Positions 1 through 39,197 of a stretch of DNA of 39,197 nucleotides are shown in pieces (positions within the stretch are counted from its first letter, which is position 1; every line of letters begins with the position of its first letter). Where the stretch lies: the sequence record MN518894.2, one strand, 5' to 3'. Source of the DNA: Escherichia virus LS2. Both the position numbers and the translations under genes were made by a program. Below the pieces are notes generated by a model. That model was not told the origin of the DNA, ran no database searches, and saw nothing but the letters and a program-made list of their open reading frames with translations.

Positions 1-204
1 TCTCACAGTTCAAGAACCTCAAGTCTCCCCATAGGCCCTCTTTCAGTCCAGACAAAAGGCCCTACCCCAGTCTATCATAAGGCTGGACCGATGGTCAAGA
101 CGTTAGGTCAACGATAGGTCTAGGCTATGGCTGAGGTCAGGACGATAGGTAGGGACTATGGGTCTGCCTCTGAGTCCCTAGGTGTATCAGACATTACGTC
201 ACTA

Positions 205-301
205 CCTACAGTCTAACTACCTACAGTCATTGACTCCTGCCTGCCTACCTACAGTCACCGACCATCGGTAAAGCCATTACCTACAGTCAAAGACCTACAG
301 T
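205..301. repeat. Left-end short direct-repeat array: CCTACAGT at 205, 220, 248, 280 and 294
   Basis: Exact 8-mer occurs 5 times in 97 nt and again at 39137-39144 near the right end; analogous to the short repeats beside the terminal repeat of T7-type genomes. Confidence 0.6.
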
Positions 302-553
302 TAACCGACACAAAGCTATAGACTTAAGGTCTAATACATGTTAGTCAAAGACTATATCCTCTTACACTATGGGGCCGACGATAGCTTAATCAATATTATT
401 TAAGATTACCTATTGACTACAGGTCCAGACTATGGCTTAATAGCTTCCGTCAACACGACACGGCAACAACCGGATAGTGAAGACGCCGGGTCATCCCGGT
501 TAAGTAGACAACCTGATAAGTCATACGAACAACAGGCAGATGACAGAAAGTAG

Positions 554-583
554 TTGACAAGATGTACCGACTTAAAGTAGTAT
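554..583 (+). promoter_or_regulatory. Host sigma70-type early promoter (-35 TTGACA 554-559, 18-nt spacer, -10 TAGTAT 578-583)
   Basis: Consensus -35 and near-consensus -10 upstream of the early gene block, at the position of T7 A promoters. Confidence 0.55.
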
Positions 584-721
584 GTACCACATCAACACGA
601 AACAACGGTGACGACCAACACTGAAACGGTCTACCATGAAGTCGACTGGGAAAGGGAATGCTCTTTAACAATCTGGATAAACTCTTAATGTGCGCCGATA
701 GCGACTAACTACAGGGCCTTT

Positions 722-769
722 GAGTCTACATCTGAAGGCCCTGACTGATAGTCACTAACGGAACAGAGG
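722..769 (+). promoter_or_regulatory. Early-leader hairpin (perfect 9-bp stem cagggcctt / aaggccctg) followed by 20-bp box cctgactgatagtcactaac
   Basis: Perfect inverted repeat 722-730 / 745-753; the 20-bp box at 750-769 recurs exactly at 1409-1428; candidate RNase III processing or stability element. Confidence 0.45.
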
Positions 770-776
770 GACACTG

Positions 777-1022
777 ATGAAACATCTGAGCACCATTACC
801 AACCATAACGAAGTATTCGTGAACACTAAAGGTTATGCGTGGATTCAGCTTAAAGAGACGACAGGAGCGCGTCACCGTGTGGTAGTGCGCAAGGTCTCAA
901 GCAAGCCGTTCAGCAACTACAGCGTAGATACTGTTCGTATAGACAACGAGACCTACCTGATAGACTCGCAGATAACCGTGAGTCCTACAGCGAGCGCCTC
1001 AGCTCCTTATTTCGCTAACTGA
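777..1022 (+). CDS. Early hypothetical protein (81 aa)
   Basis: ORF with GAGGG Shine-Dalgarno 6 nt upstream, first gene after the host promoter; no homolog recognised. Confidence 0.6.
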   Translation: MKHLSTITNHNEVFVNTKGYAWIQLKETTGARHRVVVRKVSSKPFSNYSVDTVRIDNETYLIDSQITVSPTASASAPYFAN

Positions 1023-1095
1023 GAGTGCTTCACTACACGTCTGTACACTCATACCGGCCTCACTCATACTCACTAACAACCTAAGAGGATTCATT

Positions 1096-1374
1096 ATGAG
1101 ACTGAACAAAGCTACAGCAGAAGCCTTTCGCAAGGAGCTTGAATCAAGATTATTGTGTGGAGTGGCGGAAGGAGCCGCTCGGTATAAAGAGAATGGTCTA
1201 ACGTTCAAGCGCTTTATGTGGGATTGCTATCACGGAGTGGGCCATAAAAAGGCGCAGGATATAATCACCAGTAACAATGCGGAAGTGCAAGTGGTGGGAG
1301 GATATATGACTAACGTGAAGGATTCACACATAGAGACCATGCTCAAGAATGCACTTAAAGATGTAGCCTACTAG
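1096..1374 (+). CDS. Early hypothetical protein (92 aa)
   Basis: ORF with AAGAGGA Shine-Dalgarno 6 nt upstream; no homolog recognised. Confidence 0.6.
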   Translation: MRLNKATAEAFRKELESRLLCGVAEGAARYKENGLTFKRFMWDCYHGVGHKKAQDIITSNNAEVQVVGGYMTNVKDSHIETMLKNALKDVAY

Positions 1375-1384
1375 TGATTAACTA

Positions 1385-1428
1385 CAGGTCGTTAGACCTG
1401 ATAGCGGGCCTGACTGATAGTCACTAAC
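1385..1428 (+). promoter_or_regulatory. Second copy of the early-leader element (6-bp stem caggtc/gacctg plus box cctgactgatagtcactaac)
   Basis: Stem 1385-1390 / 1395-1400; box 1409-1428 identical to 750-769; lies just upstream of the ocr homolog. Confidence 0.4.
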
Positions 1429-1460
1429 AAACACACACACAACTTTGAGAGGATATAACT

Positions 1461-1796
1461 ATGGAACGTAACGCTAACGCATACTATGAGCTGCTGGCTG
1501 CAACCGTTGAGGCATTTATCGAGCGTATTCAGTACGACCACCTGACTCAAGATGACGACTACAGCGATGCGCTGCACGAGGTCGTAGGCGATCAGGTCCC
1601 GCACTATTACCACGAGATTTTCACGGTGATGGCTGCTGATGGTATAGACCACGAGTTCGAAGACTCTGGGCTGATGCCTGAAACCAAGGACGTAACGCGT
1701 ATCCTCCAAGCTCGCATCTATGAGGCGCTTTATAACGATGTGTCTAATAGCTTGGATGTAGTCTGGTTTGAGGATGAAGAGGACTGCGAGCGATGA
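1461..1796 (+). CDS. ocr: Ocr-like anti-restriction protein (DNA mimic), T7 gp0.3 homolog
   Basis: 111-aa acidic protein; the stretch [43 protein letters not shown] matches T7 Ocr as I recall it; GAGAGGA Shine-Dalgarno. Confidence 0.85.
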
Positions 1797-1963
1797 TAAC
1801 TTACGGTTTATGCCAGCACCACGTCACCAACGCCCGACTTATGGTCAAGACCGGGCAGTTAAACCACGATGCGACTATGCGTCACCTGAAAGCGGTCTAC
1901 GAGGGCCGCAAGCGTATACACGACAGCTTACACGATGAGGATAACCAACAATGCACCAGATAA
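1793..1963 (+). CDS. Small early ORF (56 aa), start overlaps the ocr stop (ATGA)
   Basis: ATGA start-stop overlap typical of T7 early small genes; below the 60-aa cutoff of the ORF track; no homolog recognised. Confidence 0.35.
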
Positions 1964-2076
1964 CTTATAGCAGCGAACAAGCGTTCTACGATGGGTGCTA
2001 CGAGCTGATGAAGCGCGATACTTGCTACGTGGCCAATCGTGAAAGCTTGACCATAACGCTGACAGGTGGATACTGA
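1951..2076 (+). CDS. Small early ORF (41 aa)
   Basis: ATG-initiated ORF following the previous small ORF; weak support. Confidence 0.25.
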   Translation: MHQITYSSEQAFYDGCYELMKRDTCYVANRESLTITLTGGY

Positions 2077-2234
2077 GTGATAGACGAGAGGTCATCGACT
2101 GATAGGTGGCCTCAAAGATTACCACTTACATTGATAGGAGTTAACTATGAAAATGGGTTACGGGGCAGCTTATCTCCGGTCATCTTTCTGATAGCTTGGG
2201 GACTTCTGGACGCAATCAAGCGAGGGTCATTCTA

Positions 2235-2432
2235 ATGAGCTGGGTACTTCTGGGTATCTTAGGCTATGGACTTATCGCATACGTGCTGGTGAGAGACATC
2301 AACAAGGCACGTAAAGTCTATAAATTCAACTATGTACGTATGGTCCGCTGGACTGTACGTCAACCTAACGGACGATTCCTGCGCAATTTAGCGAACGTCT
2401 GGGATATAGCAACTCTTGGGAGCAAACTGTAA
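2235..2432 (+). CDS. Small membrane-anchored early protein (65 aa from ATG 2235; the ORF track extends to a TTG at 2196)
   Basis: GAGGG 8 nt upstream of ATG 2235; N-terminal hydrophobic segment SWVLLGILGYGLIAYVLV. Confidence 0.5.
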   Translation: MSWVLLGILGYGLIAYVLVRDINKARKVYKFNYVRMVRWTVRQPNGRFLRNLANVWDIATLGSKL

Positions 2433-2758
2433 TGAACAAGTCATACGGGATTAATCTGGTACACTCTATGGACGCAGAAATGAACATGTTAAGCCTACTG
2501 GCTACCGGGTATCATCACGGAACGTCAAGTCACACCGCACGTCAACAGCAGGAGCGGGACCGTGTACTACAGGCGCGACTCCGGGCAGAGGGCCATAAGT
2601 CCGAACTGATGTGTCTGGCGTATGGTGGACGACCAATCACCGACGATGGTAAACTTCTGGTATCAGGCTGGACGGCGATAGACCAACGGTCAACCATCAA
2701 GCACACGACAAAAGGTGACTTCAGTCATCTTCACGCTAACCCACTGATATGCAAGTAA
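2432..2758 (+). CDS. Early hypothetical protein (108 aa) at the position of the T7 0.7 kinase, but not a kinase
   Basis: ORF overlapping the previous stop (TAATG); no kinase motifs. Confidence 0.55.
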   Translation: MNKSYGINLVHSMDAEMNMLSLLATGYHHGTSSHTARQQQERDRVLQARLRAEGHKSELMCLAYGGRPITDDGKLLVSGWTAIDQRSTIKHTTKGDFSHLHANPLICK

Positions 2759-2763
2759 TTATG

Positions 2764-2786
2764 ACTTAACTATCACTATAGGACTC
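2764..2786 (+). promoter_or_regulatory. Phage-RNAP promoter (acttaactatcactata G gactc, +1 near 2781) immediately upstream of the RNAP gene
   Basis: Matches the 11-member promoter family in this window. Confidence 0.7.
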
Positions 2787-2855
2787 AAGGTCTAAGACTC
2801 CAAGTGAAAGACCAAAGAGACTCTAAGTGAAAGACTAATAACAAGGACTTTAAGT

Positions 2856-5537
2856 ATGAGCGTCATCTCTATTGACAAACATGACTTCTCTGATGTGTCG
2901 AACGCCATTGAGCCGTTTAACCTGCTGGCTGACCACTACGGACAAGACCTTGCAGTCAAACAGCTTCAGCTTGAGCATGAGGCATATACAGAAGGCGAGC
3001 GACGTTTCATCAAGAACCTTGAGCGGCAGACTGAGCGCGGGGAACTGGCAGACAATCAGGTCGCCAAGCCTTTGATGCAGACTCTGGTCCCTAAGATTGC
3101 GCAAGCCGTCAGGGAGTGGCACGAAGGCCTAGACGGGAAGCTGTCAACCTCGCGTCCTAGCGTAGCGTTCACCATGTTGAGCACTGAAGAGAAGGCCGTT
3201 AAGGACCGCTCTATGCGCATCTCCTGTGAGTCCGCTGCGGTTATCATACTGAAGGTCATACTCTCCAAGCTGGTCAAGCCTGAAGGGATACCGATTACAC
3301 CGATGGCCTCCGCGATAGGTCGCACACTTGAGGACGAAATCCGCTTCGGTCGCATCCGTGACAAAGAGAAGGAGCACTTCAAGAAGGCGATAGCTGATAA
3401 CCTGAACAAGCGAGCTGGGGCATCCTACAAAAAAGCCTACATGCAAGCGGTCGAGGCGTCCATGCTGGAGCAAGGCCAACTGGAAGATGCATGGGGTACT
3501 TGGAGTCCTACAGAGGCTGTACACGTTGGCATCAAGATGCTCGAGATTGTCATCCAGTCAACACAACTGGTCGAGCTTAAGCGGTACGGTGCTGGTAATG
3601 CAGCGGCTGACGTAGAGATGGTCCACCTGTCAGACTTCTGGGTCAAGAAGATGGCACAACGAGGATTCAGCCTTGCGGGTATCGCTCCAGTCTACCAGCC
3701 TTGCGTCGTTCCACCTAAGCCGTGGACTGGTGTCGTAGGTGGTGGGTACTGGGCCAAAGGTCGCAGACCGTTACCATTGATTCGCTTAGGGTCTAAGTCT
3801 GCGGTAGCACGTTATGAAGACGTATACATGCCTGAAGTCTATGACGCTGTGAACATCATTCAGAATACACCTTGGAAAGTTAACAAGAAGGTATTGGACG
3901 TGGTGAACATGGTCGAGAAGCTGAACAACACGCCTATTAATGACATCCCTCAGATGGAACCGCTGAAGCCTGAGGACTATGCTGGTGAAACCGAGGAGGA
4001 ACTCAAGGCATGGAAGAAGACTGCTGCTGGTATCTATCGCCGCGAGAAGGCCAGACAGTCACGCAGATTGTCCATGAGTTTCATCGTTCACCAGGCCAAC
4101 AAGTTCTCACAGTTTAAGGCCATCTGGTTCCCGTACAACATGGATTGGCGAGGTCGTGTCTACGCTGTCCCGATGTTCAACCCTCAGGGTAACGACATGC
4201 AGAAGGGGCTCCTGACTCTGGCAGTCGGCAAGCCTATCGGGGCGGATGGTTTCAAATGGCTTAAAGTCCACGGTGCAAACTGTGCGGGTGTCGATAAAGT
4301 CACCTTCGATGAGCGCATCAAGTGGGTGGAAGACAACCACGAAAACATCATGGCTGCTGCTAAGGCACCGATGGATAGTATTGAGTGGTGGGGCAAGTTA
4401 GACTCTCCGTTCTGTTTCCTCGCGTTCTGCTTCGAGTATGCTGGCGTAATGCACCACGGCCTGTCTTACTCCTGCTCGCTGCCGATAGCGTTCGATGGGT
4501 CCTGCTCTGGTATTCAGCACTTCAGTGCGATGCTTCGTGACCACATCGGTGGACATGCAGTAAACCTGACGCCATCCGGCATGGTACAAGACATCTACCG
4601 CATTGTGTCTGACCGCATTGAGGAGGAGCTTAAAGTCCTTCTGATTAACGGTACTGACAACGAGATGGTCACTCACGAGGATAAGAAAACTGGTGAGATT
4701 ACCGAACGTATCAAGCTGGGGACACGAGAGCTGGCCCGTCAGTGGCTGACATACGGTATGTCACGCAAGGTCACTAAGCGTTCAGTCATGACTCTGGCAT
4801 ACGGGTCGAAAGAGTACGGATTCGCAGACCAAGTTTACGAGGACATCGTGATGCCAGCGATTGACTCAGGGTCTGGCGCTATGTTCACTGAACCAAGCCA
4901 AGCGTCTCGCTTCATGGCAAAGATGATTTGGGAAGCTGTGAGTGTGACAGTAGTTGCTGCGGTTGACGCGATGAAGTGGCTTCAAGGTGCTGCCAAGCTG
5001 CTGGCTGCTGAGGTGAAGGACAAGAAGACTGGGGAAATCCTGAAGCCTTGCCTTCCGGTACACTGGGTCACACCTGATGGGTTCCCGGTCTGGCAGGAAT
5101 ACCGCAAGAAGGATACCACTCGTCTGAACCTGATGTTCTTAGGGTCCTTCAACCTTCAACCTACGGTCAACAAAGGTACGAAGAAAGAGCTGGACAAGCA
5201 CAAGCAGGAGTCAGGCATTAGCCCCAACTTCGTCCACTCACAAGATGGTAGCCACCTGCGGAAGACTGTAGTCCACACTCACAGCAAGTATGGCGTGATG
5301 TCATTCGCAGTGATTCACGATAGCTTCGGGACCATCCCTGCTGACGCTGAGTATCTGTTCCGTGGTGTCCGTGAGACGATGGTCGAGACATACCGCGATA
5401 ACGATGTGCTGCTTGACTTCTACGAGCAGTTTGAATACCAGCTTCATGAAAGCCAGCGCGACAAGTTGCCTGAGCTTCCGAAGAAAGGTAAACTGAATAT
5501 CGAAGACATCTTGTCTTCAGACTTTGCATTCGCTTAA
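2856..5537 (+). CDS. gp1: Single-subunit DNA-dependent RNA polymerase (T7 gene 1 homolog, 893 aa)
   Basis: Co-linear similarity to T7 RNAP throughout, including C-terminal ...HSQDGSHLRKTVV...IHDSFGT...FAFA. Confidence 0.97.
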   Translation: MSVISIDKHDFSDVSNAIEPFNLLADHYGQDLAVKQLQLEHEAYTEGERRFIKNLERQTERGELADNQVAKPLMQTLVPKIAQAVREWHEGLDGKLSTSRPSVAFTMLSTEEKAVKDRSMRISCESAAVIILKVILSKLVKPEGIPITPMASAIGRTLEDEIRFGRIRDKEKEHFKKAIADNLNKRAGASYKKAYMQAVEASMLEQGQLEDAWGTWSPTEAVHVGIKMLEIVIQSTQLVELKRYGAGNAAADVEMVHLSDFWVKKMAQRGFSLAGIAPVYQPCVVPPKPWTGVVGGGYWAKGRRPLPLIRLGSKSAVARYEDVYMPEVYDAVNIIQNTPWKVNKKVLDVVNMVEKLNNTPINDIPQMEPLKPEDYAGETEEELKAWKKTAAGIYRREKARQSRRLSMSFIVHQANKFSQFKAIWFPYNMDWRGRVYAVPMFNPQGNDMQKGLLTLAVGKPIGADGFKWLKVHGANCAGVDKVTFDERIKWVEDNHENIMAAAKAPMDSIEWWGKLDSPFCFLAFCFEYAGVMHHGLSYSCSLPIAFDGSCSGIQHFSAMLRDHIGGHAVNLTPSGMVQDIYRIVSDRIEEELKVLLINGTDNEMVTHEDKKTGEITERIKLGTRELARQWLTYGMSRKVTKRSVMTLAYGSKEYGFADQVYEDIVMPAIDSGSGAMFTEPSQASRFMAKMIWEAVSVTVVAAVDAMKWLQGAAKLLAAEVKDKKTGEILKPCLPVHWVTPDGFPVWQEYRKKDTTRLNLMFLGSFNLQPTVNKGTKKELDKHKQESGISPNFVHSQDGSHLRKTVVHTHSKYGVMSFAVIHDSFGTIPADAEYLFRGVRETMVETYRDNDVLLDFYEQFEYQLHESQRDKLPELPKKGKLNIEDILSSDFAFA

Positions 5538-5549
5538 CAGGAGAGAGTT

Positions 5550-5765
5550 ATGAAATTTGCACACAAGCATGCTGGAGTTAAGGGCGGGACTCAAATCGTG
5601 ACCGTAACAGAACACAACGGCAATGGTCTGGTGAAGACCACGGTCATTCCTACCGAAATGTCAAAGCAGCTTAACGTCCCATTCAAGACCCTCGTCTATC
5701 TTGTGGAATCCAGCCACGAGAAATACCTGAAAGACGCAGTGACCAAGCTGGAGCAGACCAAATGA
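5550..5765 (+). CDS. Hypothetical protein (71 aa) between RNAP and the gene 1.1 promoter
   Basis: Good Shine-Dalgarno GGAGAG; natural codon usage; a degenerate second copy lies at 5843-6151. Confidence 0.65.
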   Translation: MKFAHKHAGVKGGTQIVTVTEHNGNGLVKTTVIPTEMSKQLNVPFKTLVYLVESSHEKYLKDAVTKLEQTK

Positions 5766-5839
5766 CAGACCTACAGTTACTGGCCTTGTGGCTGGGAGCA
5801 CTCGCAGTATTCACTTTAATCCAAAGCAGAAGAGGTTAA
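5762..5839 (+). CDS. Small hydrophobic peptide ORF (25 aa, MTDLQLLALWLGALAVFTLIQSRRG)
   Basis: ATGA overlap with the upstream stop; single predicted transmembrane helix; weak support. Confidence 0.3.
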   Translation: MTDLQLLALWLGALAVFTLIQSRRG

Positions 5840-5842
5840 CCC

Positions 5843-6151
5843 GAAATTTGCACACAAGCATGCTGGAGTTAAGGGCGGGACTCAAATGAACCATCCAGTG
5901 ACCGTAACATAATCTTGAGCTGGCTAACCGGGAACACACACGGCAATGGTCCAAGATTTAGAAGGCTCTGGTGAAGACCACGGTCATTCCTACCGAAATT
6001 AAGCGGATGGTCGGCCTGAAGTTCAAGGCTCTGTTCAAGACCCTCGTCTATCTTGTGGAATTCAAGACCGGGCCAGCCACGAGAAATACCAGAAAGACGC
6101 ACTTCACCACGAGTCGAGACAAGCTGGAGCAGACCAAATGACAGACCTACA
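5843..6151 (+). pseudogene. Block-mosaic degenerate copy of 5552-5775 (gene 5550-5765 plus the first codons of the next ORF)
   Basis: Nine blocks of 6-46 nt 100% identical to the upstream gene, separated by eight replaced blocks of 2-34 nt; ATG replaced by CCG; frame broken. Confidence 0.6.
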
Positions 6152-6343
6152 CGGATGGCTCTCAGAAGGACTTTGAGTACCGACTGAGCGACATCGACGG
6201 TCGCATCCAGTATGACTACGAGCAGGTTAAAGTCTATGGACAGGAGGCCGAACGTGAGCGAGCGATTCAGGCATTCACGCAGGTAAGACCGCGCATCATC
6301 TTACCCCTTTGCCTCCCATTGCCGTTAACCGTTAAAATTCCGT

Positions 6344-6395
6344 GTCGACGTACGTACGTACGTACGTACGTACGTACGTTGCATGCATGCATGCA
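6344..6395. repeat. GTCGAC followed by (ACGT)8 (6348-6379) and (TGCA)4 (6380-6395)
   Basis: Perfect tetranucleotide periodicity; alternating purine-pyrimidine, fully self-complementary; contains SalI, BsiWI, SnaBI, SphI and NsiI recognition sequences. Confidence 0.95.
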
Positions 6396-6417
6396 CTAAA
6401 CTATCACTATAGGATTA
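6395..6417 (+). promoter_or_regulatory. Phage-RNAP promoter (+1 near 6412), phi1.1 equivalent
   Basis: cactaaactatcactata G gatta. Confidence 0.8.
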
Positions 6418-6458
6418 GACTCAAGGTCATGACTCAAAGTCGTGGCCTTCATGATTAA
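6417..6458 (+). promoter_or_regulatory. RNase III-type processing site (R1.1-like)
   Basis: agactcaaggtc...gtggccttcatgatta resembles the T7 R1.1 site as I recall it; two further copies at 13113 and 36188. Confidence 0.6.
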
Positions 6459-6497
6459 CCGGTACGACTCAGGTTCAATTACCGGAGCTGTACACCA

Positions 6498-6671
6498 ATG
6501 TATCAGAACACTATCAACTTCGAGCGAATCCGTGAACGTCAGCAGACTGAAGATTATATTCCGAAGGGACGCAAGCTGAACAAGACCAAGCGTGGTGGAG
6601 GTGTCAAGGGTGCTTTCCGTAACGCTGAAGGCAAAGACGCTCTATGGTCAACCAAGAGAAATACTTCGTAG
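6498..6671 (+). CDS. gp1.1: gp1.1-like small basic protein (57 aa)
   Basis: Contains KGRKLNKTKR as in T7 gp1.1 (from memory); below the ORF-track length cutoff. Confidence 0.65.
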   Translation: MYQNTINFERIRERQQTEDYIPKGRKLNKTKRGGGVKGAFRNAEGKDALWSTKRNTS

Positions 6672-6686
6672 GAGTGTAACAAATTC

Positions 6687-6950
6687 ATGAACCATTACGA
6701 GCTTAAAGATTTCCTTTCAAAGCAGCAAAGAGTCTTGGACTTGTGGTTGAGCACGACTGGTATGCTCCAGCGTAGACTTAAGGTAGAGCGAGTGTCCTTC
6801 AGGACAGACTACAGCAAGAACGGCTACGAGCGAGGGACCTGCTACCGAGACTTGAGTTTACTGGACTCACTGGGTCCAACAGAATACGCCGATGCCATCG
6901 GTCCGGCTTACAACGGTCTCGCTTACACAATTTGGAGGATAACACAATGA
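6687..6950 (+). CDS. Hypothetical protein (87 aa) at the gene 1.2 position
   Basis: ORF between gp1.1 and ligase; stop overlaps the ligase ATG; no clear similarity to T7 gp1.2. Confidence 0.6.
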   Translation: MNHYELKDFLSKQQRVLDLWLSTTGMLQRRLKVERVSFRTDYSKNGYERGTCYRDLSLLDSLGPTEYADAIGPAYNGLAYTIWRITQ

Positions 6951-7999
6951 CAACTATCAAAACCAACCCGCATCGCGCTGTAGATTACTCTGAGTCAGGC
7001 GTTAAGAAAGCGCTTGAAGCTGCTGGGTCGCTGGAAGCCGAAGTGAAGTATGACGGTGTGCGGTTGAATATTCCGGTGATGCGCGAAGGTGAGAACTACT
7101 GGTTAAGCCGTGAGTCAAAAACGCTTCCGGCCTTAGACTGGGTCAACAGTGAGTCAGGACATGCATGCCGTGCGGCCGACTGGCGATGGTTCCTGAAGCA
7201 AGCAGGACATGAAGTCGTCGGTCTGCTGATTGACGGAGAGGTGCTGGTCAAGGGTGTAGACTTCAACACATCCTCAGGTCTTATCCGCACCATGTGGCTG
7301 ACCCCAAGCAACTACAAGTGCGCTGAAGGCTATCCAAGACGTGGCAACAAGGTCCCATTCCAGATAGCCCGGTTACTACTAAAAGTGGTCGTCTACGGGG
7401 TCATCGACCTTAACATCATCAACGACCCGAAAGCCGAAGGTCCTATCCATAGCGTCACACGCCTGAAGGCCGAAGCTATCGTCCCTCTCCTCCAGAAATA
7501 CTTCCCGGAAATAGACTGGGTTCTGTCTGAGTCATACATCGTGTTTGAGCTTGAGGAGCTTAACTACTTGTATGAAAAGAAGAGCCGAGAGGGCCATGAG
7601 GGTCTGGTGGTTAAAGACCCACTGGGACGCTGGAAGCGTGGCAAGAAGTCAGGTATGTTCAAGATGAAACCCGAAGAGGGCACGGACGGTACGTTGTACG
7701 GCCTGATATGGGGAACAGAAGGTCTAGCCAACGAAGGTATGGTCATCGGCTTTGACGTTATGCTTGAGAACGGGATGGAAGTGAACGCGTGCGGCCTGAC
7801 CGAAGAACAGAAAGATGAATTTACCGCGAGCGTGCTGAACTGGCGCAAAGGCCTGTGCAGCAGCACCATTTATGGCAACCCGTTTGCGGGCAACCAGGTG
7901 GAAGTGCTGTTTATGGAACGCTTTCCGGATGGCAGCCTGCGCCATCCGAGCTTTAAATGCTGGCGCGGCACCGAAGATAACCCGACCGTGAAAAGCTAG
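6947..7999 (+). CDS. gp1.3: ATP-dependent DNA ligase (T7 gene 1.3 homolog); true start ATG 6947 (MTTIKTNP...), C-terminal 73 codons recoded
   Basis: GGAGGA 7 nt upstream of ATG 6947; IKTNP N-terminus and C-terminal PDGSLRHPSF...RGTEDNP match T7 ligase. Confidence 0.93.
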   Translation: MTTIKTNPHRAVDYSESGVKKALEAAGSLEAEVKYDGVRLNIPVMREGENYWLSRESKTLPALDWVNSESGHACRAADWRWFLKQAGHEVVGLLIDGEVLVKGVDFNTSSGLIRTMWLTPSNYKCAEGYPRRGNKVPFQIARLLLKVVVYGVIDLNIINDPKAEGPIHSVTRLKAEAIVPLLQKYFPEIDWVLSESYIVFELEELNYLYEKKSREGHEGLVVKDPLGRWKRGKKSGMFKMKPEEGTDGTLYGLIWGTEGLANEGMVIGFDVMLENGMEVNACGLTEEQKDEFTASVLNWRKGLCSSTIYGNPFAGNQVEVLFMERFPDGSLRHPSFKCWRGTEDNPTVKS

Positions 8000-8152
8000 C
8001 AGAACCCACGGTCCTATACCAGGGTGTGTGACTCAGGCGGTGAACCCGTAGTCACTGCCAATCTGGAGAGAAATACGTTCAATACCAGAAATCAACTGGT
8101 CGATGGCAATAAAGCGTACGTCAGCCGAGGCGGTAGCCTAAGAGATTCATTA

Positions 8153-8192
8153 TAATGTCAACCCAGTGGTCATTAATGTCAACCCAGTGGTC
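8153..8192 (+). repeat. Tandem 19-bp direct repeat taatgtcaacccagtggtc x2 (8153-8171, 8174-8192)
   Basis: Exact duplicate; second copy forms the 5-prime arm of the terminator hairpin. Confidence 0.9.
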
Positions 8193-8216
8193 TTCGGACT
8201 GCTGGGTTTCTTTACG
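8181..8216 (+). terminator. Early intrinsic terminator candidate (TE-like): 12-bp stem, UUCG tetraloop, U-rich tail
   Basis: aacccagtggtc TTCG gactgctgggtt (10 Watson-Crick plus 2 G-U pairs) followed by tctttacg; same architecture as T7 TE. Confidence 0.5.
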
Positions 8217-8235
8217 TCTGGGCCACCAGCCTGAC

Positions 8236-8258
8236 CCTAAGCTATCACTATAGGACAA
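8236..8258 (+). promoter_or_regulatory. Phage-RNAP promoter (+1 near 8253)
   Basis: ccctaagctatcactata G gacaa. Confidence 0.75.
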
Positions 8259-8536
8259 CCTAACCGACCTAAGGAGGAACCGCATGTTTAAGAACTTAAT
8301 GTTCAATCGCCTTACTACAAGATTCCACCTGTCTCACAACCCGTTCGGCTTGCATTAAGCGCAACAACGAGTAGGCTACTTCGGGAAGGCCGTTAAGCTG
8401 TCACCTACAGTGGCTTCGCTAATTACTCGCAAGTGAAAGCTGAAGGCTCGCGAGAAAGGCCAACTTTACGTACCTGTGGTCTTTACAAAGTGGCCTCGCG
8501 TTCGTCTGTTCGTTGAGGTCGTGAAGGAGATGTTCT

Positions 8537-8935
8537 ATGGGGAGGGTGTCATACCACCACAGACTGTCAAGCCTGTATTGGTGTCGACCGCTTCCACTGC
8601 TGACGACCGCTTCCAAACTTGTAGGTAACAAAATCGACGCCGTCCGCAAGCCGTCCCACTATCAGGTCTTTGATGGTGTGGAATCCATTGAGATTATCGC
8701 CCGGTCCATGACTGTCAGCGAGTTCCGTGGTTTCTGCATGGGTAACGTCCTGAAGTATCGACTCCGAGCTGGTAAGAAGTCCGAGCTGGCTACTATGGAG
8801 AAGGACCTAAACAAAGCGGCCTTCTATCAGGAGCTGTTCGACCTGCATAAAGGTAAGTGCTATGCCGCCGAGAGACTGGTGCCGGAGAGAGTGACTCTCA
8901 ACCCGGACTATGCATTACCTATACATATACCATAA
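8537..8935 (+). CDS. Hypothetical protein, DUF3310-like (132 aa)
   Basis: AAGGAG 8 nt upstream; motif PSHYQ...GNVLKYRLRAGKK resembles DUF3310 from memory. Confidence 0.55.
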   Translation: MGRVSYHHRLSSLYWCRPLPLLTTASKLVGNKIDAVRKPSHYQVFDGVESIEIIARSMTVSEFRGFCMGNVLKYRLRAGKKSELATMEKDLNKAAFYQELFDLHKGKCYAAERLVPERVTLNPDYALPIHIP

Positions 8936-8953
8936 ATGGAAGGAGCGAGGTTT

Positions 8954-9112
8954 ATGCACATTGAGGAAAAGAAATACATCGTGGAGCTTGAGGGTCGCGT
9001 CCAGTCCTTCGAGGTTCCTGTGTACGCAAAGTCTCTTGAAGAGGCTACCATGAAGTCCCAAGAGTATGAGGACGCTGGGTTTGTGGTCGGACGGATTCGT
9101 CCTGAGACCTAA
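8954..9112 (+). CDS. gp2: gp2-like inhibitor of host RNA polymerase (52 aa)
   Basis: [14 protein letters not shown]...[10 protein letters not shown] resembles T7 gp2 (HSFEVPIYAETLDEA...AGFEVTRVRP); below the ORF-track cutoff. Confidence 0.7.
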
Positions 9113-9130
9113 ACTATCACTGTAGGACAG
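9108..9130 (+). promoter_or_regulatory. Phage-RNAP promoter (+1 near 9125), variant core cactgtagg
   Basis: cctaaactatcactgta G gacag. Confidence 0.7.
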
Positions 9131-9169
9131 ACGTCAAGTTCGTAACTTTAAATTAGGAGATTTACACCA

Positions 9170-9868
9170 ATGGCTAAAGAGCAACTGAAGACTTTCACCA
9201 CTCCGGTAGCTGGTATCGTTGAGCCTTACGCATGGCTGAACAGAGCAGACACCAAGTTTAACGAGCGTGGTGAGCATAAGGTTAACCTGACATTCAACCT
9301 GAGCGACCCGAAGGTCCGTAAGATGATTGATGTCTTACAGAAGATTCACGACGATGCGTATGCGAAAGCACTTGCAGACCACGAGAAGAACCCACCTCAG
9401 GTTCAGCGTGGCAAGAAGCCTATTGAACCACGAGAAGGCGACATGCCGTGGATTGAGAATGGTGACGGTACTGTTACCCTGAAGTTAAAATGCTTTGCGT
9501 CTTACCTTAAAGATGGCAAGTCCGAGCCTATCGTATTACGGTTCTACGACACCGATGCTAAACGCATCCGTGACGTCCCGAATATTGGCGCTGGGTCTAA
9601 GCTGAAGGTCAAGTTTAAAGTCCTGCCGTTCAAGTGGAACGCTGCGACGGGTGCAAGCGTTAAGCTCCAGCTTGAGTCCTGCCTTCTGGTAGAACTGAAG
9701 GAGTGGAAAGGTGATGGTAATGGTGGCGATGGTGGCTGGGGCGATGATGAAGACCTCGGTACTGGCTACAAAGCGTCAACCGATGGTGACTTCGGGTCTG
9801 ATGACTTCGGTGACGATGGTTCCGAAGGTGGGGATGACTCCAACTCTGGTGGCGATTACAACTTCTAA
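9170..9868 (+). CDS. gp2.5: Single-stranded DNA-binding protein (T7 gp2.5 homolog) with acidic C-terminal tail ending in F
   Basis: Similarity to T7 gp2.5 (EPYA..., GKKP..EGDMP, SKLKVK...PFKWN, ASVKLQLES). Confidence 0.93.
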   Translation: MAKEQLKTFTTPVAGIVEPYAWLNRADTKFNERGEHKVNLTFNLSDPKVRKMIDVLQKIHDDAYAKALADHEKNPPQVQRGKKPIEPREGDMPWIENGDGTVTLKLKCFASYLKDGKSEPIVLRFYDTDAKRIRDVPNIGAGSKLKVKFKVLPFKWNAATGASVKLQLESCLLVELKEWKGDGNGGDGGWGDDEDLGTGYKASTDGDFGSDDFGDDGSEGGDDSNSGGDYNF

Positions 9869-10320
9869 TGGCCCAATGGTCTGCAAAACGGGGGCACTCT
9901 GTGGGTGCCTACCGCTCTGGACTTGAAGCCAAGAACCAGCAGTGGCTGGAACAGAACGGCGTCAAAGCGGAGTACGAAAGCCATTATATCAACTATGTGA
10001 TTCCGGCTTCCGACCACAAGTACACACCAGACTTTATCCTTCCTAACGGTATCATCGTAGAGACCAAAGGTATCTTCGATAGTGATGACCGTAAGAAGCA
10101 CCTTCTGGTACGAGAACAGCACCCAGAGTTAGACATCCGGTTCGTGTTCTCAAGTTCCCGCTCCAAGTTATACAAAGGGTCTCCGACCACGTATGGCGCA
10201 TGGTGCGAAAAGAACGGCTATAAGTATGCCGATAAGTTCATCCCGGTTGAGTGGCTTCGAGAGGCGACTGTACGTCTGCCCTCAGGTATACTCATCCCCA
10301 AGAAGAAAGGAGTTAAGTGA
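9868..10320 (+). CDS. gp3: Endonuclease I, Holliday junction resolvase (T7 gp3 homolog)
   Basis: YTPDFILPNGIIVETKG...DDRKKHLLVREQHPELDIRFVFSSSRSKLYKGSPT matches T7 endonuclease I. Confidence 0.93.
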   Translation: MAQWSAKRGHSVGAYRSGLEAKNQQWLEQNGVKAEYESHYINYVIPASDHKYTPDFILPNGIIVETKGIFDSDDRKKHLLVREQHPELDIRFVFSSSRSKLYKGSPTTYGAWCEKNGYKYADKFIPVEWLREATVRLPSGILIPKKKGVK

Positions 10321-10544
10321 TGACTCAAGAAGTTAAGGTCGTTCGTCAGCGTCTGACCATTGATAAGATCCCGGTAGGCTATGCGTTTATCATCCACGGT
10401 AAGCCTGGTGAAGTGTACGTGAAGATTAGTAACTCTCACGTCTTCAACCATAAGTTGCTACAGATGCATACCACGGATGCTAACCGTTTCCAACGTCATC
10501 TGAACCTAGTAGCCGTAGAGCTGGTGGTGTACGATGGTGAGTAA
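10320..10544 (+). CDS. Hypothetical protein (about 74 aa)
   Basis: ORF between endonuclease I and lysozyme; no homolog recognised. Confidence 0.5.
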   Translation: MTQEVKVVRQRLTIDKIPVGYAFIIHGKPGEVYVKISNSHVFNHKLLQMHTTDANRFQRHLNLVAVELVVYDGE

Positions 10545-10992
10545 GGTTCAGTTCAACCCACGGTCCCGGACTGACGCTATCTTCGTTCACTGTTCGGCTA
10601 CCAAGCCAGATATGGACATCGGGGTAGAGACCATCCGTATGTGGCACAAGCAGCAAGGCTGGCTGGACGTAGGCTACCACTTTATCATCAAGCGAGATGG
10701 CACTGTGGAAGAGGGTCGCCCGGTCAATGTCGTAGGGTCACACGTTAAGGACTGGAACTCAAAGTCCGTAGGCGTCTGCCTTGTAGGTGGAATTGACGCT
10801 AAGGGCAAGTTTAAAGCTAACTTCACTCCGGCCCAGATGCACTCCCTGCGCAACAAGCTGGCTGACCTGAAGGCCCTGTATCCTCAGGCAGAAATAAAAG
10901 CACACCATGACGTAGCACCTAAGGCGTGTCCAAGTTTCGACTTGCAACGCTGGCTGACTACCAACGAACTGGTCACTTCCGACCGAAGCTAA
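10534..10992 (+). CDS. gp3.5: N-acetylmuramoyl-L-alanine amidase / lysozyme (T7 gp3.5 homolog)
   Basis: AIFVHCSATKP...WHKQQGWLDVGYHFIIKRDGTVEEGR...KACPSFDL matches T7 lysozyme. Confidence 0.95.
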   Translation: MVSKVQFNPRSRTDAIFVHCSATKPDMDIGVETIRMWHKQQGWLDVGYHFIIKRDGTVEEGRPVNVVGSHVKDWNSKSVGVCLVGGIDAKGKFKANFTPAQMHSLRNKLADLKALYPQAEIKAHHDVAPKACPSFDLQRWLTTNELVTSDRS

Positions 10993-11128
10993 TCACCGGA
11001 AACATGGGACCATGAGTCCTATGGAAAGTCGTCATTTAGAATTGCGGAGTGACGAATGGCTAAATCGTATTAAGTATCAACAGCCGAGGGTCCACGTTCA
11101 GGTATGATCCACGACAACAAGGCTGAAG

Positions 11129-11151
11129 GCTAAACTATCACCTTAGGGATG
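11129..11151 (+). promoter_or_regulatory. Phage-RNAP promoter, deviant core (ctatcacctta G gg), +1 near 11146
   Basis: gctaaactatcacctta G ggatg; three mismatches to the consensus in -4..-2. Confidence 0.5.
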
Positions 11152-11198
11152 GGACCATGAGTCCTTTCCCTTTGTTCGCATTTGTGATTAAGGAGTGA

Positions 11199-12902
<1,704 letters not shown>

Positions 12903-12980
12903 AAGGGACATCGCGGACTATAAGAACGTCGCGGAGGACACGTACGGCTAAAAAAACTTAAAGCTCGCTACCATCGGTTC

Positions 12981-13109
12981 ATGTACAAATGGTGGAGTGA
13001 TGAAGCAACCTGCCTGTCCAACATTCTGGGAGACCAAAGGTTCGACTCTAAGGCATGGAAGAGAGCTAACCGGAAGTTTATGTATCACTTCTTGCGTACA
13101 GACTTCTAG
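12981..13109 (+). CDS. Small ORF (42 aa) between primase and DNA polymerase
   Basis: ATG-initiated ORF, weak Shine-Dalgarno; position of T7 4.x genes. Confidence 0.3.
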   Translation: MYKWWSDEATCLSNILGDQRFDSKAWKRANRKFMYHFLRTDF

Positions 13110-13112
13110 GTC

Positions 13113-13152
13113 TAGACTCAAGGTCATTCACATCGAGTGGCCTTTATGATTA
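13113..13152 (+). promoter_or_regulatory. RNase III-type processing site
   Basis: tagactcaaggtcattcacatcgagtggcctttatgatta; near-identical to the copies at 6417 and 36188. Confidence 0.6.
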
Positions 13153-13173
13153 GACTAAACCGGAGGATTAACC

Positions 13174-15345
13174 ATGTTTGACCTTAAGAGTATCTGGGGT
13201 TCTGACATAGAGACCAACGGTCTCCTTGATACAGTATCCCAGTTTCACTGTGGGGTCCTGATTAACGCCGAGTCGAATGAGACCCTTAAGTATGGGGTAG
13301 CTCCGATGGTCGGTATCGTCGGTGGCTTCAAAGAGTATGTACAGAAGGTGGAAGAGATTGCCGCATCACCTGATGGTATGCTGGTATTCCACAACGGTAT
13401 CAACTATGACGTCCCGGCTATTGACAAGCTGAAGCGTCTGTACTTTGGGAAACGCTTTAACTTCCCGAAACACAAGATGATTGATACCTTGGTGCTGGGA
13501 CGCTTGATGTATCCAAACATTAAGTTCTCAGACATGGGCGCAGTGAAAGCTGGTCGTCTGCCACCTAAGATGATGGGACGCCAGTCTCTTGAGGCTTGGG
13601 GCTATCGTCTCGGTGAGATGAAAGGTGAGTACAAACACGATTACGTTGCCAAGTGCAAGGCTGAAGGTATCGAATATAAGGCTGGGGACGAATGGTTGTT
13701 CCCATCTCAGGAGATGCTAGACTATAACGTTCAAGACGTTGTGGTCACACTGGCGTTGTTCAAGAAGTTCCTGACTGACAAGTATTACTTCCAGTCTGAA
13801 CAGTTCGCTTTCGACCAGATTTATGCGTTGCGTCTGGAACATGATGCTGCGTGGACCTGTGCGAAGATGGAACGTAACGGCTATCCGATGAACACCGAGA
13901 TGGTCGAAGGCTTATATCGTGAACTCACCGTCAAACGTGCAGAGTTGTTGGACAAGCTGCGTTCGACTTTCGGTAGCTGGTATGCACCAAAGGGAGGCAA
14001 GGAGTTCTTCAAGCACCCACGGACAGGCAAGGACCTTCCGAAGTATCCGCGAGTCGTGTATCCTAAGGTCGGGTCAGTATTCAAGAAGCCGAAGAACAAA
14101 GCTCAACGATTAGGTCTGGAGCCTTGCGAGTTCGACTCACGAGACACGATGGAAGGAGCACCGTTCACACCTATCACTTACGTTGAGTTTAATCCGGGAA
14201 GCGGAGACCACTTAGCGAAAGTCCTGATGGAGCGTGGCTGGGAGCCTGTGGACTTCACTGACACCGGGAAACCTGTAGTCGATGACGAGACGTTAGAACA
14301 CGTTAAGTTACCAGACGAAGAGGCTCAGGCTTGCGTAGAGCTGGTCCGTGAGTATCTGGTAGTCCAGAAGCGCATCGGTCAGGCTGCTGAAGGTAAGAAC
14401 GCATGGTTGAAACTTGTAGGTCCAGACGGACGTATGCACGGTTCAATCAACCCATGCGGGGCAGTAACCGGACGTGCTACTCATAGTTCACCAAACATGG
14501 CTCAGGTCCCTGCTAACGGTGCTCCGTATGGTGAGATTTGCCGTGGTGCTTTCGGTGCAGCTTGGAACAAGACGGATGGTAAGCCAGACCCTTGGATTCA
14601 AGTGGGCGTGGATGCCTCAGGTCTTGAGCTTCGTTGTCTGGGGAACCGAGCGGCCCCGTTTGATGGTGGAGCCTATGCGAAGACTGTGGTAGAAGGGGAC
14701 ATCCACTGGGCCAACGCAGTAAACGCTGGGTTAGCACCTAACGTCCCACGCGATAAGTCGAACCACGACCATGAGGCTTTCCGTAACAACGCTAAGACGT
14801 TCATCTATGCGTTCCTGTATGGTGCAGGGGCCGCTAAGATTGGACTGATAGTCGGTGGCGGTAAGAAGGAAGGTTCAGCTCTCATGAAGAAATTCATTGA
14901 GGGTACACCAGCTATCAAGGATCTGCGAGAGGCTGTGAAGAATACGTTAATCTCAGACTCTAAGTGGGTGGATGGAGAGAACATCGTCAAGTGGAAACGC
15001 CGTTGGTTGCGTGGACTTGATGGTCGCCGTATCCACATCCGGTCGCCGCACTCAGCACTTAACGCCTTACTTCAGGGTGATGGTGCGGTGGTCTGTAAAC
15101 ACTGGCTTGGCGAGAAGGAACCTAAGCTGGAAGAGGCAAAATACGTGCATGGCTGGGATGGTGACTTTGCGTGGATGGCTTTTGTCCATGATGAAGTTCA
15201 AGTTGCCGGAAGGACTATGGAAATAGCTGAGGACATCGTTAAGGTGGCGCAATCCACAATGCGAGAGGTTGGAGAGTTCTACAAGTTCAAGTGTGTACTT
15301 GACACCGAGGGAAAGATAGGATCGACGTGGAAGGAGTGTCACTAA
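13174..15345 (+). CDS. gp5: DNA polymerase (T7 gp5 homolog)
   Basis: Co-linear with T7 gp5 (N-terminal exonuclease D-I-E, motifs NYDVP, RATHSSPN, AKTFIYAFLYGAG, HDE). Confidence 0.96.
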   Translation: MFDLKSIWGSDIETNGLLDTVSQFHCGVLINAESNETLKYGVAPMVGIVGGFKEYVQKVEEIAASPDGMLVFHNGINYDVPAIDKLKRLYFGKRFNFPKHKMIDTLVLGRLMYPNIKFSDMGAVKAGRLPPKMMGRQSLEAWGYRLGEMKGEYKHDYVAKCKAEGIEYKAGDEWLFPSQEMLDYNVQDVVVTLALFKKFLTDKYYFQSEQFAFDQIYALRLEHDAAWTCAKMERNGYPMNTEMVEGLYRELTVKRAELLDKLRSTFGSWYAPKGGKEFFKHPRTGKDLPKYPRVVYPKVGSVFKKPKNKAQRLGLEPCEFDSRDTMEGAPFTPITYVEFNPGSGDHLAKVLMERGWEPVDFTDTGKPVVDDETLEHVKLPDEEAQACVELVREYLVVQKRIGQAAEGKNAWLKLVGPDGRMHGSINPCGAVTGRATHSSPNMAQVPANGAPYGEICRGAFGAAWNKTDGKPDPWIQVGVDASGLELRCLGNRAAPFDGGAYAKTVVEGDIHWANAVNAGLAPNVPRDKSNHDHEAFRNNAKTFIYAFLYGAGAAKIGLIVGGGKKEGSALMKKFIEGTPAIKDLREAVKNTLISDSKWVDGENIVKWKRRWLRGLDGRRIHIRSPHSALNALLQGDGAVVCKHWLGEKEPKLEEAKYVHGWDGDFAWMAFVHDEVQVAGRTMEIAEDIVKVAQSTMREVGEFYKFKCVLDTEGKIGSTWKECH

Positions 15346-15635
15346 TGGCTATGACCAAACGTATGCGAGTTTCGTTCTCGCTGGGTGCTGTGTTTCCAAC
15401 TGAAAACGTGGAGAACTTCAAGAAGACTCTCTGCGAGCTGAGCCGTAAGGTCCTCAACGGAGAGAAGACCACTGGTTTTGAGCATAAGATGGTAGAGGTT
15501 GGTGTAACTGAAGGTCTTGAAGCTGTAGTCGAACTGGTCATCAAGAAAGTTATCGTCGAGCAGCTGAAAGAAGACCTGAGCGATTACGATAGCCAGCCGA
15601 GCTTTGGCAACTTCCGGGTGAGGTTCAATAAATGA
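15345..15635 (+). CDS. gp5.5: gp5.5-like protein; start ATG 15345 (MAMTKRM...)
   Basis: AAGGAG 8 nt upstream; N-terminus MAMTK as in T7 gp5.5 (from memory). Confidence 0.7.
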   Translation: MAMTKRMRVSFSLGAVFPTENVENFKKTLCELSRKVLNGEKTTGFEHKMVEVGVTEGLEAVVELVIKKVIVEQLKEDLSDYDSQPSFGNFRVRFNK

Positions 15636-15841
15636 GTGAATACTTACGGGTCCTAGCGGCCCTTAAGTCCTGCCCGAAGACCTTCCAGTCCAACTATGTG
15701 CGCAACAACGCTGCACTTGTGGCTGAGGCTGCGAGTCGTGGACATCTAAGCTGCCTGTCTATGGACGGGCGTAACAACGGTGCGTGGGAGATTACCGCTG
15801 CTGGCACCAAGTTCCTGAATCAACACGGAGGCTGTCTATGA
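15632..15841 (+). CDS. gp5.7: gp5.7-like protein (69 aa)
   Basis: MSEYLRVLAALKSCPKTFQSNYVRNNAALVAEAASRGHLSCL... closely matches T7 gp5.7. Confidence 0.85.
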   Translation: MSEYLRVLAALKSCPKTFQSNYVRNNAALVAEAASRGHLSCLSMDGRNNGAWEITAAGTKFLNQHGGCL

Positions 15842-16023
15842 AGTCGAGAAGGATCACCGCAAGTACGCTGAGTTGGTCTGTGGAGTGATACCTACGGCTC
15901 AGAGGTAAATCACTGGGACGTATATCGCCAAGTTCAGAAGGAGACCGAAATGTCTTCCAACTTCTGGAGCCAGACATTTATTCGCTGGAAAGGAGCTGCC
16001 GAGGAAGTCGAGCCGAAAGTCTG

Positions 16024-16893
16024 ATGTCTGATAAGAAGATACCTCTGGTTCTGGATGGTGACTATCTGGTCTTCTCTTCTCTGGCTGCTGCCGAGGACGA
16101 GACAGACTGGGGTGATGACATCTGGACCCTTATCTGCGACCACGCCAAGGCTCGTCGTATCCTTGAGAACACCATCGCTGAAATCGTTAAGAAGCGCAAG
16201 GCGTGGAAAGACGCTAAGATTGTGATGTGCTTCACCGACGATCAAAACTGGCGTAAGGACGTTCTGCCAACCTATAAGGCCAACCGTAAAGGTTCCCGCA
16301 AGCCTGTAGGTTACAAGAAGTTCGTAGCCGAACTGATGGCTGACCAACGGTTCAACAGCTTCCTGCGTCCTACGCTTGAAGGTGATGACTGTATGGGTAT
16401 CATCGGGACCCGACCTCAGATTGTTGGCTGTGATCATGCGGTTCTGGTGTCCTGTGACAAGGACTTCAAGACCATCCCGAACTGTGAGTTCTTCTGGTTA
16501 TCCACTGGTGAAATCCTCAGTCATACGACTGCCGAGGCAGACTACTGGCACATGGAGCAAACCATCAAGGGTGACACTACAGATGGCTACGGCGGTATTC
16601 CGGGGCTGGGTGGGGACACCACTCGTGCGTTCCTTGACGAGCCGTACTACTTCGTGCAGGAGAGCCGTGAGCTTAAGACTGGCAAGAACAAAGGCCAGAT
16701 TAAGACCGAATGGAAGAAGTATCCTAAGCGTGAAGACATGACGCTGTGGGACTGCATGGTTACACTGGCTGCTAAGGCTGGTATGACCGAGGAGGAACTT
16801 CTGGTCCAAGCTCAGGTCGCTCGTATTTGTCGAGCCTCCGACTATGACCCTAAGTCCAAGGAGGTCATCCTGTGGACACCATCCATGTACTAA
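16024..16893 (+). CDS. gp6: 5-prime to 3-prime exonuclease (T7 gp6 homolog)
   Basis: 289-aa ORF at the conserved position after gp5.7; FEN-like family by position and length. Confidence 0.85.
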   Translation: MSDKKIPLVLDGDYLVFSSLAAAEDETDWGDDIWTLICDHAKARRILENTIAEIVKKRKAWKDAKIVMCFTDDQNWRKDVLPTYKANRKGSRKPVGYKKFVAELMADQRFNSFLRPTLEGDDCMGIIGTRPQIVGCDHAVLVSCDKDFKTIPNCEFFWLSTGEILSHTTAEADYWHMEQTIKGDTTDGYGGIPGLGGDTTRAFLDEPYYFVQESRELKTGKNKGQIKTEWKKYPKREDMTLWDCMVTLAAKAGMTEEELLVQAQVARICRASDYDPKSKEVILWTPSMY

Positions 16894-17016
16894 ACTGGGT
16901 CGGACTTCTGGCCCTTTACTGCATGTACAAGTGGTTCGGGTCGAACAACCGCCCTAAACACTGAGTCTAACCGATAGTCATATCCTATCAATCCAACAGT
17001 CATCCATAGGTGAAAC

Positions 17017-17039
17017 ACTAAACTATCACTATAGGGACT
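17017..17039 (+). promoter_or_regulatory. Phage-RNAP promoter (+1 near 17034), phi6.5 equivalent
   Basis: cactaaactatcactata G ggact. Confidence 0.8.
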
Positions 17040-17100
17040 TTAGGACCTAAGATATGACTATAAGATAGACTTTAGTCTTAACTTAAAGAGGAGATTCAAG

Positions 17101-17373
17101 ATGGCTATTAATGCTATTGAAAACGTTGTTAAGCAGTTACAGGAAGAAAGACTCGATGTCCCGAACATCTCCCAGTCTGCTATCCAGTTCCTGCACGTAT
17201 TGTTCAACGCAAGCTACGCTGAGAAGATGGGAGCTATTAGTCTCCTCAAGCAGCAGGGCTACAGCGATGCGTTCATTGCCGGATTCATCAAGGGTCTCCA
17301 GTATTGCTCTGACACTCTCGACTCTGCGATTGCTATGCGTCGTGAGCTGAAAGATACCGTTCAGTTCGATTAA
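17101..17373 (+). CDS. gp6.5: gp6.5-like protein (90 aa)
   Basis: Positional equivalent of T7 gene 6.5. Confidence 0.7.
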   Translation: MAINAIENVVKQLQEERLDVPNISQSAIQFLHVLFNASYAEKMGAISLLKQQGYSDAFIAGFIKGLQYCSDTLDSAIAMRRELKDTVQFD

Positions 17374-17387
17374 CTGTAGGAGGGACT

Positions 17388-17612
17388 ATGTGTTTCAGTC
17401 CAAAGATTAGCACTCCGAAGCCTTCGGTCCAAGCACCTGAACCAGCACCCCTGAGTGAGGAAGTTGCGTCAGTTGACATCGGGGCTGAATCGGATGTGGA
17501 CACCAACGAGACCAAAGGTATCAAAGACCTGAAGGTCAAGAAGGAGTCTGCAACTAAAGATAAATCGTCAGTAAGTCGCGCTATGCGAGCCTCTGGCGTC
17601 AACATGGGGTAA
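17388..17612 (+). CDS. gp6.7: gp6.7-like virion protein (74 aa)
   Basis: MCFSPKISTPK...APEPAPL matches the T7 gp6.7 N-terminus. Confidence 0.85.
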   Translation: MCFSPKISTPKPSVQAPEPAPLSEEVASVDIGAESDVDTNETKGIKDLKVKKESATKDKSSVSRAMRASGVNMG

Positions 17613-17616
17613 GACA

Positions 17617-18021
17617 ATGCTACCATATCTCAACTCACGCGAAGGTCGCCACATGTGCGCTTGTCGCCTCTGGGAAGACGGGCAGTCTAACTTCAAGTCA
17701 TTCGAGGACTTCAAGGCTCATACTTACCGTATTGCTGACGAGTTCGACGGTGAAGAGTACACAATCTACGATGTCTCAGGTCAACCAGTAGCGTATCTCT
17801 ACATGCTGGCTACCACATCTTGGCACCGACCGACTCCCGGTCTTGACCTTTCAATCGTCGCTATTCGTCGTGACTCGCAGTCCTCCCGCAAGGTTCTTGA
17901 GACTGTCAGGTACATCATAGACGAAGAGTGCAAGCGTTGGGGTCTTGGCTGGTATTCTCGTGTCAAGCATGTTTCCGGGTCGGTAGACATCGTAACAACC
18001 AAGGAGATTAACCGTGGGTAA
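17617..18021 (+). CDS. gp7: gp7-like protein (134 aa)
   Basis: Position and length equivalent to T7 gp7. Confidence 0.7.
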   Translation: MLPYLNSREGRHMCACRLWEDGQSNFKSFEDFKAHTYRIADEFDGEEYTIYDVSGQPVAYLYMLATTSWHRPTPGLDLSIVAIRRDSQSSRKVLETVRYIIDEECKRWGLGWYSRVKHVSGSVDIVTTKEINRG

Positions 18022-18262
18022 ATCAATCAGTAAGGCCTTCAGTAAAGTAGTAAAAAATGCTTTAGGGACCGTTGGTCTTGGTAACGATGGCACACCTAAG
18101 GTTGTTGAGGCTCAGACCCCAGCAGCGCCAGTGGAAGTACCGAACGACAAAGTGGAAGATGTGGATACCGAAGCGACTGCATCTGACGAGAAGAAAGTGA
18201 AGCGTTCCGGTAAGCGGAGCCTTCAGGTCTCTCGCACCTCTGGTGGCGGTATTTCTATATAA
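18014..18262 (+). CDS. gp7.3: gp7.3-like tail assembly/virion protein (GTG start)
   Basis: C-terminal SGKRSLQVSRTSGGGISI matches T7 gp7.3 (...KKSLSVARSSGGGINI); AAGGAG upstream. Confidence 0.8.
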   Translation: MGKSISKAFSKVVKNALGTVGLGNDGTPKVVEAQTPAAPVEVPNDKVEDVDTEATASDEKKVKRSGKRSLQVSRTSGGGISI

Positions 18263-18273
18263 GGAGGTGACGA

Positions 18274-19842
18274 ATGGCTGAACGTGAAGGGTTCGCTGCT
18301 GAAGGCGCTAAGTCAGTTTATGATAGATTGAAGAACGGACGACAGCCTTACGAGACCCGCGCACAGAACTGTGCTGCTGTCACTATCCCGTCACTGTTTC
18401 CTAAGGAATCAGACAACTCGTCTACTGAATATACCACTCCGTGGCAAGCTGTAGGTGCTCGCTGCCTGAACAACTTGGCTGCAAAGCTGCTGCTGGCGTT
18501 ATTCCCTCAGTCACCGTGGATGCGACTGACAGTCTCCGAATATGAGGCAAAGACCTTGAGTCAGGACTCAGAGGCCGCTGCTCGTGTTGACGAAGGGCTG
18601 GCTATGGTCGAGCGGGTGTTGATGGCCTACATGGAGACTAACAGTTTCCGTGTCCCATTGTTCGAAGCTCTGAAGCAGCTTATAGTCTCCGGTAACTGTC
18701 TGCTCTACATTCCGCCTCCAGAACAGGGAACCTACAGTCCTATGCGAATGTACCGCTTAGTGTCATACGTTGTTCAACGTGATGCGTTCGGTAACATCTT
18801 GCAGATTGTGACTCTCGACAAGGTAGCGTTTAGTGCTCTACCGGAGGACGTGAAGTCTCAACTCAACGCAGATGACTATGAGCCTGACACCGAGCTGGAA
18901 GTGTATACGCACATCTACCGTCAGGACGACGAGTATCTACGCTACGAGGAAGTGGAAGGCATTGAGGTAGCAGGGACCGATGGTTCTTACCCACTGACTG
19001 CCTGTCCATACATCCCGGTACGAATGGTTCGACTGGATGGTGAAGACTACGGTCGTTCTTACTGCGAGGAGTATCTGGGAGACCTCAACTCGCTGGAGAC
19101 GATTACAGAAGCTATCACCAAAATGGCTAAGGTAGCCTCCAAGGTGGTGGGCCTCGTTAACCCGAACGGTATCACACAACCTCGTCGTCTGAACAAGGCG
19201 GCTACAGGTGAGTTCGTGGCTGGTCGCGTTGAGGACATCAACTTCCTGCAACTGACGAAAGGTCAGGACTTTACGATTGCTAAATCGGTAGCTGACGCTA
19301 TCGAGCAACGTTTAGGCTGGGCCTTCCTTCTTAATAGTGCCGTTCAGCGTAATGCCGAGCGAGTCACTGCTGAAGAGATTCGTTATGTTGCTGGCGAACT
19401 GGAGGCGACCTTAGGTGGCGTGTACTCAGTACAGTCACAAGAGCTTCAGTTACCTATCGTCCGTGTGCTGATGAACCAGCTTCAGTCTGCTGGCATGATT
19501 CCTGACCTTCCGAAAGAAGCAGTAGAGCCTACTGTCTCCACAGGTCTTGAAGCGTTAGGTCGTGGTCAGGACTTGGAGAAGCTGACTCAGGCGGTTAACA
19601 TGATGACTGGTCTTCAGCCACTATCTCAGGACCCGGACATCAACTTGCCGACCCTTAAGCTACGACTCCTGAACGCTCTGGGTATCGACACCGCTGGCCT
19701 ACTCCTGACGCAAGACGAGAAGATTCAGCGCATGGCTGAGCAGTCGTCTCAACAAGCAGTTGTCAAGGGTGCGGCCGCTGCTGGTGCTAACATGGGCGCT
19801 GCTGTAGGTCAGGGAGCTGGTGAGGACATGGCTCAAGCCTAA
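18274..19842 (+). CDS. gp8: Head-tail connector (portal) protein (T7 gp8 homolog)
   Basis: 522-aa ORF at the conserved position; length and order match T7 gp8. Confidence 0.93.
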   Translation: MAEREGFAAEGAKSVYDRLKNGRQPYETRAQNCAAVTIPSLFPKESDNSSTEYTTPWQAVGARCLNNLAAKLLLALFPQSPWMRLTVSEYEAKTLSQDSEAAARVDEGLAMVERVLMAYMETNSFRVPLFEALKQLIVSGNCLLYIPPPEQGTYSPMRMYRLVSYVVQRDAFGNILQIVTLDKVAFSALPEDVKSQLNADDYEPDTELEVYTHIYRQDDEYLRYEEVEGIEVAGTDGSYPLTACPYIPVRMVRLDGEDYGRSYCEEYLGDLNSLETITEAITKMAKVASKVVGLVNPNGITQPRRLNKAATGEFVAGRVEDINFLQLTKGQDFTIAKSVADAIEQRLGWAFLLNSAVQRNAERVTAEEIRYVAGELEATLGGVYSVQSQELQLPIVRVLMNQLQSAGMIPDLPKEAVEPTVSTGLEALGRGQDLEKLTQAVNMMTGLQPLSQDPDINLPTLKLRLLNALGIDTAGLLLTQDEKIQRMAEQSSQQAVVKGAAAAGANMGAAVGQGAGEDMAQA

Positions 19843-19860
19843 ACTATCACTATAGGAACA
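19838..19860 (+). promoter_or_regulatory. Phage-RNAP promoter (+1 near 19855), phi9 equivalent
   Basis: gcctaaactatcactata G gaaca. Confidence 0.8.
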
Positions 19861-19957
19861 ACAAAAGTAAGACCGCGTAAGCCAACTCTAGGGGAGGCAT
19901 AAACTAGACTGCGCAGGCAGGTGTTGGCCTATTAACGACTTAAAGGAGAATGACTCA

Positions 19958-20848
19958 ATGTCTCAATCAGTTTATGCCGAGTTCGGCGTTAGCTCTAATG
20001 CAATCACTGGTTCCGTTGAGGACCTGAACGAACACCAGAAGTCTATGCTTGAACAGGACGTATCGGTTCGTGATGGCGACGATGCTATTACCTTCAAGCA
20101 ACTGGAAGCTGAAACCGAAGAGGCTACCGAAGAAGACGATAACGTCGACGAGACTGAAGGTGCGTCGTACGAAGACCACGAGTCCGATGACGAAGAGTCT
20201 GAGACCGATGGTGAGCAGCCTGAGTTCATCGAACTGGGTGATGCACCAAAAGAGCTGACCGAAAGTGTCACCGCTCTGGATGAAAACGAAGCTGCATTCG
20301 ACGACCTGGTGTCTTCTGCTGTAGAAGCTGGCAAGGTCACTGCTGATGAAATTACCGCTATCAAGGCTGAATACGCCAAGGACGGTAAGCTGTCTGACGC
20401 ATCCTACGCTAAGTTGCAGGAAGCAGGTTACACCAAGCGTTTCGTAGATTCGTTTGTCCGTGGTCAGGAAGCTCTTGCTGAACAGTATGCTGCTGGTGTG
20501 GTTCGCTACGCTGGTGGTGCTGAACAGTTTAATCGCATCCTGTCACACCTTGAGTCCAACGACCCGTCAACTCGTGAAGCACTTGAAGCTGCTATCGTTC
20601 GTAAGGACATTGCGACTACCAAAGCTCTGCTGAATCTGGCTGGCAAGACTCTGGGTAAAGCTGTAGGTGTTAAACCTCAGCGAACCATCACCACTCAGGC
20701 TAAACCTGTGGTCGCACCTAAGGCTCCTCAGACAGAAGCATTCAGCTCCAAGGCTGACATGATTAAGGCTATGAGTGACCCGCGATACCTGCGTGACGCT
20801 AAGTACACGATGGAAGTTCGCGCTAAGGTAGCTGCCTCAAGCCTGTAG
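19958..20848 (+). CDS. gp9: Capsid assembly scaffolding protein (T7 gp9 homolog)
   Basis: Acidic 296-aa protein immediately upstream of the capsid gene. Confidence 0.9.
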   Translation: MSQSVYAEFGVSSNAITGSVEDLNEHQKSMLEQDVSVRDGDDAITFKQLEAETEEATEEDDNVDETEGASYEDHESDDEESETDGEQPEFIELGDAPKELTESVTALDENEAAFDDLVSSAVEAGKVTADEITAIKAEYAKDGKLSDASYAKLQEAGYTKRFVDSFVRGQEALAEQYAAGVVRYAGGAEQFNRILSHLESNDPSTREALEAAIVRKDIATTKALLNLAGKTLGKAVGVKPQRTITTQAKPVVAPKAPQTEAFSSKADMIKAMSDPRYLRDAKYTMEVRAKVAASSL

Positions 20849-20849
20849 G

Positions 20850-20872
20850 ACTAAACTATCACTATAGGGAGA
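20850..20872 (+). promoter_or_regulatory. Phage-RNAP promoter (+1 near 20867), phi10 equivalent, closest to consensus
   Basis: gactaaactatcactata G ggaga. Confidence 0.85.
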
Positions 20873-20975
20873 CCAAGAGACAGACTCAAGGTTTCCCCTA
20901 TTACTTCAGTCCATACGGATTGGGCATACAGTAAGTAATAAACTTTATCTTTCAATTGAATAGGAGAATTATCAT

Positions 20976-22025
20976 ATGGCAAACGTTCCGGGTCAGAAAA
21001 TTGGTACAGACCAAGGTAAAGGCAAATCCAGTTCCGACGCTCTGGCGTTGTTCCTGAAGGTATTTGCTGGTGAAGTCCTGACCGCATTCACTCGCCGCTC
21101 TGTAACTGCTGACAAGCATATTGTCCGTACCATTCAGAACGGTAAGTCTGCTCAGTTCCCGGTCATGGGTCGCACCTCTGGTGTGTATCTGGCTCCGGGT
21201 GAGCGACTGTCCGATAAGCGTAAAGGTATCAAACATACCGAGAAAGTGATTACCATTGATGGTCTGCTGACTGCCGATGTGATGATTTTCGACATTGAAG
21301 ACGCGATGAACCACTATGACGTGGCTGGCGAATATTCCAATCAGTTAGGTGAAGCTCTGGCTATCGCTGCTGATGGTGCTGTTCTGGCTGAAATGGCTAT
21401 CCTGTGTAACCTACCGGCTGCATCCAACGAGAATATTGCTGGTCTTGGCACTGCGTCCGTACTTGAAGTAGGCAAGAAAGCTGACCTCAACACCCCGGCT
21501 AAACTGGGTGAAGCAATCATTGGGCAACTTACCATTGCTCGTGCGAAGCTGACCTCCAACTACGTTCCTGCTGGCGACCGTTACTTCTACACCACGCCTG
21601 ACAACTACTCTGCAATCCTCGCTGCTCTGATGCCGAATGCTGCTAACTATGCTGCGCTGATTGACCCGGAGACTGGTAACATCCGTAACGTAATGGGCTT
21701 TGTTGTTGTTGAAGTTCCACACCTGACTCAGGGCGGTGCTGGTGAAACTCGTGGTGCTGATGGCATCACTATTGCGACTGGTCAGAAGCACGCATTCCCA
21801 GCTACCGCTACTGGTGATGTTAAAGTTGCTCTGGACAACGTTGTGGGCCTGTTCTCTCACCGTTCTGCTGTGGGTACTGTTAAGCTGCGTGACTTGGCGC
21901 TGGAACGTGACCGTGACGTCGATGCTCAGGGCGACCTGATTGTTGGTAAATACGCTATGGGTCACGGTGGTCTGCGTCCTGAAGCGGCTGGCGCACTGGT
22001 TTTCACAGCAGCGGCAGCGGGTTAA
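20976..22025 (+). CDS. gp10A: Major capsid protein 10A (T7 gp10A homolog)
   Basis: Co-linear with T7 capsid (LFLKVF.GEVLTAF, KHTEKVITIDGLLTADV, NAANYAALIDPE, KYAMGHGGLRPEAAGA). Confidence 0.97.
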   Translation: MANVPGQKIGTDQGKGKSSSDALALFLKVFAGEVLTAFTRRSVTADKHIVRTIQNGKSAQFPVMGRTSGVYLAPGERLSDKRKGIKHTEKVITIDGLLTADVMIFDIEDAMNHYDVAGEYSNQLGEALAIAADGAVLAEMAILCNLPAASNENIAGLGTASVLEVGKKADLNTPAKLGEAIIGQLTIARAKLTSNYVPAGDRYFYTTPDNYSAILAALMPNAANYAALIDPETGNIRNVMGFVVVEVPHLTQGGAGETRGADGITIATGQKHAFPATATGDVKVALDNVVGLFSHRSAVGTVKLRDLALERDRDVDAQGDLIVGKYAMGHGGLRPEAAGALVFTAAAAG

Positions 22026-22288
22026 TGACCTTCAAGACCCTCTCTACTGAGGGTCCTACCTTGGAAACCTGGAGTCCTGCAGTGGGTGTCAGTATTAAGG
22101 TTGACTTCCCTGAGCTGGCAGATGTGACCGACTGGTCTCTGCTGGATGTAACCATGCCGGATGGTGTGAGCTACTCTCGTAGAACCAACAGTCTCTACTT
22201 CAAGGCCACCGATGCTGTGACAGGTCTTGTAACTGTTGGATATGACGGGTCTACCGTTAGGTCATTCAACGTTTCGTTCACAAAATAA
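21998..22288 (+). other. gp10B: Putative -1 frameshift site G GTT TTC (21998-22004) and 94-codon -1 frame extension (minor capsid 10B); alternatively an independent 87-aa ORF from ATG 22025
   Basis: Same heptamer context as the end of T7 gene 10A; the -1 frame is open from 22004 to the stop at 22286-22288. Confidence 0.55.
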
Positions 22289-22294
22289 TTGAAA

Positions 22295-22331
22295 CCCCTT
22301 GGGTGCCTTCGGGTGCTTGAGGGAAATTTTT
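22295..22331 (+). terminator. Late terminator candidate (TPhi-like): hairpin with UUCG loop followed by T5
   Basis: cccttgggtgcc TTCG ggtgcttgaggg (7 Watson-Crick plus 5 G-U pairs) then aaattttt; located after gene 10 as in T7. Confidence 0.4.
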
Positions 22332-22346
22332 GCTTAAGGAGGGCCT

Positions 22347-22913
22347 ATGGCTCAATACATTCCACTGAACGCTACCGATGACTTAGATGCCATCAACGAT
22401 ATGTTAGCTGCTATAGGTGAACCAGCAGTCCTACAGCTTGACGAGGGTAACGCTGACGTCTCTAACGCACAACGTATCCTGCATCGTGTCAATCGTCAGG
22501 TCCAAGCTAAAGGCTGGAACTTTAACATCAACGAAGCTGCTGTCCTGACACCTGATGTCCAAGACAATAGGATTCGATTCCTTCCGTCTTACCTTCGTGT
22601 AATGACCGCTGGGGCCACCAGCTACTACAGCAACATGGGTGGATACCTGTACGACCTGTCCACTCAGTCAACCACTTTCACCGACCCTATAACGGTAGAG
22701 CTTGTTGAGATGAAACCGTTCTCTGAGATGCCTGTGGTATTCAGGGACTACATCGTTACCAAGGCCAGCCGTGAGTTCAACGCTAAGTTCTTCGGTAGCC
22801 CAGAGTCTGAACTGTACCTTCGTGAGCAGGAAGCAGAGCTCTATCAGCAGGTCATGGAATACGAGATGGACACTGGTCGATACAACATGATGTCCGACAT
22901 CGGGAGGGACTAA
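22347..22913 (+). CDS. gp11: Tail tubular protein A (T7 gp11 homolog)
   Basis: 188-aa ORF at the conserved position. Confidence 0.9.
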   Translation: MAQYIPLNATDDLDAINDMLAAIGEPAVLQLDEGNADVSNAQRILHRVNRQVQAKGWNFNINEAAVLTPDVQDNRIRFLPSYLRVMTAGATSYYSNMGGYLYDLSTQSTTFTDPITVELVEMKPFSEMPVVFRDYIVTKASREFNAKFFGSPESELYLREQEAELYQQVMEYEMDTGRYNMMSDIGRD

Positions 22914-23140
22914 TGGCTAGTCACAACCTGAAGATTCACCGCCAGCACTTTGGTCCGGTACAACTAGGTCCAAAGACAGCAGAGCTGAGACTTAACGACA
23001 GGGACTTTAAGGTTGGCGATTGGCTTATCCTGAATGAGTGGGACAACGGGTATACTGGGCAACAGGTAGCACGTAAGGTTGTCCATGTGGCTGACGTTGG
23101 TGACATCGCTGAAGGATACGTCCTAATCAGTATGATTTAA
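22913..23140 (+). CDS. Small PUA/ASCH-like protein (DUF3850-type, 75 aa) inserted between tail genes 11 and 12
   Basis: Motif KIHRQHFGPVQLGPKTAELRLNDRDFKVGDWLIL resembles DUF3850 from memory; no T7 counterpart at this position. Confidence 0.6.
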   Translation: MASHNLKIHRQHFGPVQLGPKTAELRLNDRDFKVGDWLILNEWDNGYTGQQVARKVVHVADVGDIAEGYVLISMI

Positions 23141-23149
23141 GGAGGGCCT

Positions 23150-25507
23150 ATGCCACTTATCACACAAAGAATAAAAAATCTTAAAGGTGGAATTAGCCAG
23201 CAGCCTGACATACTGAGGTTCTCAGACCAAGGCGAGGCGCAGGTTAACTGCTGGTCATCAGAGAGTGATGGCCTCCAGAAGCGTCCACCTACAGTCTTCA
23301 AGCGACGTCTTAACATCGACGTTGGGAGCAACCCTAAGTTCCACCTGATTAATCGTGACGAGCAGGAGCAGTACTATATAGTGTTCAATGGGTCCAACAT
23401 TCAGGTAGTTGACTTGAGCGGTAATCAATACTCAGTGTCCGGTGCGGTAGACTACGTTAAGTCCTCCAACCCACGAGATGACATCCGTGTCGTTACCGTG
23501 GCAGACTATACGTTCGTCGTTAACCGTAAGGTTGTCGTCAAAGGTGGAAGCGAGAAGTCACACTCTGGTTATAACCGTAAAGCACGAGCTTTAATTAACC
23601 TGCGTGGTGGGCAGTATGGTCGAACCCTTAAAGTGGGAATCAACGGTGGCGTTAAGGTCTCGCATAAGCTACCAGCAGGTAATGATGCCGAGAATGACCC
23701 ACCTAAGGTGGACGCTCAAGCCATTGGGGCAGCTCTGAGAGACCTTCTTGTTGCTGCTTACCCTACCTTCACGTTCGACCTTGGGTCTGGCTTCCTGTTA
23801 ATCACTGCCCCTTCAGGGACTGACATTAACTCAGTGGAGACGGAGGATGGTTACGCTAACCAGCTAATCAGCCCAGTACTCGACACAGTGCAGACAATCT
23901 CTAAGTTACCTCTTGCAGCTCCAAATGGGTACATCATTAAGATTCAAGGTGAGACCAACAGTAGCGCCGATGAATACTACGTGATGTATGACTCCAATAC
24001 TAAGACGTGGAAGGAGACAGTTGAGCCGGGAGTTGTCACTGGGTTCGACAACACCACAATGCCACATGCTCTGGTAAGACAGTCTGACGGCTCCTTTGAG
24101 TTCAAGACTCTGGATTGGTCCAAGCGTGGTGCTGGTAACGATGACACAAACCCTATGCCTAGCTTCGTGGATGCTGCGATTAATGATGTGTTCTTCTACA
24201 GGAACAGGCTAGGGTTCTTGTCTGGTGAGAACGTAATCATGAGCCGTTCAGCCAGCTACTTTGCGTTCTTCCCTAAGAGTGTGGCGACACTGAGTGATGC
24301 TGATCCTATTGATGTAGCTGTAAGTCACCCTCGAATCTCAATCCTTAAGTATGCCGTTCCGTTTAGCGAGCAGCTACTACTTTGGTCGGATGAGGTTCAG
24401 TTCGTGATGACAAGCTCTGGGGTCCTTACCTCGAAGTCTATCCAGCTTGATGTAGGCTCAGAGTTTGCCCTAGGTGACAATGCCAGACCGTTCACTGTAG
24501 GACGCTCAGTCTTCTTCTCAGCTCCTCGTGGGTCATTCACCAGTATTAAGCGATACTTCGCTGTAGCTGATGTATCTGATGTGAAGGATGCAGATGATAC
24601 AACTGGTCACGTACTGTCCTACATCCCTAACGGGGTGTTTGATATTCAAGGTACAGGTACTGAGAACTACATCTGCGTCAACTCTACAGGTGCATACAAC
24701 CGAATCTACATCTACAAGTTCTTGTTTAAGGACGGAGTACAGCTTCAAGCCTCTTGGTCACACTGGGAGTTCCCTAAAGATGATAAGATTCTGGCGTCTG
24801 CTTCTATTGGCTCTACCATGTTCATCGTTCGTCAGCACCAAGGAGGGGTAGACATTGAGCACCTTAAGTTCATCAAGGAGGCAACTGACTTCCCCTCAGA
24901 GCCATATAGACTACACATTGACTCCAAGGTGTCTATGGTAATTCCAATTGGCTCATATAATGCTGACACCTATAAGACTACGGTTGACATTGGTGCTTCT
25001 TATGGTGGCAACGCTCCGTCTCCCGGTCGGTACTATCTGATTGACAGTCAGGGTGCTTATGTGGACCTTGGGGACTTGTCCAGTATCTCTACTGTGATTA
25101 CCCTCAACGGCGATTGGTCAGGACGTACAGTGTTCATCGGACGGCCCTATCTGATGTCCTACAAGTTCTCACGGTTCCTGATTAAGATTGAAGATGATAG
25201 TGGCACTCAGTCTGAAGACACTGGTCGTCTACAGCTTCGTCGGGCTTGGGTCAACTACAAGGACACTGGCGCTCTGAGACTAATTGTCAGAAACGGTGAG
25301 CGGGAGTTCGTGAATACCTTCAACGGGTACACACTTGGTCAGCAAACCATAGGGACTACAAACATTGGTGACGGGCAGTATCGCTTCGCTATGAATGGTA
25401 ACGCATTGACCACGAGTCTAACCTTAGAGTCCGACTATCCTACCCCAGTGTCAATCGTTGGTTGTGGCTGGGAGGCGTCATACGCTAAGAAAGCTCGTTC
25501 CGTTTAA
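23150..25507 (+). CDS. gp12: Tail tubular protein B (T7 gp12 homolog)
   Basis: 785-aa ORF at the conserved position. Confidence 0.93.
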   Translation: MPLITQRIKNLKGGISQQPDILRFSDQGEAQVNCWSSESDGLQKRPPTVFKRRLNIDVGSNPKFHLINRDEQEQYYIVFNGSNIQVVDLSGNQYSVSGAVDYVKSSNPRDDIRVVTVADYTFVVNRKVVVKGGSEKSHSGYNRKARALINLRGGQYGRTLKVGINGGVKVSHKLPAGNDAENDPPKVDAQAIGAALRDLLVAAYPTFTFDLGSGFLLITAPSGTDINSVETEDGYANQLISPVLDTVQTISKLPLAAPNGYIIKIQGETNSSADEYYVMYDSNTKTWKETVEPGVVTGFDNTTMPHALVRQSDGSFEFKTLDWSKRGAGNDDTNPMPSFVDAAINDVFFYRNRLGFLSGENVIMSRSASYFAFFPKSVATLSDADPIDVAVSHPRISILKYAVPFSEQLLLWSDEVQFVMTSSGVLTSKSIQLDVGSEFALGDNARPFTVGRSVFFSAPRGSFTSIKRYFAVADVSDVKDADDTTGHVLSYIPNGVFDIQGTGTENYICVNSTGAYNRIYIYKFLFKDGVQLQASWSHWEFPKDDKILASASIGSTMFIVRQHQGGVDIEHLKFIKEATDFPSEPYRLHIDSKVSMVIPIGSYNADTYKTTVDIGASYGGNAPSPGRYYLIDSQGAYVDLGDLSSISTVITLNGDWSGRTVFIGRPYLMSYKFSRFLIKIEDDSGTQSEDTGRLQLRRAWVNYKDTGALRLIVRNGEREFVNTFNGYTLGQQTIGTTNIGDGQYRFAMNGNALTTSLTLESDYPTPVSIVGCGWEASYAKKARSV

Positions 25508-25531
25508 CTTATTGAATGGCCTATAGATTTA

Positions 25532-25554
25532 CCTTAACTATCACTATAGGGACT
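25532..25554 (+). promoter_or_regulatory. Phage-RNAP promoter (+1 near 25549), phi13 equivalent, bracketed by a 12-bp inverted repeat
   Basis: accttaactatcactata G ggact; inverted repeat aatggcctatag (25515-25526) / ctataggccatt (25553-25564). Confidence 0.75.
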
Positions 25555-25583
25555 ATAGGCCATTAAGGTTATAAGGAGACTTT

Positions 25584-26054
25584 ATGTATATTCGTAAAGC
25601 TACGGAACCGGATGTCCACTACTTTCTGTGGCATCTTTCAGCAGATGATGTTAATGAGTGCAAAGCAAACTACGGGTCAACCGTTGGTCTCTCTGAAAGA
25701 CTGCTTAAGCACCTATCTCCGTCATCTGTGGTTTTAACGAACGGTGTAGGCGAAGTGTTTGCCTATGGTGGAAACCAAGGGGATAACGTATGGTTCTTGA
25801 CTTCAGGTCTGGTCAACAAGCTGAGACCTAAAGAGAAGCGAGAGTTCATAAAGCGTATCTCTGAGTACAGGGACTTAATGTTAGACCAATACGGGACCAT
25901 CTGGAACTACGTGTGGTCAGGCAATAAGTCTCACATTAAATTCTTGAAGTTGCTTGGGGCTAAGTTCCATGATGATTGGACTATCAGCCCGGTAACTGGT
26001 GAGCGTTTTCAATTATTCACTATCTCTAAGGAGGACGTATGTGTGAACCCGTAA
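25584..26054 (+). CDS. gp13: Internal virion protein gp13-like
   Basis: Positional equivalent of T7 gene 13. Confidence 0.7.
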   Translation: MYIRKATEPDVHYFLWHLSADDVNECKANYGSTVGLSERLLKHLSPSSVVLTNGVGEVFAYGGNQGDNVWFLTSGLVNKLRPKEKREFIKRISEYRDLMLDQYGTIWNYVWSGNKSHIKFLKLLGAKFHDDWTISPVTGERFQLFTISKEDVCVNP

Positions 26055-26626
26055 GTATCGGCATGGGTATCATGGCTGTAGCCGGGGCCACTATGTCCGC
26101 TCCCAGACAGGCCAAGGCCGAAGGCGCAGCAATTGACTCTCAGAACCGACAGGCTCAGGAAATGGTTAAGCAGATGAACTACTCTGACGCCAACCTGAGG
26201 ATGCAGGAGCGAGACCTGAAGGAACAGCAGATGGCTGAACTGACAGAGACCACGCTAAACGGTATCCGTAATCAGGGTATGGTCCGAGCTGCGGTGGCTG
26301 AGTCCGGTCTGGAAGGTAACTCTATGGACAGGATTGAACGTCAGGTCGAAGGAGATACAGTCAAGGAGCGAGCAAGGATTACCGAAAGTTACAACCGCGA
26401 CTATGCGGCTATCTTCGGGAACCGTATCGCCAACATTGAGAACACCAAGTCTGCTATCCGTGGTCAAGGTAAGATCATCAAGACCAGTCCGCTGGCCCAT
26501 GCACTTAATGTTGCAAGCGCCGGGATGCAGGGGTACGCTGCTGGTAAGTCAATCTCTGGAGCATCAAGCTCTGGTGGTGCTGCACCGATTAGTGCTGCTA
26601 AAGGCACACCTACAGGTCATAGCTAA
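26039..26626 (+). CDS. gp14: Internal virion protein A (T7 gp14 homolog)
   Basis: MC... N-terminus and SMDRIERQVEG...ESYNRDYAAIFG match T7 gp14. Confidence 0.9.
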   Translation: MCEPVSIGMGIMAVAGATMSAPRQAKAEGAAIDSQNRQAQEMVKQMNYSDANLRMQERDLKEQQMAELTETTLNGIRNQGMVRAAVAESGLEGNSMDRIERQVEGDTVKERARITESYNRDYAAIFGNRIANIENTKSAIRGQGKIIKTSPLAHALNVASAGMQGYAAGKSISGASSSGGAAPISAAKGTPTGHS

Positions 26627-26637
26627 GAGGAGGACTA

Positions 26638-28920
26638 ATGGCTAGTAATATTGAATCAGCTCTGGCTAATCGGACTATTGGTCGTGGCAGAGCGCCTGGT
26701 AAAACTATCGCCGTCAACTATCAAGCAGCCAGCGTTCAGGCTCCAACTGGTGACTCCGGTCTGGCTCGTGCGTTAACTAACTTCGTTGAGTCTGGGACAG
26801 GATTGTACAAGCAGTTCAAGGACGAGGAGAAGACCAGAGCTGACGAGCGGTCTAACGAGATTATCCGTAAGCTGACTCCTCAGCAAAGACGTGAGGCTAT
26901 CCAGAACGGCACATTGCTGTATCAGGATGACCCTTACGCTATGGAAGCACTTCGAGTCAAGACTGGTCGTAATGCTGCCTTTGCTGTAGACGACGAGATT
27001 AACGTTAAGATTCAGAACGGTGAGTTCCGTACACGTCAGGACATGGAAGAGTATCGCCACCAGCGACTTCAGGACGCCGCTAAGTCCTATGCTGAAGAGG
27101 CAGGTATTAACCCTACAGACGAGTTCTTCCAGCGTGGGTTCAACGATAACATCACAGACCGCAACATCGCTATCTACGGGTCATTCAATAAGTATTTCAG
27201 CAAGCAGTCTGAAGAGACAGCAATGTTGAACACTCGTATTGAGATGAACTCGTTCCTTAACGATGGGGACCTGATGCGTTCGCCTGAGTCTGGAAAGACC
27301 TTCATGGCCTACCTTCGGGATGGACTAACGACTGCCGCTATCCCTTCGGACCAGCGAGCACGAGAGGTAATTACCCAGACGGTACGTGACGCAATCCAGA
27401 AGTCTGGAGGCTCAAACTTCCTACAGCAAGTGCGAGGAGAGCGAATCACCCTTAATGGTGTGGACGCTACAGTCGAAGAGATTGTAGGACCTGATGTCTT
27501 CAACGCTGCTATTGTTGAGGCACAAGGAACTGAGTACAAGCTGGTGGCTAAGTATCAGGAAGACTTAGCGTTAGGCGTTCAGTCTGCGATTCTTCAGGAT
27601 GACCCAACCATTGGTCTTTCCCAGATTCAGAAACTCAAGGAGCAGAACAACCTGCTTCAGCCGGGTGAAGAACTAACGCCTCAGCGTCAGATGCTTATTA
27701 ATGCCGAAGCCAGCTTACTGGAAGCGGTCAAGCGTAAGTCTGCTGAACAGGCAAAGGAGAACACTAAGTTAATCCAGACCCAGAACAAGCAACTGGTCAT
27801 CGACCAAGTTTATCAGCGACGTCTGGCTGGGGACAACGTGTCCACCAACTATGAGGACCTTCCGGTCTCTGAAGCTACAGGAGAGTTCAAGCGTTCAGAC
27901 ATGAACAACTATGCGTCTGCCAAGCTACATCAGATTGACCAGATGGACATCCCTGAGGCTGCTAAAGACGCACAGAAGGTGGCATTGTTAAGGGCTGACA
28001 CTAACAATGGTCCGTTCCGTAATGCCTTCCAGACGCTGACTCAGGACGCTGCTGGTGAGTGGCAAGCTGCGGTCATCCGTGGGCAGTACGACCCAGACAA
28101 GATGCAACGCTTCGAATCTCTTCGTCGTGCCTACACTCAGGACCCTTCAAGTTTTGCTGCTCTGTATCCCGACCAAGCTCAGTTGTTCTCTACGTTCGAC
28201 CAGATGGACAAGATGGGTCTGGACCCTCAGACGATGATTGAAGCTGATAAGCAAGCTGCAAGTCAAAGCCGTGAGATGCGCATGGAGTCAGACAAGGCGT
28301 GGCAGGAGTTGAAGAATGACTCCAAGAATAAGGACCTTTCGCGTCTTCCTACGTCTCTGGACGCAAGTGCTCGTAAGGTCTGGGACTCATGGTACTATCG
28401 TACAGGTAACGCTGACGCTGCAACGCAGCAGACTCAACGCTGGCTGAATGAGAACACCGTAACGTTCCAGTCTGAAGGTTCTGACGGTAAGTCCGTCGGC
28501 ATGGTGTCCAAGCACCAGCTTATGGTCGGGGATAACCCAGAGTCGTGGCAGGTTGGTCGAGACATTATCGACACCGCTCGTAAGCAGCTCATTAAGGCCA
28601 ACCCTTGGGTAGTGAACTCTCAGTTGTCCGTTGTTGAACAGAACGGCTCTATCTTCCTCCAAGACGCTACAGGAACTATTCGTATTCGGTACGATAAAGA
28701 ACTTGTAGGTAAACTCTACCGCGAACAACAGCAGAAGGCACAAGATGCCGCATACGCTCAGGCAGAACGTGACGCTAACAAGCGAGCGCGTATAGTCGGT
28801 ACTAAAGCTGCTGGTGACAAACGTCGAGCTGACCGAGAGGCCAACATCGAGAAGCGCGGTGGGATGTATAATGACGTCTCACTGGAGGGTATCGCAAACG
28901 TACTAATTGGTAAGGAGTAA
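26638..28920 (+). CDS. gp15: Internal virion protein B (T7 gp15 homolog)
   Basis: ADERSNEIIRKLTPQQRREAIQNGTLLYQDDPYAMEALRVKTGRNAA is near-identical to T7 gp15. Confidence 0.95.
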   Translation: MASNIESALANRTIGRGRAPGKTIAVNYQAASVQAPTGDSGLARALTNFVESGTGLYKQFKDEEKTRADERSNEIIRKLTPQQRREAIQNGTLLYQDDPYAMEALRVKTGRNAAFAVDDEINVKIQNGEFRTRQDMEEYRHQRLQDAAKSYAEEAGINPTDEFFQRGFNDNITDRNIAIYGSFNKYFSKQSEETAMLNTRIEMNSFLNDGDLMRSPESGKTFMAYLRDGLTTAAIPSDQRAREVITQTVRDAIQKSGGSNFLQQVRGERITLNGVDATVEEIVGPDVFNAAIVEAQGTEYKLVAKYQEDLALGVQSAILQDDPTIGLSQIQKLKEQNNLLQPGEELTPQRQMLINAEASLLEAVKRKSAEQAKENTKLIQTQNKQLVIDQVYQRRLAGDNVSTNYEDLPVSEATGEFKRSDMNNYASAKLHQIDQMDIPEAAKDAQKVALLRADTNNGPFRNAFQTLTQDAAGEWQAAVIRGQYDPDKMQRFESLRRAYTQDPSSFAALYPDQAQLFSTFDQMDKMGLDPQTMIEADKQAASQSREMRMESDKAWQELKNDSKNKDLSRLPTSLDASARKVWDSWYYRTGNADAATQQTQRWLNENTVTFQSEGSDGKSVGMVSKHQLMVGDNPESWQVGRDIIDTARKQLIKANPWVVNSQLSVVEQNGSIFLQDATGTIRIRYDKELVGKLYREQQQKAQDAAYAQAERDANKRARIVGTKAAGDKRRADREANIEKRGGMYNDVSLEGIANVLIGKE

Positions 28921-28924
28921 CATA

Positions 28925-31900
28925 ATGGCGACTCGTGGTATTCGCAATAACAATCCGGGTAACATCCGGGTAAGTAAGGACCAATGGGAAGGAATGACTG
29001 GAGATGATGGCGCATTCGTCACCTTCGATAGTCCAGAGTCTGGCGTCCGAGCTTTAGGTAAAAACCTGCTGTCCTACGGTCGCCAAGGCTATGACTCCAT
29101 CGAGAAGATTATCAACCGATGGGCACCTCCTAACGAGAACGACACTAAGGCTTATATCGACTCAGTGGTGGCTGCAACTGGTATTCCAGCTACCCAGAGT
29201 CTCGACCTATCGAACCCGGACACCCTGTCTGCTCTGGCGCAAGCTATCAGCTTCCATGAGACAGGCTCCCGGTACAATCCTGAAGTCTATCAGAAGGGAG
29301 TCGAAAGAGCACTTAACGGCATTAGCCCAAAGACTCCACCAGTAAGCGCTAACGTATTTGACGCACTCACGGAAGGACTCAAGGCTAAACCTAAAGTAGC
29401 TCTGGGCGAGAACCTTCCGAACGCTGCTGGTCTGAACATTGAGGGTCAAGCATCTGAAGCTCCCAACGAATCGTTCGGTGAGATGTTCTATAAGTCTACT
29501 GGCGAGACCATGCAGGAACGAGAGGACCGCTCTACGTGGTTCGGTTTCGGTGAGGCTACAAAAGCTGAAGTGAAGAACTCTATGATCGGCGTGGCTATCC
29601 GCGCTGGTCAGACCGAGGACTCACTGGATGTCATTGGTGATGTTTTCAACCCGACACGCTGGAACAACCATAAGTGGTCCCGTGAGGAGCTGGACCAGAT
29701 TCGTAACGCTGGGGTCCTACCTCAGTATTACGGGGTCATTACTGGTGGCTCCCCTCAGAACCTGACCGAGCTTATTAACTTGGCGCTTGAGAACCAGAAG
29801 TTGGACCAAGAGAAGGCCAAGGCAGGGATTGGTGCTCAGTTAGCTGCTGGTGTGATTGGTGCTGGTGTAGACCCGCTGACCTACGTTCCTATAGCTGGAC
29901 AGGTTGGTAAAGGTGGTAAGCTGGTCAACAAGATGTTCACCGTGGCTGCTCAATCTGGAGCACTGTCTGGTGTGTCAGAGATGGCCCGTACCTCAGTGGC
30001 TGGTGGTGACGCTCATGTGGCTGAAGCTATCCTTGGTGGTGCTCTCTTCGGTGGAGGGATGACTGCTATCGCTGATGGTTTAGGCAGAGCCTTAGGTCGC
30101 AACACTAATGAGTTTGCTGGCCCAGCTACACGTCTGGAAGCTCGTGAGACCGCTCGTAACGTTGATGGTCAGGACCTGTCTCGTCTCCCTATTCAGGAAG
30201 GTGAGCAGACCTTTAGTCATCAAGGCGTTAAGTTCGCTGACGTTCCGAATGAGCCGGGTAGTGTACGACTTGAAGATGGATCAATCCTGATTGGTGAGAA
30301 CCCTCTTAACCCTAAGACACGTCAAGTCTTTGACGAAGTGATTGAGCCTGAACGTGCCGCTGCTGGTGTGAACCTTGGTGGGCTAACTGAGATTGGCCTG
30401 AAGCTGCTTCGGTCCGAGAACCCTGAGATTCGTGGAGTCGCTGCCGACTTAGTGCGTTCACCGACTGGTATGCAGTCGAGGGCCTCAGGTAAAATCGGGA
30501 CCACTGCGTCAGACGTATTCGAGAGACTTCGTGCTGTGGACCATCGGTTCTACAACGACATCGACGATGCTGTTACTGAGGCACTCAAGGACCCTTACTT
30601 CCAGACAGCATTCTGGCGAGACTCTGGCGCATTCCGTCAAGACATCTATCAGCGTGTGTCTATGGCTATCGAAGATGGTAGCGGAAACCTGAAGGCTGAA
30701 CTGACTACGGGAGAACTGAAAGTCTATGACCTGCTGAAGAACCAGTTCGACGCCAAGCGTGAGATGATGGAGAACCCAGCTATGTTTGGTCGCCAAGACG
30801 CTCAGTCTATCTTCCCGGGTAGCCGCTTCAAGGGGACCTACGTCCCTCATGTGTATAGCAAACAGATGAAGGAGCTGTACATCAAGGAGCTTGGGAGTCC
30901 AGAGGCGTTGCAGGAGGCCATCAAGAAGTCATGGTTGACCAGCTATGCGTCTCGACCTGAAGTCAAGAAACGCGTGGACGAGGCACTCTTAGAGGCTGAC
31001 CCTACGTTGACTCCAGAAGGACTTGCTGCTGCGGTCGATAAGTACGCCAACGATAAGGCTTACGGTATCTCTCACACCGAGCAGTTCGAACGTTCATCCG
31101 TAATGGAAGAGAACATCAACGGTCTGGTTGGTCTGGAGAACAACAGCTTCCTTGAGGCTCGTAACCTGTTCGATAGTGATATGTCAATCGTCCTGCCTAA
31201 CGGTCAGACCTTCAGTGTCAACAACCTGCGTGAGTGGGACATGGACAAGATTGTCCCGGCCTACAACCGTCGAGTTAATGGCGATATTGCTATCATGGCT
31301 GGTACAGGCAAAACCACGAAGGACATGAAGGACTTGGTTGAGACCATGATGAACAAGGCTGGGGATGACGGTAAGTTGAAAGGTGAGGTATCTACCTTAC
31401 GTGACACCTTGAAGATTCTCACCGGTCGTGCTCGACGTGATGGGGCTGATGATGCAGCCTTCGCTACAGTGATGCGTACAATGACAGACCTATCGTTCTT
31501 CGCTAAGAATGCCTACATGGGTGTTCAGAACTTAACGGAGATTGGTGGTATGCTGGCTCGTGGTAACGTTCGTGCAATGCTTCATGGAGTCCCGATGTTC
31601 CGTGACCTAGCCTTCCGTAACAAGAAGGTCGGAGCCTCAGAGATTAAGGACCTGCACAATGTTATCTTCGGTAAGGAACTTGATGACTCAATCCGTCCAT
31701 CTAAACAGGATGTCATTGACCGTCTGCGCTCCTATAGCGACTTAGGCCGCTGGGCAGCTACAGCTCTGGGGACTGCCAAGTATTACACTGGTGAACTTGC
31801 AGTACGCTCTCCGTTCACTAAAGTCCTCAACGGTACGACAAACTACCTGTTAGATGCTGGACGTCAAGGATTCCTGTCCGACATCGTGGAACATAGTCTG

Positions 31901-32812
31901 ACTGGCAGTAAGCGTCGGTTCGATGACCGCTGGCTTAAGACCGCTGGTATCTCCGACGAGCAGTGGAAGGGCATTAAGTCCCTAATCAGTGAGTCAGTGA
32001 CTCGAGGTCCAGACGGGAAGTATACCATCAAGGATAAGAAGGCGTTCAGTCAGGACCCAAGGGCTATGGACCTGTGGCGTATGGGTGACACCATCGCTGA
32101 CGAAACGTTACCCCGGCCCCACAAGCTGTCAAACATGGACGCCAAGGCTTATGGTCCTCTCGCTAAGACTGTCCTTCAGTTTAAGAACTTCGTCATCAAG
32201 TCCATCAATGGACGTACCATGCGAACCTTCTATAACGCCACGAAGAACAACCGAGCGATGGACGCTGCTCTGTCCACTGTGATCTCTATGGGTCTTGCTG
32301 GTATCTACTACATGGCTCAGGCGCATGTCAAGGCTTACGCTATGCAGGATGGTCGAGACCGTGACTACCTCAAGCAAGCTCTGGACCCGACGATGATTGA
32401 ATATGCAGCTCTATCACGTAGTTCACACCTTGGTGGACCACTTGGGGTAGCTAACATTCTGGGCGGAATCGCTGGGTATGAGGACACTAAGATGCTCCGT
32501 TCGTCTATCCTACCTCGTTCGCCTACAGAGAAGCCTGAACGTGCCATCGCGTATGGTGCGGCTACAAGTGACCCTGTTATGAATGTTGTTGGTAACTTCT
32601 TGGAGCAGGTTCCAGCTTTCGGATATGCTGCTAACGTTGGCGCTTCGGCTTACAACTTGGCTGGCTACCTCAAGGCTGATACTCGCGTCAACGAGCGTGA
32701 CTACATGACCGGGATGTATAATACGTTCCGTGAACTGGTTCCGAACGACCCAACTACCCAGAAGCTGTTGCTTGGAACGTTTGAGGAGCAAGGCATCCAC
32801 ATCAAGGACTAA
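28925..32812 (+). CDS. gp16: Internal virion protein C (T7 gp16 homolog) with a non-T7 N-terminal domain (about 190 aa)
   Basis: From about residue 190 co-linear with T7 gp16 (TRWN.H.W..EEL..IR, VTGGSP.NL, ARETARN, LVRSPTGMQS, NPAMFG, GTYVPHVY, EARNLFDSD, ILTGRARR); AAGGAG 7 nt upstream of ATG 28925. Confidence 0.93.
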   Translation: MATRGIRNNNPGNIRVSKDQWEGMTGDDGAFVTFDSPESGVRALGKNLLSYGRQGYDSIEKIINRWAPPNENDTKAYIDSVVAATGIPATQSLDLSNPDTLSALAQAISFHETGSRYNPEVYQKGVERALNGISPKTPPVSANVFDALTEGLKAKPKVALGENLPNAAGLNIEGQASEAPNESFGEMFYKSTGETMQEREDRSTWFGFGEATKAEVKNSMIGVAIRAGQTEDSLDVIGDVFNPTRWNNHKWSREELDQIRNAGVLPQYYGVITGGSPQNLTELINLALENQKLDQEKAKAGIGAQLAAGVIGAGVDPLTYVPIAGQVGKGGKLVNKMFTVAAQSGALSGVSEMARTSVAGGDAHVAEAILGGALFGGGMTAIADGLGRALGRNTNEFAGPATRLEARETARNVDGQDLSRLPIQEGEQTFSHQGVKFADVPNEPGSVRLEDGSILIGENPLNPKTRQVFDEVIEPERAAAGVNLGGLTEIGLKLLRSENPEIRGVAADLVRSPTGMQSRASGKIGTTASDVFERLRAVDHRFYNDIDDAVTEALKDPYFQTAFWRDSGAFRQDIYQRVSMAIEDGSGNLKAELTTGELKVYDLLKNQFDAKREMMENPAMFGRQDAQSIFPGSRFKGTYVPHVYSKQMKELYIKELGSPEALQEAIKKSWLTSYASRPEVKKRVDEALLEADPTLTPEGLAAAVDKYANDKAYGISHTEQFERSSVMEENINGLVGLENNSFLEARNLFDSDMSIVLPNGQTFSVNNLREWDMDKIVPAYNRRVNGDIAIMAGTGKTTKDMKDLVETMMNKAGDDGKLKGEVSTLRDTLKILTGRARRDGADDAAFATVMRTMTDLSFFAKNAYMGVQNLTEIGGMLARGNVRAMLHGVPMFRDLAFRNKKVGASEIKDLHNVIFGKELDDSIRPSKQDVIDRLRSYSDLGRWAATALGTAKYYTGELAVRSPFTKVLNGTTNYLLDAGRQGFLSDIVEHSLTGSKRRFDDRWLKTAGISDEQWKGIKSLISESVTRGPDGKYTIKDKKAFSQDPRAMDLWRMGDTIADETLPRPHKLSNMDAKAYGPLAKTVLQFKNFVIKSINGRTMRTFYNATKNNRAMDAALSTVISMGLAGIYYMAQAHVKAYAMQDGRDRDYLKQALDPTMIEYAALSRSSHLGGPLGVANILGGIAGYEDTKMLRSSILPRSPTEKPERAIAYGAATSDPVMNVVGNFLEQVPAFGYAANVGASAYNLAGYLKADTRVNERDYMTGMYNTFRELVPNDPTTQKLLLGTFEEQGIHIKD

Positions 32813-32830
32813 ACTATCACTATAGGAAAC
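32808..32830 (+). promoter_or_regulatory. Phage-RNAP promoter (+1 near 32825), phi17 equivalent
   Basis: gactaaactatcactata G gaaac. Confidence 0.8.
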
Positions 32831-32876
32831 GGGAGGCGCTACCATAGGTCTCCGTTTAAATCACAAAGGAGGCATA

Positions 32877-35576
32877 ATGTCCACGATTACACAATTCCCT
32901 TCAGGAAACACTCGTTACAGGATTGAGTTCGACTACCTAGCCAGAACGTTTGTTGTTGTTACGCTGGTGAATAGCTCTAACCCTGCCCTGAACCGTGTAC
33001 TGGAAGTTGGTCGAGATTACCGATTCCTTAATCCAACGATGATTGAGATGTTGGTTGACCAATCAGGTTTCGACATCGTTCGTATTCACCGTCAGACTGG
33101 AACTGACTTAGTGGTAGACTTCAGGAATGGCTCAGTGTTGACAGCTAGTGACCTGACCAATGCAGAGCTTCAGGCTATCCATATTGCAGAAGAAGGTCGA
33201 GACCAAACTGTTGACTTAGCGAAGGAATATGCCGATGCTGCTGGTAACTCTGCTGGCAACGCTAAGGATAGCGAGGACGAAGCACGACGAATCGCTGAGA
33301 GTATCAAGGCATCTGGTCTGCGAGGCTATATTACCCGTCGCTCCTTCGAGAAAGGCTTCAACGTTACAATATGGAACGAGGTACTGCTATGGGAAGAGGA
33401 TGGTGATTATTACCGATGGGATGGTGGACTGCCAAAAAACGTACCTGTTGGTTCAACTCCTGAAACGTCTGGCGGCGTTGGTTTGGGTGCGTGGGTTAGT
33501 GTTGGTGATGCGTCATTGCGCGCCCGGCCTGCCGAAAAACGTGCCGGTGGGCAGCACCCCGGAAACCAGCGGCGGCGTTGGCGCGATAACGGCGATCCGC
33601 GCGGCTGGGGCGCGATTGGCGATGGCGTGACCGATGATACCCTGGCGCTGCAGGCGTGCTTTGATACCGCGACCTGCGATATTGATCTGGGCGGCAAAAC
33701 CTATCTGGTGCGCAAAAACCCGACCCTGGCGGCGACCTATCCGAACGAACCGGATTTTAGCGATGGCAGCTATAACTATAGCCCGTGCCTGGCGCTGGTG
33801 GGCAAAAAAAACATTAAAATTCATAACGGCGCGCTGATTGTGGAAACCCATGGCCTGGATGCGATTAGCCTGATTGCGTGCGAACATGTGACCGTGGATC
33901 TGACCATTAAAGGCCCGGGCATTTTTCCGGCGATTGATACCCCGACCGGCTATGCGGAAAAAGGCGAAGCGAACTTTGGCTATGATAGCAGCCTGCTGCT
34001 GGCGCCGAACAACGCGCTGGATACCAGCGCGTATACCGGCGGCGCGTATGCGGGCGTGGCGGGCCAGTTTCCGAAATATAACGCGGATGGCAGCCAGGCG
34101 AGCGGCTGGCAGAGCACCTGGGGCACCTTTCTGGGCGGCTATATTGGCAGCTGGGCGTGCGGCGTGAAAGTGCAGCGCGCGTGCCGCGGCATTCTGATTA
34201 ACGATTGCGATATTAGCGGCTTTAACTTTGGCGCGGTGGGCATTGGCATTCGCAACACCGCGGCGGCGTATGGCGCGAGCGATTATACCACCGATGCGGA
34301 TATTCCGGATGGCGTGATGGTGATTAACACCCGCATTCGCAAATGCTATAGCGCGGGCATTTATGTGCTGAGCGGCTATCGCCTGAACTATATGGCGAAC
34401 AACATTGAAGATATTGGCCATCCGAACGGCAACGATGCGCTGAACGCGAGCTATGATCCGGGCTATGGCATTACCCATGGCCGCAACCGCCGCATTCGCA
34501 ACGTGACCATTACCGAAAACATGATTCGCAACTGCCGCCGCAAATGCATTGATTTTCATGGCGGCGGCCAGGCGATTATTGCGAAAAACCATTGCCTGGA
34601 ACATGGCGTGGTGGGCATTTATGCGAAATGCGGCCCGGGCTGGAGCCCGAACTATGAACCGTATAACCTGATTATTGCGGATAACTATGTGCGCAGCCGC
34701 GATGTGCCGGCGAGCGAAACCACCGGCCCGCTGATTGGCGCGAAATATACCCGCAGCATTGATGTGGGCGGCGGCGGCGAAGCGACCCAGGCGACCTATC
34801 CGGATCCGTTTGTGAAAATTCATAACAACTATTGCGAACTGCGCGCGTATGATGGCGTGGCGATTAGCACCGGCGCGGGCGATGATAACTATAACGTGTT
34901 TATGGATATTGATGTGAGCCATAACACCGTGGTGCTGAAATGCAACACCCCGAACAACTTTGCGGAAGGCATTGGCATTAACGCGGGCGCGGCGAGCAAC
35001 AAAGTGTATCGCGGCCAGCGCGTGAAACTGATTGGCAACAGCATTAAACAGCTGAACACCCTGAACCTGACCTATCGCAGCGCGGGCTATAAAATTCAGG
35101 GCATTCCGAAAAGCCTGATTATGCATGGCAACACCCTGGATCTGAACGTGAGCACCCAGAGCTGCAAACTGTGCGATTTTGTGATTGATAGCCGCATTAA
35201 CTATAGCTTTGAAGGCAACCAGGTGCTGAGCTTTAGCGCGCGCGATAGCGCGACCCTGCAGGAAGTGTGGCTGTATGATAACATGAAAATTACCCGCCCG
35301 GCGGCGGCGGCGGCGGCGACCATTAGCGGCAACCTGTTTCGCGGCATTTGGCAGGTGTGCATTGCGGGCACCGGCGATGCGTTTGGCGCGAAACAGACCC
35401 AGTTTGCGAGCACCGGCAGCGGCGGCACCGGCTTTGATGTGGTGCGCAGCGCGACCACCGGCTTTATTGCGACCTTTGGCATTGGCGCGAGCGGCCTGAT
35501 TGTGCCGGCGGTGACCCAGGAAAGCCAGGTGCAGATTAACCTGAAACTGGTGAGCAGCCTGGATAGCGTGGCGTAA
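32877..35576 (+). CDS. gp17: Tailspike / tail fiber (gp17 position): native T7-like N-terminal anchor (to about 33528) fused to a recoded pectate-lyase-like beta-helix (depolymerase-type) domain
   Basis: N-terminus resembles the T7 gp17 tail-binding domain (FDYLARTFVVVTL...); body contains WGAIGDGVTDDTLALQACF; single uninterrupted 899-codon ORF. Confidence 0.9.
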   Translation: MSTITQFPSGNTRYRIEFDYLARTFVVVTLVNSSNPALNRVLEVGRDYRFLNPTMIEMLVDQSGFDIVRIHRQTGTDLVVDFRNGSVLTASDLTNAELQAIHIAEEGRDQTVDLAKEYADAAGNSAGNAKDSEDEARRIAESIKASGLRGYITRRSFEKGFNVTIWNEVLLWEEDGDYYRWDGGLPKNVPVGSTPETSGGVGLGAWVSVGDASLRARPAEKRAGGQHPGNQRRRWRDNGDPRGWGAIGDGVTDDTLALQACFDTATCDIDLGGKTYLVRKNPTLAATYPNEPDFSDGSYNYSPCLALVGKKNIKIHNGALIVETHGLDAISLIACEHVTVDLTIKGPGIFPAIDTPTGYAEKGEANFGYDSSLLLAPNNALDTSAYTGGAYAGVAGQFPKYNADGSQASGWQSTWGTFLGGYIGSWACGVKVQRACRGILINDCDISGFNFGAVGIGIRNTAAAYGASDYTTDADIPDGVMVINTRIRKCYSAGIYVLSGYRLNYMANNIEDIGHPNGNDALNASYDPGYGITHGRNRRIRNVTITENMIRNCRRKCIDFHGGGQAIIAKNHCLEHGVVGIYAKCGPGWSPNYEPYNLIIADNYVRSRDVPASETTGPLIGAKYTRSIDVGGGGEATQATYPDPFVKIHNNYCELRAYDGVAISTGAGDDNYNVFMDIDVSHNTVVLKCNTPNNFAEGIGINAGAASNKVYRGQRVKLIGNSIKQLNTLNLTYRSAGYKIQGIPKSLIMHGNTLDLNVSTQSCKLCDFVIDSRINYSFEGNQVLSFSARDSATLQEVWLYDNMKITRPAAAAAATISGNLFRGIWQVCIAGTGDAFGAKQTQFASTGSGGTGFDVVRSATTGFIATFGIGASGLIVPAVTQESQVQINLKLVSSLDSVA

Positions 35577-35729
35577 GAATGCCTGTGGCTGGAAGCGGCG
35601 TTTCAGCGCCGCCGCTGCGAACGCATTGAAAGCCGCCTGACCGAACTGGAACTGATTATTAAAAAAGCGAAAGAAATTGAATCATAACAACTTTGGGTCA
35701 CGGACGACCCGCTTTAAACTGGAGGTTTT

Positions 35730-35924
35730 ATGATTGAGTTAGACTTCAAGAATGAGGTCCTTAAAGCCTCTCCTATAGTCGGGACCGCTGCGGCTGATGG
35801 TGCCAGTCGGTTCTTCTTTGGACTTACACTGAACGAATGGTTCTACGTTGCAGCTATCGCGTACACCGTTGTCCAGATTGGTGTGCTAGTCTACAAAACG
35901 ATTAAAGGAGGTGGTAAAACATGA
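35730..35924 (+). CDS. gp17.5: Class II holin (T7 gp17.5 homolog)
   Basis: SPIVGTAAADGASRFFFGLTLNEWFYVAAIAYTVVQIG matches the T7 holin. Confidence 0.9.
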   Translation: MIELDFKNEVLKASPIVGTAAADGASRFFFGLTLNEWFYVAAIAYTVVQIGVLVYKTIKGGGKT

Positions 35925-36184
35925 CGCAGATGGACTTAGAGAAGTTCCTCTTGATGCTTGATACTGAGCGTGCTCGACTTATGCTGCAAGACTTGCGGGA
36001 TGACACTAAGCGTTCACCTCAGCTCTACAACGCCATTGAGAAGCTGCTTGCTCGTCACAACTTTGTGTTAAGCAAGGTGTCTGTTGACGAGAAGACGCTC
36101 GCTGATATGGAGGCCCTGAACGCAGAGTACGATAAGGTGCTCTCCGCTACGGAAGATAATGACACCGGGTATGGTGTTCAATAA
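35921..36184 (+). CDS. gp18: Terminase small subunit (T7 gp18 homolog)
   Basis: FLLMLDTERARLMLQDLRDDTKRSPQLYNAIEKLLARH matches T7 gp18. Confidence 0.9.
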   Translation: MTQMDLEKFLLMLDTERARLMLQDLRDDTKRSPQLYNAIEKLLARHNFVLSKVSVDEKTLADMEALNAEYDKVLSATEDNDTGYGVQ

Positions 36185-36187
36185 GCG

Positions 36188-36230
36188 TTAGACTCAAGGT
36201 CATTACTGTATGTAGTGGCCTTTATGGTTA
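36188..36230 (+). promoter_or_regulatory. RNase III-type processing site (R18.5-like)
   Basis: ttagactcaaggtcattactgtatgtagtggcctttatggtta. Confidence 0.6.
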
Positions 36231-36285
36231 ACACTAACTAGTGGAGGAGACTCTACGTGCAATCTGATAAACCGGGAGGGCAACT

Positions 36286-36735
36286 ATGCTCGAATTTTTA
36301 AAGAGAGCTGCTCCGTGGTTACTTGCAGCAGTGATGTTTGCTGGTGGCTACCACACCGCTAACAATAAGTGGGAGGCTAAGGTCAATGAAGAATACACCT
36401 CGAATCTTAAGGCATCGGAAGATACAAGGCTTGCTGTCCAAGCTGAAGTCAACAAAGTGTCCAAACGGTTTCAGGACGAAATGTCCTCGCTGGAAGGCAG
36501 CACTGATAGGATTATTGCTGATCTTCAGTCTGACAATAAGCGGCTGCGCATCCGAGTCAAGCCAACGAGTGGAACCACGCAAAGTGACGGTCGATGCGTC
36601 ATTGATGGTTACGCCGAGCTTGACGAAAGAGATGCTAAACGTCTTATCACCATCGGAGTGAAAGGAGACAAGTGGATTAAGGCCCTTCAGGACACTGTGA
36701 GAGCCTTGCAGCAAGATAAGGAGGTGACGCATTGA
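36286..36735 (+). CDS. gp18.5: Rz-like spanin, inner-membrane subunit (T7 gp18.5 homolog)
   Basis: 149 aa with N-terminal transmembrane segment; position after the small terminase. Confidence 0.85.
36386..36661 (+). CDS. gp18.7: Rz1-like outer-membrane lipoprotein spanin embedded in the +1 frame of Rz (start assigned to an internal Met; exact start uncertain)
   Basis: [25 protein letters not shown] matches the T7 gp18.7 lipobox region ([25 protein letters not shown]). Confidence 0.75.
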   Translation: MKNTPRILRHRKIQGLLSKLKSTKCPNGFRTKCPRWKAALIGLLLIFSLTISGCASESSQRVEPRKVTVDASLMVTPSLTKEMLNVLSPSE

Positions 36736-38495
36736 GTAAAGATTTAGTGGCGCGTCAGGCGCTAATGACTGCCCGTATGAAGGCAGACTTCGTGTTCTTC
36801 CTGTTCGTCCTGTGGAAAGCTCTGTCACTACCAGTCCCGACTCGCTGTCAGATTGACATGGCGAAGAAACTATCGGCTGGGGACAACAGGCGTTTCATCC
36901 TACAGGCGTTCCGTGGTATCGGGAAGTCATTCATTACGTGCGCATTCGTGGTATGGAAACTGTGGAACAACCCAGACTTGAAGTTCATGATTGTGTCGGC
37001 CTCAAAGGAACGAGCCGATGCTAACTCCATATTCATCAAGCGAATCATCGACCTCATGCCTCAGCTTCAGGAACTCAAACCTAAGCAGGGACAGCGAGAT
37101 GCGGTTATTAGCTTCGACGTTGGACCAGCCAAGCCAGACCACTCACCTTCGGTTAAGTCCGTTGGTATCACTGGTCAGTTGACTGGTAGTCGTGCTGACA
37201 TCCTGATTGCCGATGACGTGGAGGTTCCGAACAACTCAGCGACTCAGGCTGCCCGAGACCGTCTGTCAGAGCTTGTAAAAGAGTTTGACGCTATCCTGAA
37301 GCCGGGAGGCACAATCATCTATCTGGGTACTCCTCAGAACGAGATGACCCTGTATCGTGAGCTGGAAGGGCGTGGGTATACCACTACTATCTGGCCTGCT
37401 CGTTACCCGCGCGATAAGAAGGACTGGCAGTCTTACGGCGACCGTCTGGCTCCGATGCTTCAGGCAGAGCTGGAAGAGGACCCTGAGTCATTCTACTGGC
37501 GTCCGACCGATGAAGTACGATTCGATGATACGGACCTGAAGGAACGTGAGCTGTCCTACGGTAAAGCTGGCTTCGCTCTACAGTTCATGCTTAACCCTAA
37601 CCTGAGTGATGCCGATAAGTACCCTCTGAAGCTCCGTGACCTTATCGTAGCAGACTTGGACCCAGCGTCCAGCCCAATGGTCTACCAATGGCTTCCTAAC
37701 CCTCAGAACAAGCGTGAGGACGTTCCTAACGTTGGACTCATTGGTGACTCATACCACACGTATCAGACTGTAGGTTCTGCCTTCAGTTCGTACACCCAGA
37801 AGATTCTGGTCATTGACCCTAGTGGTCGTGGTAAGGATGAAACTGGTTATGCGGTACTGTACCAGCTAAACGGCTACATCTTCGCTATGGAAGTTGGCGG
37901 TATGCGAGGTGGCTATGAAGACTCTACGCTGGAAGCCTTGGCTAAGATTGGTCGTAAGTGGAAGGTCAACGAATACGTCATTGAGGGTAACTTTGGTGAT
38001 GGTATGTACCTTGAGCTATTCAAGCCTGTAGCTTCCCGTATTCATCCTGCTGCTGTAACTGAAGTGAAGAGTAAGGGCCAGAAGGAGCTCCGAATCTGTG
38101 ACGTTCTGGAGCCTATCATGGGGTCTCACCGACTTATCGTCAACGCTGCTGCTATCGTACAAGATTACCAGTTGGCCTCTGATAAGGATGGTGTTCGTAA
38201 CCCTATCTACTCTCTCTTCTACCAGATGACACGTATCTCTCGTGAACGTGGAGCATTGGCACACGATGACCGACTTGATGCGCTGGCTATCGGTGTACAG
38301 TTCTTCGTTGAGTCTATGGCGAAGGATGCCAACAAAGGCGAACGTGAAGTCACTGAGGAGTGGCTGGAAGAACAGATGGAGAACCCACGGAAAGGCTTCG
38401 AGTCAATCCACACTGAGTTCTGGGACAATGGGGTCAGGGTAACTCACGATACTGACGACGAGCTGGGACTAGGGTCCTACGTTACGTTCCACTAG
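36732..38495 (+). CDS. gp19: Terminase large subunit (T7 gp19 homolog)
   Basis: 587-aa ORF with ATPase and nuclease regions at the conserved position. Confidence 0.95.
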
Positions 38496-38589
38496 CTGAA
38501 TGAATAACTATAGGCGAAAACTGAATTAATAAGCAGTTAGTAACCTATAGTTACTACCAGCCTAACCTACTGTTTTATAAGGAGTTTGG

Positions 38590-38612
38590 ACTTAACTATC
38601 ACTATAGGGAAG
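38590..38612 (+). promoter_or_regulatory. Phage-RNAP promoter (+1 near 38607), phiOR equivalent
   Basis: gacttaactatcactata G ggaag. Confidence 0.8.
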
Positions 38613-38792
38613 ACCCCCGGTTACTTATAGTATTACTGTAGTGAATATACATATGCAGACTTTATGCAAGACCTTAGGAGGCAGACTCCGAGTTCTTACC
38701 TAAGGCTTGCACCGATGGAAGGAGGGTGATATTAATCATAATCCCTCCTATACAGATAGTCAAAGACCATAGATACAGGAGGTATGTAGCAT

Positions 38793-38951
38793 ATGGCAAA
38801 GACCAAAGCTGTACTTAAAGCTCTGGCGACCAATCGAGCTACATACAGGTTTCTTGCTGCTGTTCTACTTGCTGCTGGCGTTACTGCTGGAAGTCAGTGG
38901 GTCGGGTGGGTCGAGACTCTCGTATGTTCTCTGGTCTCTCAGTGTAATTAA
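38793..38951 (+). CDS. Small hydrophobic protein (52 aa) at the gene 19.5 position
   Basis: ACAGGAGG Shine-Dalgarno; predicted membrane helix FLAAVLLAAGVTAG. Confidence 0.5.
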   Translation: MAKTKAVLKALATNRATYRFLAAVLLAAGVTAGSQWVGWVETLVCSLVSQCN

Positions 38952-39120
38952 CGCAATCATAGTAACGATTCATGAGCGGAAGACCTAAGGTCAGTACGTG
39001 GATAAAGACTCACTCTACTGACCTTAGCTACTGTAGTCAAGGACTTTAGGTAACACCATTTAGAAGCTCACTTAGGGTCATCCTACTTATTGGTCTACTA
39101 GTGGTCATCCTAGTGCCTTG

Positions 39121-39144
39121 GACCTACGGTCCTTGACCTACAGT
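39121..39144. repeat. Right-end copies of the CCTACAGT-type repeat (gacctacggtcc, cctacagt)
   Basis: Same motif as the left-end array, consistent with genome-end repeats. Confidence 0.45.
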
Positions 39145-39197
39145 AGCTGCCACCTACGCGGTCACGATGAGTTTTGGACCAAAAGTTTGAGACCACA

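Follow-up and report, generated by a model that had tools for sequence, protein, structure and literature searches.

In phages of the T7 family, host range is changed by an established practice in which the native N-terminal adaptor of the tail fibre or tailspike is kept and the C-terminal receptor-binding part is exchanged. Comparable exchanges occur naturally among Kayfunavirus tailspikes (K1F endosialidase, Peacock-type and ST1749/LI10P1-type), and these carry natural codon usage with both synonymous and non-synonymous changes. Deliberately non-natural stretches are known from synthetic genomes, as in the JCVI watermarks and the PCRTags of Sc2.0, the watermarks being short, gene-sparing by design and documented. 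Finally, simple back-translation utilities turn a protein into a nucleotide sequence that uses the most frequent E. coli codon for each residue. Escherichia virus LS2 resembles each of these in some respects and departs from each in others, and the departures point to a record in which several stretches are the work of software or of a human editor and were not read from DNA, a reading to which we assign a probability of roughly 0.85.

The window, meaning the whole 39,197-nt stretch analysed, is the complete GenBank record MN518894.2, given as the LS2 accession in PMC13538957 and placed in the genus Kayfunavirus by NCBI taxonomy. It is a unit-length genome (1-39197; all features described here lie on the plus strand) with a T7-type left end and a single, unduplicated right terminal repeat, and its alignment to phage Peacock runs from end to end, in keeping with the earlier note's statement that the whole genome is spanned. 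Gene order is of the T7 type and collinear with the genus, including Peacock, ECG4 and LS3; the intact core gene set is full, single-subunit RNA polymerase included, and ten CTAAACTATCACTATAGGA-like sites matching the phage promoter consensus are all intergenic. Global identity to Peacock is ~90% (91-92% in BLAST-aligned stretches). The sister records LS3 and ECG4, both annotated as sewage isolates, are 93.1-93.2% identical to LS2 overall, 97.3-98.8% when the synthetic parts are left out and 98.7-98.8% outside six odd clusters. The backbone is a real, natural Kayfunavirus genome nearly the same as LS3 and ECG4, which bears out the description of an otherwise natural T7-like genome with non-natural editing. 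Neither the searchable phage collection nor the gene-position index contains the LS2 record, as would be expected if the edits had been introduced into the window and were absent from public records. However, eight annotated LS2 proteins (WFG77594-77599, 77602, 77620 and 77622) match the window exactly, and the exact, full-length matches in NCBI and UniRef cover the odd junction and recoded tailspike, the ligase, a frameshift-compensated gene and a coding sequence read from an ACGT tract, making that explanation very improbable. All the features listed in the earlier note were found in the window, each well outside what chance would give.

The tailspike gene starts natively. Its N-terminal part (32877-33524), the particle-binding adaptor with Phage_T7_tail and Tail_spike_N Pfam domains, is 99-100% identical to ECG4 through 33524. 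Further downstream, at 33579-35576, lie 665 codons and a TAA stop that encode residues 235-899 of the Peacock tail spike with one codon per amino acid. Reverse translation of these residues from Peacock protein QEG09711.1, with a fixed E. coli codon for each, reproduces 33579-35573 at 1995 of 1995 nucleotides. All 651 degenerate codons (651/651) follow the fixed assignment, with a chance probability of ~1e-326 (log10 P -326), and GC content rises to 0.57-0.59. Compared with Peacock DNA there are 0 non-synonymous and ~430 synonymous codon changes (~65% of codons), giving ~75% DNA identity against 100% protein identity over 665 residues. Natural Peacock-like tailspikes each lie several residues apart from Peacock, and on sequence grounds Peacock itself is the specific source of the recoded residues. 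There were 0 exact matches to the recoded block in IMG/VR and JGI metagenomes.

A natural history for these features would have a Peacock-like tailspike acquired horizontally and then diverging, with gene duplication and a natural microsatellite accounting for the other oddities. Module exchange is indeed common at this junction (ECG4, Peacock and K1F differ after about residue 215), HNH and small early genes are naturally variable, and LS2 shares with natural exchanges both the junction region and remnants of the older gene's 3' end after the stop, a remnant also present in Peacock. But natural exchanges show natural codon usage and both kinds of substitution, whereas the LS2 block shows neither; 651 degenerate codons held to one codon per amino acid, 0 non-synonymous against ~430 synonymous changes, exact algorithmic regeneration and, elsewhere, a mosaic laid in register with non-homologous sequence all stand against it. 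For the one-codon blocks natural evolution is already refuted, and it is excluded as an explanation of the record. No natural isolate identical at all the flagged loci was found, and the sequences concerned occur in the LS2 record only, with the exception of the ACGT tract shared by LS3 and ECG4.

The earlier note had reported two recoded blocks, and the other comprises the last 71 codons of the DNA ligase gene plus TAG (7784-7999), again with one codon per amino acid; 7784-7996 is reproduced exactly by one-codon reverse translation of its peptide (log10 P -34), and that peptide is the C-terminus of the Peacock ligase. The one-codon stretches number four in all (665, 71, 35 and 17 codons), use 18 distinct degenerate codons between them and were all regenerated algorithmically. 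Native genes in the window use 46-59 codons, with 29-40% of their codons (~32%) falling within the one-codon set. In a comparison made on a 50-kb sample, agreement with ordinary E. coli K-12 genes on the most used codon extends to 16 of 18 amino acids, whereas with ribosomal and elongation-factor genes it drops to 7 of 18. The table is of the naive most-frequent-codon type, neither expression-optimised nor the phage's own. Like naive reverse translation, LS2 has one codon per amino acid and can be derived base-exactly from public Peacock proteins; unlike plain reverse translation, this text sits inside a supposedly natural genome, continues across a stop codon and is once out of frame.

The out-of-frame case is the motif duplication noted earlier at the tailspike junction. 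Between adaptor and recoded block lies a 54-nt filler (33525-33578) made of a C, a one-codon reverse translation of GLPKNVPVGSTPETSGG and GT; the reverse translation (33526-33576) is in the +1 frame relative to the tailspike ORF and lies exactly 100 nt downstream of the natural copy of the motif, which begins at 33426 (33426-33481) within the native N-terminal part. Read in the ORF frame, the filler yields a nonsense linker, RPAEKRAGGQHPGNQRRR, at residues 217-234. Its 18 codons equal in length the 18 Peacock residues that they replace, and the tailspike ORF remains intact and the same length as Peacock's.

Recoding does not end with the gene. The start-less peptide described after the stop is present at 35577-35687, as ECLWLEAAFQRRRCERIESRLTELELIIKKAKEIE in one-codon code followed by TCA TAA; its 35 codons (35577-35681) are in frame directly after the TAA at 35574-35576 and follow the same table as the tailspike block. 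ECLWLEAAFQRRRCERIESRLTELELIIKKAKEIE loosely follows the C-terminal end of ST1749/LI10P1-type tail proteins, with conservative replacements (Y to F, D to E, T to S), and no protein sharing three 5-mers with it was found among 5.8 billion clusters. As the peptide has no known source protein, hand-made or generative text fits it better than plain gap filling from BLAST hits.

These features bear directly on whether LS2 is a physically engineered phage, in which the chassis's own adaptor received a synthetic and codon-'optimised' receptor-binding domain from Peacock to alter host range and the product was then sequenced and deposited. The architecture is that of a standard T7-family swap, with native adaptor to residue 216, a breakpoint just past the Tail_spike_N domain, a foreign beta-helix next, an open ORF of Peacock length and clearly synthetic codon usage. 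But the fusion is not seamless, as it passes through the 18-residue nonsense linker at 33525-33578, and the one-codon text is not confined to the tailspike gene, extending 35 codons past the stop and recurring in the ligase. Nor do the ligase patch, a mosaic that kills two genes or the ACGT filler serve an engineering purpose; the codon table is naive and not an expression table; the filler is shared with two records whose annotation gives sewage as the source; LS2 lacks construct annotation, and a literature search found no paper on such work. The nonsense junction, recoding that continues after the stop and further edits without any design purpose make a wet-lab tail-fibre swap unlikely. The earlier note's alternatives of an engineered or a computationally modified phage can thus be separated: computational modification is favoured, and the junction, the post-stop recoding, the purposeless edits, the naive table, and the sisters' sewage annotation together with the lack of any paper on engineering all speak against its example of a tail-fibre swap for host range. 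It should be noted that a native adaptor joined to a foreign receptor-binding part with an intact ORF is the exact layout of real tail-fibre swaps, an observation that counts against in-silico patching.

The block-mosaic gene copy is also real. Its source is a natural 71-aa gene at 5550-5765 (LS2 WFG77594.1), whose identical protein occurs in IME177, in LS3 and on 23 contigs. The copy, at 5843-6151, consists of eight collinear blocks from 5552-5775 laid over native sequence, each of 10-45 nt (188 nt in total) and in the order of the source. The overwrite is equal in length (309 nt), shows 0 indels against ECG4, LS3 and Peacock and breaks two native ORFs, and no annotated LS2 CDS lies within 5843-6151. 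Compared in register with ECG4, all seven spacers are 80-100% identical, the longer ones completely so, and the blocks share 47-51% of their bases with the sequence that they replaced, where shifted controls share 25%. In short, fragments of the adjacent gene are spread in register across 309 nt of native sequence, though a simple pairwise-alignment overlay that we tried did not reproduce the mosaic. Natural tandem or dispersed duplication at 5843-6151 was considered and ruled out by the equal-length replacement and by longer spacers that are unrelated native sequence in register.

Shortly downstream, a 93-nt insertion relative to Peacock (6303-6395), immediately upstream of a phage promoter, ends in (ACGT)8 at 6348-6379 and (TGCA)4 at 6380-6395. 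This tract (6348-6395), previously described as palindromic and dense in restriction sites, shows 19 six-base palindromes in 60 nt, where the genome averages 0.43 (sd 0.94). An annotated CDS, LS2_11 (6342-6458), is translated from the tract, and WFG77595.1 matches it exactly. Outside LS2, (ACGT)8(TGCA)4 occurs in the sister records LS3 and ECG4 only; it was not found in IMG/VR, and tetranucleotides reach at most three copies (<=3) in natural relatives. As with watermarks and PCRTags, LS2 combines non-natural synonymous stretches with filler strings, but unlike watermarks it breaks genes and has no documentation.

Several further loci around the ligase and primase genes are disturbed. LS2_13 (6687-6950) is homologous to the small gene that directly precedes the ligase gene and is called 'inhibitor of dGTPase' in Peacock. 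Paired indels (+11/-5, -9, -1/+1, +4/-6) keep LS2_13 open although three of its stretches are frameshifted; it is 84% identical to the natural Emlis/LI10P1 allele with 41 gap positions, and its protein clusters with no other among 15 billion. Directly after the ligase block, 8000-8194 contains, in place of the conserved small gene MSTQLYINIASGQLY..., the collapsed remnant of a natural HNH homing-endonuclease gene that has lost several internal segments, together with 21 nt duplicated in tandem (8153-8171 and 8174-8192). An ORF-less stretch at 10993-11124 replaces a conserved 71-aa gene (MIKLIEFLGR...) and resembles the start region of HNH nuclease genes that occupy the equivalent site in other relatives. 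At primase codons 2-5 (11205-11216), GCCGTCGTCGTC forms a filler-like site, where ECG4 reads GCT and then a run of T and LS3 has a third version.

The HNH remnant and the compensated frameshifts of LS2_13 are signs of a poor shared template, and the sister records bear others. Across 180 columns of small substitutions, T is found in 56% for LS3 and ECG4 and in 6% for LS2, against a genome T content of 23%. ECG4 retains one N and a T11 run, and the ECG4 and LS3 tailspikes consist of natural ST1749/LI10P1-like DNA with >40 gap positions, then (GACT)3(ACGT)6. The odd LS2 proteins are singletons present in NCBI and UniRef only, with no copies in Logan or ENA. Collapsed segments, stutters, compensated frameshifts, filler sites common to the sisters and the N in ECG4 are all as in low-quality or chimeric assemblies built by reference-guided consensus with unresolved bases filled in, but back-translated protein and (ACGT)8(TGCA)4 set LS2 apart from ordinary assembly error.

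The best reading is that about 2.7 kb of the record, most of the tailspike gene included, is computer-generated. Four peptide sequences, namely residues 235-899 of the Peacock tail spike, the 71-residue ligase C-terminus, a 17-residue motif of the phage's own tailspike and the 35-residue peptide, were turned back into DNA by giving each amino acid its most frequent E. coli codon, and the result was pasted over stretches of the same length. An in-silico origin is supported by the equal-length, in-register replacement, seen in the 18-for-18-codon junction and the indel-free mosaic, and from recoding that ignores gene boundaries and continues past a stop codon. How and why this text was produced is something that we infer. 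The process may have begun with a poor, probably reference-guided assembly containing collapsed stretches, frameshifts and ambiguous positions; on revision of the record, back-translated protein would have been pasted in to restore open reading frames, and the rest would have been mended with paired indels and with filler, for example (ACGT)n or GTC repeats, with T-runs in the sister records at positions where LS2 probably carries filler.

Instead of honest ORF repair, the source of the text could be a deliberate change to the record or the output of a generative tool (a language model, for instance), a variant that concerns text production only and that we regard as possible but the less probable of the two. 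The post-stop peptide, a conservative paraphrase of a natural C-terminus that is sourceless in 5.8 billion protein clusters, would fit such an origin, as would placeholder-like strings ((ACGT)8(TGCA)4, (GTC)3), stutters, skipped segments and mosaic template switches at short words common to both templates. The edits also lower identity to the sisters from 97-99% to 93%, under the 95% species line. However, >30 kb of error-free copy with length-exact replacements is unlike free generative copying, a single deterministic table lies behind all four one-codon stretches, and there is no sign of intent. Even so, this variant is more likely than LS2 existing physically as written, that is, as a viable phage with filler tracts whose ligase gene ends in recoded sequence and whose tailspike includes a synthetic one-codon module of 2 kb, which we consider improbable. 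Were LS2 physically real, a laboratory-built phage would have been deposited and ICTV-classified as a natural sewage isolate.

On the favoured reading of a natural backbone with stretches written in silico, the phage is unlikely to exist in the form in which it is written, and the oddities of LS2 are a database artefact without biological function or biological novelty. As identity to the sisters is 97.3-98.8% without the synthetic parts and 93.1-93.2% overall, the ICTV species rank of LS2 rests on artefacts. If deliberate alteration or a generative tool were responsible, LS2 would be a documented case of a virus species defined by invented sequence. The importance of the case lies in the integrity of databases.

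Megablast groups the window with the K1F-like T7 relatives in the genus Kayfunavirus. From one end to the other it is collinear with phage Peacock (~90% global identity, 91–92% over the BLAST-aligned stretches) and near-identical across most of its length to ECG4 (MN218775.2) and LS3 (MN518893.2), two Indian sewage isolates. A T7-type left end stands at its start and it comprises one unit-length genome, in agreement with an earlier note, made from the sequence alone, that had taken it for essentially a whole genome. An exact-sequence look-up in NCBI and UniRef identified the proteins of the window as those of Escherichia virus LS2, including the tailspike with its odd junction (899 residues; WFG77622.1), ligase (WFG77598.1), LS2_11, LS2_12, LS2_13, nucleotide kinase, primase and gp15. 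The oddities described here are therefore properties of the public deposit rather than additions made afterwards. Its accession is given as MN518894.2 in a 2026 paper, and NCBI taxonomy assigns LS2 its own species, Kayfunavirus LS2.

Ten intergenic sites in the K1F-like backbone match the promoter consensus of the phage RNA polymerase (CTAAACTATCACTATAGGA-like), a normal natural feature: 2759–2783, 6390–6414, 8231–8255, 9103–9127, 17012–17036, 19833–19857, 20845–20869, 25527–25551, 32803–32827 and 38585–38609; a slightly different eleventh copy lies at 11131–11147. The small-gene module before the exonuclease (15843–16042) is unlike ECG4, LS3 and Peacock, but as it matches IME177 at 84–97% it is apparently ordinary natural mosaicism and not an edit. 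After the major capsid gene, 22025–22288 holds an apparently intact ORF of 87 amino acids; the matching stretch of Peacock is annotated as a minor capsid protein extension via -1 frameshifting, a natural T7-like feature.

One departure from this backbone is text that reads as a protein reverse-translated with one fixed codon per amino acid. Compared codon by codon with the Peacock tail spike, the tailspike ORF (32877–35576) shows ordinary divergence in its first 200 codons; in residues 235–899 there is not one amino-acid difference, and about two thirds of the codons are synonymously changed. Throughout 33579–35573, one codon alone serves for each amino acid (GCG, CGC, AAC, GAT, TGC, CAG, GAA, GGC, CAT, ATT, CTG, AAA, TTT, CCG, AGC, ACC, TAT or GTG). 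A genome-wide search for such runs, close to the codon-usage window that the earlier note had proposed, picked up the tailspike, where the run extends beyond the stop codon, and the 3'-terminal part of the ligase gene. Native genes of the window use 46–59 codons, just 29–40% of them within the one-codon set, and the chance probability of such usage is ~1e-326 and ~1e-34 for the two blocks. When Peacock residues 235–899 are reverse-translated with this table, the result is identical to the window block (1995 of 1995 nt); 7784–7996, which encodes a peptide found within the Peacock ligase, is likewise regenerated. In a 50-kb sample of E. coli K-12, the table agrees with the top codon of ordinary genes for 16 of the 18 amino acids, as against just 7 of 18 when ribosomal and elongation-factor genes are taken; it is therefore a naive 'most frequent codon' table and not a design for expression. 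Two natural Peacock-like tailspikes of other assemblies have several residue differences from Peacock apiece and LS2 has none, so the Peacock protein itself is the specific source. No independent copies of the one-codon text were found in IMG/VR or JGI metagenomes.

Both ends of the recoded tailspike are anomalous. Identity to ECG4 ends at 33524, and the next 54 nt consist of a C, the one-codon reverse translation of GLPKNVPVGSTPETSGG and a GT. The natural copy of this motif lies exactly 100 nt upstream, inside the Tail_spike_N domain; the junction copy is in the +1 frame, and the tailspike ORF reads RPAEKRAGGQHPGNQRRR there. These 18 nonsense residues occupy the place of 18 different Peacock residues, and the total stays at 899. 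Past the TAA come 35 start-less one-codon codons, ECLWLEAAFQRRRCERIESRLTELELIIKKAKEIE, then TCA TAA, after which native sequence resumes ahead of the holin gene. The post-stop peptide is similar to the C-terminal residues of ST1749/LI10P1-type tail proteins and to the end of the ECG4 ORF (...EAAYQRRRCDRIETRL...), from which it is separated by conservative changes. Its best tblastn match, to the C-termini of endosialidase-type tail proteins, is 72% over 25 residues, and none of 5.8 billion protein clusters has even three 5-residue words in common with it. A wet-lab tail-fibre swap, which the earlier note had offered as an example, would account for the architecture of a native adaptor joined to a foreign beta-helix part, yet it leaves unexplained the nonsense linker, the recoding through the stop codon and a post-stop peptide without a known natural source.

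A different kind of alteration lies at 5843–6151, where eight pieces of a natural, widespread 71-codon gene at 5550–5765 reappear in their original order (10–45 nt each, 188 nt in total). The longer spacers between them are identical, in register, to the native stretch that ECG4, LS3 and Peacock have here, which is unrelated to the source gene (80–100% across all seven spacers), and the region has no indels relative to these three genomes. The mosaic destroys two native ORFs, and this region is without an annotated gene in the LS2 record. An equal-length, in-register mosaic of this kind is not produced by natural duplication, nor by gene conversion where the sequences are not homologous. The earlier note had held natural evolution to be a poor fit; for the one-codon text and the mosaic, the single-codon usage and the in-register arrangement rule it out. 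Identity between the pieces and the overwritten bases is 47–51%, compared with 25% in shifted controls (z 5.5–7.6), and the template switches fall at short shared words, which together suggest an alignment-like process. When the source gene was overlaid on the native region by pairwise global alignment, with 12 scoring schemes and five MAFFT modes, no reconstruction came nearer to the mosaic than the unmodified native sequence, which leaves a misalignment-consensus origin as no more than a candidate.

A palindromic tract, (ACGT)8(TGCA)4 at 6348–6395, terminates a 93-nt insertion relative to Peacock and contains six SnaBI, seven BsiWI, three SphI, two NsiI and one SalI sites. Of 50,697 phage records, LS2, LS3 and ECG4 alone contain it, and it has no match in IMG/VR; in five natural relatives no tetranucleotide exceeds three copies. 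A second string of this type, (GACT)3(ACGT)6, directly follows the tailspike ORF of LS3 and ECG4. In LS2 the translation of the tract forms part of LS2_11, an annotated protein starting MSTYVRTYVRTYV.... Rfam and tRNA scans found no RNA gene in the odd non-coding stretches.

Other LS2-specific clusters resemble damaged versions of natural alleles. LS2_13 (6687–6950) is the homologue of a small gene just upstream of the ligase, whose Peacock product is annotated 'inhibitor of dGTPase'; compared with the natural Emlis/LI10P1 allele, it stays open through three frameshifted stretches thanks to paired indels, and its protein is a singleton among 15 billion. After the ligase, 8000–8194 is a collapsed HNH homing-endonuclease gene remnant, similar to the gene of Salmonella phage CHRF_30111, with several internal deletions (~100 nt in total) and a 21-nt tandem duplication (8153–8171, 8174–8192); a conserved small gene of ECG4, LS3 and Peacock is missing there. 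Reading 7999–8172 as that lost gene reversed, complemented or reverse-complemented gave ~31% identity and was rejected in favour of the collapsed natural HNH gene. The N-terminus of the nucleotide kinase (8537–8641) is garbled by indels and a local repeat of GACCGCTTCC, and the protein (WFG77599.1) forms a singleton cluster. Before the primase, an ORF-less stretch at 10993–11124 stands in place of a conserved 71-amino-acid gene; it is similar to the start of HNH nuclease genes that other relatives carry, and a diverged copy of the primase leader lies within it.

The sister records have related problems. At many small sites the same positions differ among LS2, LS3 and ECG4, with T-runs in LS3 and ECG4 and C/G-rich strings in LS2; at primase codons 2–5 (11205–11216), for example, LS2 reads GCCGTCGTCGTC, ECG4 has a T11 run and LS3 a third version. 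ECG4 retains an N as well as its T11 run. In 180 scattered columns where LS2 differs from an identical LS3 and ECG4 (for example in 12890–12982, 19859–19914 and 20163–20167), T makes up 56% for the sisters and 6% for LS2, compared with a genome T content of 23%. The C-terminal part of the 'tailspike' in ECG4 (33682–35746) and LS3 (33680–35744) is natural ST1749/LI10P1-like tail-protein DNA (87–94% identity) that lacks two segments and has more than 40 gap positions; it is annotated as a single long ORF, whose translation is nonsense. The problem positions appear to be common to the three records, which fill them differently and so may not be independent assemblies.

Taken with the ligase patch, the gene-killing mosaic and filler that is also found in records described as sewage isolates, all of which a tail-fibre swap likewise leaves unexplained, these features make such a swap an unlikely origin. 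Our literature search found no primary paper on LS2, LS3 or ECG4, and none describing any engineering. For these reasons we consider it very probable (roughly 85%) that the odd stretches were put into the LS2 record in silico; of the two options in the earlier note, an engineered or a computationally modified phage, the second is thus favoured. The most likely course would begin with a weak, probably reference-guided assembly, 'repaired' with back-translated protein, paired indels and filler so that ORFs remain open. Clumsy repair, deliberate alteration and the output of a generative tool may each have been the source of the text.

These findings matter for data integrity rather than for phage biology. 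In the ICTV taxonomy, LS2 is the named member of the species Kayfunavirus LS2, and its overall identity to LS3 and ECG4 is 93.1–93.2%. This rises to 97.3–97.4% once the three demonstrably synthetic parts are removed, and to 98.7–98.8% without six odd clusters; the shortfall from the 95% species threshold is therefore artefactual, and the separate-species status of LS2 depends on the artefacts. The tailspike, ligase, LS2_11, LS2_13 and nucleotide kinase of LS2 are now in NCBI and UniRef, one of these 'proteins' stemming from (ACGT)n, and published phylogenies already use the record as a comparator. Such artefactual proteins can mislead host-range prediction, depolymerase mining and machine-learning training sets, and a scan for one codon per amino acid offers a cheap, general detector of this contamination.

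Follow-up and report, generated by a model that had tools for sequence, protein, structure and literature searches.

A probable class I early operon of a K1F-like coliphage, with a diverged gp0.4-like gene next to ocr and four orphan proteins

We propose that the left end of the Escherichia virus LS2 genome, from about position 410 to 2850, taken as a whole very likely represents the class I (early) host-takeover operon of a K1F-like coliphage of the T7 family, and that by homology and position the small gene directly after ocr is the Kayfunavirus ortholog of T7 gene 0.4. The stretch of DNA that was analyzed, referred to here as the window, comprises 39,197 nucleotides (sequence record MN518894.2) and is a complete Kayfunavirus genome; it shares 97.4% nucleotide identity with coliphage ECG4, and its relatives are classified as Kayfunavirus. 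Positions 777-2758 contain seven genes, all on the plus strand and each preceded by a ribosome site, and the open reading frames (ORFs) given by an earlier sequence-only reading, namely those of 81 and 92 aa, Ocr, an overlapping pair, a membrane protein and one of 108 aa, are all present where that reading placed them. Their description as unassigned holds for the 81-, 92-, 41- and 108-aa proteins but not for the 56-aa protein, which is the gp0.4 homolog, nor for the membrane protein, which belongs to the T3 gp0.6 family. The same reading regarded early regions of this kind as hot spots, and 48 Ocr-anchored loci bear this out: the DNA that leads from the left end to gene 1 holds 102 ORF families, and 904 to 2,699 nt separate gene 1 from the start of ocr.

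Organization and expression of the early block

The block is not new, in that each ORF falls within an existing PHROG family and the K1F counterparts, gp0.2 to gp0.38, are already annotated; as hypothetical proteins, its genes are on record in K1F and in 61-236 GenBank phage records. In K1F (AM084414, NC_007456) the order is the same, with gp0.2, gp0.3, gp0.35, gp0.37 (labelled '0.6') and gp0.38 corresponding to the 81-aa protein, Ocr and the 56-, 65- and 108-aa proteins, respectively, and K1F likewise has no gp0.7 and carries a phage promoter before gene 1. The window differs from K1F in its extra 92-aa and 41-aa accessory genes, both of which are absent from K1F, in a shorter Ocr (111 versus 169 aa), in a longer gp0.38 protein (108 versus 86 aa) and in a decayed gp0.36 slot. 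With the class I operon of T7 and T3 (R0.3, R0.5, R1, gp0.7) it shares left-end sigma-70 promoters, hairpins homologous to R0.3 and a conserved core that opens with ocr and ends with gene 1, but it lacks both the gp0.7 kinase and the gp0.7 C-terminal shutoff (SO) domain, has the R0.3-type hairpin in three copies that head additional cassettes 5' of ocr, and carries a phage promoter directly before gene 1.

By analogy with T7 and T3, the left genome end would enter the cell and host RNA polymerase would start at sigma-70 promoters near 413-583 and read rightward into gene 1, which encodes an 893-aa single-subunit RNA polymerase (2856-5537, plus strand; annotated as RNA polymerase in relatives) and is mentioned here for context only. 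The putative host early promoter region (413-583, plus strand) contains a near-consensus TTGACA-18-TAGTAT at 554-583, which scores 10/12 in a promoter scan, as well as a TTGACT box at 413, and in position it matches the annotated A promoters of T7 and T3. The polycistronic early RNA would then be punctuated by R0.3-type RNase III hairpins, for which sequence and fold are observed and cleavage is predicted. Its first two products would be a basic beta protein of 81 aa, from the K1F gp0.2 family, and a 92-aa basic protein (phrog_9817), its third and fourth Ocr and the 56-aa gp0.4-like protein, its fifth and sixth a 41-aa acidic protein and a 65-aa membrane-anchored protein (T3 gp0.6 family), and its seventh a 108-aa protein (gp0.38 family) that fills the slot of the gp0.7 kinase/shutoff protein in other T7-like phages. 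The right edge of the block is marked by a phage-type (K1F-class) promoter core directly 5' of gene 1 (2768-2782, plus strand). Allowing no more than 3 mismatches, the window has 13 copies of AACTATCACTATAGG (8 of them exact) versus 0.83 expected, and this promoter is kept just before gene 1 in Kayfunavirus loci, including K1F.

An RNase III-type hairpin recurs, on the plus strand, before each of the first three genes. The first, a long-loop form 5' of the 81-aa gene (698-762; MFE -32.3 kcal/mol, z -4.75), was identified by fold and alignment and aligns with the stem_loops that carry the R0.3 label in the T3 and phiYeO3-12 annotations. The second, 5' of the 92-aa gene (1028-1077), is a degenerate copy recognized as part of direct-repeat family D3 and by alignment, and it folds no better than shuffled sequence (z -0.57). 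The third, 5' of ocr (1372-1430; z -2.04), is the R0.3 equivalent by fold and alignment. For the hairpin family a consensus fold of 15 pairs, one of them compensatory, is kept in 7 sequences. The two intact copies, before the 81-aa gene and before ocr, are thus probable R0.3-type RNase III sites of the T7 group and would be cleaved as such. In phage Vec13 the 92-aa gene precedes the 81-aa gene, the reverse of the window, and the long-loop hairpin at the first position is the same despite the swap, each gene having retained its own ribosome-site sequence. The R0.3-type hairpin copies before the first three genes mark sites of cassette shuffling. The hairpin, repeated and each time trailed by the ribosome site specific to the next gene, would constitute the cassette junction, and recombination in the conserved 3' arm of the hairpin would account for the gain, loss and swapped order of genes among relatives.

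A further variable slot lies to the right of ocr. At its head is a conserved intergenic segment with a hairpin and a strong Shine-Dalgarno sequence, TAGGAG (2077-2146, plus strand), which is almost invariant among the window, ECG4, Peacock, Vec13 and K1F; a fold scan places the hairpin at 2088-2113, and by analogy it may also serve RNase III. The mini-gene slot that follows (2147-2234, plus strand) has decayed: compared with ECG4 and Peacock it has lost 1 nt, which leaves a 14-aa stub (2147-2191) and then the out-of-frame rest of a hydrophobic 29-aa ORF. In K1F and Vec13 the slot is taken by an unrelated membrane peptide of 55 aa (gp0.36, phrog_7319).

Ocr, the gp0.4-like protein and the T3 gp0.6-like protein

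Ocr mimics DNA and blocks both type I restriction and BREX. The product of 1461-1796 (plus strand), a short 111-aa form of gp0.3, is certainly, as judged by homology, this DNA-mimic anti-restriction protein, as the sequence-only reading had recognized: it matches PF08684 with 106.2 bits, where the cut-off is 25 (E 1.3e-30), and phrog_2568 at 3.7e-51, its residues 11-98 match the T7 Ocr structure (PDB 1S7Z, E 3.6e-25), it is 51% identical to T7 gp0.3, and it is strongly acidic (pI 4.1). Expressed from the early operon, it would be expected to block type I restriction and BREX.

The 56-aa ORF that follows (1793-1963, plus strand; K1F gp0.35 family, phrog_5058) is remotely homologous to T7 gp0.4. 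Its start codon overlaps the ocr stop as ATGA (1793-1796), and T7 has the same ATGA overlap between 0.3 and 0.4, the end of one and the start of the other lying at 1278, so that both proteins, of about 50 aa, are encoded right after ocr by overlapping stop and start codons. Direct comparison by blastp gives 36.6% identity over 41 aa, and a pattern of YGL-x-Q-x-V...MV-x-x-G...M-x-x-LK-x-x-YE is common to both. At the level of families, phrog_5058, phrog_7202 and phrog_25044 show reciprocal cross-matches, and in a search of 3,066 ORFs the HMM of each family places all members of the other right after its own, at E values of ~4e-5 to 0.1, after which there is a clear gap, with noise starting from E 3.4 in one search and E 0.28 in the other. 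Alignment of the 56-aa family with gp0.4 by hhalign gives 92.9% probability (P 3.7e-7) over 40 columns, compared with less than 4% for each of the 11 proteins that served as negative controls. Bridging variants, including CR8 gp0.31, L076, L079 and the Klebsiella-type MIKYGLTQ..., are found directly 3' of ocr in 32 of the 48 Ocr-anchored loci. The gp0.4 homology covers about 40 residues in shallow families (Neff ~1.3-1.6).

In the passages of PMC9372555 and PMC13423816 that cite Kiro et al. (2013), T7 gp0.4 is described as an FtsZ-binding cell-division inhibitor. As reported by Dhanoa et al. (PMC9372555), cells infected with K1F filament and their FtsZ is mislocalized, a phenotype like that of gp0.4, yet K1F was described as having no gene 0.4, and the block of FtsZ was attributed to a novel peptide whose identity was given as unknown. 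The 56-aa ORF, which is K1F gp0.35, is the obvious candidate for this peptide, and a gp0.4 homology below the reach of plain BLAST of genomes accounts for the literature describing K1F as lacking 0.4. We therefore regard the 56-aa protein as a probable inhibitor of FtsZ and cell division that would most likely bind FtsZ and block Z-ring function, in keeping with the mislocalization of FtsZ by K1F. As a gp0.4 homolog, it would act in host takeover rather than anti-defence.

There are also differences from the T7 protein. At about 37% identity, the 56-aa protein has a one-residue insertion after the conserved Gly, and it is basic (pI 8.8) whereas T7 gp0.4 is acidic (pI 4.7). W28 and L35 of T7 gp0.4 are interface and escape residues, and segments 21-28 and 35-46 are implicated at its FtsZ/CapRel interface (PMC13423816). 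In the hhalign alignment L35 corresponds to L32 of the 56-aa protein and is conserved, but W28 is replaced by H25, and by hand count on this alignment 4 of 8 positions are identical in the first segment and 6 of 12 in the second. With W28 replaced by His and the charge reversed, FtsZ binding could have been lost or retargeted.

The 65-aa protein (2235-2432, plus strand; best start ATG 2235) is, from its sequence, a member of the T3 gp0.6/phiYeO3-12 gp0.6A family. It is 38.6% identical to T3 gp0.6 (E 4e-7), and both fall in phrog_2385 (1e-28 to 1e-29). It is a basic protein (pI 11) with an N-terminal membrane anchor at residues 1-19 (Kyte-Doolittle 19-residue maximum of 2.04 at residue 1), and it shares with T3 gp0.6 and phiYeO3-12 gp0.6A an identity of 36-39%, the N-terminal anchor, a basic tail with RxxNGRF and a position just 5' of the 0.7 slot. 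T7 gp0.6 is an inhibitor of MreB, and the T3 gp0.6 family is unrelated to it although the number is shared. A relationship of the 65-aa protein to T7 gp0.6A was also considered and rejected, there being no blastp match and T7 gp0.6A belonging to phrog_8393 instead.

The four orphan proteins and the gp0.7 slot

The 81-, 92-, 41- and 108-aa proteins give nothing above curated thresholds in Pfam and NCBIfam and have no match in PADLOC, the models of which represent defence rather than anti-defence proteins. PDB sequence and profile searches with all four are empty, fold searches with the 81- and 108-aa models are either empty or return uncharacterised proteins only, and the PHROG families to which they belong are all labelled 'unknown function'. 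The profile, PDB and fold searches did not relate all of the ORFs of the block to housekeeping proteins, so the sequence-only reading stands in this regard. Most likely the four would be small proteins that bind host proteins for takeover or counter-defence, which is the default expectation for early phage proteins; none of the four shows homology, a fold match or a motif indicative of a target.

The two genes upstream of ocr are both accessory. The 81-aa gene (777-1022, plus strand; K1F gp0.2 family, phrog_10124), present in 118 of 50,697 phage records, encodes a basic all-beta protein (pI 9.5) and is horizontally mobile, as it is found not only in Autographiviridae but also in N4-like phages, in the early region of Gamaleyavirus, and in Phapecoctavirus; a fold search of its model against the PDB gave no relative and no characterised match. 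The 92-aa gene (1096-1374, plus strand), encoding a basic protein (pI 9.0) that matches phrog_9817 at E 3.2e-27, is sporadic, occurring in 61 of the 50,697 records and in several Studiervirinae genera, its place being the early region at the left end wherever genome coordinates tell, and among 1.84 billion proteins it is represented by 19 clusters only. A distant homolog is likewise encoded directly 5' of an ocr gene. Downstream of ocr, the 41-aa gene (1951-2076, plus strand) specifies an acidic accessory protein (pI 4.9) with a weak match to phrog_33188 (1e-5) and is found in 108 of the 50,697 records.

The sequence-only reading saw in these genes the most plausible places for undescribed anti-restriction or anti-defence functions, and such a role is plausible from position and distribution. 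Stated in full, the four orphans would be directed against specific host immune systems and would help a kinase-less phage to cope without T7K, the gp0.7 kinase, which is a broad anti-defence factor (PMC13645617) that these Kayfunaviruses lack. The orphans are among the first genes to enter the cell and be expressed, they are near Ocr, to which the distant 92-aa homolog again is adjacent, the 81-, 92- and 41-aa genes are patchily spread, and the passage of the 81-aa gene across phage groups fits a host-directed function that is independent of the phage's own machinery. However, none of them matches a characterised anti-defence protein or domain, no acidic DNA mimic is among them (the one acidic protein, of 41 aa, is tiny), the 108-aa gene belongs to the core of the genus and is not accessory, and takeover inhibitors such as gp0.4 and gp0.6 predict the same distribution. 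The setting resembles that covered by screens of phage accessory regions for counter-defence genes, in which short fast-turnover genes in variable slots of enterobacteriophages, Ocr included, were examined (Silas et al., bioRxiv 10.1101/2023.04.06.535777; PMC12373910), but 6-9-residue fragments of six of the window's ORFs, the orphans among them, are absent from the supplementary files of both screens, so that no phenotype carries over from them. We therefore consider that an anti-defence role for all four is possible but doubtful, and hold equally tentatively that at least one founds a new family of counter-defence or host-shutoff proteins, one that spares kinase-less Kayfunaviruses the need for T7K. 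The best candidates are the 81-aa beta protein, since three unrelated coliphage families exchange it between their early regions and it lacks a fold relative in the PDB, and the 108-aa gp0.38 protein, since it and full-length gp0.7 exclude each other and in CR8 it coexists with a kinase that has lost its shutoff domain.

The 108-aa protein (2432-2758, plus strand; K1F gp0.38 family) is a Kayfunavirus core protein, present in 223 phage records, that matches phrog_7066 at 1.9e-44. Its family comprises 151 clusters, many on contigs of ~40 kb, and all source names are of phages or 'hypothetical protein'. The conserved core spans residues 25-108 and ends in a near-invariant C-terminal tail, HTTxGDFSHLHANPLICK; the AF2 model (pLDDT 69.5) has a helical core and a low-confidence tail, and neither sequence nor fold gave a match in the PDB or to a characterised protein. 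The T3-gp0.6-like gene flanks it on one side and gene 1 on the other. As the sequence-only reading stated, the gene thus occupies the gp0.7 slot, and there is no gp0.7 kinase: tblastn with gp0.7 of T7, T3 and phiYeO3-12 found nothing at E<1e-3 in the 39 kb, nor did a kinase HMM match any of the window's early ORFs. Across the 48 loci, the gene next after the T3-gp0.6-like one is gp0.7 in 14 and the 108-aa gene in 12, and in none do the 108-aa gene and full-length gp0.7 occur together (Fisher p=0.002, uncorrected for phylogeny).

This shared slot and mutual exclusion raise the prospect that the 108-aa protein functionally replaces the SO domain, as a kinase-independent factor that shuts off transcription or is directed at nucleic acids, which its basic character (pI 9.1) and helical core would suit. 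Citrobacter phage CR8 is in line with this, having both a gp0.38-like gene and a 242-aa kinase that matches only the kinase portion of the gp0.7 profile (positions 49-224) and thus has no SO domain. However, CR8 is a single case, the co-occurrence is confounded by phylogeny with the carriers being one clade plus CR8, the model is of moderate confidence with the invariant tail unmodelled, and there is no sequence relationship. Homology of the 108-aa protein to the SO domain (hhalign 0.8%, from alignments of 39 and 19 sequences) and to whole gp0.7 (0.2%) was rejected. Hence a replacement of the SO domain by the 108-aa protein is unlikely.

The small genes of 777-2758 are real and not chance ORFs, because a GAGG/GGAG Shine-Dalgarno-like motif, read off the sequence, lies 6-10 nt 5' of every one of the seven, each has a PHROG match (E 1e-5 to 1e-51), and all are under purifying selection (dN/dS 0.11-0.42 in pairwise comparisons with Vec13, K1F and Peacock). 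That some, mainly the 41- and 56-aa ORFs, are chance frames or annotation artefacts could be argued from their very short length and 13-nt overlap, the lack of annotation of the 41-aa ORF in several records such as ECG4, the demonstrable decay of the adjoining mini-ORF at 2147 and the in-frame stop that interrupts the K1F 'gp0.1' frame in the window, but it is most improbable given that both have a Shine-Dalgarno sequence and a PHROG family, a dN/dS of 0.11-0.41 at dS 0.3-0.55 (0.15-0.24 for the 41-aa gene) and frames kept in 108 (41-aa) and 180 (56-aa) phage records, and that the 56-aa ORF has a characterised homolog.

Implications for T7-like phages

As a genome feature, this is a routine Kayfunavirus early region, the genes of which are already public as hypothetical proteins. 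Its three R0.3-type hairpin copies suggest a simple mechanism by which T7-like phages could swap early-gene cassettes. Since T7K is a broad anti-defence kinase that is replaced genus-wide by gp0.38, it makes sense to begin anti-defence screening with the gp0.38 family and the mobile 81-aa protein. The gap left by the K1F division inhibitor (PMC9372555) can now be tested directly, as the gene after ocr, K1F gp0.35, is by profile comparison a diverged gp0.4, and from this assignment one can predict the Kayfunaviruses that might set off, or evade, defences that sense gp0.4, for example CapRel-Ebc.

Organization of the early region and its relation to K1F

The early block of Escherichia virus LS2 is a member of the well-known class I early operon of the T7 group, with the early region of K1F as its nearest relative. 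Around this block, 2.2 kb of the window are 97.4% identical to ECG4 and 93.5% identical to Peacock, both of which are classified as Autographiviridae, Studiervirinae, Kayfunavirus (K1F-like). The window starts with TCTCACAG and aligns base for base from position 1 with relatives in which a 179-bp terminal repeat is annotated there, which is why we take it as the whole phage genome, read from the left end, with the early (class I) region at 777-2758. Direct-repeat arrays in the non-coding left end (100-310), of the ACGATAGGTC type at 100-163 and the CCTACAGTC type at 198-304, resemble those that adjoin the terminal repeat in T7-like genomes. To their right, a frame corresponding to gp0.1 of K1F (338-553; a 71-aa CDS in Peacock) is broken by an in-frame TAA at 401-403 and is probably not a gene since it overlaps the host-promoter region, where a near-consensus sigma-70 promoter is located at 554-583.

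All of the ORFs listed for this region by the sequence-only reading are present, including the overlapping pair, the membrane protein and the 108-aa protein. They encode proteins of 81 aa (777-1022), 92 aa (1096-1374), Ocr (1461-1796), 56 aa (1793-1963), 41 aa (1951-2076, overlapping the 56-aa ORF by 13 nt), the 65-aa membrane protein (2235-2432, from a conserved ATG at 2235) and 108 aa (2432-2758), followed by gene 1 for the RNA polymerase (2856-5537). Each early ORF is preceded at 6-10 nt by a ribosome site of the GAGG/GGAG type and matches a PHROG family (E 1e-5 to 4e-51), and comparison with Vec13, K1F or Peacock gives dN/dS values of 0.11-0.42 at dS 0.11-0.55, indicative of purifying selection; hence they are real genes. 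The clear Ocr homolog noted previously is secure (Pfam PF08684, E 1.3e-30; PDB 1S7Z, E 3.6e-25; 51% identity to T7 Ocr; pI 4.1). The interval separating the 41-aa gene from the 65-aa gene contains a conserved hairpin with a strong ribosome site (2077-2146), which heads a 14-aa stub; here a 29-aa hydrophobic mini-ORF is frameshifted by a 1-nt deletion when compared with ECG4 and Peacock, and the same slot in K1F and Vec13 contains an unrelated 55-aa membrane peptide. A scan of window positions 1-6500 against Rfam gave no relevant match.

A second annotation of K1F (AM084414) provides the direct counterparts: gp0.2, gp0.3 and gp0.35 are the homologs of the 81-aa protein, Ocr and the 56-aa protein, gp0.36 occupies the decayed slot, gp0.37 is the 65-aa protein (termed '0.6' in NC_007456) and gp0.38 is the 108-aa homolog, although it is 86 aa in K1F. 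The 92-aa and 41-aa genes are missing from K1F, whereas Vec13, Peacock and ECG4 have both. In a collection of 50,697 phage records, the 65-, 108- and 56-aa families (236, 223 and 180 records, respectively) are close to core for Kayfunavirus, and the 81-, 41- and 92-aa families (118, 108 and 61 records) are accessory. The early families therefore do not represent new sequence space; they are already recorded, all as 'hypothetical protein.' The block contains Ocr, a member of the gp0.4 family by sequence and position, a member of the T3 gp0.6 family and R0.3-type hairpins, while gp0.7 (both kinase and SO domain) and T7 gp0.6 are not represented, and to a specialist it is unsurprising.

The R0.3-type hairpins are three copies of an element of approximately 60 nt, located ahead of the 81-aa gene (698-762, z -4.75), ahead of the 92-aa gene (1028-1077; a degenerate copy, z -0.57) and ahead of ocr (1372-1430, z -2.0). 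The stem-loops annotated as RNase III site R0.3 of T3 and of phiYeO3-12 can be aligned with this element, as can the sequence preceding gene 0.3 in T7, and seven copies taken from three phages retain its consensus fold, with a single compensatory pair. In the window, Vec13 and K1F, the hairpin with the long loop is always in first position irrespective of the gene that follows, while the ∼15 nt from the hairpin to the ATG are gene-specific and move along with the gene; the order is 92-aa then 81-aa in Vec13, and K1F has the 81-aa gene alone. From this three-phage comparison, we propose the conserved 3' arm (GGCCTGACTGATAGTCACTAAC) as the site of recombination events that would move cassettes consisting of a ribosome site and an ORF. 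Across 48 loci anchored on Ocr, the stretch from the left end to gene 1 holds 102 ORF families, and gene 1 lies between 904 and 2,699 nt from the start of ocr, which supports the premise of the sequence-only reading that such early regions are hot spots.

The core of a K1F-class phage promoter (AACTATCACTATAGG) is found directly upstream of gene 1 (2768-2782), as well as at 6399-6413 and at nine further sites on the + strand, and the copy before gene 1 is kept in 19 of the fetched Kayfunavirus-type loci, including K1F. A phage promoter preceding the gene for the phage's own RNA polymerase would imply that gene 1 is positively autoregulated. No phiOL-like copy of the promoter was found near the left end of the window. 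Directly upstream of the promoter at 6399-6413 is a perfect (ACGT)x8 tract followed by (TGCA)x4 (6348-6395), which is identical in ECG4 and hence natural rather than an artefact of the window. Also to the right of gene 1, the gene that follows the 71-aa gp1.1-like gene (5843-6141) is a patchwork relative to ECG4 (MN218775, 5860-6160), in which about seven colinear patches from the upstream gene (5550-5765) replace ECG4 sequence between flanks that are 100% identical to ECG4. One patch adds a TGA (6139-6141) that cuts the 130-aa ECG4_07 ORF to 44 aa; this patchwork could be a result of gene conversion, template switching or an assembly chimera.

The 56-aa protein and gp0.4 of T7

The genes downstream of ocr were considered unassigned in the sequence-only reading, and for two of them this no longer holds. 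We propose that the 56-aa ORF (1793-1963) is very likely a homolog of gp0.4, the FtsZ inhibitor of T7, as judged from sequence and gene position. Its start overlaps the stop of ocr in an ATGA, an arrangement identical to that of genes 0.3 and 0.4 in T7, and the two proteins show 36.6% identity across 41 residues by blastp. Among the PHROG families, the 56-aa protein falls in phrog_5058, with weaker matches to phrog_25044 and phrog_7202, and T7 gp0.4 falls in phrog_7202, with weaker matches to phrog_25044 and phrog_5058. When HMMs built from 12 Kayfunavirus and 10 T7-type sequences were searched against 3,066 stop-to-stop ORFs from all of the fetched loci, each ranked the other family straight after its own (E about 4e-5 to 0.1), with unrelated ORFs beginning at E 3.4 and 0.28, respectively. 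Direct comparison of the Kayfunavirus and T7-type alignments by hhalign gave a probability of 92.9% (P 3.7e-7, 40 columns), while the same Kayfunavirus profile gave less than 4% against each of eleven other early proteins of T7, T3 and K1F. The ORF directly 3' of ocr matches either HMM in 32 of the 48 Ocr-anchored loci (22 of them at E≤0.01), and forms that bridge the two families occur after ocr as gp0.31 of Citrobacter phage CR8, at loci L076 and L079 and as Klebsiella-type 'MIKYGLTQ...' variants. A second, out-of-register ORF matching the gp0.35/gp0.4-like HMM (7e-18) at ∼1050-1250 of L024 (IMG/VR contig 2974604219) suggests that this Kayfunavirus-type phage has a duplicated gp0.4-like gene.

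Binding of T7 Gp0.4 to FtsZ blocks division, with segments 21-28 and 35-46 protected in the complex and escape positions at W28 and L35 (PMC13423816). In our alignment L35 is kept as L32 of the Kayfunavirus protein and W28 is replaced by His, and the Kayfunavirus protein is basic (pI 8.8) in contrast to T7 gp0.4 (pI 4.7). We predict, with rather less assurance than for the homology, that FtsZ inhibition has probably been kept. The homology matters because Dhanoa et al. reported that K1F infection leads to filaments with multiple Z-rings but that K1F 'lacks the 0.4 genes', with no BLAST similarity and with the inhibitory peptide unknown (PMC9372555), and our literature search did not find a later identification of the K1F FtsZ inhibitor. 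That K1F gp0.35, the equivalent of the 56-aa ORF, is this peptide is the most economical explanation, and it turns the open question of the inhibitor's identity into a one-step experiment.

The second assignable gene encodes the 65-aa membrane protein (2235-2432), which begins with a hydrophobic anchor at its N terminus and ends in a basic tail. Its sequence shares 38.6% identity with T3 gp0.6 (E 4e-7) and 36% with phiYeO3-12 gp0.6A, and as all of them belong to phrog_2385 it can be placed in this family. T7 gp0.6A, the MreB inhibitor, was rejected as a counterpart since the two are unrelated.

The gp0.7 slot and the 108-aa protein

The absence of the gp0.7 kinase was borne out, as gp0.7 of T7, T3 and phiYeO3-12 had no match in the whole window by tblastn at E<1e-3. 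Depletion of Ser, Thr and Tyr in early proteins is reported to accompany the promiscuous kinase (PMC13645617). These residues make up 18.1% of the pre-polymerase early proteins of the window, compared with 15.5% of its other large ORFs and 12.1% of the T7 set, a small sample, and this lack of depletion fits the absence of a promiscuous T7K kinase.

The 108-aa gene (2432-2758) does lie in the position of the T7 kinase. Among the 48 Ocr-anchored loci, the gene after the T3-gp0.6-like gene is full-length gp0.7 in 14 and the 108-aa family in 12, and overall the two occur in 16 and 13 loci, respectively, and never together (Fisher p=0.002, with loci counted irrespective of phylogeny). The protein has a conserved core (residues 25-108) preceded by N-termini that vary to give 86-, 108- and 130-141-aa forms, and it ends in the nearly invariant tail HTTxGDFSHLHANPLICK. 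Its AF2 model is of moderate confidence (pLDDT 69.5), with a well predicted helical core (36-88) and a low-confidence tail, a pattern that would fit a short binding motif. Neither sequence nor fold relatives were found in PDB profile and fold searches, and Foldseek returned nothing below E 4.6 from the PDB.

Such mutual exclusion, together with the early region of CR8 (L080, NC_023548, 1135-3331), raises the idea that the 108-aa protein is a functional substitute for the shutoff domain of gp0.7. CR8 has ocr, a 45-aa gp0.4-like gene, a kinase, a T3-gp0.6-like gene and a gp0.38-like gene, and it is the sole locus seen with a kinase plus gp0.38; its 242-aa kinase covers the kinase part of the gp0.7 profile alone, without the shutoff domain, and the 65-aa-type and 108-aa-type genes come next. 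The profile-profile comparison rejects homology, however, and the idea is kept only as a low-probability one. That the 108-aa protein is a detached gp0.7 shutoff domain was rejected, with hhalign giving 0.8% against the SO domain and 0.2% against whole gp0.7. The gp0.38-like gene of CR8 also contains an internal 17-residue duplication (SEDGKLLLAGLKAGIQK twice).

The orphan proteins and their spread

The description of the early ORFs as unassigned still applies to the 81-, 92-, 41- and 108-aa proteins, all of which are functionally blank. No match exceeded the thresholds in scans against Pfam, NCBIfam and PADLOC, the weak ones being noise, and for the 81-, 92- and 108-aa proteins PDB sequence and profile searches gave only noise at E>0.3. 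Kinship of these three with other early proteins of T7, T3 and K1F was rejected (hhalign, all <4%). Peptide fragments of six of the ORFs had zero occurrences in the supplements of accessory-gene screens, and a literature search found no functional study of K1F gp0.2, gp0.35, gp0.37 or gp0.38. Escherichia phage JSS1 (KX689784) was considered as a possible origin of the published anti-Dnd kinase JSS1_004 but was discarded; no kinase is encoded in its early region and its 81-aa ORF corresponds to gp0.36 with a frameshift, and function cannot therefore be transferred from it.

The 41-aa protein (1951-2076) is acidic and conserved across its 108 records. The 92-aa family (1096-1374 in the window) is very small, comprising 28 clusters at 90% identity, with 19 representatives among 1.84 billion proteins, and an exhaustive profile search yielded 19 clusters without known function, apart from a few long proteins that match in 5-7 short stretches and are probably spurious. 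Relatives of known function were not found in profile, PDB, Pfam or PHROG searches, and Pfam and PHROG scans of remote members, which lie mostly on short contigs, added no information. The family is scattered among Kayfunavirus, Teetrevirus-like, Klebsiella, Serratia, Yersinia and Pantoea T7-likes and shares the motifs Y-K-x-x-G-L-T-F-[KR]-R-F-x-W-D and D-x-H-I-E-T-M-L-K. Its gene is in the left-end early region wherever genome coordinates are informative, and a distant member also sits directly upstream of ocr.

The 81-aa protein (777-1022) has homologs in unrelated coliphage families, which is evidence of horizontal transfer: in the N4-like early region of Gamaleyavirus vB_EcoP_SP5M (2885-3118, 49% identity), in other Gamaleyavirus records (36-39%) and in the 151-kb myovirus Phapecoctavirus nepoznato (3001-3246, 75%). 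The proposal that these ORFs are the plausible places for anti-restriction or anti-defence functions is thus upheld in part, in that the region is variable and four of its genes are functionally blank, but none of the results gives positive evidence for an anti-defence activity. For anti-defence screening in T7-like phages that lack the kinase, we nominate gp0.38 together with the mobile 81-aa protein.

What the first reader, a model, noticed from the sequence alone, without database searches (positions are those of the whole stretch)
2764..2855. Phage-RNAP promoter directly upstream of the RNAP gene, with a duplicated 19-20 bp leader motif
A near-consensus phage promoter (+1 about 2781) lies 75 nt upstream of the RNAP start codon. 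In T7, gene 1 is transcribed only by host RNAP; a phage promoter here would create a positive-feedback autogene. The leader contains two copies of agactc(c/t)aagtgaaagac (2793-2811 and 2817-2835) that could be a regulatory or processing element tempering it.
Basis: partly seen in the sequence, partly recalled or inferred. Interest (0 to 1): 0.45.

Follow-up and report, generated by a model that had tools for sequence, protein, structure and literature searches.

The report
Phage promoter before its polymerase gene
This K1F-type (T7-like) coliphage has one of its own polymerase-specific promoters directly in front of its RNA polymerase gene. The trait is real, conserved across the whole genus and already annotated in relatives, and it probably lets the enzyme boost its own synthesis.

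Summary
The window is a complete Kayfunavirus (K1F-like) genome. An exact cognate promoter (TTAACTATCACTATAGGA, +1 = 2781) lies 75 nt before the RNA polymerase ATG (2856), and the leader holds an 18-21 nt tandem repeat (2795-2815 / 2818-2838).

It is not unusual for this lineage. All 21 fetched relatives with at least 78% RNAP identity have it, and the 100-bp region is in 218 GenBank phage records. GenBank already annotates it in EcoDS1 ('phi') and CR8 ('predicted promoter'). The promoter changes with each lineage's own specificity (three classes), so it is a selected, working cognate promoter.

T7-, T3- and Berlin-like relatives instead carry an RNase III-type hairpin at this position; K11-like relatives carry a stable hairpin that my model did not score.

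The leader evolves about 10 times more slowly than neighbouring synonymous sites. It is A/T-rich and unstructured, and it does not match a model of T7-group RNase III hairpins. Its 3' 44 nt, including the ribosome-binding block, are homologous to the T7 phi1.1B-to-gene 1.1 leader, which belongs to T7's primary replication origin.

Positive feedback from a phage promoter before the polymerase gene has been proposed for LUZ100 and phiA318.

Verdict: a real, functional-looking autogene promoter, already known at annotation level. Interest is low to moderate.

The parts
2764..2783 (+). Cognate phage-RNAP promoter, positions -17 to +3; transcription start G at 2781
   Evidence: Exact 18-mer at 2766-2783, one of 10 + strand copies. 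Invariant in 17 main-group relatives (pi = 0). The specificity region changes with lineage. The homologous site is annotated 'phi' in EcoDS1.
2781..2855 (+). 75-nt 5' leader of the phage-made gene 1 mRNA: A/T-rich and unstructured
   Evidence: GC 0.37 against 0.508 for the genome. MFE -15.2 kcal/mol, z +0.68. Pi 0.0135 against 0.139 at gene 1 third codon positions. No Rfam match.
2782..2792 (+). GACTCAAGGTC box at +2 to +12. The same box forms the 5' side of canonical RNase III-type hairpins after other promoters (for example 6418).
   Evidence: Here it is not followed by the GGCCTT partner, and the model does not score the site.
2795..2815 (+). Leader repeat, copy 1 (AGACTCCAAGTGAAAGACCAA)
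2818..2838 (+). Leader repeat, copy 2 (AGACTCTAAGTGAAAGACTAA). It is partly complementary to the promoter core.
   Evidence: In read-through RNA, CUCUAAGUGA pairs with UCACUAUAGG. Most relatives read AGACTTTAAGTG here.
2844..2858 (+). Ribosome-binding block AGGACTTTAAGTATG (Shine-Dalgarno AAGGA at 2843-2847, ATG at 2856), identical to the T7 gene 1.1 block
   Evidence: In IMG/VR, this block with a phage promoter 75-86 nt upstream precedes only Kayfunavirus-type gene 1 (13 loci) or T7-type gene 1.1 (8 loci).
2856..5537 (+). Gene 1, single-subunit RNA polymerase (893 aa)
   Evidence: Pfam RNA_pol 4.7e-106 and RPOL_N 2e-15. 99.8% identical to the LS3 protein.
2073..2129 (+). Nearest upstream RNase III-type hairpin, about 730 nt before gene 1
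   Evidence: Covariance model R1, 35.9 bits, E 2.6e-7.
6397..6465 (+). Next phage promoter (+1 = 6412) with an R1.1-type hairpin (6408-6465), ahead of the gene 1.1 homologue (6498-6671)
   Evidence: Fold z -3.88. Model 45 bits. Pfam Phage_1_1.
10534..10992 (+). Gene 3.5 homologue (amidase/lysozyme), the presumed brake on the phage RNAP
   Evidence: Pfam Amidase_2 2e-16. The braking role is inferred from T7 lysozyme biology.
8936..9112 (+). Gene 2 homologue, inhibitor of host RNA polymerase
   Evidence: Pfam RNA_pol_inhib 3.9e-20.

Best explanation
The site is a working promoter for the phage's own single-subunit RNA polymerase, placed directly before that polymerase's gene.

Proposed sequence of events:
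1. Early in infection, host RNA polymerase reads from the left-end sigma-70 promoters through the small early genes into gene 1. No terminator intervenes. This makes the first polymerase.
2. That polymerase then starts at G2781 and makes a second, shorter gene 1 mRNA with a 75-nt A/T-rich, unstructured leader and a strong ribosome-binding block (AAGGA, 8 nt, ATG). The transcript continues into genes 1.1-1.3 and beyond.
3. This gives positive feedback and keeps gene 1 transcribed after gp2 shuts off the host enzyme.

The promoter has the GGA start typical of this phage's class II-type promoters rather than GGGA. I infer that feedback is limited by the lysozyme-type gp3.5 and by competition from the late promoters.

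The promoter-plus-leader module takes the place of the RNase III-type hairpin that T7-, T3- and Berlin-like relatives have before gene 1. It is a relative of the T7 phi1.1B-to-gene 1.1 module. The tandem repeat is part of an array of four RGACTYNAAG(G/T) units, and I take it mainly as a translation-initiation/leader element.

Shown here: presence, conservation, matching changes with lineage specificity, and homology of the leader. Inferred: that the promoter fires in vivo, the feedback itself, the brake, and the role of the repeat.
For: - Exact cognate promoter, one of 10 + strand copies against 0.02 expected. It is identical from -15 to +2 to the promoters at 25534 and 38592.
- It is present 75-102 nt before gene 1 in 21 of 21 loci with at least 78% RNAP identity. 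No promoter core lies within 400 nt of gene 1 in 58 of 58 loci at 58-64% identity.
- The copy before gene 1 follows each lineage's own specificity: ACTATCACTATAGG in the main group, CCCTCACTATAGG in the GW1-like group, and GGTACACTATAGG in CR8. Each matches the other promoters of the same genome.
- Among 17 main-group sequences the promoter has pi = 0 and the leader pi = 0.0135, against 0.139 and 0.109 at third codon positions of the flanking genes.
- No sigma-70-like site and no convincing terminator lie between the early region and gene 1.
- The downstream ORF is the RNAP, and gp2 and gp3.5 homologues are present.
- The leader is unstructured, 63% A+T, and its 3' 44 nt align to the T7 phi1.1B leader (score 39 against 14.6 +/- 2.5; 0 of 500 shuffles reach it). 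The 15-nt ribosome-binding block is shared only with T7-type gene 1.1.
- T7-, T3- and Berlin-like relatives have an RNase III-type hairpin 20-40 nt before gene 1. Kayfunavirus and CR8 do not.
- Independent annotators marked the site as a promoter in EcoDS1, CR8 and PE3-1.
- The same arrangement with proposed positive feedback is published for LUZ100, where the start site was mapped (PMC10134795), and suggested for phiA318 (PMC4099482).
Against: - There are no transcript-mapping or in vitro data for any Kayfunavirus. I found none in the searchable literature, and the K1F genome paper could not be read.
- Promoter strength is unknown. In the Ro45lw-like subgroup the gene 1 copy deviates from consensus at -2 (CACTAAAGG), so it may be weak there.
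- The constraint on the whole leader is stronger than a simple 5' UTR needs. It therefore probably has an extra role that I have not identified.
- The brake by gp3.5 is inferred from T7 only.
Confidence: 0.8

Rival explanations
1. Replication origin, not exclusive of the main explanation. The promoter plus its A/T-rich leader is the phage's transcription-primed origin of DNA replication. It would be the counterpart of the T7 primary origin (phi1.1A/phi1.1B plus an A/T-rich stretch) or of the T7 secondary origin at phiOL. The repeated units would be unwinding or priming elements.
For: - The leader's 3' 44 nt and ribosome-binding block are homologous to the T7 phi1.1B-to-gene 1.1 leader.
- phi1.1A and phi1.1B are the T7 primary origins, and every T7 origin needs a T7 promoter (PMC8373140).
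- The leader is 63% A+T against 49% for the genome.
- At the Kayfunavirus gene 1.1 position there is only one promoter with an R1.1-type hairpin and no phi1.1B-type module.
- The window has no phiOL-type promoter.
- Nucleotide-level constraint covers the whole leader.
Against: - No replication data exist for this genus.
- GC skew is uninformative.
- The leader is less A/T-rich than the T7 one (GC 0.37 against 0.28).
- The homology can be explained by a shared translation-initiation region alone.
Confidence: 0.25
2. Read-through hairpin. In host-made read-through RNA the promoter core (UCACUAUAGG) pairs with repeat copy 2 (CUCUAAGUGA), and GGUCU pairs with AGACC of copy 1. This forms a roughly 60-nt interrupted hairpin that phage-made RNA, which starts at +1, cannot form. 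It would be a non-canonical RNase III or other processing or stability site replacing T7 R1, and it would give host-made and phage-made gene 1 mRNAs different fates.
For: - The same hairpin is the minimum-energy fold in four lineages, with z from -1.1 to -2.7. RNAalifold recovers it.
- Variable sites of the main group fall in the apical loop (2800/2801), switch G-C to G-U (2823), or add a pair (L013, 2787).
- The Ro45lw-like group has a perfect 11-nt inverted repeat, TATCACTAAAG / CTTTAGTGATA. It includes that group's unusual -2 A, which is found only in the gene 1 promoter.
- The order 'lower stem, ACUC, AAGGUC' matches canonical sites.
Against: - No pair shows a change on both sides, and the covariation term is +1.18.
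- The z-scores are marginal.
- The covariance model of 46 canonical hairpins gives no hit here even at E up to 10 with filters off.
- CR8 lacks this pairing and has a different local hairpin.
- The idea was formed after seeing the fold.
Confidence: 0.15
3. Operator. The tandem repeats are binding sites for a phage or host protein that represses or attenuates the promoter.
For: - There are two 21-nt copies 23 bp apart just downstream of +1.
- They are under strong nucleotide-level constraint.
- A repressor acting on a phage promoter before the RNAP gene has been proposed for LUZ100 (MarR-like; PMC10134795).
Against: - Spacing and copy structure are not kept in the Ro45lw-like group or in CR8.
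- The exact motif occurs nowhere else in the genome.
- I found no candidate DNA-binding regulator. The upstream ORF has no Pfam match.
- These phages are strictly lytic T7 types.
Confidence: 0.08
4. Chance. The promoter match is fortuitous or a decaying relic with no function.
For: There is no direct experimental evidence of activity.
Against: - 0.02 matches are expected by chance.
- The site is invariant in the main group while synonymous sites differ by about 14%.
- It was re-tuned to three different specificities.
Confidence: 0.02

Closest known systems
'phi' promoter before gene 1 of coliphage EcoDS1 (NC_011042, 2244-2266), and the 'predicted promoter' before gene 1 of Citrobacter phage CR8 (HG818824, 3356-3378)
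   Same: This is the homologous site. It has the same position relative to gene 0.38 and gene 1. EcoDS1 has the same sequence class, and the leader is nearly identical.
   Different: Nothing of substance differs for EcoDS1. CR8 has another promoter specificity, an 87-nt leader and a different repeat layout. Neither record gives a name or a function, and PE3-1 labels the site 'host RNAP promoter'.
phi1 of Pseudomonas phage LUZ100 (PMC10134795)
   Same: A phage-specific promoter lies directly upstream of the phage RNAP gene. The authors propose that host read-through makes the first RNAP, which then amplifies its own transcription.
   Different: LUZ100 is a distant, possibly temperate T7-like phage. 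Its promoter start was mapped experimentally, and a MarR-like repressor is proposed to control it. No such regulator is seen here.
phi-A8 of Vibrio phage phiA318 (PMC4099482) and the PHIRE-predicted promoter before the RNAP gene of Pseudomonas phage UNO-SLW4
   Same: A predicted cognate promoter lies immediately upstream of the RNAP gene. Autoregulation is suggested for phiA318.
   Different: These are other genera and promoter classes. In phiA318 the promoter also precedes a protein kinase gene. Both are predictions only.
T7 phi1.1B promoter with its leader to gene 1.1 (part of the T7 primary replication origin)
   Same: A class II-type promoter (GGA start) is followed by a 75-86-nt A/T-rich leader with repeated CTTAAG-like units and the identical block AGGACTTTAAGTATG.
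   Different: It drives gene 1.1, not gene 1. In T7 it follows phi1.1A and the R1.1 hairpin. The T7 leader lacks the 21-nt tandem repeat. Origin function is shown for T7 only.
T7 phiOL
   Same: A phage promoter upstream of gene 1 on the same strand, followed by an A/T-rich stretch with ACTTAAAG units.
   Different: It lies 2.7-3.0 kb upstream, before the host promoters and all early genes. This window has no left-end copy.
T7 R1 RNase III site
   Same: It occupies the same intergenic position, just before gene 1, in T7-, T3- and Berlin-like relatives.
   Different: It is a stable hairpin that matches the model (E 7e-5 to 8e-9). The Kayfunavirus leader does not match.
Engineered T7 autogene (Dubendorff and Studier 1991; from my own knowledge, with the concept used in PMC6395690)
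   Same: The RNAP gene is under its own cognate promoter, which gives positive feedback.
   Different: It is a laboratory construct that needs lac repressor and lysozyme to be tolerated. Here the arrangement is natural and sits in a lytic genome.

Membership tests
T7-group phage-RNAP promoters, K1F specificity class | A conserved motif of about 18-23 bp repeated many times on the transcribed strand of one genome | tested here: met
   10 + strand copies against 0.02 expected.
T7-group phage-RNAP promoters, K1F specificity class | CACTATAG core with initiation at G(+1)G(+2) | tested here: met
   CACTATAGGA at 2774-2783.
T7-group phage-RNAP promoters, K1F specificity class | The specificity region (-8 to -12) matches the genome's other promoters and changes together with them between lineages | tested here: met
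   Three specificity classes, and the gene 1 copy matches its own genome each time.
T7-group phage-RNAP promoters, K1F specificity class | Specific initiation by the cognate RNAP in vitro or in vivo | not testable with these tools
   I found no data for Kayfunavirus.
Natural autogene (RNAP gene under its own promoter) | A cognate promoter upstream of the RNAP ORF on the same strand, with no terminator between | tested here: met
   +1 at 2781 and ATG at 2856, with no terminator-like site in between. The ORF is the RNAP.
Natural autogene (RNAP gene under its own promoter) | Gene 1 transcripts that start at the phage promoter during infection, and an RNAP level that depends on it | not testable with these tools
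   This needs 5'-end mapping and promoter mutants.
T7-group RNase III processing hairpins | Match to the family's sequence and structure: 9-bp lower stem, ACUC/UAUGAU internal loop, AAGGUC...GGCCUU upper stem | tested here: not met
   Model R1 (46 sequences, 13 of 19 pairs with compensatory changes) finds six + strand sites in the window (three below E 1e-9, and 697-759 only marginally at E 0.44). It gives no hit in 2700-2900 at E up to 10 with filters off.
T7-group RNase III processing hairpins | A hairpin more stable than shuffled sequence | tested here: inconclusive
   The phage-made leader has z +0.68. Read-through RNA that includes the promoter has z -1.1 to -2.7 in four lineages, without covariation.
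T7-type replication origin (phage promoter plus A/T-rich region) | A phage promoter followed by an A/T-rich stretch | tested here: met
   Leader GC 0.37 against 0.508 for the genome.
T7-type replication origin (phage promoter plus A/T-rich region) | Sequence relationship to a proven origin | tested here: met
   The 3' 44 nt align to the T7 phi1.1B leader, and 0 of 500 shuffles reach the score. phi1.1A and phi1.1B are the T7 primary origins (PMC8373140).
T7-type replication origin (phage promoter plus A/T-rich region) | DNA synthesis initiates there | not testable with these tools
   GC skew gives no signal.
Any Rfam RNA family | Match to a curated covariance model | tested here: not met
   No match at E up to 1 in 2500-3100.

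The most novel reading that the evidence does not exclude
The promoter-plus-leader module does more than drive gene 1. One reading is that it is also the phage's transcription-primed replication origin: a phi1.1B-type origin module moved in front of the polymerase gene. The other reading is that the complementarity between the promoter core and repeat copy 2 forms a hairpin only in host-made read-through RNA, so that early (host-made) and later (phage-made) polymerase mRNAs are processed or translated differently.
Probability: 0.25. Interest if true: 0.5.

Novelty: already known. Interest (0 to 1): 0.2.

Why it matters
The feature marks a real difference in regulatory wiring between K1F-type phages and the T7 textbook scheme. 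The polymerase gene can be transcribed by its own product from a dedicated promoter, where T7-, T3- and Berlin-like relatives have an RNase III-type hairpin.

This matters for models of T7-like gene expression, for engineering K1F-type therapeutic phages, and for using K1F polymerase/promoter pairs in synthetic circuits. However, the site has been visible in public annotations since the EcoDS1 record, and the feedback idea is published for other T7-like phages.

What is new here is modest:
- The site follows lineage-specific promoter specificity.
- The leader is under strong constraint.
- The leader is related to the T7 phi1.1B/gene 1.1 module.

Tried and rejected
- **Rfam:** a scan of 2500-3100 found nothing.
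- **RNase III site in the leader:** rejected as a canonical site. The model of 46 T7-group hairpins scores six other sites but not this one, and the phage-made leader has z +0.68.
- **Covariation for the read-through hairpin:** RNAalifold finds the hairpin but no pair changed on both sides.
- **Host sigma-70 promoter, as PE3-1 labels it:** no sigma-70-like site lies in 2700-2860. The sequence is the phage consensus.
- **GC skew to find an origin:** the skew rises monotonically and is uninformative.
- **15-mer scan of IMG/VR:** mostly chance hits in unrelated contigs. Only the 22 with an upstream promoter core were useful.
- **Tiny GTG-started ORFs in the repeats (8 and 3 codons):** considered and dropped. 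They have no Shine-Dalgarno sequence and simply follow from the repeat.
- **Literature:** the K1F genome paper and the Chen and Schneider promoter paper are not held. Searches for Kayfunavirus transcript mapping found nothing. The CR44b papers concern gp2 only.
- **Primase sites:** I looked by eye for T7-type primase sites in the leader and found only weak ones. I did not pursue this.

Full report
**What the window is.** The 39,197-bp window is a complete T7-group phage genome of the genus Kayfunavirus (K1F-like). Bases 2300-3400 are 99.8% identical to Escherichia virus ECG4 and match 211 phage records, nearly all Kayfunavirus. The ORF at 2856-5537 is the single-subunit RNA polymerase (Pfam RNA_pol 4.7e-106). 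Homologues of ocr, gp1.1, gp2 (host RNAP inhibitor) and gp3.5 (amidase/lysozyme) are present.

**Checking the observation.**
- The 18-mer TTAACTATCACTATAGGA lies at 2766-2783. With up to 3 mismatches it has 10 + strand copies, against 0.02 expected. The core CACTATAG occurs 9 times against 0.96 expected.
- The copy is identical from -15 to +2 to those at 25534 and 38592. It starts GGA, like the copies at 6397, 8238, 9110, 19840 and 32810. The copies at 17019, 20852, 25534 and 38592 start GGG.
- The repeat is real. The 18-nt copies are at 2795-2812 and 2818-2835. Extended, they are 21 nt at 90% identity. No dinucleotide-preserving shuffle of the leader reaches 18 nt (mean 8.4, maximum 15, n = 2000).
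- The two copies belong to four related units, RGACTYNAAG(G/T), starting at about 2781, 2795, 2818 and 2845. The first overlaps +1 and the last overlaps the Shine-Dalgarno sequence and start codon.

**How common it is.**
- The 100-bp intergenic region is found in 218 phage records, 172 of them at 95% identity or more. By comparison, 219 records have an RNAP at least 80% identical.
- Of 79 IMG/VR loci encoding a relative of the RNAP, all 21 with at least 78% identity have a promoter core 82-109 nt before the gene, which puts the start site 75-102 nt upstream. None of the 58 with 58-64% identity (T7-, T3-, Berlin- and K11-like) has one within 400 nt.
- GenBank already annotates the site: 'phi' promoter in EcoDS1 at 2244-2266, before gene 1 at 2336; 'predicted promoter' in Citrobacter phage CR8; and a promoter in PE3-1, labelled 'host RNAP promoter', which I take to be a mislabel.
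- A 2026 paper on another Kayfunavirus lists the same repeat at the 3' end of the gene before the RNAP gene (PMC13298934).
For this genus the feature is the rule.

**Is it a working promoter?** The strongest argument is that it changes with the polymerase.
- The main group uses ACTATCACTATAGG.
- The Cronobacter GW1-like group (RNAP 87-88% identical) uses CCCTCACTATAGG.
- CR8 (78% identical) uses GGTACACTATAGG.
- In each genome the copy before gene 1 has that genome's own specificity region.
- Among 17 main-group sequences the promoter is invariant. Third codon positions of gene 1 and of the upstream ORF differ by 0.139 and 0.109 per site.
- No sigma-70-like site lies there, and no convincing terminator separates the early region from gene 1.

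I conclude that the phage RNAP can transcribe its own gene, after host RNAP has made the first copies by read-through from the left-end promoters. That it fires in vivo is inferred. I found no transcript mapping for this genus.

**What it replaces.**
- I built a covariance model from 46 non-redundant T7-group hairpins of the RNase III-site type (9-bp lower stem, ACUC/UAUGAU internal loop, AAGGUC...GGCCUU upper stem). 13 of its 19 pairs show compensatory changes.
- In the window it finds six + strand sites: 697-759 (marginal, E 0.44), 1370-1428, 2073-2129, 6408-6465, 13105-13160 and 36181-36238. It finds nothing in 2700-2900 even at E up to 10 with filters off.
- In T7-, T3- and Berlin-like loci it finds a site ending 20-40 nt before the gene 1 ATG: L040, L038, L031, L037, L044 and L028.
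- K11-like loci gave no model hit at E up to 0.01, although one folded example has a stable hairpin there (z -2.46).
- In K1F, EcoDS1, the Ro45lw-like group and CR8 the nearest upstream site is about 730-810 nt away, and in the GW1-like locus L020 about 1.9 kb away.
- So the Kayfunavirus/Caroctavirus lineage has a promoter plus leader where these other Studiervirinae have the R1-type hairpin.
- T7-type genomes are not free of phage promoters upstream of gene 1. phiOL lies 2.7-3.0 kb upstream, and other lineages have cognate promoters 0.6-2 kb upstream. The window has no copy to the left of 2766.

**The leader.**
- It is 63% A+T (genome 49%).
- As made by the phage RNAP it folds no better than shuffles (z +0.68).
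- It has no Rfam match.
- It is strongly constrained: pi 0.0135, about 10 times lower than at neighbouring synonymous sites. The few variable sites are 2800/2801 and 2823.
- Its 3' 44 nt align to the leader between T7 phi1.1B and gene 1.1 (score 39 against 14.6 +/- 2.5; 0 of 500 shuffles). No other T7 promoter leader in the locus compared reaches a comparable score; the next best, phiOL, scores 22, which 12 of 500 shuffles reach.
- The block AGGACTTTAAGTATG is identical in the two. In IMG/VR, this block with a phage promoter 75-86 nt upstream precedes only Kayfunavirus-type gene 1 (13 loci) or T7-type gene 1.1 (8 loci).
- At the Kayfunavirus gene 1.1 there is a single promoter with an R1.1-type hairpin and no phi1.1B-type module.
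- Repeated CTTAAG / ACTT(T/A)AAG units also follow T7 phiOL and the first post-gene-1 promoter of K11-like phages.
- ACUUUAA is part of the T7 gene 10 'epsilon' translational enhancer (UUAACUUUAA; PMC9590205).

I therefore read the leader mainly as an unstructured translation-initiation region of a conserved module type.

**Alternative readings.**
- *Origin.* phi1.1A and phi1.1B are the T7 primary replication origins, and every T7 origin needs a T7 promoter (PMC8373140). The homology therefore leaves open that this module is also an origin. GC skew cannot test this.
- *Read-through hairpin.* When the promoter sequence is included as RNA, as in host read-through transcripts, the promoter core pairs with repeat copy 2, and GGUCU pairs with AGACC of copy 1. 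The same roughly 60-nt interrupted hairpin is the best fold in four lineages (z -1.1 to -2.7). Main-group variable sites fall in its loop or keep pairing. The Ro45lw-like group has a perfect 11-nt inverted repeat that includes its unusual -2 A. Against this, there is no two-sided covariation, the RNase III model does not score it, and CR8 differs. I rate it as a lead, not a finding.
- *Operator.* A repressor-binding role for the repeats is unlikely. Spacing is not conserved across lineages, and no regulator is apparent.

**Comparison with what is known.**
- The same architecture is described for Pseudomonas phage LUZ100. Its phage-specific phi1 directly upstream of the RNAP gene was mapped by ONT-cappable-seq, and a positive feedback loop was proposed (PMC10134795).
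- It was suggested for Vibrio phage phiA318 (PMC4099482).
- It is predicted in Pseudomonas phage UNO-SLW4.
- The engineered T7 autogene is the laboratory analogue (my own knowledge).
- By analogy with T7, the GGA-start promoter should be of the class that lysozyme (gp3.5) shuts down first, which would limit the feedback. This step is inference.

**Verdict.** The feature is already known at annotation level and the concept is published for other phages. The modest additions here are the match to lineage specificity, the replacement of the R1-type hairpin, the strong constraint on the leader, and the leader's relationship to the T7 phi1.1B/gene 1.1 module. Interest 0.2.

Noticed in passing
window 5843-6151: This stretch is a mosaic. 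At least eight collinear blocks (12-45 nt, 93-100% identical) copied from ORF 5550-5765 are interleaved with sequence that matches ECG4. Relative to ECG4 the blocks are length-preserving replacements (108 substitutions, no indels), while the rest of the first 7 kb is nearly identical. It looks like gene conversion, an assembly artefact or an engineered sequence.
   Followed up: partly
window 6348-6395: A perfect (ACGT)x8 followed by (TGCA)x4 lies immediately before the phage promoter at 6397. It is also present in the ECG4 GenBank record, where an annotated CDS runs through it. This is very unusual for a natural phage sequence.
   Followed up: partly
window 697-759, 1370-1428, 2073-2129, 6408-6465, 13105-13160, 36181-36238: Six RNase III-type hairpins were found with a covariance model built here from T7-group sites. 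697-759 is marginal (E 0.44). They mark likely mRNA processing sites. The one at 13105 follows a decayed promoter that is intact in Ro45lw-like relatives.
   Followed up: partly
window 1-2765: There is no phage promoter of the phiOL type at the left end, unlike T7-, T3- and K11-like genomes, which have one 2.5-3 kb upstream of gene 1.
   Followed up: partly
L014 2407-2417 / 2461-2471 (Ro45lw-like Kayfunavirus group): A perfect 11-nt inverted repeat lies between the gene 1 promoter core (TATCACTAAAG, with an unusual A at -2) and its leader (CTTTAGTGATA). The -2 A is found only in the gene 1 promoter of these genomes.
   Followed up: partly
window 8153-8192: A perfect tandem duplication of a 21-nt unit (TAATGTCAACCCAGTGGTCAT, 1.9 copies) lies shortly before the promoter at 8238.
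   Followed up: no
window 33500-35500: GC rises to 0.56-0.59 inside the 899-aa ORF 32877-35576, which by position is the tail fibre/spike gene. A 537-aa antisense ORF (33513-35126) also lies there. This suggests a horizontally acquired receptor-binding domain.
   Followed up: no
KJ748011.1 (PE3-1) 2874-2896: The GenBank record labels the homologous phage promoter 'host RNAP promoter', which looks like an annotation error.
   Followed up: yes
L043 about 200-410 (1337-1547 nt upstream of gene 1): A T7-like relative has 11 tandem copies of a 21-nt unit containing AGGAACCACTGAG in its early region.
   Followed up: no

What the first reader, a model, noticed from the sequence alone, without database searches (positions are those of the whole stretch)
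5843..6151. Block-mosaic degenerate copy of the adjacent 71-codon gene
The segment matches 5552-5775 in nine perfectly identical blocks (6-46 nt) separated by eight substituted blocks (2-34 nt), several of which echo nearby sequence (ttcaagacc, gaaggctctg). The start codon is replaced and the frame is broken. Identical blocks with no point mutations are not the pattern of gradual pseudogene decay. They suggest recent illegitimate recombination or template switching, or deliberate construction.
Basis: seen in the sequence. Interest (0 to 1): 0.6.

Follow-up and report, generated by a model that had tools for sequence, protein, structure and literature searches.

The report
Computer-patched gene in deposited phage genome
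The "mosaic gene copy" is not a natural rearrangement: a resident phage gene was overwritten, base for base, with pieces of its neighbour, most likely by sequence editing or an assembly artefact in a public phage record that also contains back-translated stretches.

Summary
Window 5843-6151 holds nine exact, colinear pieces (7-45 nt, 195-197 nt in all) of the upstream 71-codon gene (5552-5775).

It is not an inserted degenerate copy. The eight "substituted" blocks are the native sequence of the gene that relatives carry at this position, a T3 gene-1.05 homologue (PF25755). They lie in perfect register with LS3, ECG4 and Peacock, with no indel. Donor or native sequence explains 308 of 309 bases.

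The donor pieces sit where they happen to resemble the bases they replace: 50% agreement against 25±3% for random placement. A plain global alignment of donor on native reproduces five of the eight offsets. That is the signature of an align-and-merge operation, not of recombination.

Exact protein look-ups identify the window as the GenBank record of Escherichia virus LS2 (39,197 nt). The same record has five runs made only of E. coli-preferred codons, including 665 consecutive codons that encode phage Peacock's tail-spike domain. It also carries an (ACGT)8(TGCA)4 filler.

The mosaic junction is absent from every collection searched.

Verdict: a non-biological patch that breaks gene 1.05. Biological interest is low. 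The value is as a data-quality warning for a species-exemplar genome.

The parts
5550..5765 (+). Donor: intact 71-codon gene (phrog_8082, unknown function; LS2_10, WFG77594.1). The donor span used is 5552-5775.
   Evidence: ORF; phrog_8082, E 4.8e-41, full length; exact protein on 23 contigs; the 10 contigs fetched carry the gene once each.
5776..5842 (+). Untouched native spacer with a small 25-codon ORF (5762-5839), ending in GGTTAACCC. Identical to LS3.
5843..6151 (+). The mosaic: 309 nt of the resident gene-1.05 homologue, with nine stretches overwritten in register by consecutive donor pieces.
   Evidence: against LS3: 109 native-only, 97 donor-only, 100 both, 3 neither; two of the three equal Peacock; no indel in 1021 columns.
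5843..5887 (+). Donor block 1 (= 5552-5596, offset 291). It overwrites the native gene-1.05 start (ATG at 5845-5847 in Peacock).
5898..5909 (+). Donor block 2 (= 5598-5609, offset 300).
5932..5950 (+). Donor blocks 3 and 4 (= 5610-5616 and 5617-5627, offsets 322 and 323), separated by one native base at 5939.
5968..5999 (+). Donor block 5 (= 5628-5659, offset 340).
6000..6033 (+). Longest native patch (34 nt). It contains the native ATG at 6007 that LS3 and ECG4 annotate as the start of their 130-codon ORF. Donor bases 5660-5681 are missing here.
6034..6061 (+). Donor block 6 (= 5682-5709, offset 352).
   Evidence: the best of 492 possible placements.
6073..6101 (+). Donor blocks 7 and 8 (= 5710-5727 and 5729-5738, offset 363), with one native base (A) at 6091.
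6120..6151 (+). Donor block 9 (= 5744-5775, offset 376). It carries the donor stop TGA to 6139-6141, in the native gene-1.05 frame, and truncates that ORF.
6152..6302 (+). Unaltered 3' remainder of gene 1.05. It is now without a start codon.
6303..6395 (+). 93-nt in-frame insertion ending in GTCG(ACGT)8 T(GCAT)3GCA. It is shared only with LS3 and ECG4 and absent from Peacock, Pkp-1 and EcoDS1. The LS2 record annotates a 38-codon ORF (LS2_11, 6342-6458) across it.
6396..6418 (+). Native phage RNA-polymerase promoter (CTAAACTATCACTATAGGATTAG), one of 10 copies in the window. It is intact.
   Evidence: family D1; annotated promoter in EcoDS1.

Best explanation
The segment is a non-biological patch in a deposited genome sequence. 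The window is the GenBank record of Escherichia virus LS2, a T7-like Kayfunavirus. At 5843-6151 the resident accessory gene, a homologue of T3 gene 1.05 (PF25755), was overwritten position by position with nine consecutive pieces of the neighbouring 71-codon gene. The native bases were left in place between the pieces. The layout looks like the neighbour gene was globally aligned onto the resident sequence and the two were merged in the resident's coordinates. That could have been a script, a scaffolding or consensus tool, or hand editing. The same record was patched in silico elsewhere with back-translated protein and filler repeats. The mosaic has no function. Taken literally, it deletes the gene-1.05 start and adds a premature TGA at 6139-6141, so it knocks out a dispensable accessory gene and leaves the downstream promoter intact. 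Shown: the two-parent composition, the exact register, the similarity-guided placement, the other in-silico patches, and the absence from other data. Inferred: which software or person produced it, and that the physical phage does not carry it.
For: (1) Two parents and exact register. The window aligns to LS3 without a single gap over 1021 columns. Inside 5843-6151 every base but one equals either the donor gene or native gene 1.05 of Peacock/LS3. Peacock (USA), Pkp-1 (China) and EcoDS1 carry the native sequence, so the window is the derived state.
(2) Placement follows similarity. Donor pieces agree with the bases they replace at 50% (42% after trimming matching edges), against 25±3% (23±3% trimmed) in 20,000 random placements; none reached the observed value. 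Three blocks sit at the single best of about 500 ungapped placements. A Needleman-Wunsch alignment of donor on native (+1/-1/-10/-0.5) reproduces offsets 291, 300, 323, 352 and 376, which is 128 of 195 pairs; the maximum in 300 controls was 78.
(3) Donor and recipient are not homologous: BLASTP E is about 1 and the hits are in a different register. They belong to different families, phrog_8082 versus PF25755/phrog_8103.
(4) The same record holds other sequence that cannot be natural. There are runs of 665, 74, 35, 17 and 13 consecutive codons that all use the single E. coli-preferred codon; natural genes in the window score 28-46%. The 665-codon run encodes Peacock's tail spike at 100% amino-acid identity from residue 234 onward, but only about 77% nucleotide identity. 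It is preceded by an out-of-frame back-translated duplicate of GLPKNVPVGSTPETSGG. There is also an (ACGT)8(TGCA)4 filler found only in LS2, LS3 and ECG4 among 50,697 phage records.
(5) Record identity. More than 15 window proteins match LS2 proteins exactly, on a contig of 39,197 nt, which is the window length. LS2 annotates no CDS across 5766-6341 but does annotate the 38-codon ORF 6342-6458, whereas LS3 and ECG4 annotate a 130-codon ORF there. This fits the premature stop already being present when the record was annotated.
(6) No independent support. The junction sequences are absent from the viral, metagenome and genome collections. Fourteen fetched loci (11 distinct relatives) carry the donor block once only.
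Against: No standard alignment setting reproduced the whole path: at best 128 of 195 pairs, with offsets 322, 340 and 363 missed. The exact procedure is therefore unknown. Junctions carry short microhomologies (0-6 nt, mean about 1.7, read from the class string). Real template switching also produces these. I could not see the LS2 nucleotide record, its version history or any reads. That the mosaic is in the deposited DNA is inferred from the annotation pattern and the matching length, not read directly. One base (5888 G) matches neither parent.
Confidence: 0.85

Rival explanations
1. The overwrite was added after deposition, for example as a deliberately planted, length-neutral decoy by whoever prepared this window. 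On this reading the GenBank LS2 record has intact gene 1.05.
For: The edit preserves length, so the match between window length and record length cannot exclude it. None of the ORFs inside the mosaic is on record as a protein.
Against: LS2's own annotation skips 5766-6341 and calls the 38-codon ORF 6342-6458. With an intact 130-codon ORF, as annotated in LS3 and ECG4, that call would be unexpected. The other in-silico patches are certainly in the deposited record, because the tail-spike protein WFG77622.1 contains the translation of the out-of-frame back-translated junction.
Confidence: 0.08
2. It is real DNA: serial microhomology-mediated template switching (copy-choice, FoSTeS/MMBIR-like) between the replicating gene-1.05 region and the upstream 71-codon gene in the LS2 phage.
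For: The blocks are exact with no point changes, which implies a recent event. The donor pieces are strictly colinear. There are short microhomologies at many junctions. T7-like phages recombine actively (general knowledge).
Against: Each of the eight returns to the native template lands exactly as many bases downstream as were copied from the donor, so there is no net indel. Recombination has no mechanism to count bases. Interior donor/native agreement of 42-50% is not needed for template switching but is expected from alignment. The same record holds proven in-silico sequence. No other genome or contig has the junction.
Confidence: 0.04
3. Patchy gene conversion between ancient paralogues: gene 1.05 descends from a duplicate of the 71-codon gene, and homologous tracts were converted.
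For: The replacement is in register, and donor/native agreement is above chance.
Against: There is no detectable homology: BLASTP E is about 1, and the best hits are not in the mosaic's register. The families differ. Nucleotide identity of 40-50% is far below what homologous recombination needs (general knowledge). The donor coordinate pauses across four of the eight native patches instead of advancing.
Confidence: 0.01
4. An ordinary decayed tandem duplicate (pseudogene) of the 71-codon gene.
For: The start codon is lost and the frame is broken.
Against: There is no extra length relative to relatives. There are zero point substitutions in 195 copied bases. The intervening blocks are another gene's native sequence.
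Confidence: 0.01

Closest known systems
In-silico patched or chimeric database records (reference-filled consensus, scaffold merging, back-translated gap filling)
   Same: Changes preserve register. The content comes from two parents. Placement is guided by alignment. It co-occurs with one-codon-per-amino-acid back-translation and filler repeats. It is absent from independent data.
   Different: I know of no named tool that writes a neighbouring, non-homologous gene over a resident gene. The exact procedure could not be reproduced (best 128 of 195 pairs).
T3 gene 1.05 family (PF25755, phrog_8103), the resident gene of this locus in Kayfunavirus (EcoDS1 gp1.05, LS3_10, Peacock_013/014, Pkp-1 00007)
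   Same: Same position between the 71-codon gene and the phage promoter. The native patches and the 3' part (6152-6302) are identical or nearly identical to relatives.
   Different: In the window the start and about 63% of the first 309 nt are replaced and a stop is introduced. The ORF no longer hits PF25755.
Segmental gene conversion from silent cassettes (Neisseria pilE/pilS, Borrelia vlsE)
   Same: A block mosaic of donor tracts within a recipient, with exact tracts.
   Different: Those systems need homologous cassettes. Here donor and recipient are unrelated, and the donor coordinate stalls across native patches.
Microhomology-mediated template switching (FoSTeS/MMBIR, copy-choice)
   Same: Multiple junctions with 0-6 nt of microhomology and colinear donor pieces.
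   Different: Such events change length and do not preserve the recipient's register at every return.

Membership tests
T3 gene 1.05 protein family (PF25755 / phrog_8103) | Protein hits PF25755 above the gathering score | tested here: not met
   Relatives at the same locus hit it: LS3_10 74.7 bits, Pkp-1 90.6, EcoDS1 84.6 (cut-off 27). The window's ORF 5971-6141 has no Pfam hit at E<=0.01 and only a weak phrog_8103 hit at 2.2e-4.
T3 gene 1.05 protein family (PF25755 / phrog_8103) | Synteny: lies between the 71-codon gene with its spacer and the phage promoter CTAAACTATCACTATAGG | tested here: met
   The native patches and 6152-6302 are collinear with LS3, Peacock, Pkp-1 and EcoDS1.
Tandem duplicate / pseudogene of the 71-codon gene (phrog_8082) | The copy adds length relative to genomes that lack it | tested here: not met
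   The window-LS3 alignment of 1021 columns has no gap. Peacock is in register at -2.
Tandem duplicate / pseudogene of the 71-codon gene (phrog_8082) | Divergence by scattered point substitutions and small indels | tested here: not met
   There are 0 mismatches in 195 copied bases. All differences are blocks of another gene's sequence.
Segmental gene conversion between paralogous cassettes | Donor and recipient are homologous | tested here: not met
   BLASTP E = 1.1 against both Pkp-1 and EcoDS1 gp1.05. The PHROG families differ.
Microhomology-mediated template switching | Microhomology at junctions | tested here: inconclusive
   Runs of 0-6 nt (mean about 1.7) are shared at block edges. An alignment-guided merge produces the same thing.
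Microhomology-mediated template switching | The junctions exist in physical DNA (reads or an amplicon) | not testable with these tools
   No reads for LS2 were available. The junction 25-mer and 40-mer are absent from the viral collection, and the 25-mer is also absent from the metagenome and genome collections.
Diversity-generating retroelement (TR/VR pair) | Differences between the repeats are confined to adenines of the template; a reverse transcriptase gene lies nearby | tested here: not met
   The differences are whole blocks, not A-specific. The T7-like gene complement annotated in LS3 and Peacock has no reverse transcriptase.
In-silico patched sequence | Register-preserving, two-parent composition with alignment-like placement | tested here: met
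In-silico patched sequence | Other unmistakably computational sequence in the same record | tested here: met
   Runs of 665, 74, 35, 17 and 13 codons with 100% preferred codons. The tail spike matches the Peacock protein but not its DNA. There is an (ACGT)8(TGCA)4 filler.

The most novel reading that the evidence does not exclude
The mosaic exists in the physical LS2 genome. It would then be the product of a burst of at least eight template switches between two non-homologous neighbouring genes that happened to preserve length. That would be a previously undescribed, register-keeping form of copy-choice in T7-like replication.
Probability: 0.03. Interest if true: 0.6.

Novelty: not a real feature. 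Interest (0 to 1): 0.12.

Why it matters
Biologically it does not matter. Gene 1.05 is an optional accessory gene, absent from ST1749-type Kayfunaviruses, and the mosaic encodes nothing.

It matters for data quality. The window is the only genome under the ICTV species Kayfunavirus LS2. It contains at least seven stretches that are not read-outs of natural DNA:
- this mosaic;
- five back-translated runs, totalling about 2.4 kb;
- a filler repeat.

Such stretches lower nucleotide identity to relatives, which could affect species demarcation. They create spurious singleton proteins: LS2_11, LS2_12, LS2_13, the ligase and the nucleotide kinase are each the only member of their 90% cluster. They would also mislead any scan for novel repeats, recombination or engineered sequence. 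The sister records LS3 and ECG4 share the filler and deserve the same scrutiny.

Tried and rejected
- Insertion hypothesis (5843-6395 as inserted DNA): rejected. Only 6303-6395 is extra.
- Homology between donor and gene 1.05: rejected.
- Exact reproduction of the block path by global alignment, using a grid of about 1,900 scoring schemes on Peacock and LS3 native sequence: only partial, at best 128 of 195 pairs.
- Block boundaries against 10-nt or 60-nt text-format periodicity (a copy-paste artefact): block starts modulo 10 are 3,8,2,0,8,4,3,2,0, so no pattern (by inspection).
- Misalignment with ST1749-type genomes, which carry an extra 76-codon ORF that shifts the 71-codon gene by about 244 nt, as the source of a consensus artefact: rejected. 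5550-5842 is clean, and the offsets are 291-376, not 244.
- Searches for the mosaic junctions in IMG/VR, metagenome and genome collections: no hits.
- Search for the ACGT filler in IMG/VR: no hit.
- Look-ups of the window's own contig through the look-up of encoding contigs: nothing on record. Fetching a guessed accession, MN518892, failed.
- Literature: no paper describing LS2, LS3 or ECG4 was found.
- Rfam: no family in the window.
- Sigma-70 promoter and terminator scan of 5400-6600: nothing above the shuffle expectation.
- Other window-specific segments (6680-6935, 7995-8175, 10985-11130, 15843-16023): these turned out to have natural relatives at 69-90% identity in other Kayfunaviruses, including HNH-endonuclease remnants. 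They are probably ordinary module mosaicism, not patches.

Full report
**What the window is**

The window is a nearly complete T7-like genome: an 893-aa single-subunit RNA polymerase, ligase, DNA polymerase, capsid, tail spike and terminase.

Its closest records in the phage collection are Escherichia virus LS3 and ECG4. Both are Kayfunavirus isolates from Indian sewage. Identity is 97-99.6% over most of the length. Phage Peacock is about 92% identical.

Exact-sequence look-ups show that more than 15 of the window's proteins are recorded as proteins of "Escherichia virus LS2". These include the RNA polymerase, tail spike, ligase, portal and DNA polymerase. They sit on a contig of 39,197 nt, which is exactly the window length. 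LS2 is the sole member of the species Kayfunavirus LS2. The record itself is not in the searchable phage collection.

**Check of the observation**

Nine exact blocks in 5843-6151 are colinear with 5552-5775. Their lengths are 45, 12, 7, 11, 32, 28, 18, 10 and 32 nt, and the offsets rise from 291 to 376. There is no mismatch inside any block.

The 45-mer is expected 0 times by chance. Apart from the phage promoters and two short repeats elsewhere, these are the only long repeats in the window. The copy starts at the third base of the donor's ATG, and the offsets fall in all three phases, so it has no start codon and no continuous frame.

**What the "substituted blocks" are**

Aligning 5500-6520 with LS3 gives 1021 columns without a single gap. 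The window and LS3 are identical on both sides of the segment. Inside it they differ only where the donor blocks lie.

The eight separators are therefore the native sequence of whatever normally occupies this position. That is a homologue of T3 gene 1.05: LS3_10, ECG4_07, Peacock_013/014, Pkp-1 00007 and EcoDS1 gp1.05, all PF25755 and phrog_8103. Peacock, Pkp-1 and EcoDS1 are independent isolates from the USA, China and a curated reference. All three carry the native version, so the window is the derived state.

Classifying each of the 309 positions against LS3 gives:
- 109 native only;
- 97 donor only;
- 100 both;
- 3 neither.

Two of those three equal Peacock, which leaves one unexplained base (5888 G). 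The supposed echoes of nearby sequence (TTCAAGACC, AAGGCTCTG) are conserved gene-1.05 sequence.

So nothing was inserted. A resident gene was overwritten in place. Only 6303-6395 (93 nt) is extra relative to Peacock, Pkp-1 and EcoDS1, and LS3 and ECG4 share it.

**How the pieces were placed**

The donor coordinate runs on without loss across four of the native patches (22, 1, 17 and 11 nt). It skips 1, 22, 1 and 5 donor bases at the other four. This is the shape of an alignment path with gaps in the donor.

The placement is not random. The donor pieces agree with the bases they replaced at 50%, or 42% after trimming matching edges. The same block layout laid at 20,000 random positions gives 25±3% (23±3% trimmed), and none reaches the observed value. 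Three blocks sit at the single best of about 500 ungapped placements.

A plain Needleman-Wunsch alignment of the donor on Peacock's native 309 nt reproduces offsets 291, 300, 323, 352 and 376. That is 128 of 195 pairs. With other 309-nt targets the overlap averages 22 and never exceeds 78.

The two genes are not homologous: BLASTP E is about 1 and the families differ. The agreement therefore comes from optimisation of the alignment, not from shared ancestry.

**Why this is not biology**

Recombination, copy-choice and gene conversion have no way of returning to the recipient exactly as many bases downstream as were copied from an unrelated donor, eight times in a row. Gene conversion also needs homology that is absent here. 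Pseudogene decay would give point changes and extra length, and neither is present.

The short microhomologies at the junctions (0-6 nt) fit template switching. An alignment-guided merge explains them equally well.

**Independent evidence that the record was edited in silico**

Scoring every codon against the single most frequent E. coli codon per amino acid gives 28-46% for the window's natural genes. It gives 100% for five runs:
- 33579-35573: 665 codons;
- 7775-7996: 74 codons, the ligase C-terminus, encoding the same protein as LS3's natural DNA;
- 35577-35681: 35 codons after the tail-spike stop;
- 33526-33576: 17 codons;
- 774-812: 13 codons.

No other run of 12 or more such codons exists in the window.

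The 665-codon run encodes Peacock's tail spike with no amino-acid difference from residue 234 onward. Its DNA is only about 77% identical, and it lies in exact register with Peacock. The 17-codon run is an out-of-frame back-translation of GLPKNVPVGSTPETSGG, a peptide already encoded just upstream. Its translation in the actual reading frame is part of the deposited protein WFG77622.1. These patches are therefore in the GenBank record itself.

The 93-nt insertion at 6303-6395 ends in (ACGT)8 followed by (TGCA)4. Among 50,697 phage records it occurs only in LS3 and ECG4, and it does not occur in IMG/VR.

Outside the large replaced regions, the three sister records differ mainly at small clusters. 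Each record there carries a different filler: T runs in ECG4, and C/G-rich strings such as CGTCGTCGTCG in the window.

**Was the mosaic in the deposit?**

I could not read the nucleotide record. LS2's annotation numbers the 71-codon gene LS2_10, a 38-codon ORF at 6342-6458 LS2_11, and the 57-codon gene 1.1 homologue LS2_12. Nothing is annotated across 5766-6341. LS3 and ECG4 annotate a 130-codon ORF at the equivalent of 6007-6399.

In the window that ORF is cut by the donor's TGA at 6139-6141. This explains why an otherwise implausible ORF across the filler was called instead. The mosaic was therefore very probably present when the record was annotated.

**No independent support**

The identical 71-aa protein is on record on 23 contigs read. 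The ten fetched have the gene once, in the ST1749-type context without gene 1.05. The mosaic junctions are absent from all fetched loci and from the viral, metagenome and genome collections.

**Consequences if taken literally**

The gene-1.05 start is gone. About 63% of its first 309 nt is replaced. A stop truncates the remaining ORF after 44 codons (or 56 codons if the upstream GTG at 5971 is used). The PF25755 match is lost. The downstream phage promoter (6396-6418) and the conserved sequence after it are untouched.

Gene 1.05 is optional in the genus: ST1749-type genomes lack it precisely. Even a real version would be a neutral knockout.

No Rfam family, sigma-70 promoter or terminator signal is associated with the segment.

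**Verdict**

The segment is best described as a computational overwrite of a resident gene in a deposited record that carries several other computational patches. The precise tool or hand that made it is unknown.

Biological interest is low. The practical value is a warning about the LS2 record, and probably the LS3 and ECG4 records too.

Noticed in passing
window 33579-35573 (also 33526-33576 and 35577-35681): The tail-spike receptor-binding domain is written entirely in single E. coli-preferred codons (665 in a row). It encodes Peacock's tail spike at 100% amino-acid identity but about 77% nucleotide identity. An out-of-frame back-translated duplicate of GLPKNVPVGSTPETSGG precedes it. A 35-codon back-translated peptide (ECLWLEAAFQRRRCERIESRLTELELIIKKAKEIE) with no start codon follows the stop.
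   Followed up: yes
window 7775-7996 and 774-812: There are two more back-translated runs. The last 74 codons of the DNA ligase encode the same protein as LS3's natural DNA. In the window the stop is TAG, and the natural ATGA overlap with the next gene is lost. The first 12-13 codons of the gene at about 776 encode MKHLSTITNHNE instead of LS3's MKASYTITGANE.
   Followed up: partly
window 6303-6395: A 93-nt in-frame insertion ends in GTCG(ACGT)8 T(GCAT)3GCA, just upstream of the phage promoter. It is present only in LS2, LS3 and ECG4 among 50,697 phage records and absent from IMG/VR. LS2 annotates a 38-codon ORF (LS2_11) across it. It looks like placeholder or flow-order-type sequence rather than phage DNA.
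   Followed up: partly
window 11207-11217, 12890-12952, 15116-15145, 19859-19914, 20163-20167, 6461-6497: At small in-register clusters the three sister records each carry a different filler. ECG4 has T runs (31 of its 54 private bases are T). The window is C/G-rich, for example CGTCGTCGTCG (94 of its 128 private bases are C or G). This looks as if unknown bases had been filled in arbitrarily.
   Followed up: partly
L004 (LS3) 6188-6196 and the same place in L005 (ECG4); window 6173-6181: LS3 and ECG4 have a 9-nt in-register block, ACATGCTGA, where the window and Peacock have TTGAGTACC and EcoDS1 has TCGAGTACC. Block-type errors may also exist in the sister records.
   Followed up: no
window 6498-6671, 6687-6950, 6947-7999, 8537-8935: LS2_12, LS2_13, the ligase and the nucleotide kinase are each the only member of their 90%-identity cluster among about 15 billion proteins. 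Backbone proteins sit in clusters of about 700 members. The early region 6.4-8.9 kb of this record is unusually divergent, through natural module exchange, sequence errors or both.
   Followed up: partly
window 7995-8175 and 10985-11130: These window-specific segments resemble parts of HNH homing-endonuclease genes of other Kayfunaviruses (69-85% identity). They probably mark decayed or excised homing-endonuclease insertions. A 19-nt repeat, two copies 21 nt apart (TAATGTCAACCCAGTGGTC, 8153-8192), lies at one edge.
   Followed up: partly
window 5951-5967 (native patch) and Peacock 5843-6304: In the LS2/LS3/ECG4/Peacock lineage, gene 1.05 already carries an in-frame TAG (AAG ATT TAG) where Pkp-1 has CAG. 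Peacock annotates two ORFs of 38 and 99 codons. LS3 also has ACG in place of the upstream ATG. The gene was already split or decaying before the overwrite.
   Followed up: partly

What the first reader, a model, noticed from the sequence alone, without database searches (positions are those of the whole stretch)
6142..6399. Start-less coding fragment with native codon usage between the mosaic copy and the repeat tract
An 86-codon open frame (…DGSQKDFEYRLSDIDGRIQYDYEQVKVYGQEAERERAIQAF…) runs from the stop at 6139 to TAA 6397, with no ATG, GTG or TTG before about 6320. It looks like the 3-prime part of a gene whose 5-prime end was overwritten by the mosaic segment. The stretch cag|gtaagaccg…pyrimidine-rich at 6285-6330 is noted only as a curiosity.
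Basis: seen in the sequence. Interest (0 to 1): 0.4.

Follow-up and report, generated by a model that had tools for sequence, protein, structure and literature searches.

The report
Dead remnant of phage gene 1.05
The start-less open frame is the leftover tail end of a known, dispensable T7-group phage gene (gene 1.05) whose front was overwritten by pieces of the neighbouring gene and whose end runs into an odd, probably artefactual 93-base insert, so it is ordinary rather than a new gene.

Summary
The window is a Kayfunavirus (T7-like) genome, 97-99.7% identical to Escherichia viruses ECG4 and LS3. The open frame at 6142-6399 exists as described.

Only its first 54 codons (6142-6302) are real coding sequence. 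They are the C-terminal third of gene 1.05 (Pfam PF25755 Phage_T3_1_05; PHROG 8103), 96% identical to phage Peacock and with normal codon usage.

The fragment lies in the same frame as the ORF 5971-6141 upstream. The stop at 6139-6141 is the stop codon of the neighbouring small gene (5550-5765). It arrived with the last of seven blocks of that gene that overwrite the 5' 309 nt of gene 1.05. All seven blocks are length-neutral and sit where they best match the sequence they replace.

The last 31 codons read through a 93-nt insert: 45 unique nt, then perfect (ACGT)x8 and (TGCA)x4. This insert was found only in the ECG4 and LS3 GenBank records. The frame ends at the native TAA, which is the first triplet of a phage promoter.

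The 'splice site' is ordinary conserved coding sequence. The remnant is almost certainly untranslated. The pattern of disruption looks more like a sequence-record artefact than biology. Low interest.

The parts
5550..5765 (+). Intact small gene ('gpX', 71 aa, PHROG 8082). It is the source of the blocks copied into the mosaic.
   Evidence: ORF. PHROG 8082 E 4.8e-41. Identical to LS3 QLF86341.1. Source coordinates 5552-5775 of the copied blocks.
5843..6151 (+). Overwritten 5' part of gene 1.05. Seven gpX-derived blocks: 5843-5887, 5898-5909, 5932-5949, 5967-5999, 6034-6061, 6073-6100, 6120-6151. They alternate with six retained gene 1.05 blocks: 5888-5897, 5910-5931, 5950-5966, 6000-6033, 6062-6072, 6101-6119.
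   Evidence: Gapless alignment with ECG4. Five-way alignment A1. Block decomposition. Retained blocks are 111/113 nt identical to Peacock, and replaced blocks are 51.5% identical to the sequence they replace.
5959..5961 (+). In-frame amber TAG inherited from the Peacock-type gene 1.05 allele, which is already split into 38 aa + 99 aa.
   Evidence: Translations. Peacock annotation has CDS 5843-5959 and 6005-6304.
6007..6009 (+). ATG of the conserved 99-aa core ORF (MVGLKF...). Its GAGGT ribosome-binding site has been overwritten to GAAAT.
   Evidence: Read. Peacock RBS annotation at 5993-5997.
6139..6141 (+). In-frame TGA that creates the 'start-less' fragment. It is gpX's own stop codon (source 5763-5765), imported in the last copied block.
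   Evidence: block 6120-6151 copied from 5744-5775. Translation.
6142..6302 (+). Genuine C-terminal coding remnant of gene 1.05 (...TDGSQKDFEYRLSDIDGRIQYDYEQVKVYGQEAERERAIQAFTQVRPRII).
   Evidence: 150/151 nt identical to Peacock over 6152-6302. tblastn. PF25755 profile positions 48-73 of 73. PHROG 8103 positions 114-162 of 165. Codon score.
6303..6395 (.). 93-nt insert with unambiguous boundaries and no target duplication. It holds 45 unique nt (6303-6347), (ACGT)x8.0 (6348-6379) and (TGCA)x4.0 (6380-6395), all repeat copies perfect.
   Evidence: Alignment A1. TRF. Shared only with ECG4 and LS3. Absent from every other collection searched. Non-coding codon score.
6397..6420 (+). Phage RNA-polymerase promoter (phi1.1 position). 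Its first triplet, TAA, is the native stop of gene 1.05.
   Evidence: The core ACTATCACTATAGG occurs 11 times on the + strand against 0.17 expected. EcoDS1 annotates a promoter overlapping the end of gp1.05. The same overlap is tabulated for phage AP5 (PMC4283147).

Best explanation
Shown: 6142-6302 is the last 54 codons of a gene 1.05 homologue. Gene 1.05 is a T3/T7-group accessory gene of unknown function that sits between the RNA polymerase gene and gene 1.1. The fragment is not a separate entity. It continues the reading frame of ORF 5971-6141, and the whole of 5843-6302 is colinear, base for base, with the Peacock/ECG4 gene 1.05 allele. Seven stretches of that allele (196 nt) have been replaced in place by successive pieces of the neighbouring gene at 5550-5765. 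The replacements remove the start codon of the N-terminal part, destroy the ribosome-binding site of the 99-aa core ORF, and bring in that gene's TGA at 6139-6141. Downstream, a 93-nt insert (a multiple of 3) separates the penultimate codon from the native TAA, so the frame stays open for 31 meaningless codons. Inferred, function: the remnant does nothing as a protein. It has no start and no RBS, and it encodes only the last two strands and the last helix of a seven-strand domain. It is simply transcribed through as part of the early/middle polycistronic RNA. Loss should be tolerated, because close relatives such as ST1749 and LI10P1 lack gene 1.05 entirely. Inferred, origin: about 0.65-0.7 that the disruptions are artefacts of how the sequence record was made, for example a reference-guided or alignment-based consensus that wrote mis-aligned gpX sequence over a reference, plus filler-like inserted sequence. 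About 0.25-0.3 that this DNA really exists in the phage.
For: Identity of the fragment. Same frame and imported stop. Colinearity and block structure.

Evidence pointing to an artefact:
(a) All seven replaced blocks are exactly length-neutral. All retained blocks stay in one register with ECG4/Peacock, while the register of the gpX pieces drifts from +291 to +376.
(b) Each gpX block lies at or near its best-matching placement on the underlying allele, ranking 1-15 of about 470 placements. Identity is 51.5% against about 25% by chance. That is what a gapped alignment produces.
(c) The repeat tract is exactly 8.0 x ACGT followed by 4.0 x TGCA with no variant copy.
(d) The insert was found nowhere except the ECG4 and LS3 GenBank records. 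Searched: the other 186 of 188 matching phage records, IMG/VR, JGI metagenomes, 185,579 species genomes, plasmids, E. coli genomes, and 5.8 billion protein clusters including Logan/ENA assemblies.
(e) The mosaic junction and the mosaic ORF are absent from IMG/VR and from the protein collection.
(f) The same three records show other length-preserving private scrambles at identical positions, and a roughly 10-fold excess of tri-allelic sites.

Dispensability: the gene is precisely absent in ST1749.
Against: No reads or revision history could be inspected, so an artefact is inferred from pattern only. Standard global aligners reproduced the register of only some blocks, not the whole mosaic. The rest of the window is clean: all long genes are intact, and 17.5 kb aligns to ECG4 at 99.57% without a gap. 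A sloppy assembly overall is therefore not the explanation. The 93-nt insert recurs in three non-identical records, which could mean a real inherited feature of this lineage. Its length is a multiple of three and keeps the native stop in frame.
Confidence: 0.8

Rival explanations
1. The sequence is physically real. In this phage lineage a dispensable gene 1.05 decayed in vivo, through serial short template switches (MMBIR-like) to the neighbouring gene about 300 nt upstream, plus insertion of a 93-nt palindromic-repeat segment next to the phi1.1 promoter and origin region. The fragment is then a true pseudogene.
For: Gene 1.05 is accessory: absent in ST1749/LI10P1 and already amber-split in Peacock. 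The insert is shared by three distinct genomes. The rest of the genome is of good quality. Block edges show 1-6 nt microhomologies.
Against: About thirteen alternating switches that are each exactly length-neutral are not expected from any replication or recombination mechanism. The replaced stretches share about 50% identity with what they replace, which fits alignment logic but is too low for homologous exchange. Perfect (ACGT)8(TGCA)4 was seen in no other viral, prokaryotic or metagenomic sequence searched.
Confidence: 0.25
2. The fragment is expressed. Either the leaky UGA-C at 6139-6142 is read through from the upstream mosaic ORF, or translation re-initiates, giving a functional C-terminal peptide.
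For: It is in the same frame as ORF 5971/6007-6141. The stop context is UGA followed by C, which from general knowledge is a leaky context in E. coli.
Against: The upstream ORF has lost its GAGGT RBS. The product would be a chimera of scrambled residues. The fragment covers only the last two strands and the terminal helix of the predicted domain. It would also carry 31 nonsense residues from the insert.
Confidence: 0.03
3. The region is a non-coding functional element: an intron (cag|gtaag plus a pyrimidine tract), or a cruciform, origin or regulatory element formed by the palindromic repeats.
For: The repeats fold into perfect hairpins (z = -4.1). The site is next to the phi1.1 promoter, which in T7 neighbours the primary origin (general knowledge).
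Against: CAGGTAAGACCGCGCATCATCTT is conserved coding sequence for QVRPRII in intact homologues. There is no Rfam match near any threshold. The repeats are absent from the other 186 of 188 matching phage records.
Confidence: 0.02

Closest known systems
Gene 1.05 of the T3/T7 group (Pfam PF25755 Phage_T3_1_05; PHROG 8103), e.g. EcoDS1 gp1.05 (ACF15788.1, 156 aa) and Peacock CPT_Peacock_014 (QEG09676.1, 99 aa)
   Same: Same genomic slot between gene 1 / gpX and the phi1.1 promoter. 96% amino-acid identity to Peacock over the 48 aligned residues. The native TAA overlaps the promoter in the same way.
   Different: Only the last third of the domain survives uninterrupted. There is no start codon or RBS. 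The upstream two thirds are scrambled and closed by an imported TGA. A 93-nt insert lies before the stop.
ECG4_07 (WEU75002.1) and LS3_10 (WGG26684.1), annotated 130-aa 'hypothetical protein'
   Same: Same Peacock-type allele and the identical 93-nt insert, giving the same ...RPRIILPLCLPLPLTVKIPCRRTYVRTYVRTLHACMH tail.
   Different: ECG4 and LS3 keep the un-mosaicked 5' region and the ATG of the 99-aa core. They carry DYML in place of the near-invariant DFEY motif, which the window retains.
Kayfunaviruses lacking gene 1.05 (ST1749, LI10P1)
   Same: Flanks are colinear: GAGGTTAACC on the left, TAAACTATCACTATAGG on the right.
   Different: The whole 554-nt segment 5842-6395 is absent there, which shows that the gene is dispensable.

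Membership tests
Phage_T3_1_05 (PF25755) / PHROG 8103 gene 1.05 family | Sequence match to the family profile at or above the curated threshold | tested here: met
   The fragment scores 28.4 bits against a cut-off of 27, E 1.6e-6. PHROG 8103 E 3.3e-19. The intact EcoDS1 protein scores 84.6 bits.
Phage_T3_1_05 (PF25755) / PHROG 8103 gene 1.05 family | Coverage of the whole conserved domain | tested here: not met
   Only profile positions 48-73 of 73 (Pfam) and 114-162 of 165 (PHROG) are matched. The upstream part, ORF 5971-6141, matches PHROG 8103 only weakly (E 2.2e-4) and matches gpX's PHROG 8082 about equally.
Phage_T3_1_05 (PF25755) / PHROG 8103 gene 1.05 family | Synteny: between gene 1 and gene 1.1, with the stop overlapping the phi1.1 promoter | tested here: met
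   The AP5 promoter table shows the same overlap (PMC4283147).
Functional protein-coding gene | In-frame start codon with a ribosome-binding site, and an uninterrupted frame | tested here: not met
   No ATG/GTG/TTG before 6319. TGA at 6139-6141. The GAGGT RBS of the core ORF is overwritten.
Self-splicing or spliceosomal-type intron | Match to a known intron RNA family, or splice signals not explained by coding sequence | tested here: not met
   Rfam E-value scan of 5500-6800 gave only two chance-level hits on the repeat tract. The gtaag motif is conserved codons.
Natural microsatellite or insertion element | Presence in independent genomes or assemblies, copy variation, and target-site duplication or terminal repeats | tested here: not met
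   No occurrence outside ECG4 and LS3. All copies are perfect. There is no target duplication. No internal source was found for the 45 unique nt.
Diversity-generating retroelement (template/variable repeat pair) | Homologous template repeat in one register, adenine-specific changes, and a nearby reverse transcriptase | tested here: not met
   The copied blocks are 98-100% identical to their source but shift register by 85 nt, and they alternate with unrelated sequence. The gene content is that of a standard Kayfunavirus, and no reverse transcriptase is annotated in the near-identical ECG4, LS3 or Peacock records.

The most novel reading that the evidence does not exclude
The mosaic and the perfect palindromic tetranucleotide arrays are physically real. 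They would mark an origin- and promoter-proximal hotspot in this Kayfunavirus lineage, where serial short-range template switching rewrites a dispensable gene and a cruciform-forming (ACGT)8(TGCA)4 element has been acquired.
Probability: 0.05. Interest if true: 0.5.

Novelty: already known. Interest (0 to 1): 0.12.

Why it matters
It matters mainly as a data-quality point. The fragment should be annotated as a gene 1.05 remnant or pseudogene, not as a new ORF. The 130-aa 'hypothetical proteins' ECG4_07 and LS3_10 in GenBank carry a 31-residue tail translated from a suspicious insert. The window and those two records share length-preserving local scrambles, so they should be treated with caution in comparative or training data sets. 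If the DNA were shown to be real, it would be an unusual example of multi-switch templated rewriting next to a T7-group replication origin. The evidence favours an artefact.

Tried and rejected
1. Looked for the source record. The window is neither ECG4 nor LS3, nor their earlier versions as far as retained protein accessions allow that test. No exact protein was found for the mosaic ORF or for gene 1.1.

2. Tried to reproduce the mosaic by aligning gpX to the Peacock-type allele with five scoring schemes and MAFFT. Only some blocks (5940-5949, 6034-6061, 6120-6151) fell in the observed register, with Jaccard 0.44-0.54. This is suggestive but not proof of an alignment artefact.

3. Searched for the origin of the 93-nt insert in plasmids, E. 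coli genomes, IMG/VR, metagenomes and species genomes. Also searched the window, ECG4 and Peacock (the window's closest annotated relatives) for forward, reverse-complement, reversed or complemented copies. Only chance-level 10-11-mers turned up.

4. Predicted the fold of a full-length family member: mean pLDDT 83.9, an N-terminal helix, seven strands and a C-terminal helix. Searched it against the PDB and found no significant match (best E 0.12, TM <= 0.3). The parent gene's function stays unknown.

5. Literature: gene 1.05 appears only as 'hypothetical protein' in genome tables. No paper on ECG4 or LS3 was found.

6. Intron or structured-RNA reading: rejected.

Full report
**Context.** The window is a complete T7-like genome of the genus Kayfunavirus. 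The RNA polymerase gene lies at 2856-5537, a 71-aa gene ('gpX', PHROG 8082) at 5550-5765, gene 1.1 at 6498-6671 (PF08200), gene 1.2 at 6687-6950, and the ligase gene from about 6947. Over most of its length it is 97-99.7% identical to Escherichia viruses ECG4 (MN218775.2) and LS3 (MN518893.2). It is neither of them. Many proteins differ, including some whose accessions were kept from the first versions of those records.

**The observation.** TGA lies at 6139-6141 and TAA at 6397-6399, with 85 sense codons between them. The first in-frame start-type codon is TTG at 6319. The open frame's length is not remarkable by itself. The homology is what counts. tblastn finds the first 48 residues in 94 phage records, at 95.8% identity and E 1e-22 to Peacock. 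hmmscan assigns it to PHROG 8103 (E 3.3e-19, profile positions 114-162 of 165) and to Pfam PF25755 'Enterobacteria phage T3 gene 1.05 protein' (28.4 bits against a cut-off of 27, profile positions 48-73 of 73). In-frame windows of real genes score +0.38 +/- 0.15, and no out-of-frame window reaches +0.32. The tail 6304-6396 scores about -0.5 in all six frames.

**Anatomy.** Relatives have an intact gene at this site. EcoDS1 has gp1.05 at 156 aa. Peacock has a 38-aa and a 99-aa CDS separated by an in-frame amber codon. Others (ST1749, LI10P1) lack the gene precisely, with GAGGTTAACC abutting the promoter TAAACTATCACTATAGG.

Window 5843-6302 is colinear without a single gap with the Peacock/ECG4 allele. 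Within 5843-6151, however, seven stretches are replaced by successive pieces of 5552-5775. That source is gpX plus the first bases after it. The pieces are 98-100% identical to their source. The replaced blocks are 5843-5887, 5898-5909, 5932-5949, 5967-5999, 6034-6061, 6073-6100 and 6120-6151. The six retained blocks are 111/113 nt identical to Peacock, and 6152-6302 is 150/151 identical.

The frame of gene 1.05 is preserved throughout. ORF 5971-6141 and the fragment are therefore one frame. The TGA that separates them is gpX's own stop (source 5763-5765), carried in by the last block. The replacements also remove the ATG of the N-terminal part and change the GAGGT ribosome-binding site of the 99-aa core ORF to GAAAT.

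**The 3' end.** In Peacock and EcoDS1 the gene ends ...RPRIIF-TAA, and the TAA is the first triplet of the phage promoter. EcoDS1 annotates that promoter, and the same overlap is tabulated for phage AP5 (PMC4283147). The promoter core ACTATCACTATAGG occurs 11 times on the + strand of the window against 0.17 expected.

In the window, ECG4 and LS3, 93 nt (6303-6395) are inserted between ...ATCTT and CTAA. The boundaries are unambiguous and there is no target duplication. The insert holds 45 unique nt followed by exactly 8.0 perfect copies of ACGT and 4.0 perfect copies of TGCA. Because 93 is a multiple of 3, the native TAA stays in frame.

The 'cag|gtaagaccg' motif is the conserved codon run for QVRPRII. 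The 'pyrimidine-rich' stretch is the start of the insert. Rfam finds nothing meaningful.

**Is the disruption biological?** Several observations point to a computational origin:
- Every replaced block is exactly length-neutral. The gene 1.05 register is constant, while the gpX register drifts from +291 to +376.
- Each gpX block sits at or near the placement where it best matches the sequence it overwrites, ranking 1-15 of about 470 placements. Identity is 51.5% against about 25% by chance. This is what results when a gapped alignment of gpX onto a gene 1.05 reference is collapsed into a consensus.
- The (ACGT)8(TGCA)4 tract looks typed rather than evolved. Its junction occurs in no IMG/VR contig, no genome of 185,579 species, and, for the junction with the unique part, no JGI metagenome contig.
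- The unique 45 nt have no match in plasmids, E. coli genomes, IMG/VR, metagenomes or species genomes. They also have no source inside the phage in any orientation.
- Among 5.8 billion protein clusters, only the ECG4/LS3 protein carries the tail. All other family members, including those from Logan, ENA and JGI assemblies, stop at the native C-terminus.
- The mosaic junction and the mosaic ORF are found nowhere else.
- The same three records show other odd, length-preserving private differences. One is the 37-nt spacer before gene 1.1, where no phage carries the window's version (best 87% identity). Another is DYML in ECG4/LS3 in place of the near-invariant DFEY. There are also 36 tri-allelic against 435 bi-allelic sites.

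Some points argue the other way. I could not see reads. Standard aligners reproduce only part of the block register. The rest of the genome is clean. The insert is shared by three non-identical records. I put about 0.65-0.7 on a record artefact and about 0.25-0.3 on real DNA.

**Function.** Either way, the fragment is a dead remnant. It has no start and no RBS, and it lies behind a stop. In an AlphaFold model of a full-length family member (pLDDT 83.9) it corresponds only to the last two strands and the terminal helix of a helix / seven-strand / helix domain. It would be transcribed passively as part of the polycistronic RNA upstream of the phi1.1 promoter. That last point is an inference from T7-group transcription maps. 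The parent gene's function is unknown. There is no significant PDB fold match, and the papers found list it only as 'hypothetical protein'.

**Verdict.** The feature is a remnant of a known, dispensable gene family. The neighbouring mosaic and repeat tract are more likely artefacts than biology. Interest is low.

Noticed in passing
window 5762-5839 (+): An unannotated 25-codon ORF whose ATG overlaps the gpX stop (ATGA). It encodes MTDLQLLALWLGALAVFTLIQSRRG, a single hydrophobic helix. Among the window, ECG4, LS3, Peacock and EcoDS1, the differences in this frame are four synonymous changes (5773, 5782, 5786, 5803) and one Ser-to-Arg codon. It looks like a conserved small membrane-peptide gene that is not annotated in those four records.
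   Followed up: partly
window 6461-6497: The spacer between the post-promoter hairpin and the gene 1.1 start has the same length in the window, ECG4 and LS3. It differs at about 13 shared positions with unrelated bases in each record, and no other phage carries the window's version (best 87% identity). This looks like noise or filled-in ambiguous bases rather than divergence.
   Followed up: partly
window genome-wide versus L006 (ECG4) and L007 (LS3): There are 36 tri-allelic sites against 435 bi-allelic sites in 35,238 aligned columns, roughly ten times what independent substitutions would give. They cluster at 6465-6490, 11210-11216 and 15139-15141.
   Followed up: no
L006 (ECG4) 6190-6202 and L007 (LS3), equivalent to window 6173-6185: ECG4 and LS3 carry CTACATGCTGAGA (DYML) where the window, Peacock, EcoDS1 and all other family members have the near-invariant DFEY motif. 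ECG4 and LS3 also have ACG instead of the ATG of the N-terminal gene 1.05 part. In ECG4, gpX starts with CTG and is not annotated.
   Followed up: partly
window 5959-5961; L008 (Peacock) 5957-5959: The Peacock-type gene 1.05 allele has an in-frame amber codon that splits it into 38-aa and 99-aa CDSs. Many metagenomic family members begin at the 99-aa core (MVGIKF...). This suggests the C-terminal core is the conserved unit.
   Followed up: no
window 33525-35684 and 6680-6930, 7800-8150, 15843-15971: These segments are not shared with ECG4, LS3 or Peacock at 12-mer level. The largest lies in the tail-spike gene. 6396-6700, which overlaps the 6680-6930 segment, matches ST1749/LI10P1-type sequence. 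They are probably ordinary modular exchange.
   Followed up: no
window 8153-8192: A perfect 21-nt tandem duplication, TAATGTCAACCCAGTGGTCAT x 1.9. It lies just upstream of a promoter-like site at 8241.
   Followed up: no

What the first reader, a model, noticed from the sequence alone, without database searches (positions are those of the whole stretch)
6344..6395. Perfect (ACGT)8(TGCA)4 tract preceded by GTCGAC, abutting a phage promoter
This is a 48-nt perfectly periodic, alternating purine-pyrimidine, fully self-complementary tract. It creates overlapping SalI, BsiWI (CGTACG), SnaBI (TACGTA), SphI (GCATGC) and NsiI (ATGCAT) sites. T7-type genomes normally contain no such low-complexity palindromic arrays. 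It could be a synthetic linker or landing pad, an assembly artifact, or a Z-DNA/cruciform-prone element; its last base is position -17 of the promoter at 6395.
Basis: seen in the sequence. Interest (0 to 1): 0.65.

Follow-up and report, generated by a model that had tools for sequence, protein, structure and literature searches.

The report
Artificial ACGT filler in phage record
The perfect (ACGT)8(TGCA)4 run is really in the sequence, but it is most likely made-up filler in a partly computed GenBank phage genome (Escherichia virus LS2 and two sister records), not a biological element.

Summary
The tract is there exactly as described: (ACGT)8 at 6348-6379, (TGCA)4 at 6380-6395, SalI at 6344-6349, and its last base is -17 of a phage promoter. 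It is the 3' half of a clean 93-nt insertion (6303-6395) between the end of gene 1.05 and the phi1.1-type promoter. In relatives such as Peacock, EcoDS1, SEA1f and TM1 these two features abut directly.

The window is Escherichia virus LS2 (MN518894.2). The insertion occurs elsewhere only in LS3 and ECG4, two near-identical Indian sewage records; LS3 has the neighbouring accession. It is absent from more than 200 gene 1.05 homologues, and its sequences give no exact match in IMG/VR, JGI metagenomes or GTDB genomes. No (ACGT)6 run exists in 2.9 million viral contigs.

The same records carry clear signs of computed sequence:
- 665 consecutive one-codon-per-amino-acid codons encode a tailspike domain 100% identical to Peacock's.
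- ECG4 and LS3 have a second (ACTG)3(ACGT)6 run that cuts off their tailspike gene.
- ECG4 has a poly-T run that puts a stop in the primase gene.
- Differences between the records show no trace of purifying selection.

Verdict: non-biological filler, confidence about 0.8. A real engineered insert (about 0.1) or a natural element (about 0.04) is not excluded without reads or PCR.

The parts
6303..6395 (+). 93-nt (31-codon, in-frame) insertion relative to Peacock, EcoDS1, SEA1f and TM1. It sits between the last sense codon of gene 1.05 and the promoter.
   Evidence: Alignment A1: relatives read ...CATCATCTT|CTAAACTATCACTATAGG with nothing between. The whole-genome alignment reports a single 93-nt gap at 6303-6395.
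6303..6347 (+). Non-repetitive left half of the insertion (ACCCCTTTGCCTCCCATTGCCGTTAACCGTTAAAATTCCGTGTCG). No donor was found.
   Evidence: The only matches are ECG4 and LS3 among 50,697 phage records. There is no exact match in IMG/VR, JGI metagenomes or GTDB genomes, and nothing significant in plasmids or E. coli genomes.
6344..6349 (.). SalI site GTCGAC, overlapping the first ACGT unit.
   Evidence: Three further SalI sites lie elsewhere in the window.
6348..6379 (.). (ACGT)8, a perfect 32-nt self-complementary run.
   Evidence: TRF score 64 with 100% matches. Inverted repeat with 16-nt arms and 0 spacer. Folds as a 14-bp hairpin in single-stranded DNA.
6380..6395 (.). (TGCA)4, a perfect 16-nt self-complementary run. 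Its unit is the unreversed complement of ACGT.
6395..6417 (+). Phage RNA polymerase promoter (the phi1.1 equivalent), ACTAAACTATCACTATAGGATTAG, with +1 at 6412.
   Evidence: One of 11 copies of the consensus in the window. The homologous site is annotated as a promoter in EcoDS1. It is conserved in all relatives.
6418..6460 (+). Conserved leader hairpin downstream of the promoter. By position and sequence it resembles the T7 R1.1 RNase III site.
   Evidence: Invariant in 6 phages. RNA fold of 6412-6500 gives -30.1 kcal/mol, z = -3.9. The RNase III assignment rests on my own knowledge of T7 and was not tested.
6142..6399 (+). 3' part of gene 1.05 (Pfam Phage_T3_1_05). Its frame runs through the insertion to the original TAA at 6397-6399. 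In this window it is cut off from the gene's start by an in-frame TGA at 6139-6141.
   Evidence: Translation and Pfam hit PF25755. In ECG4 and LS3 the ORF is intact (130 aa) and ends ...RPRIILPLCLPLPLTVKIPCRRTYVRTYVRTLHACMH*.
6498..6671 (+). Gene 1.1, the first gene served by the promoter.
   Evidence: ORF list. Pfam Phage_1_1, E = 1e-9.
33579..35573 (+). Context evidence: the tailspike C-terminal domain is written with exactly one codon per amino acid for 665 consecutive codons, the form a back-translation takes.
   Evidence: The protein is 100% identical to Peacock tail spike from residue 233 (RWRDNGD...) to the end, while the DNA differs at about 100-130 positions per 500 bp.
7775..7996 (+). 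Context evidence: the 3' end of the DNA ligase gene is written with one codon per amino acid for 74 consecutive codons.
35577..35687 (+). Context evidence: a stretch of one-codon-per-amino-acid sequence after the tailspike stop codon. It paraphrases the end of an endosialidase-type chaperone domain. At this locus ECG4 and LS3 instead carry (ACTG)3(ACGT)6.

Best explanation
The tract is not a biological element. It is arbitrary filler that entered the deposited sequence when the record was assembled or revised. The window is the GenBank record Escherichia virus LS2. This record and its two sister records, LS3 and ECG4, mix genuinely sequenced Kayfunavirus DNA with stretches that were computed or typed rather than read. 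The computed stretches are back-translated protein, ACGT/ACTG placeholder runs, and arbitrarily filled single positions.

The 93-nt block sits exactly at the upstream edge of a 19-nt promoter repeat that occurs many times in the genome. That is a place where short-read contigs typically break. I infer, but have not shown, that a join or gap of unknown length was filled there and that the block was then carried into all three records through a shared template. On this reading the real phage most likely has the Peacock-type junction ...CATCATCTTCTAAACTATCACTATAGG. The tract then has no function. The annotated 31-residue extension of gp1.05 in ECG4 and LS3 is an annotation consequence of the filler.
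For: (1) Distribution. The 93-nt block is found only in LS2, LS3 and ECG4. LS2 is MN518894.2 and LS3 is MN518893.2. Of 226 gene 1.05 homologues from NCBI, Logan, ENA and JGI, only the ECG4/LS3 protein carries the extension, and it comes from NCBI/UniRef only. Exact scans for the tract junction found nothing in IMG/VR, JGI metagenomes or GTDB genomes, and the same is true of scans for the left half. (ACGT)6 occurs in 0 of 2.9 million viral contigs.

(2) Clean insertion. Peacock is 100% identical for about 140 bp on the left and about 65 bp on the right, with no sequence missing. No donor was found.

(3) The same records contain demonstrably computed sequence. LS2 has 665 and 74 consecutive one-codon-per-amino-acid codons, against a genome mean of about 32% for those codons, and the tailspike stretch encodes a protein 100% identical to Peacock's tail spike.

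(4) ECG4 and LS3 carry a second placeholder-like run, GACTGACTGACTG(ACGT)6. It replaces the conserved end (...RIEERLKKLEAK*) of the tailspike chaperone domain.

(5) Differences among the sister records are not evolutionary. ECG4 versus LS3 differences fall at codon positions 1:2:3 in the ratio 63:67:74, with 117 nonsynonymous against 34 synonymous codons and transitions/transversions of 91/221. ECG4 has T at 136 of the 312 sites and LS3 has A at 138. For ECG4 versus Peacock the figures are 277:241:1380, 441 against 1275, and 1280/1091. ECG4 reads GCTTTTTTTTTTTAA, giving MAFFF* at the start of the essential primase/helicase gene.

(6) TGCA is the unreversed complement of ACGT. That relation makes sense in typed or scripted text, not in DNA.
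Against: LS2 is not a simple copy of ECG4 or LS3. It has its own natural-looking modules: gene 1.2 matches LI10P1 and ST1749 at about 92%, and it has HNH-endonuclease remnants at 8000-8150 and 10990-11125. It also differs from the sister records within 120 bp of the insertion. A shared real insertion in one phage lineage is therefore possible.

The insertion is exactly in frame (93 nt). It keeps the original stop codon and supplies a consensus A at promoter position -17. That is tidier than a random gap fill would need to be.

No reads, and no earlier versions of the records, could be inspected. How and when the block entered the records is inference.
Confidence: 0.8

Rival explanations
1. The insert is real but man-made. 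LS2, LS3 and ECG4 would then be, or descend from, laboratory-engineered phages in which a synthetic block (a marker, watermark or restriction-site pad) was placed just upstream of the phi1.1 promoter. LS2 would additionally carry a synthetic, naively codon-optimised tailspike swap.
For: The placement is precise and in frame. It preserves the stop codon and a consensus promoter. The block is dense in restriction sites. Replacing the receptor-binding domain with a one-codon-per-amino-acid copy of Peacock's tail spike is what a host-range engineering experiment with a synthesised gene could look like.
Against: The ECG4 and LS3 records (and by inference LS2) give sewage as source. None of the sites is unique in the genome and most recur 2-7 times inside the tract, so it is useless as a cloning pad. 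A 32-bp perfect palindrome is hard to synthesise and clone. There is no vector or scar homology. The other anomalies are not design-like: a stop at codon 6 of the primase/helicase gene in ECG4, a tailspike C-terminus in ECG4/LS3 whose homology is broken across reading frames and truncated by ACTG/ACGT runs, a back-translated ligase end, and selection-blind differences between records.
Confidence: 0.1
2. The insert is a natural element of this phage lineage. A palindromic tetranucleotide array would form a cruciform or Z-DNA under the negative supercoiling generated upstream of the strong phi1.1 promoter. It would then modulate transcription, or replication initiation at the T7-type primary origin.
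For: Each block is perfectly self-complementary and folds well as single-stranded DNA (-22.3 kcal/mol, z = -4.6). It alternates purine and pyrimidine except at one step. It abuts the promoter that, in T7, marks the primary origin (established T7 biology, not tested here). It is present in three records that differ elsewhere.
Against: No comparable array exists in 2.9 million viral contigs, and there is no junction match in metagenomes or genomes. It is absent from every other Kayfunavirus examined and from more than 200 homologues. The copy number is identical in all three records, although such arrays should slip. The three records are not independent. The (TGCA)4 and (ACTG)3 companions have no structural logic. 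From general knowledge, zero-spacer palindromes of this length are substrates for T7 endonuclease I and host SbcCD.
Confidence: 0.04
3. The tract is a sequencing-chemistry artefact. Noise reads from a flow-based sequencer (454 or early Ion Torrent, flow order TACG) call one base per flow and read TACGTACG.... Such reads were assembled into, or used to bridge, a contig end at the promoter repeat.
For: (ACGT)n is the TACG flow cycle (my own knowledge of the platforms). The tract lies at the edge of a repeated promoter, a natural contig break point.
Against: (TGCA)4 and the (ACTG)3 run in ECG4/LS3 are not flow-order sequences. The 45-nt non-repetitive left half is unexplained. The identical 93 nt in three records argues for copying, not independent noise. 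The sequencing platform is unknown.
Confidence: 0.04

Closest known systems
Placeholder or gap-fill sequence and in-silico back-translation in deposited assemblies (a data artefact, not a biological family)
   Same: It has an arbitrary periodic 'alphabet' pattern (ACGT, TGCA, ACTG). It lies at a repeat boundary or at the edge of a divergent module. It has no homologue anywhere. It co-occurs with one-codon-per-amino-acid stretches and arbitrarily filled positions in the same records.
   Different: Normal practice is to leave runs of N. Here the stretches are written as ordinary bases and annotated as coding sequence, so nothing in the record flags them.
T7 phi1.1A/phi1.1B promoter and primary replication origin region (between gene 1 and gene 1.1)
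   Same: The genomic position is the same: downstream of the RNA polymerase gene, with a phage promoter followed by a conserved leader hairpin and gene 1.1.
   Different: This genus shows one promoter copy at the locus. The ACGT/TGCA block is not part of the conserved architecture and is absent from all other relatives examined. Origin function was not tested.
Cruciform- or Z-DNA-forming palindromic alternating purine-pyrimidine tracts
   Same: The inverted repeat is perfect with zero spacer, the tract alternates purine and pyrimidine, and the hairpins are stable.
   Different: There is no evidence that the DNA exists physically. Alternation is broken at the ACGT/TGCA junction. The tract is not conserved and has no natural counterparts in viral collections.
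Synthetic multiple cloning sites or watermarks in engineered genomes
   Same: It is restriction-site dense, has no natural homologue, and is inserted precisely without disrupting neighbouring signals.
   Different: The sites are not unique and are repeated within the tract. No information-bearing or vector-derived sequence is present. The records give sewage as the source of the phages.

Membership tests
Natural tandem repeat / microsatellite of a phage lineage | Present in independently sequenced isolates | tested here: not met
   It is found only in LS2, LS3 and ECG4: LS2/LS3 are neighbouring accessions, all three share source and backbone. It is absent from IMG/VR, JGI metagenomes, GTDB genomes and more than 200 homologous loci.
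Natural tandem repeat / microsatellite of a phage lineage | Copy-number variation or degenerate copies between relatives | tested here: not met
   All three records have exactly 8 + 4 perfect units.
Cruciform-forming perfect palindrome | Inverted repeat with short or no spacer and a stable hairpin on each strand | tested here: met
   The arms are 16 nt, 100% complementary, with 0 spacer. The DNA fold gives -22.3 kcal/mol, z = -4.6. This is a property of the written sequence only.
Cruciform-forming perfect palindrome | Extrusion in vivo, or a functional consequence | not testable with these tools
   This needs physical DNA. Whether the tract exists in the phage at all is itself in doubt.
Z-DNA-prone tract | Uninterrupted alternating purine-pyrimidine run | tested here: inconclusive
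   The runs alternate, but they are separated by one pyrimidine-pyrimidine step at 6379/6380. The energetics of the B-Z transition were not computed.
Designed multiple cloning site / landing pad | Restriction sites unique in the construct | tested here: not met
   SalI, BsiWI, SnaBI, SphI and NsiI each occur 2-6 times elsewhere in the genome. Apart from SalI, each also occurs 2-7 times inside the tract.
Designed multiple cloning site / landing pad | Vector-derived or documented synthetic flanks | tested here: not met
   There is no significant match to 72,556 plasmids or to E. coli genomes, and no paper describing the phages was found.
In-silico filler / computed sequence in a database record | Other stretches of the same record are demonstrably computed rather than sequenced | tested here: met
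   There are 665 and 74 consecutive one-codon-per-amino-acid codons, and the tailspike stretch encodes a protein identical to Peacock's.
In-silico filler / computed sequence in a database record | Similar placeholder runs elsewhere in the sister records, at places where real sequence is missing | tested here: met
   (ACTG)3(ACGT)6 truncates the conserved tailspike C-terminus in ECG4 and LS3. A poly-T run creates a stop in the ECG4 primase gene.
In-silico filler / computed sequence in a database record | Tract absent from the raw reads or physical DNA | not testable with these tools
   The tract-bearing ECG4/LS3 protein and the LS2 proteins looked up are listed from NCBI/UniRef only, with no Logan or ENA source, so I found no read-derived assembly of these phages.
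T7-group phage RNA polymerase promoter (the neighbouring feature) | Match to the genome's own conserved promoter consensus from -17 to about +2 | tested here: met
   ACTAAACTATCACTATAGG is identical to the copies at 17017, 20850 and 32808. The homologous site is annotated as a promoter in EcoDS1.

The most novel reading that the evidence does not exclude
The 93-nt block, including (ACGT)8(TGCA)4, physically exists in the LS2/LS3/ECG4 phage lineage. It would be a recently acquired, cruciform- and Z-DNA-prone array immediately upstream of the phi1.1 promoter and presumed primary origin, tolerated by a T7-like phage that encodes a junction-resolving endonuclease I. It would be either natural or an escaped engineered marker.
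Probability: 0.1. Interest if true: 0.55.

Novelty: not a real feature. Interest (0 to 1): 0.15.

Why it matters
Biologically the tract matters little, because it most likely does not exist in the phage.

The practical importance is data quality. Three public 'complete genome' records (LS2 MN518894.2, LS3 MN518893.2, ECG4 MN218775.2) appear to contain computed or placeholder sequence annotated as genes. These include a back-translated tailspike domain, which could mislead inferences about host range and recombination. The records are already used as comparators in phage genomics (LS2 is cited in PMC13538957), and their proteins are in the protein collections searched here (NCBI, UniRef).

Scans for unusual sequence features will keep flagging such stretches. 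A run of one codon per amino acid, ACGT/ACTG runs, and differences between sister records that ignore codon position are cheap, general detectors for this class of artefact.

Tried and rejected
- **Donor search for the insertion.** I searched for the tract junction or the non-repetitive left half in phage records, IMG/VR, JGI metagenomes, GTDB genomes, plasmids and E. coli genomes. Nothing turned up beyond ECG4 and LS3. A mobile element, host DNA or vector origin therefore has no support.
- **Protein-level search for the 31-aa gp1.05 extension.** Only the ECG4/LS3 protein carries it. A conserved coding function is rejected. In LS2 itself the frame is cut off by an upstream TGA.
- **A sigma-70 promoter in the left half (TTGCCT-18-TAAAAT).** This is one 9/12 match against 2.3 expected by chance. 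Rejected.
- **A diversity-generating or barcode explanation for the hypervariable gene 1.1 leader (6461-6497).** Considered because ECG4 has T at most variable positions. Rejected in favour of arbitrary filling, because the same T (ECG4) and A (LS3) bias is genome-wide and ignores codon position.
- **Flow-order (TACG) noise.** Kept only as a minor rival, because it cannot explain (TGCA)4, (ACTG)3 or the left half.
- **Literature.** No paper describing ECG4, LS2 or LS3 was found.
- **Ranking oddity.** The first whole-window megablast ranking did not list ECG4 or LS3 near the top. Direct alignment showed them to be the closest relatives.

Full report
**1. The observation**

The tract is in the sequence as described. 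GTCGAC lies at 6344-6349, (ACGT)8 at 6348-6379 and (TGCA)4 at 6380-6395, all perfect. Dinucleotide-preserving shuffles give no (ACGT)4 at all, even with one mismatch. The listed restriction sites are present.

The window has 11 copies of the promoter consensus (A/C)CTAAACTATCACTATAGG. The copy here starts transcription at G6412, so the last base of the tract, A6395, is position -17 and fits the consensus.

Two details need correcting. The 48 nt are two adjacent self-complementary blocks, not one palindrome. The purine-pyrimidine alternation breaks at T6379/T6380.

**2. Genomic setting**

The window is a T7-like Kayfunavirus. The order of features around the tract is:
- RNA polymerase gene, 2856-5537
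- small genes
- gene 1.05 (Pfam Phage_T3_1_05)
- the tract
- the promoter
- a conserved leader hairpin
- gene 1.1, 6498-6671
- gene 1.2
- the ligase gene

In EcoDS1, Peacock, SEA1f and TM1, gene 1.05 ends ...CATCATCTTCTAA, and this end overlaps the promoter. Against these relatives the window has one clean 93-nt insertion, 6303-6395. The tract is the 3' half of that insertion. Peacock is 100% identical for about 140 bp to the left and about 65 bp to the right.

The insertion is exactly 31 codons and keeps the original TAA. In ECG4 and LS3 it is annotated as a C-terminal extension of gp1.05. In this window an in-frame TGA at 6139-6141 cuts the frame upstream.

**3. Distribution**

Among 50,697 phage records, only Escherichia virus ECG4 (MN218775.2) and LS3 (MN518893.2) have the block, and it is 100% identical in both. 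Exact protein look-ups identify the window as Escherichia virus LS2, accession MN518894.2 (PMC13538957). That accession is adjacent to LS3's. The ECG4 and LS3 records give India and sewage as source.

The three genomes show 0 differences per 500 bp over most of their length. They are not independent witnesses.

Elsewhere the block is missing:
- Neither the tract junction nor the left half has an exact match in IMG/VR, JGI metagenomes or GTDB genomes.
- The left half matches nothing in plasmids or E. coli genomes.
- Of 226 gene 1.05 homologues, many from read-derived Logan and ENA assemblies, only the ECG4/LS3 protein has the extension, and it is known from NCBI/UniRef only.
- No (ACGT)6 run occurs in 2.9 million IMG/VR contigs.

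**4. The records contain computed sequence**

This was the decisive context.

*Back-translated tailspike.* In the window, codons 33579-35573 of the tailspike gene are 665 consecutive codons using one fixed codon per amino acid (GCG, CGC, AAC, GAT, TGC, CAG, GAA, GGC, CAT, ATT, CTG, AAA, TTT, CCG, AGC, ACC, TAT, GTG). The genome-wide frequency of those codons is about 32%. The encoded protein is 100% identical to Peacock's tail spike from residue 233 to the end, while the DNA differs at about a quarter of positions. That is a back-translation, not evolved DNA.

*Other back-translated stretches.* The last 74 codons of the ligase gene (7775-7996) are written the same way. So is a short stretch after the tailspike stop codon, 35577-35687.

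*A second placeholder run.* At that last locus ECG4 and LS3 carry GACTGACTGACTG(ACGT)6. It replaces the conserved end (...RIEERLKKLEAK*) of an endosialidase-type chaperone domain. The upstream reading frame in those records shows only islands of homology to that domain, broken across frames.

*Clustered, non-evolutionary differences.* ECG4, LS3 and LS2 differ in tight clusters that do not look evolutionary.
- At the start of the primase/helicase gene they read MAFFF* (a poly-T run in ECG4), MALIS and MAVVV.
- In the gene 1.1 leader, 16 of 40 positions differ between fixed anchors, and ECG4 has T at most of them.
- Genome-wide, the ECG4 versus LS3 substitutions compare with a natural pair as follows:

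| Measure | ECG4 vs LS3 | ECG4 vs Peacock |
|---|---|---|
| Differences at codon positions 1:2:3 | 63:67:74 | 277:241:1380 |
| Nonsynonymous vs synonymous codons | 117 vs 34 | 441 vs 1275 |
| Transitions / transversions | 91 / 221 | 1280 / 1091 |

- At the 312 ECG4 versus LS3 substitution sites, ECG4 has T at 136 and LS3 has A at 138.

These are arbitrarily filled or erroneous positions, not mutations filtered by selection.

**5. Explanation**

The simplest account is that the 93-nt block is filler that entered during assembly or record revision. It would have spread to the three records through a shared template.

Its position fits a contig break or join, because it lies exactly at the upstream edge of a promoter repeat present many times in the genome. 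The unit pair ACGT/TGCA (complement without reversal) and the ACTG run in the sister records look typed or script-generated.

What is shown and what is inferred:
- *Shown:* the restricted, non-independent distribution; the clean insertion; and the presence of computed sequence and placeholder runs in the same records.
- *Inferred:* the route by which the block entered, and that the true junction is Peacock-like.

I put this explanation at about 0.8.

**6. Rivals**

*A real engineered insert, about 0.1.* This is suggested by the tidy in-frame placement, the preserved consensus promoter and the tailspike swap. Against it:
- the sites are neither unique nor useful;
- there is no vector homology;
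- the sister records give sewage as the source;
- several anomalies are not design-like.

*A natural cruciform or Z-DNA element near the T7-type origin, about 0.04.* The written sequence is consistent with this. It is contradicted by the total absence of similar arrays in nature's sampled phages, by the invariant copy number, and by the lack of independent isolates.

*Flow-order sequencing noise, about 0.04.* This could give (ACGT)n, but not (TGCA)4, (ACTG)3 or the non-repetitive left half.

LS2 does contain genuine lineage-specific sequence. Gene 1.2 is 92% identical to that of LI10P1, and there are HNH-endonuclease remnants at 8000-8150 and 10990-11125. The records therefore mix real and computed sequence, which keeps the 'physically real' readings from being excluded.

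**7. Verdict**

The feature is most likely not real biology. Biological interest is low. The useful output is a flag on three public phage genome records and a simple recipe for detecting this kind of artefact.

The decisive checks are the GenBank version histories, the raw reads, or a PCR across 6230-6520.

Noticed in passing
window 33579-35573: The tailspike C-terminal (receptor-binding) domain is written with one codon per amino acid for 665 consecutive codons. It encodes a protein 100% identical to Escherichia phage Peacock tail spike residues 233-899. A roughly 50-nt non-homologous junction lies at 33524-33578.
   Followed up: yes
window 7775-7996: The last 74 codons of the DNA ligase gene are also one codon per amino acid. 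In ECG4 and LS3 the same stretch is garbled relative to Peacock (indels, and a GATCGGAAG motif).
   Followed up: partly
window 35577-35687; L009 (ECG4) 35654-35690; L011 (LS3) 35652-35688: After the tailspike stop codon, the window has a back-translated peptide (ECLWLEAAFQRRRCERIESRLTELELIIKKAKEIES*). It paraphrases the end of an endosialidase-type chaperone domain, whose natural form reads QCFWLEAAYQRRRCDRIEERLKKLEAK*. ECG4 and LS3 instead have (ACTG)3(ACGT)6 at this spot.
   Followed up: yes
window 11208-11216; L009 (ECG4) about 11327-11345: Codons 3-5 of the primase/helicase gene read VVV in LS2, LIS in LS3 and FFF followed by a stop in ECG4 (a T11 run). As written, ECG4 lacks an intact full-length primase.
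   Followed up: yes
window 6461-6497: The leader and ribosome-binding region of gene 1.1 differs at 16 of 40 positions among LS2, LS3 and ECG4, with fixed anchors between them. ECG4 has T at most variable positions.
   Followed up: partly
window 5843-6151 versus 5552-5775: Patches of the small gene downstream of the RNA polymerase gene are repeated inside gene 1.05 (direct repeats of 29-45 nt, 95-100% identical). One of them brings in the in-frame TGA at 6139-6141 that splits gene 1.05 in this window. This could be natural gene conversion or mis-assembly; it is not resolved.
   Followed up: partly
window 8153-8192: A perfect 21-nt direct repeat (TAATGTCAACCCAGTGGTCAT x1.9) duplicates the 5' arm of the early terminator (TE) hairpin. 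ECG4, LS3 and Peacock have one copy.
   Followed up: no
window 8000-8150 and 10990-11125: These LS2-specific segments are about 79% identical to the 3' ends of HNH endonuclease genes in other T7-like phages. They are probably relics of homing-endonuclease insertions and are genuine mosaic sequence.
   Followed up: partly
whole-genome alignment of window, L009 (ECG4), L011 (LS3) and L010 (Peacock): Differences between the sister records ignore codon position, are mostly nonsynonymous and are rich in transversions, with a T bias in ECG4 and an A bias in LS3. ECG4 still contains an N. This pattern is unlike the natural divergence from Peacock.
   Followed up: yes
window 6412-6460: The conserved hairpin in the phi1.1 transcript leader is invariant across six phages. 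By position and sequence it resembles the T7 R1.1 RNase III processing site.
   Followed up: partly

What the first reader, a model, noticed from the sequence alone, without database searches (positions are those of the whole stretch)
7778..7999. Last 73 codons of DNA ligase are recoded in the same one-codon-per-residue style
Codons 7778-7996 show zero synonymous variation, while the preceding ligase codons are mixed. The encoded sequence is still a plausible ligase C-terminus (…FPDGSLRHPSF..RGTEDNP.., as in T7 ligase) and the junction is in frame. This is a second, independent recoded block in an essential gene.
Basis: seen in the sequence. Interest (0 to 1): 0.5.

Follow-up and report, generated by a model that had tools for sequence, protein, structure and literature searches.

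The report
Computer back-translated patch in phage ligase
The last 71 codons of this T7-like phage's DNA ligase gene are letter for letter what a simple "protein to DNA" program produces from a related phage's ligase protein, so this is a man-made patch and not a product of evolution.

Summary
From 7784 to 7996 every amino acid uses one codon only, whereas the 277 ligase codons upstream are mixed. The chance of this under the phage's own codon usage is about 1e-38. A scan that assumes no codon table finds only two such runs in the window; the background maximum is 26 codons.

The 213 bases equal, base for base, a reverse translation of residues 280-350 of Escherichia phage Peacock ligase, using the commonest E. 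coli codon for each residue. Two more patches pass the same test: 777-812, and the tail spike at 33579-35576 (1998/1998 bases).

The window is otherwise 97-99.7% identical, in its aligned stretches, to GenBank phages ECG4 and LS3. The ligase patch starts exactly where those two records carry a 52-base inversion. All three share a typed-looking (ACGT)8(TGCA)n filler found in no other phage record. Their mutual differences are noise-like, about 1 synonymous to 2 non-synonymous.

The tail-spike patch has an out-of-frame pasted fragment and 35 recoded codons after the stop codon.

Verdict: an in-silico repair or fill-in. The encoded protein is an ordinary T7-type ligase. Low interest, except as a data-quality flag.

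The parts
6947..7999 (+). DNA ligase ORF (350 aa), T7 gp1.3 type
   Evidence: Pfam PF01068 (E=1.1e-18) and PF17879 (E=1.3e-20). PDB 1A0I T7 ligase, E=1.8e-87. PHROG 114.
7784..7996 (+). Reverse-translated block of 71 codons. It is an exact back-translation of Peacock ligase residues 280-350 with the E. coli commonest-codon table.
   Evidence: 213/213 bases reproduced by the deterministic table. 40 synonymous and 0 non-synonymous codon differences from Peacock. The first base differing from ECG4 is 7784.
7997..7999 (+). Ligase stop codon TAG (TGA in ECG4, LS3 and Peacock). Together with the preceding AGC and the following C it forms GCTAGC (7994-7999), the only NheI site in the window.
8000..8172 (+). 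Rest of the same divergent patch. It is a remnant of a PH1061-type HNH endonuclease gene collapsed by five internal deletions, with no start codon. It replaces the 59-aa gene that overlaps the ligase stop in ECG4 and Peacock. The whole patch 7784-8172 is 389 nt, against 388 nt in the relatives.
8153..8192 (+). 19-nt perfect direct repeat (TAATGTCAACCCAGTGGTC twice) at the right-hand junction, where identity to ECG4 resumes
777..812 (+). Third patch in the same style: the first 12 codons of ORF 777-1022 (MKHLSTITNHNE), an exact back-translation of the start of Peacock_003
   Evidence: ECG4 and LS3 have an indel-garbled start here.
33525..33578 (+). 54-nt fragment cut out of a back-translation of GGLPKNVPVGSTPETSGGV, the gene's own residues about 33 aa upstream. 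It was pasted one base out of frame, so the ORF reads RPAEKRAGGQHPGNQRRR across it.
33579..35576 (+). Reverse-translated tail-spike block: Peacock tail spike residues 235-899 plus a TAA stop
   Evidence: 1998/1998 bases reproduced. tblastn 665/665 aa identical to Peacock.
35577..35681 (+). 35 codons in the same one-codon style after the stop codon, with no start codon (ECLWLEAAFQRRRCERIESRLTELELIIKKAKEIE). They resemble the C-terminal helix of an endosialidase. They lie where ECG4 and LS3 have a related stretch followed by CTGACTGACTGA(CGTA)n filler.
6303..6395 (+). 93-nt insertion relative to Peacock that contains GTCGAC, (ACGT)8 and TGCATGCATGCATGCA, a typed-looking filler. It is shared only with ECG4 and LS3.

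Best explanation
The block is a man-made reverse translation. Someone, or some program, took the amino-acid sequence of the ligase C-terminus of the reference phage Peacock (residues 280-350). Each residue was converted to the single commonest E. coli K-12 codon, and the resulting 213 bases were pasted in frame into an ECG4/LS3-type Kayfunavirus genome sequence.

The paste begins exactly where the sibling records ECG4 and LS3 are scrambled by a 52-base inversion. The same procedure produced the 12-codon patch at 777-812 and the 2-kb tail-spike patch.

The most likely purpose was to fill or 'repair' stretches that were missing or broken in the underlying assembly, or to perturb the sequence deliberately. 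In other words, the edit was made in the sequence file, not in the phage.

What is shown: the exact table identity, the Peacock source, the coincidence with lesions in the sibling records, and the shared filler. What is inferred: that the patch was never physical DNA, and why it was made.

As written, the gene would still encode a normal T7-type ATP-dependent ligase. The recoding has no mechanism of its own.
For: (1) The block is 213/213 bases identical to a deterministic back-translation of Peacock residues 280-350. The tail spike (1998/1998) and 777-812 (36/36) pass the same test.

(2) There is zero synonymous variation, with P about 1e-38. The codons are not the phage's own preferred ones for 15 of 18 degenerate amino acids.

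(3) The window's aligned stretches are 97-99.7% identical to ECG4 and LS3. Divergence is confined to about 15 local, mostly length-preserving patches.

(4) The ligase patch starts at the left breakpoint of a 52-nt inversion present in ECG4 and LS3. The other two patches also sit where ECG4 and LS3 are garbled: an indel at 777, and a tail-spike C-terminal part almost without family matches plus (CGTA)n filler.

(5) The typed-looking filler at 6303-6395 is shared by the three sequences. It is absent from the other phage records of the 50,697-record collection and from IMG/VR.

(6) The tail-spike patch is sloppy in ways no builder of real DNA would choose. A 54-nt fragment is cut off-codon and pasted out of frame, and 35 'coding-style' codons follow the stop codon.

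(7) Codon differences among window, ECG4 and LS3 run about 1 synonymous to 2 non-synonymous (44:93, 43:97, 34:66). Window against Peacock gives 1400:410. The siblings therefore differ by unselected noise or edits, not by evolution.

(8) The block's DNA is absent from IMG/VR, JGI metagenomes and GTDB genomes. The window's exact ligase, tail-spike and RNA polymerase proteins are not on record among 153 billion gene positions.
Against: Nothing in the sequence proves that the DNA was never synthesised. All ORFs stay open, including the tail spike, whose two frame offsets compensate each other. The only NheI site in the genome lies exactly at the 3' end of the block, as a designed cassette boundary might. 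The ligase stop is TAG rather than the TAA that the same table gave the tail spike, so the right-hand end was handled differently. I could not see raw reads, record history or submitter comments.
Confidence: 0.85

Rival explanations
1. This is a physically real engineered phage. An ECG4-type genome was rebuilt with synthetic DNA fragments, designed by naive back-translation of Peacock proteins, to swap the receptor-binding tail spike and to restore the ligase C-terminus.
For: Swapping a tail-spike receptor-binding domain is a standard aim of host-range engineering (own knowledge), and the swap point lies after the conserved N-terminal adaptor domains (Pfam PF03906/PF18668). All ORFs remain open. 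A unique NheI site sits at the ligase block's end.
Against: There is no design rationale for recoding 54 ligase codons that already encoded the same protein in ECG4. The same applies to recoding 12 codons of a small early gene and 35 codons after a stop codon. The 54-nt out-of-frame paste gives a junk 18-aa linker. The adjacent HNH remnant and the length-matched patches look like fill-ins. The (ACGT)n filler is shared with records described as sewage isolates. MluI at the left end is not unique.
Confidence: 0.11
2. The sequence is the output of a generative or perturbation pipeline. An ECG4/LS3-type genome was altered in silico with random point changes, segments borrowed from relatives and back-translated protein segments, for example to create a sequence that no database holds. 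This is a sub-case of the in-silico explanation, and it differs from it only in who made the edit and why.
For: The window has 283 private single-base or small-cluster differences from its siblings, with a random-like synonymous to non-synonymous ratio. There are length-preserving patches, one of which copies a neighbouring gene. Other patches match natural alleles at only 85-91%. The window's exact proteins are nowhere on record.
Against: ECG4 and LS3, which are public records, differ from each other in the same noise-like way and carry their own filler. So the oddities need not have been added to the window later. Sequence alone cannot separate this from submitter-side patching.
Confidence: 0.3
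3. The cause is natural: strong translational selection, gene conversion or horizontal transfer gave the ligase 3' end an E. coli-like codon usage.
For: None beyond the fact that the host is E. coli.
Against: Natural bias is graded and never removes all synonyms. Here 71 of 71 codons follow one fixed table (P about 1e-38), and the boundary is abrupt at a single codon. The amino-acid sequence is unchanged from Peacock while 40 of 71 codons differ. The table is the genome-wide E. coli K-12 most-frequent set (own knowledge), not the phage's set.
Confidence: 0.005

Closest known systems
Naive reverse translation with an E. coli most-frequent-codon table (the default behaviour of tools such as Sequence Manipulation Suite 'Reverse Translate' or EMBOSS backtranseq with an E. 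coli table; own knowledge)
   Same: One fixed codon per residue (GCG, CGC, AAC, GAT, TGC, CAG, GAA, GGC, CAT, ATT, CTG, AAA, TTT, CCG, AGC, ACC, TAT, GTG), with TAA as the stop in the tail-spike block. The blocks are reproduced base for base by such a table.
   Different: The output is embedded in an otherwise natural-looking phage genome and covers only part of a gene. The ligase stop is TAG. One fragment is pasted out of frame.
Bacteriophage T7 DNA ligase, gp1.3 (PDB 1A0I)
   Same: The protein has the same two-domain architecture. It aligns over residues 3-340 with E=1.8e-87 and carries the KYDG adenylation motif and the C-terminal ...PDGSLRHPSF... segment.
   Different: Nothing at the protein level. 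Only the codons of the last 71 residues are unnatural.
Escherichia phage Peacock (MK903279.1): ligase QEG09679.1 and tail spike QEG09711.1
   Same: The amino-acid sequences of the recoded blocks are 71/71 and 665/665 identical to Peacock.
   Different: DNA identity in the blocks is only 77% and 76%. The rest of the window is only about 92% identical to Peacock.
Escherichia viruses ECG4 (MN218775.2) and LS3 (MN518893.2)
   Same: They share the backbone (97-99.7% identity in the aligned stretches) and the filler insertion at 6303-6395.
   Different: In place of the recoded ligase block they carry native codons with a 52-nt inversion. In place of the Peacock-type tail spike they have a 661-aa stretch almost without family matches, followed by (CGTA)n filler.
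Deliberately recoded or refactored T7 genomes (T7.1 refactoring; codon-modified T7 capsid gene; own knowledge)
   Same: Man-made synonymous changes in a T7-like genome.
   Different: Those designs recode whole genes or separate overlapping elements for a stated purpose, and they were physically built. Here the patches are partial, one is out of frame, and one extends into non-coding sequence.

Membership tests
T7-type ATP-dependent DNA ligase (gp1.3) | Nucleotidyltransferase domain (Pfam PF01068) with the motif I lysine in KxDG | tested here: met
   PF01068, E=1.1e-18, residues 18-241. The sequence reads ...EVKYDGVR... and aligns to the EIKYDGVR motif of 1A0I.
T7-type ATP-dependent DNA ligase (gp1.3) | C-terminal OB-fold domain (Pfam PF17879) including the conserved ...LRHPSF... 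segment | tested here: met
   PF17879, E=1.3e-20, residues 242-340. The recoded block encodes residues 280-350 of this domain, 71/71 identical to Peacock.
T7-type ATP-dependent DNA ligase (gp1.3) | Ligase activity | not testable with these tools
   Would need expression and a nick-sealing assay.
Reverse-translated (single codon per residue) artificial sequence | Zero synonymous variation over a long run | tested here: met
   71 edited codons (77 counting chance flanks), against a background maximum of 26.
Reverse-translated (single codon per residue) artificial sequence | Exactly reproducible from a database protein with one fixed codon table | tested here: met
   213/213 bases from Peacock residues 280-350.
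Reverse-translated (single codon per residue) artificial sequence | Abrupt boundaries against native codon usage | tested here: met
   The share of table codons in 20-codon windows jumps from 0.2-0.6 to 1.0 at 7787.
Commercial-style codon optimisation of a synthetic gene | Several codons per amino acid, chosen by weighted sampling to avoid repeats and extreme GC | tested here: not met
   Exactly one codon per amino acid.
Natural codon bias of a highly expressed or host-adapted gene | Graded bias towards the genome's own preferred codons, with synonyms retained | tested here: not met
   For 15 of 18 degenerate amino acids the block uses a codon that is not the phage's favourite; no synonyms are retained.
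Designed cloning cassette in an engineered phage | Unique restriction sites or designed overlaps at both boundaries | tested here: inconclusive
   NheI is unique and lies at the 3' end. The MluI site at the 5' end arises automatically from N-A-C and occurs 3 times in the window.
Designed cloning cassette in an engineered phage | Physical existence of the junctions in sequencing reads or amplicons | not testable with these tools
   No reads are available. The exact proteins and the block DNA are absent from all collections searched.

The most novel reading that the evidence does not exclude
The window is the true sequence of a viable, physically built chimeric Kayfunavirus. It would be an ECG4-type backbone carrying naive back-translated Peacock fragments. 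It would tolerate a junk 18-residue linker in its tail spike and a ligase whose 3' end, and the loss of the downstream overlapping gene, were redesigned.
Probability: 0.1. Interest if true: 0.25.

Novelty: not a real feature. Interest (0 to 1): 0.08.

Why it matters
The block has no biological meaning. It says nothing about ligase evolution, codon selection or phage gene regulation.

Its value is as a provenance and data-quality flag:
- This genome sequence and its two public siblings, ECG4 and LS3, contain stretches that were apparently written by a person or a program rather than read from DNA.
- Such stretches can mislead comparative genomics, host-range prediction from the tail spike, codon-usage studies and the training of sequence models.
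- A table-independent scan for runs with zero synonymous variation detects them cleanly.

Tried and rejected
- **Divergent patches as inversions of ECG4 or Peacock sequence.** Only the 52-nt ligase segment in ECG4/LS3 is an inversion; the window's patches are not.
- **The window as an earlier version of the ECG4 record.** Rejected. Two proteins that kept their old accession in version 2 (ECG4_17 and ECG4_33) differ in the window.
- **A restriction-site cassette design.** NheI is unique but MluI is not, so the result is inconclusive.
- **Looking for the source record.** I searched for exact DNA of the block, of the HNH remnant and of the filler in IMG/VR, for the block in JGI metagenomes and GTDB genomes, and for the tail-spike patch (33400-35720) in PLSDB. 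I also looked up the exact ligase, tail-spike and RNA polymerase proteins. All were negative. Only the SSB protein is on record, in ECG4 and LS3.
- **ECG4's odd tail-spike stretch as a reversed or antisense copy of a known tail spike.** It is not; there were only short frame-hopping matches to an endosialidase C-terminus.
- **Literature.** I found no paper on ECG4 or LS3. The search for a citable statement on T7 ligase dispensability was unproductive, so that point rests on my own knowledge.
- **Promoter and terminator scan of 7600-8400.** Nothing relevant was created by the recoding.

Full report
**Context.** The window is a complete T7-like genome of the genus Kayfunavirus. It has a single-subunit RNA polymerase at 2856-5537, a ligase at 6947-7999 and a tail spike at 32877-35576. 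Megablast places it at 92-95% identity to Peacock, Emlis and others. A direct comparison shows that its aligned stretches are 97-99.7% identical to two GenBank records from one source (sewage, India): ECG4 (MN218775.2) and LS3 (MN518893.2). Most 250-nt bins are 100% identical to ECG4. Divergence is concentrated in about 15 local patches.

**Checking the observation.** Codons 7778-7996 use exactly one codon per amino acid, while the 277 upstream ligase codons use 2-6 synonyms for nearly every degenerate amino acid. Only 34.5% of codons in the phage's long genes belong to the 20-codon set used. A run of 74 therefore has probability 6e-35, or 1e-38 conditional on the amino-acid sequence. For 15 of 18 degenerate amino acids the block's codon is not the phage's own commonest one, for example GAT against GAC, TTT against TTC, AAA against AAG and AGC against TCT. 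A scan that assumes no codon table finds only two long zero-variation runs in all six frames: 7775-8005 (77 codons) and 33579-35681 (701 codons). The background maximum is 26.

**Boundary correction.** The first base that differs from ECG4 is 7784 (codon 280). ATG GAA GTG at 7775-7783 is native sequence. The block is 71 codons, 7784-7996. The stop codon is TAG instead of the relatives' TGA.

**What the block is.** The 20 codons are, to my knowledge, the genome-wide most frequent E. coli K-12 codon for each amino acid. That is the output of simple reverse-translation tools. I applied that table to the Peacock ligase protein, and residues 280-350 reproduce window 7784-7996 at 213 of 213 bases. 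Against Peacock's natural DNA the block has 40 synonymous and 0 non-synonymous codon differences, at 77% nucleotide identity. The same test reproduces two other stretches:
- Window 33579-35576 from Peacock tail-spike residues 235-899 plus TAA (1998 of 1998 bases).
- Window 777-812 from the first 12 residues of Peacock_003 (36 of 36 bases).

So there are at least three patches made with one table from proteins of one reference phage. They are not independent events.

**The protein is ordinary.** The ORF hits PF01068 and PF17879, PHROG 114 and T7 ligase 1A0I at E=1.8e-87. It has the KYDG adenylation motif and the ...PDGSLRHPSF... C-terminal segment. The block encodes the second half of the OB-fold domain. 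Nothing about the protein is unusual.

**Why the block sits where it does.** ECG4 and LS3 encode DRKPSTHGSAPHSGRTH (LS3: ARKPS...) at residues 280-296, where Peacock and the window have NACGLTEEQKDEFTASV. This is because about 52 bases in those two records are the reverse complement of the Peacock-type sequence. The alignment score is 30 to the reverse complement against -5 to the forward strand. The window's patch starts exactly at the left breakpoint of that inversion. It then also recodes the 54 codons that were already identical in protein.

The divergent stretch continues to 8172. After TAG comes a remnant of an HNH endonuclease gene of the PH1061 type. It is collapsed by five internal deletions and lacks a start codon. 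It replaces the 59-aa gene that overlaps the ligase stop (ATGA) in ECG4 and Peacock. The patch ends with a perfect 19-nt direct repeat at the point where identity to ECG4 resumes. The whole patch is 389 nt, against 388 nt in ECG4 and Peacock.

The other two recoded patches also sit where ECG4 and LS3 are abnormal:
- An indel-garbled gene start at about 777.
- A tail-spike C-terminal 661 aa that matches tail-protein families over only 28 residues. This stretch is followed by CTGACTGACTGA(CGTA)n.

**Signs that the editing was done in a file, not in DNA.**

(i) The window, ECG4 and LS3 share a 93-nt insertion relative to Peacock. It ends in GTCGAC, (ACGT)8 and TGCATGCATGCATGCA. No other record among 50,697 phage genomes has it, and IMG/VR has no exact match.

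(ii) At the left end of the tail-spike patch, 54 bases are an off-codon excerpt of a back-translation of GGLPKNVPVGSTPETSGGV. That peptide is the gene's own sequence about 33 residues upstream. The excerpt is pasted one base out of frame, so the ORF reads RPAEKRAGGQHPGNQRRR there.

(iii) After the tail-spike TAA come 35 more codons in the same one-codon style, with no start codon. The first part is a conservative variant of the endosialidase-like tail that ECG4 has at this place. The second part (LELIIKKAKEIE) sits exactly where ECG4 and LS3 have the (CGTA)n filler.

(iv) Codon differences among the three siblings are 44:93, 43:97 and 34:66 (synonymous to non-synonymous). The window against Peacock gives 1400:410. 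The siblings therefore differ by unselected noise or edits, not by evolution.

(v) The block's DNA is absent from IMG/VR, JGI metagenomes and GTDB genomes. The window's exact ligase, tail-spike and RNA polymerase proteins are not on record among 153 billion gene positions. Its SSB protein occurs only in ECG4 and LS3.

**Best explanation and rivals.** Most likely (0.85) the block is an in-silico reverse-translation patch used to fill or 'repair' a broken stretch of an ECG4-type assembly with the protein of the closest well-annotated relative. Sequence alone cannot show who did it: a submitter, a repair script or a deliberate perturbation pipeline.

A physically built chimeric phage is the main rival (about 0.1). 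It is helped by the open ORFs and by the only NheI site of the genome lying at the block's end. It is hurt by the lack of any design logic, the out-of-frame paste, the recoded non-coding tail and the filler shared with 'sewage isolates'.

A natural origin is excluded for practical purposes. The change is all-or-none at a single codon boundary and matches a fixed table not used by the phage.

**By-products.** The table contains no TTA, CTA or TCA. The antisense frame in register with the recoded codons therefore has no stop codons. This explains the antisense ORFs 7724-7945 (73 aa) and 33513-35126 (537 aa) listed mechanically. The recoding also removed the ribosome-binding site and the ATGA start overlap of the downstream small gene seen in Peacock. 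That gene is absent from the window in any case.

**Verdict.** The 'essential gene' remark is overstated: T7 gene 1.3 is dispensable on ligase-proficient hosts (own knowledge). The blocks are not independent. The feature is an artefact of human or software editing, of no biological novelty. It is worth a note only as a data-integrity flag for this sequence and for ECG4 and LS3.

Noticed in passing
window 6303-6395: A 93-nt insertion relative to Peacock that ends in GTCGAC, (ACGT)8 and TGCATGCATGCATGCA, which looks like typed filler. It is 100% shared with ECG4 and LS3 and found in no other phage record and not in IMG/VR.
   Followed up: yes
window 33525-35681: The tail-spike C-terminal part is an exact back-translation of Peacock tail spike residues 235-899. 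It is preceded by a 54-nt out-of-frame back-translated copy of the gene's own upstream peptide. It is followed, after the stop codon, by 35 recoded-style codons resembling an endosialidase C-terminal helix.
   Followed up: yes
window 777-812: The first 12 codons of ORF 777-1022 are also an exact back-translation (MKHLSTITNHNE). ECG4 and LS3 have an indel-garbled start at this place.
   Followed up: yes
window 8000-8192: A remnant of a PH1061-type HNH homing endonuclease gene, collapsed by five deletions and lacking a start codon, replaces the 59-aa gene found after the ligase in ECG4 and Peacock. It ends with a perfect 19-nt direct repeat (8153-8171 and 8174-8192).
   Followed up: partly
window 5843-6181: Two length-preserving patches (156 and 143 nt) overwrite native sequence with partial copies of the upstream gene 5550-5765, reusing peptides such as KFAHKHAGVKGGTQ and TLVYLVE...KLEQTK.
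   Followed up: partly
window 10987-11122: 136 nt with no detectable similarity to ECG4 or Peacock replace 243 nt, so the small gene ECG4_18 is missing. I did not search for this stretch elsewhere on its own.
   Followed up: no
L006 (ECG4) 7802-7855 and L008 (LS3) 7800-7853: Both public sibling records carry a 52-nt inversion inside the ligase gene. It keeps the frame open but garbles 17 residues of the OB-fold domain.
   Followed up: yes
L006 (ECG4) 33682-35690: ECG4's annotated tail-spike ORF continues for 661 aa with almost no family matches and only short frame-hopping similarity to an endosialidase. It has no stop codon in one frame and ends in CTGACTGACTGA(CGTA)n. LS3 is 95% identical to ECG4 over this stretch.
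   Followed up: partly
window 7078-7096, 7140-7150, 7217-7220, 7547-7590 (ligase N-terminal part): The window, ECG4 and LS3 each have different bases at the same small clusters. Genome-wide, their codon differences are about 1 synonymous to 2 non-synonymous, unlike the 3.4:1 seen against Peacock.
   Followed up: partly
window 7724-7945 (-) and 33513-35126 (-): Long antisense ORFs lie in register with the recoded codons. They are a by-product of a codon table that lacks TTA, CTA and TCA, not genes.
   Followed up: yes
window 6679-6938 and 15843-15971: These patches have no similarity to ECG4 or Peacock but nearly the same length. They match alternative alleles in other Kayfunaviruses at only 85-91% identity (ST1749, Midid, Milel, YZ1).
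   Followed up: partly
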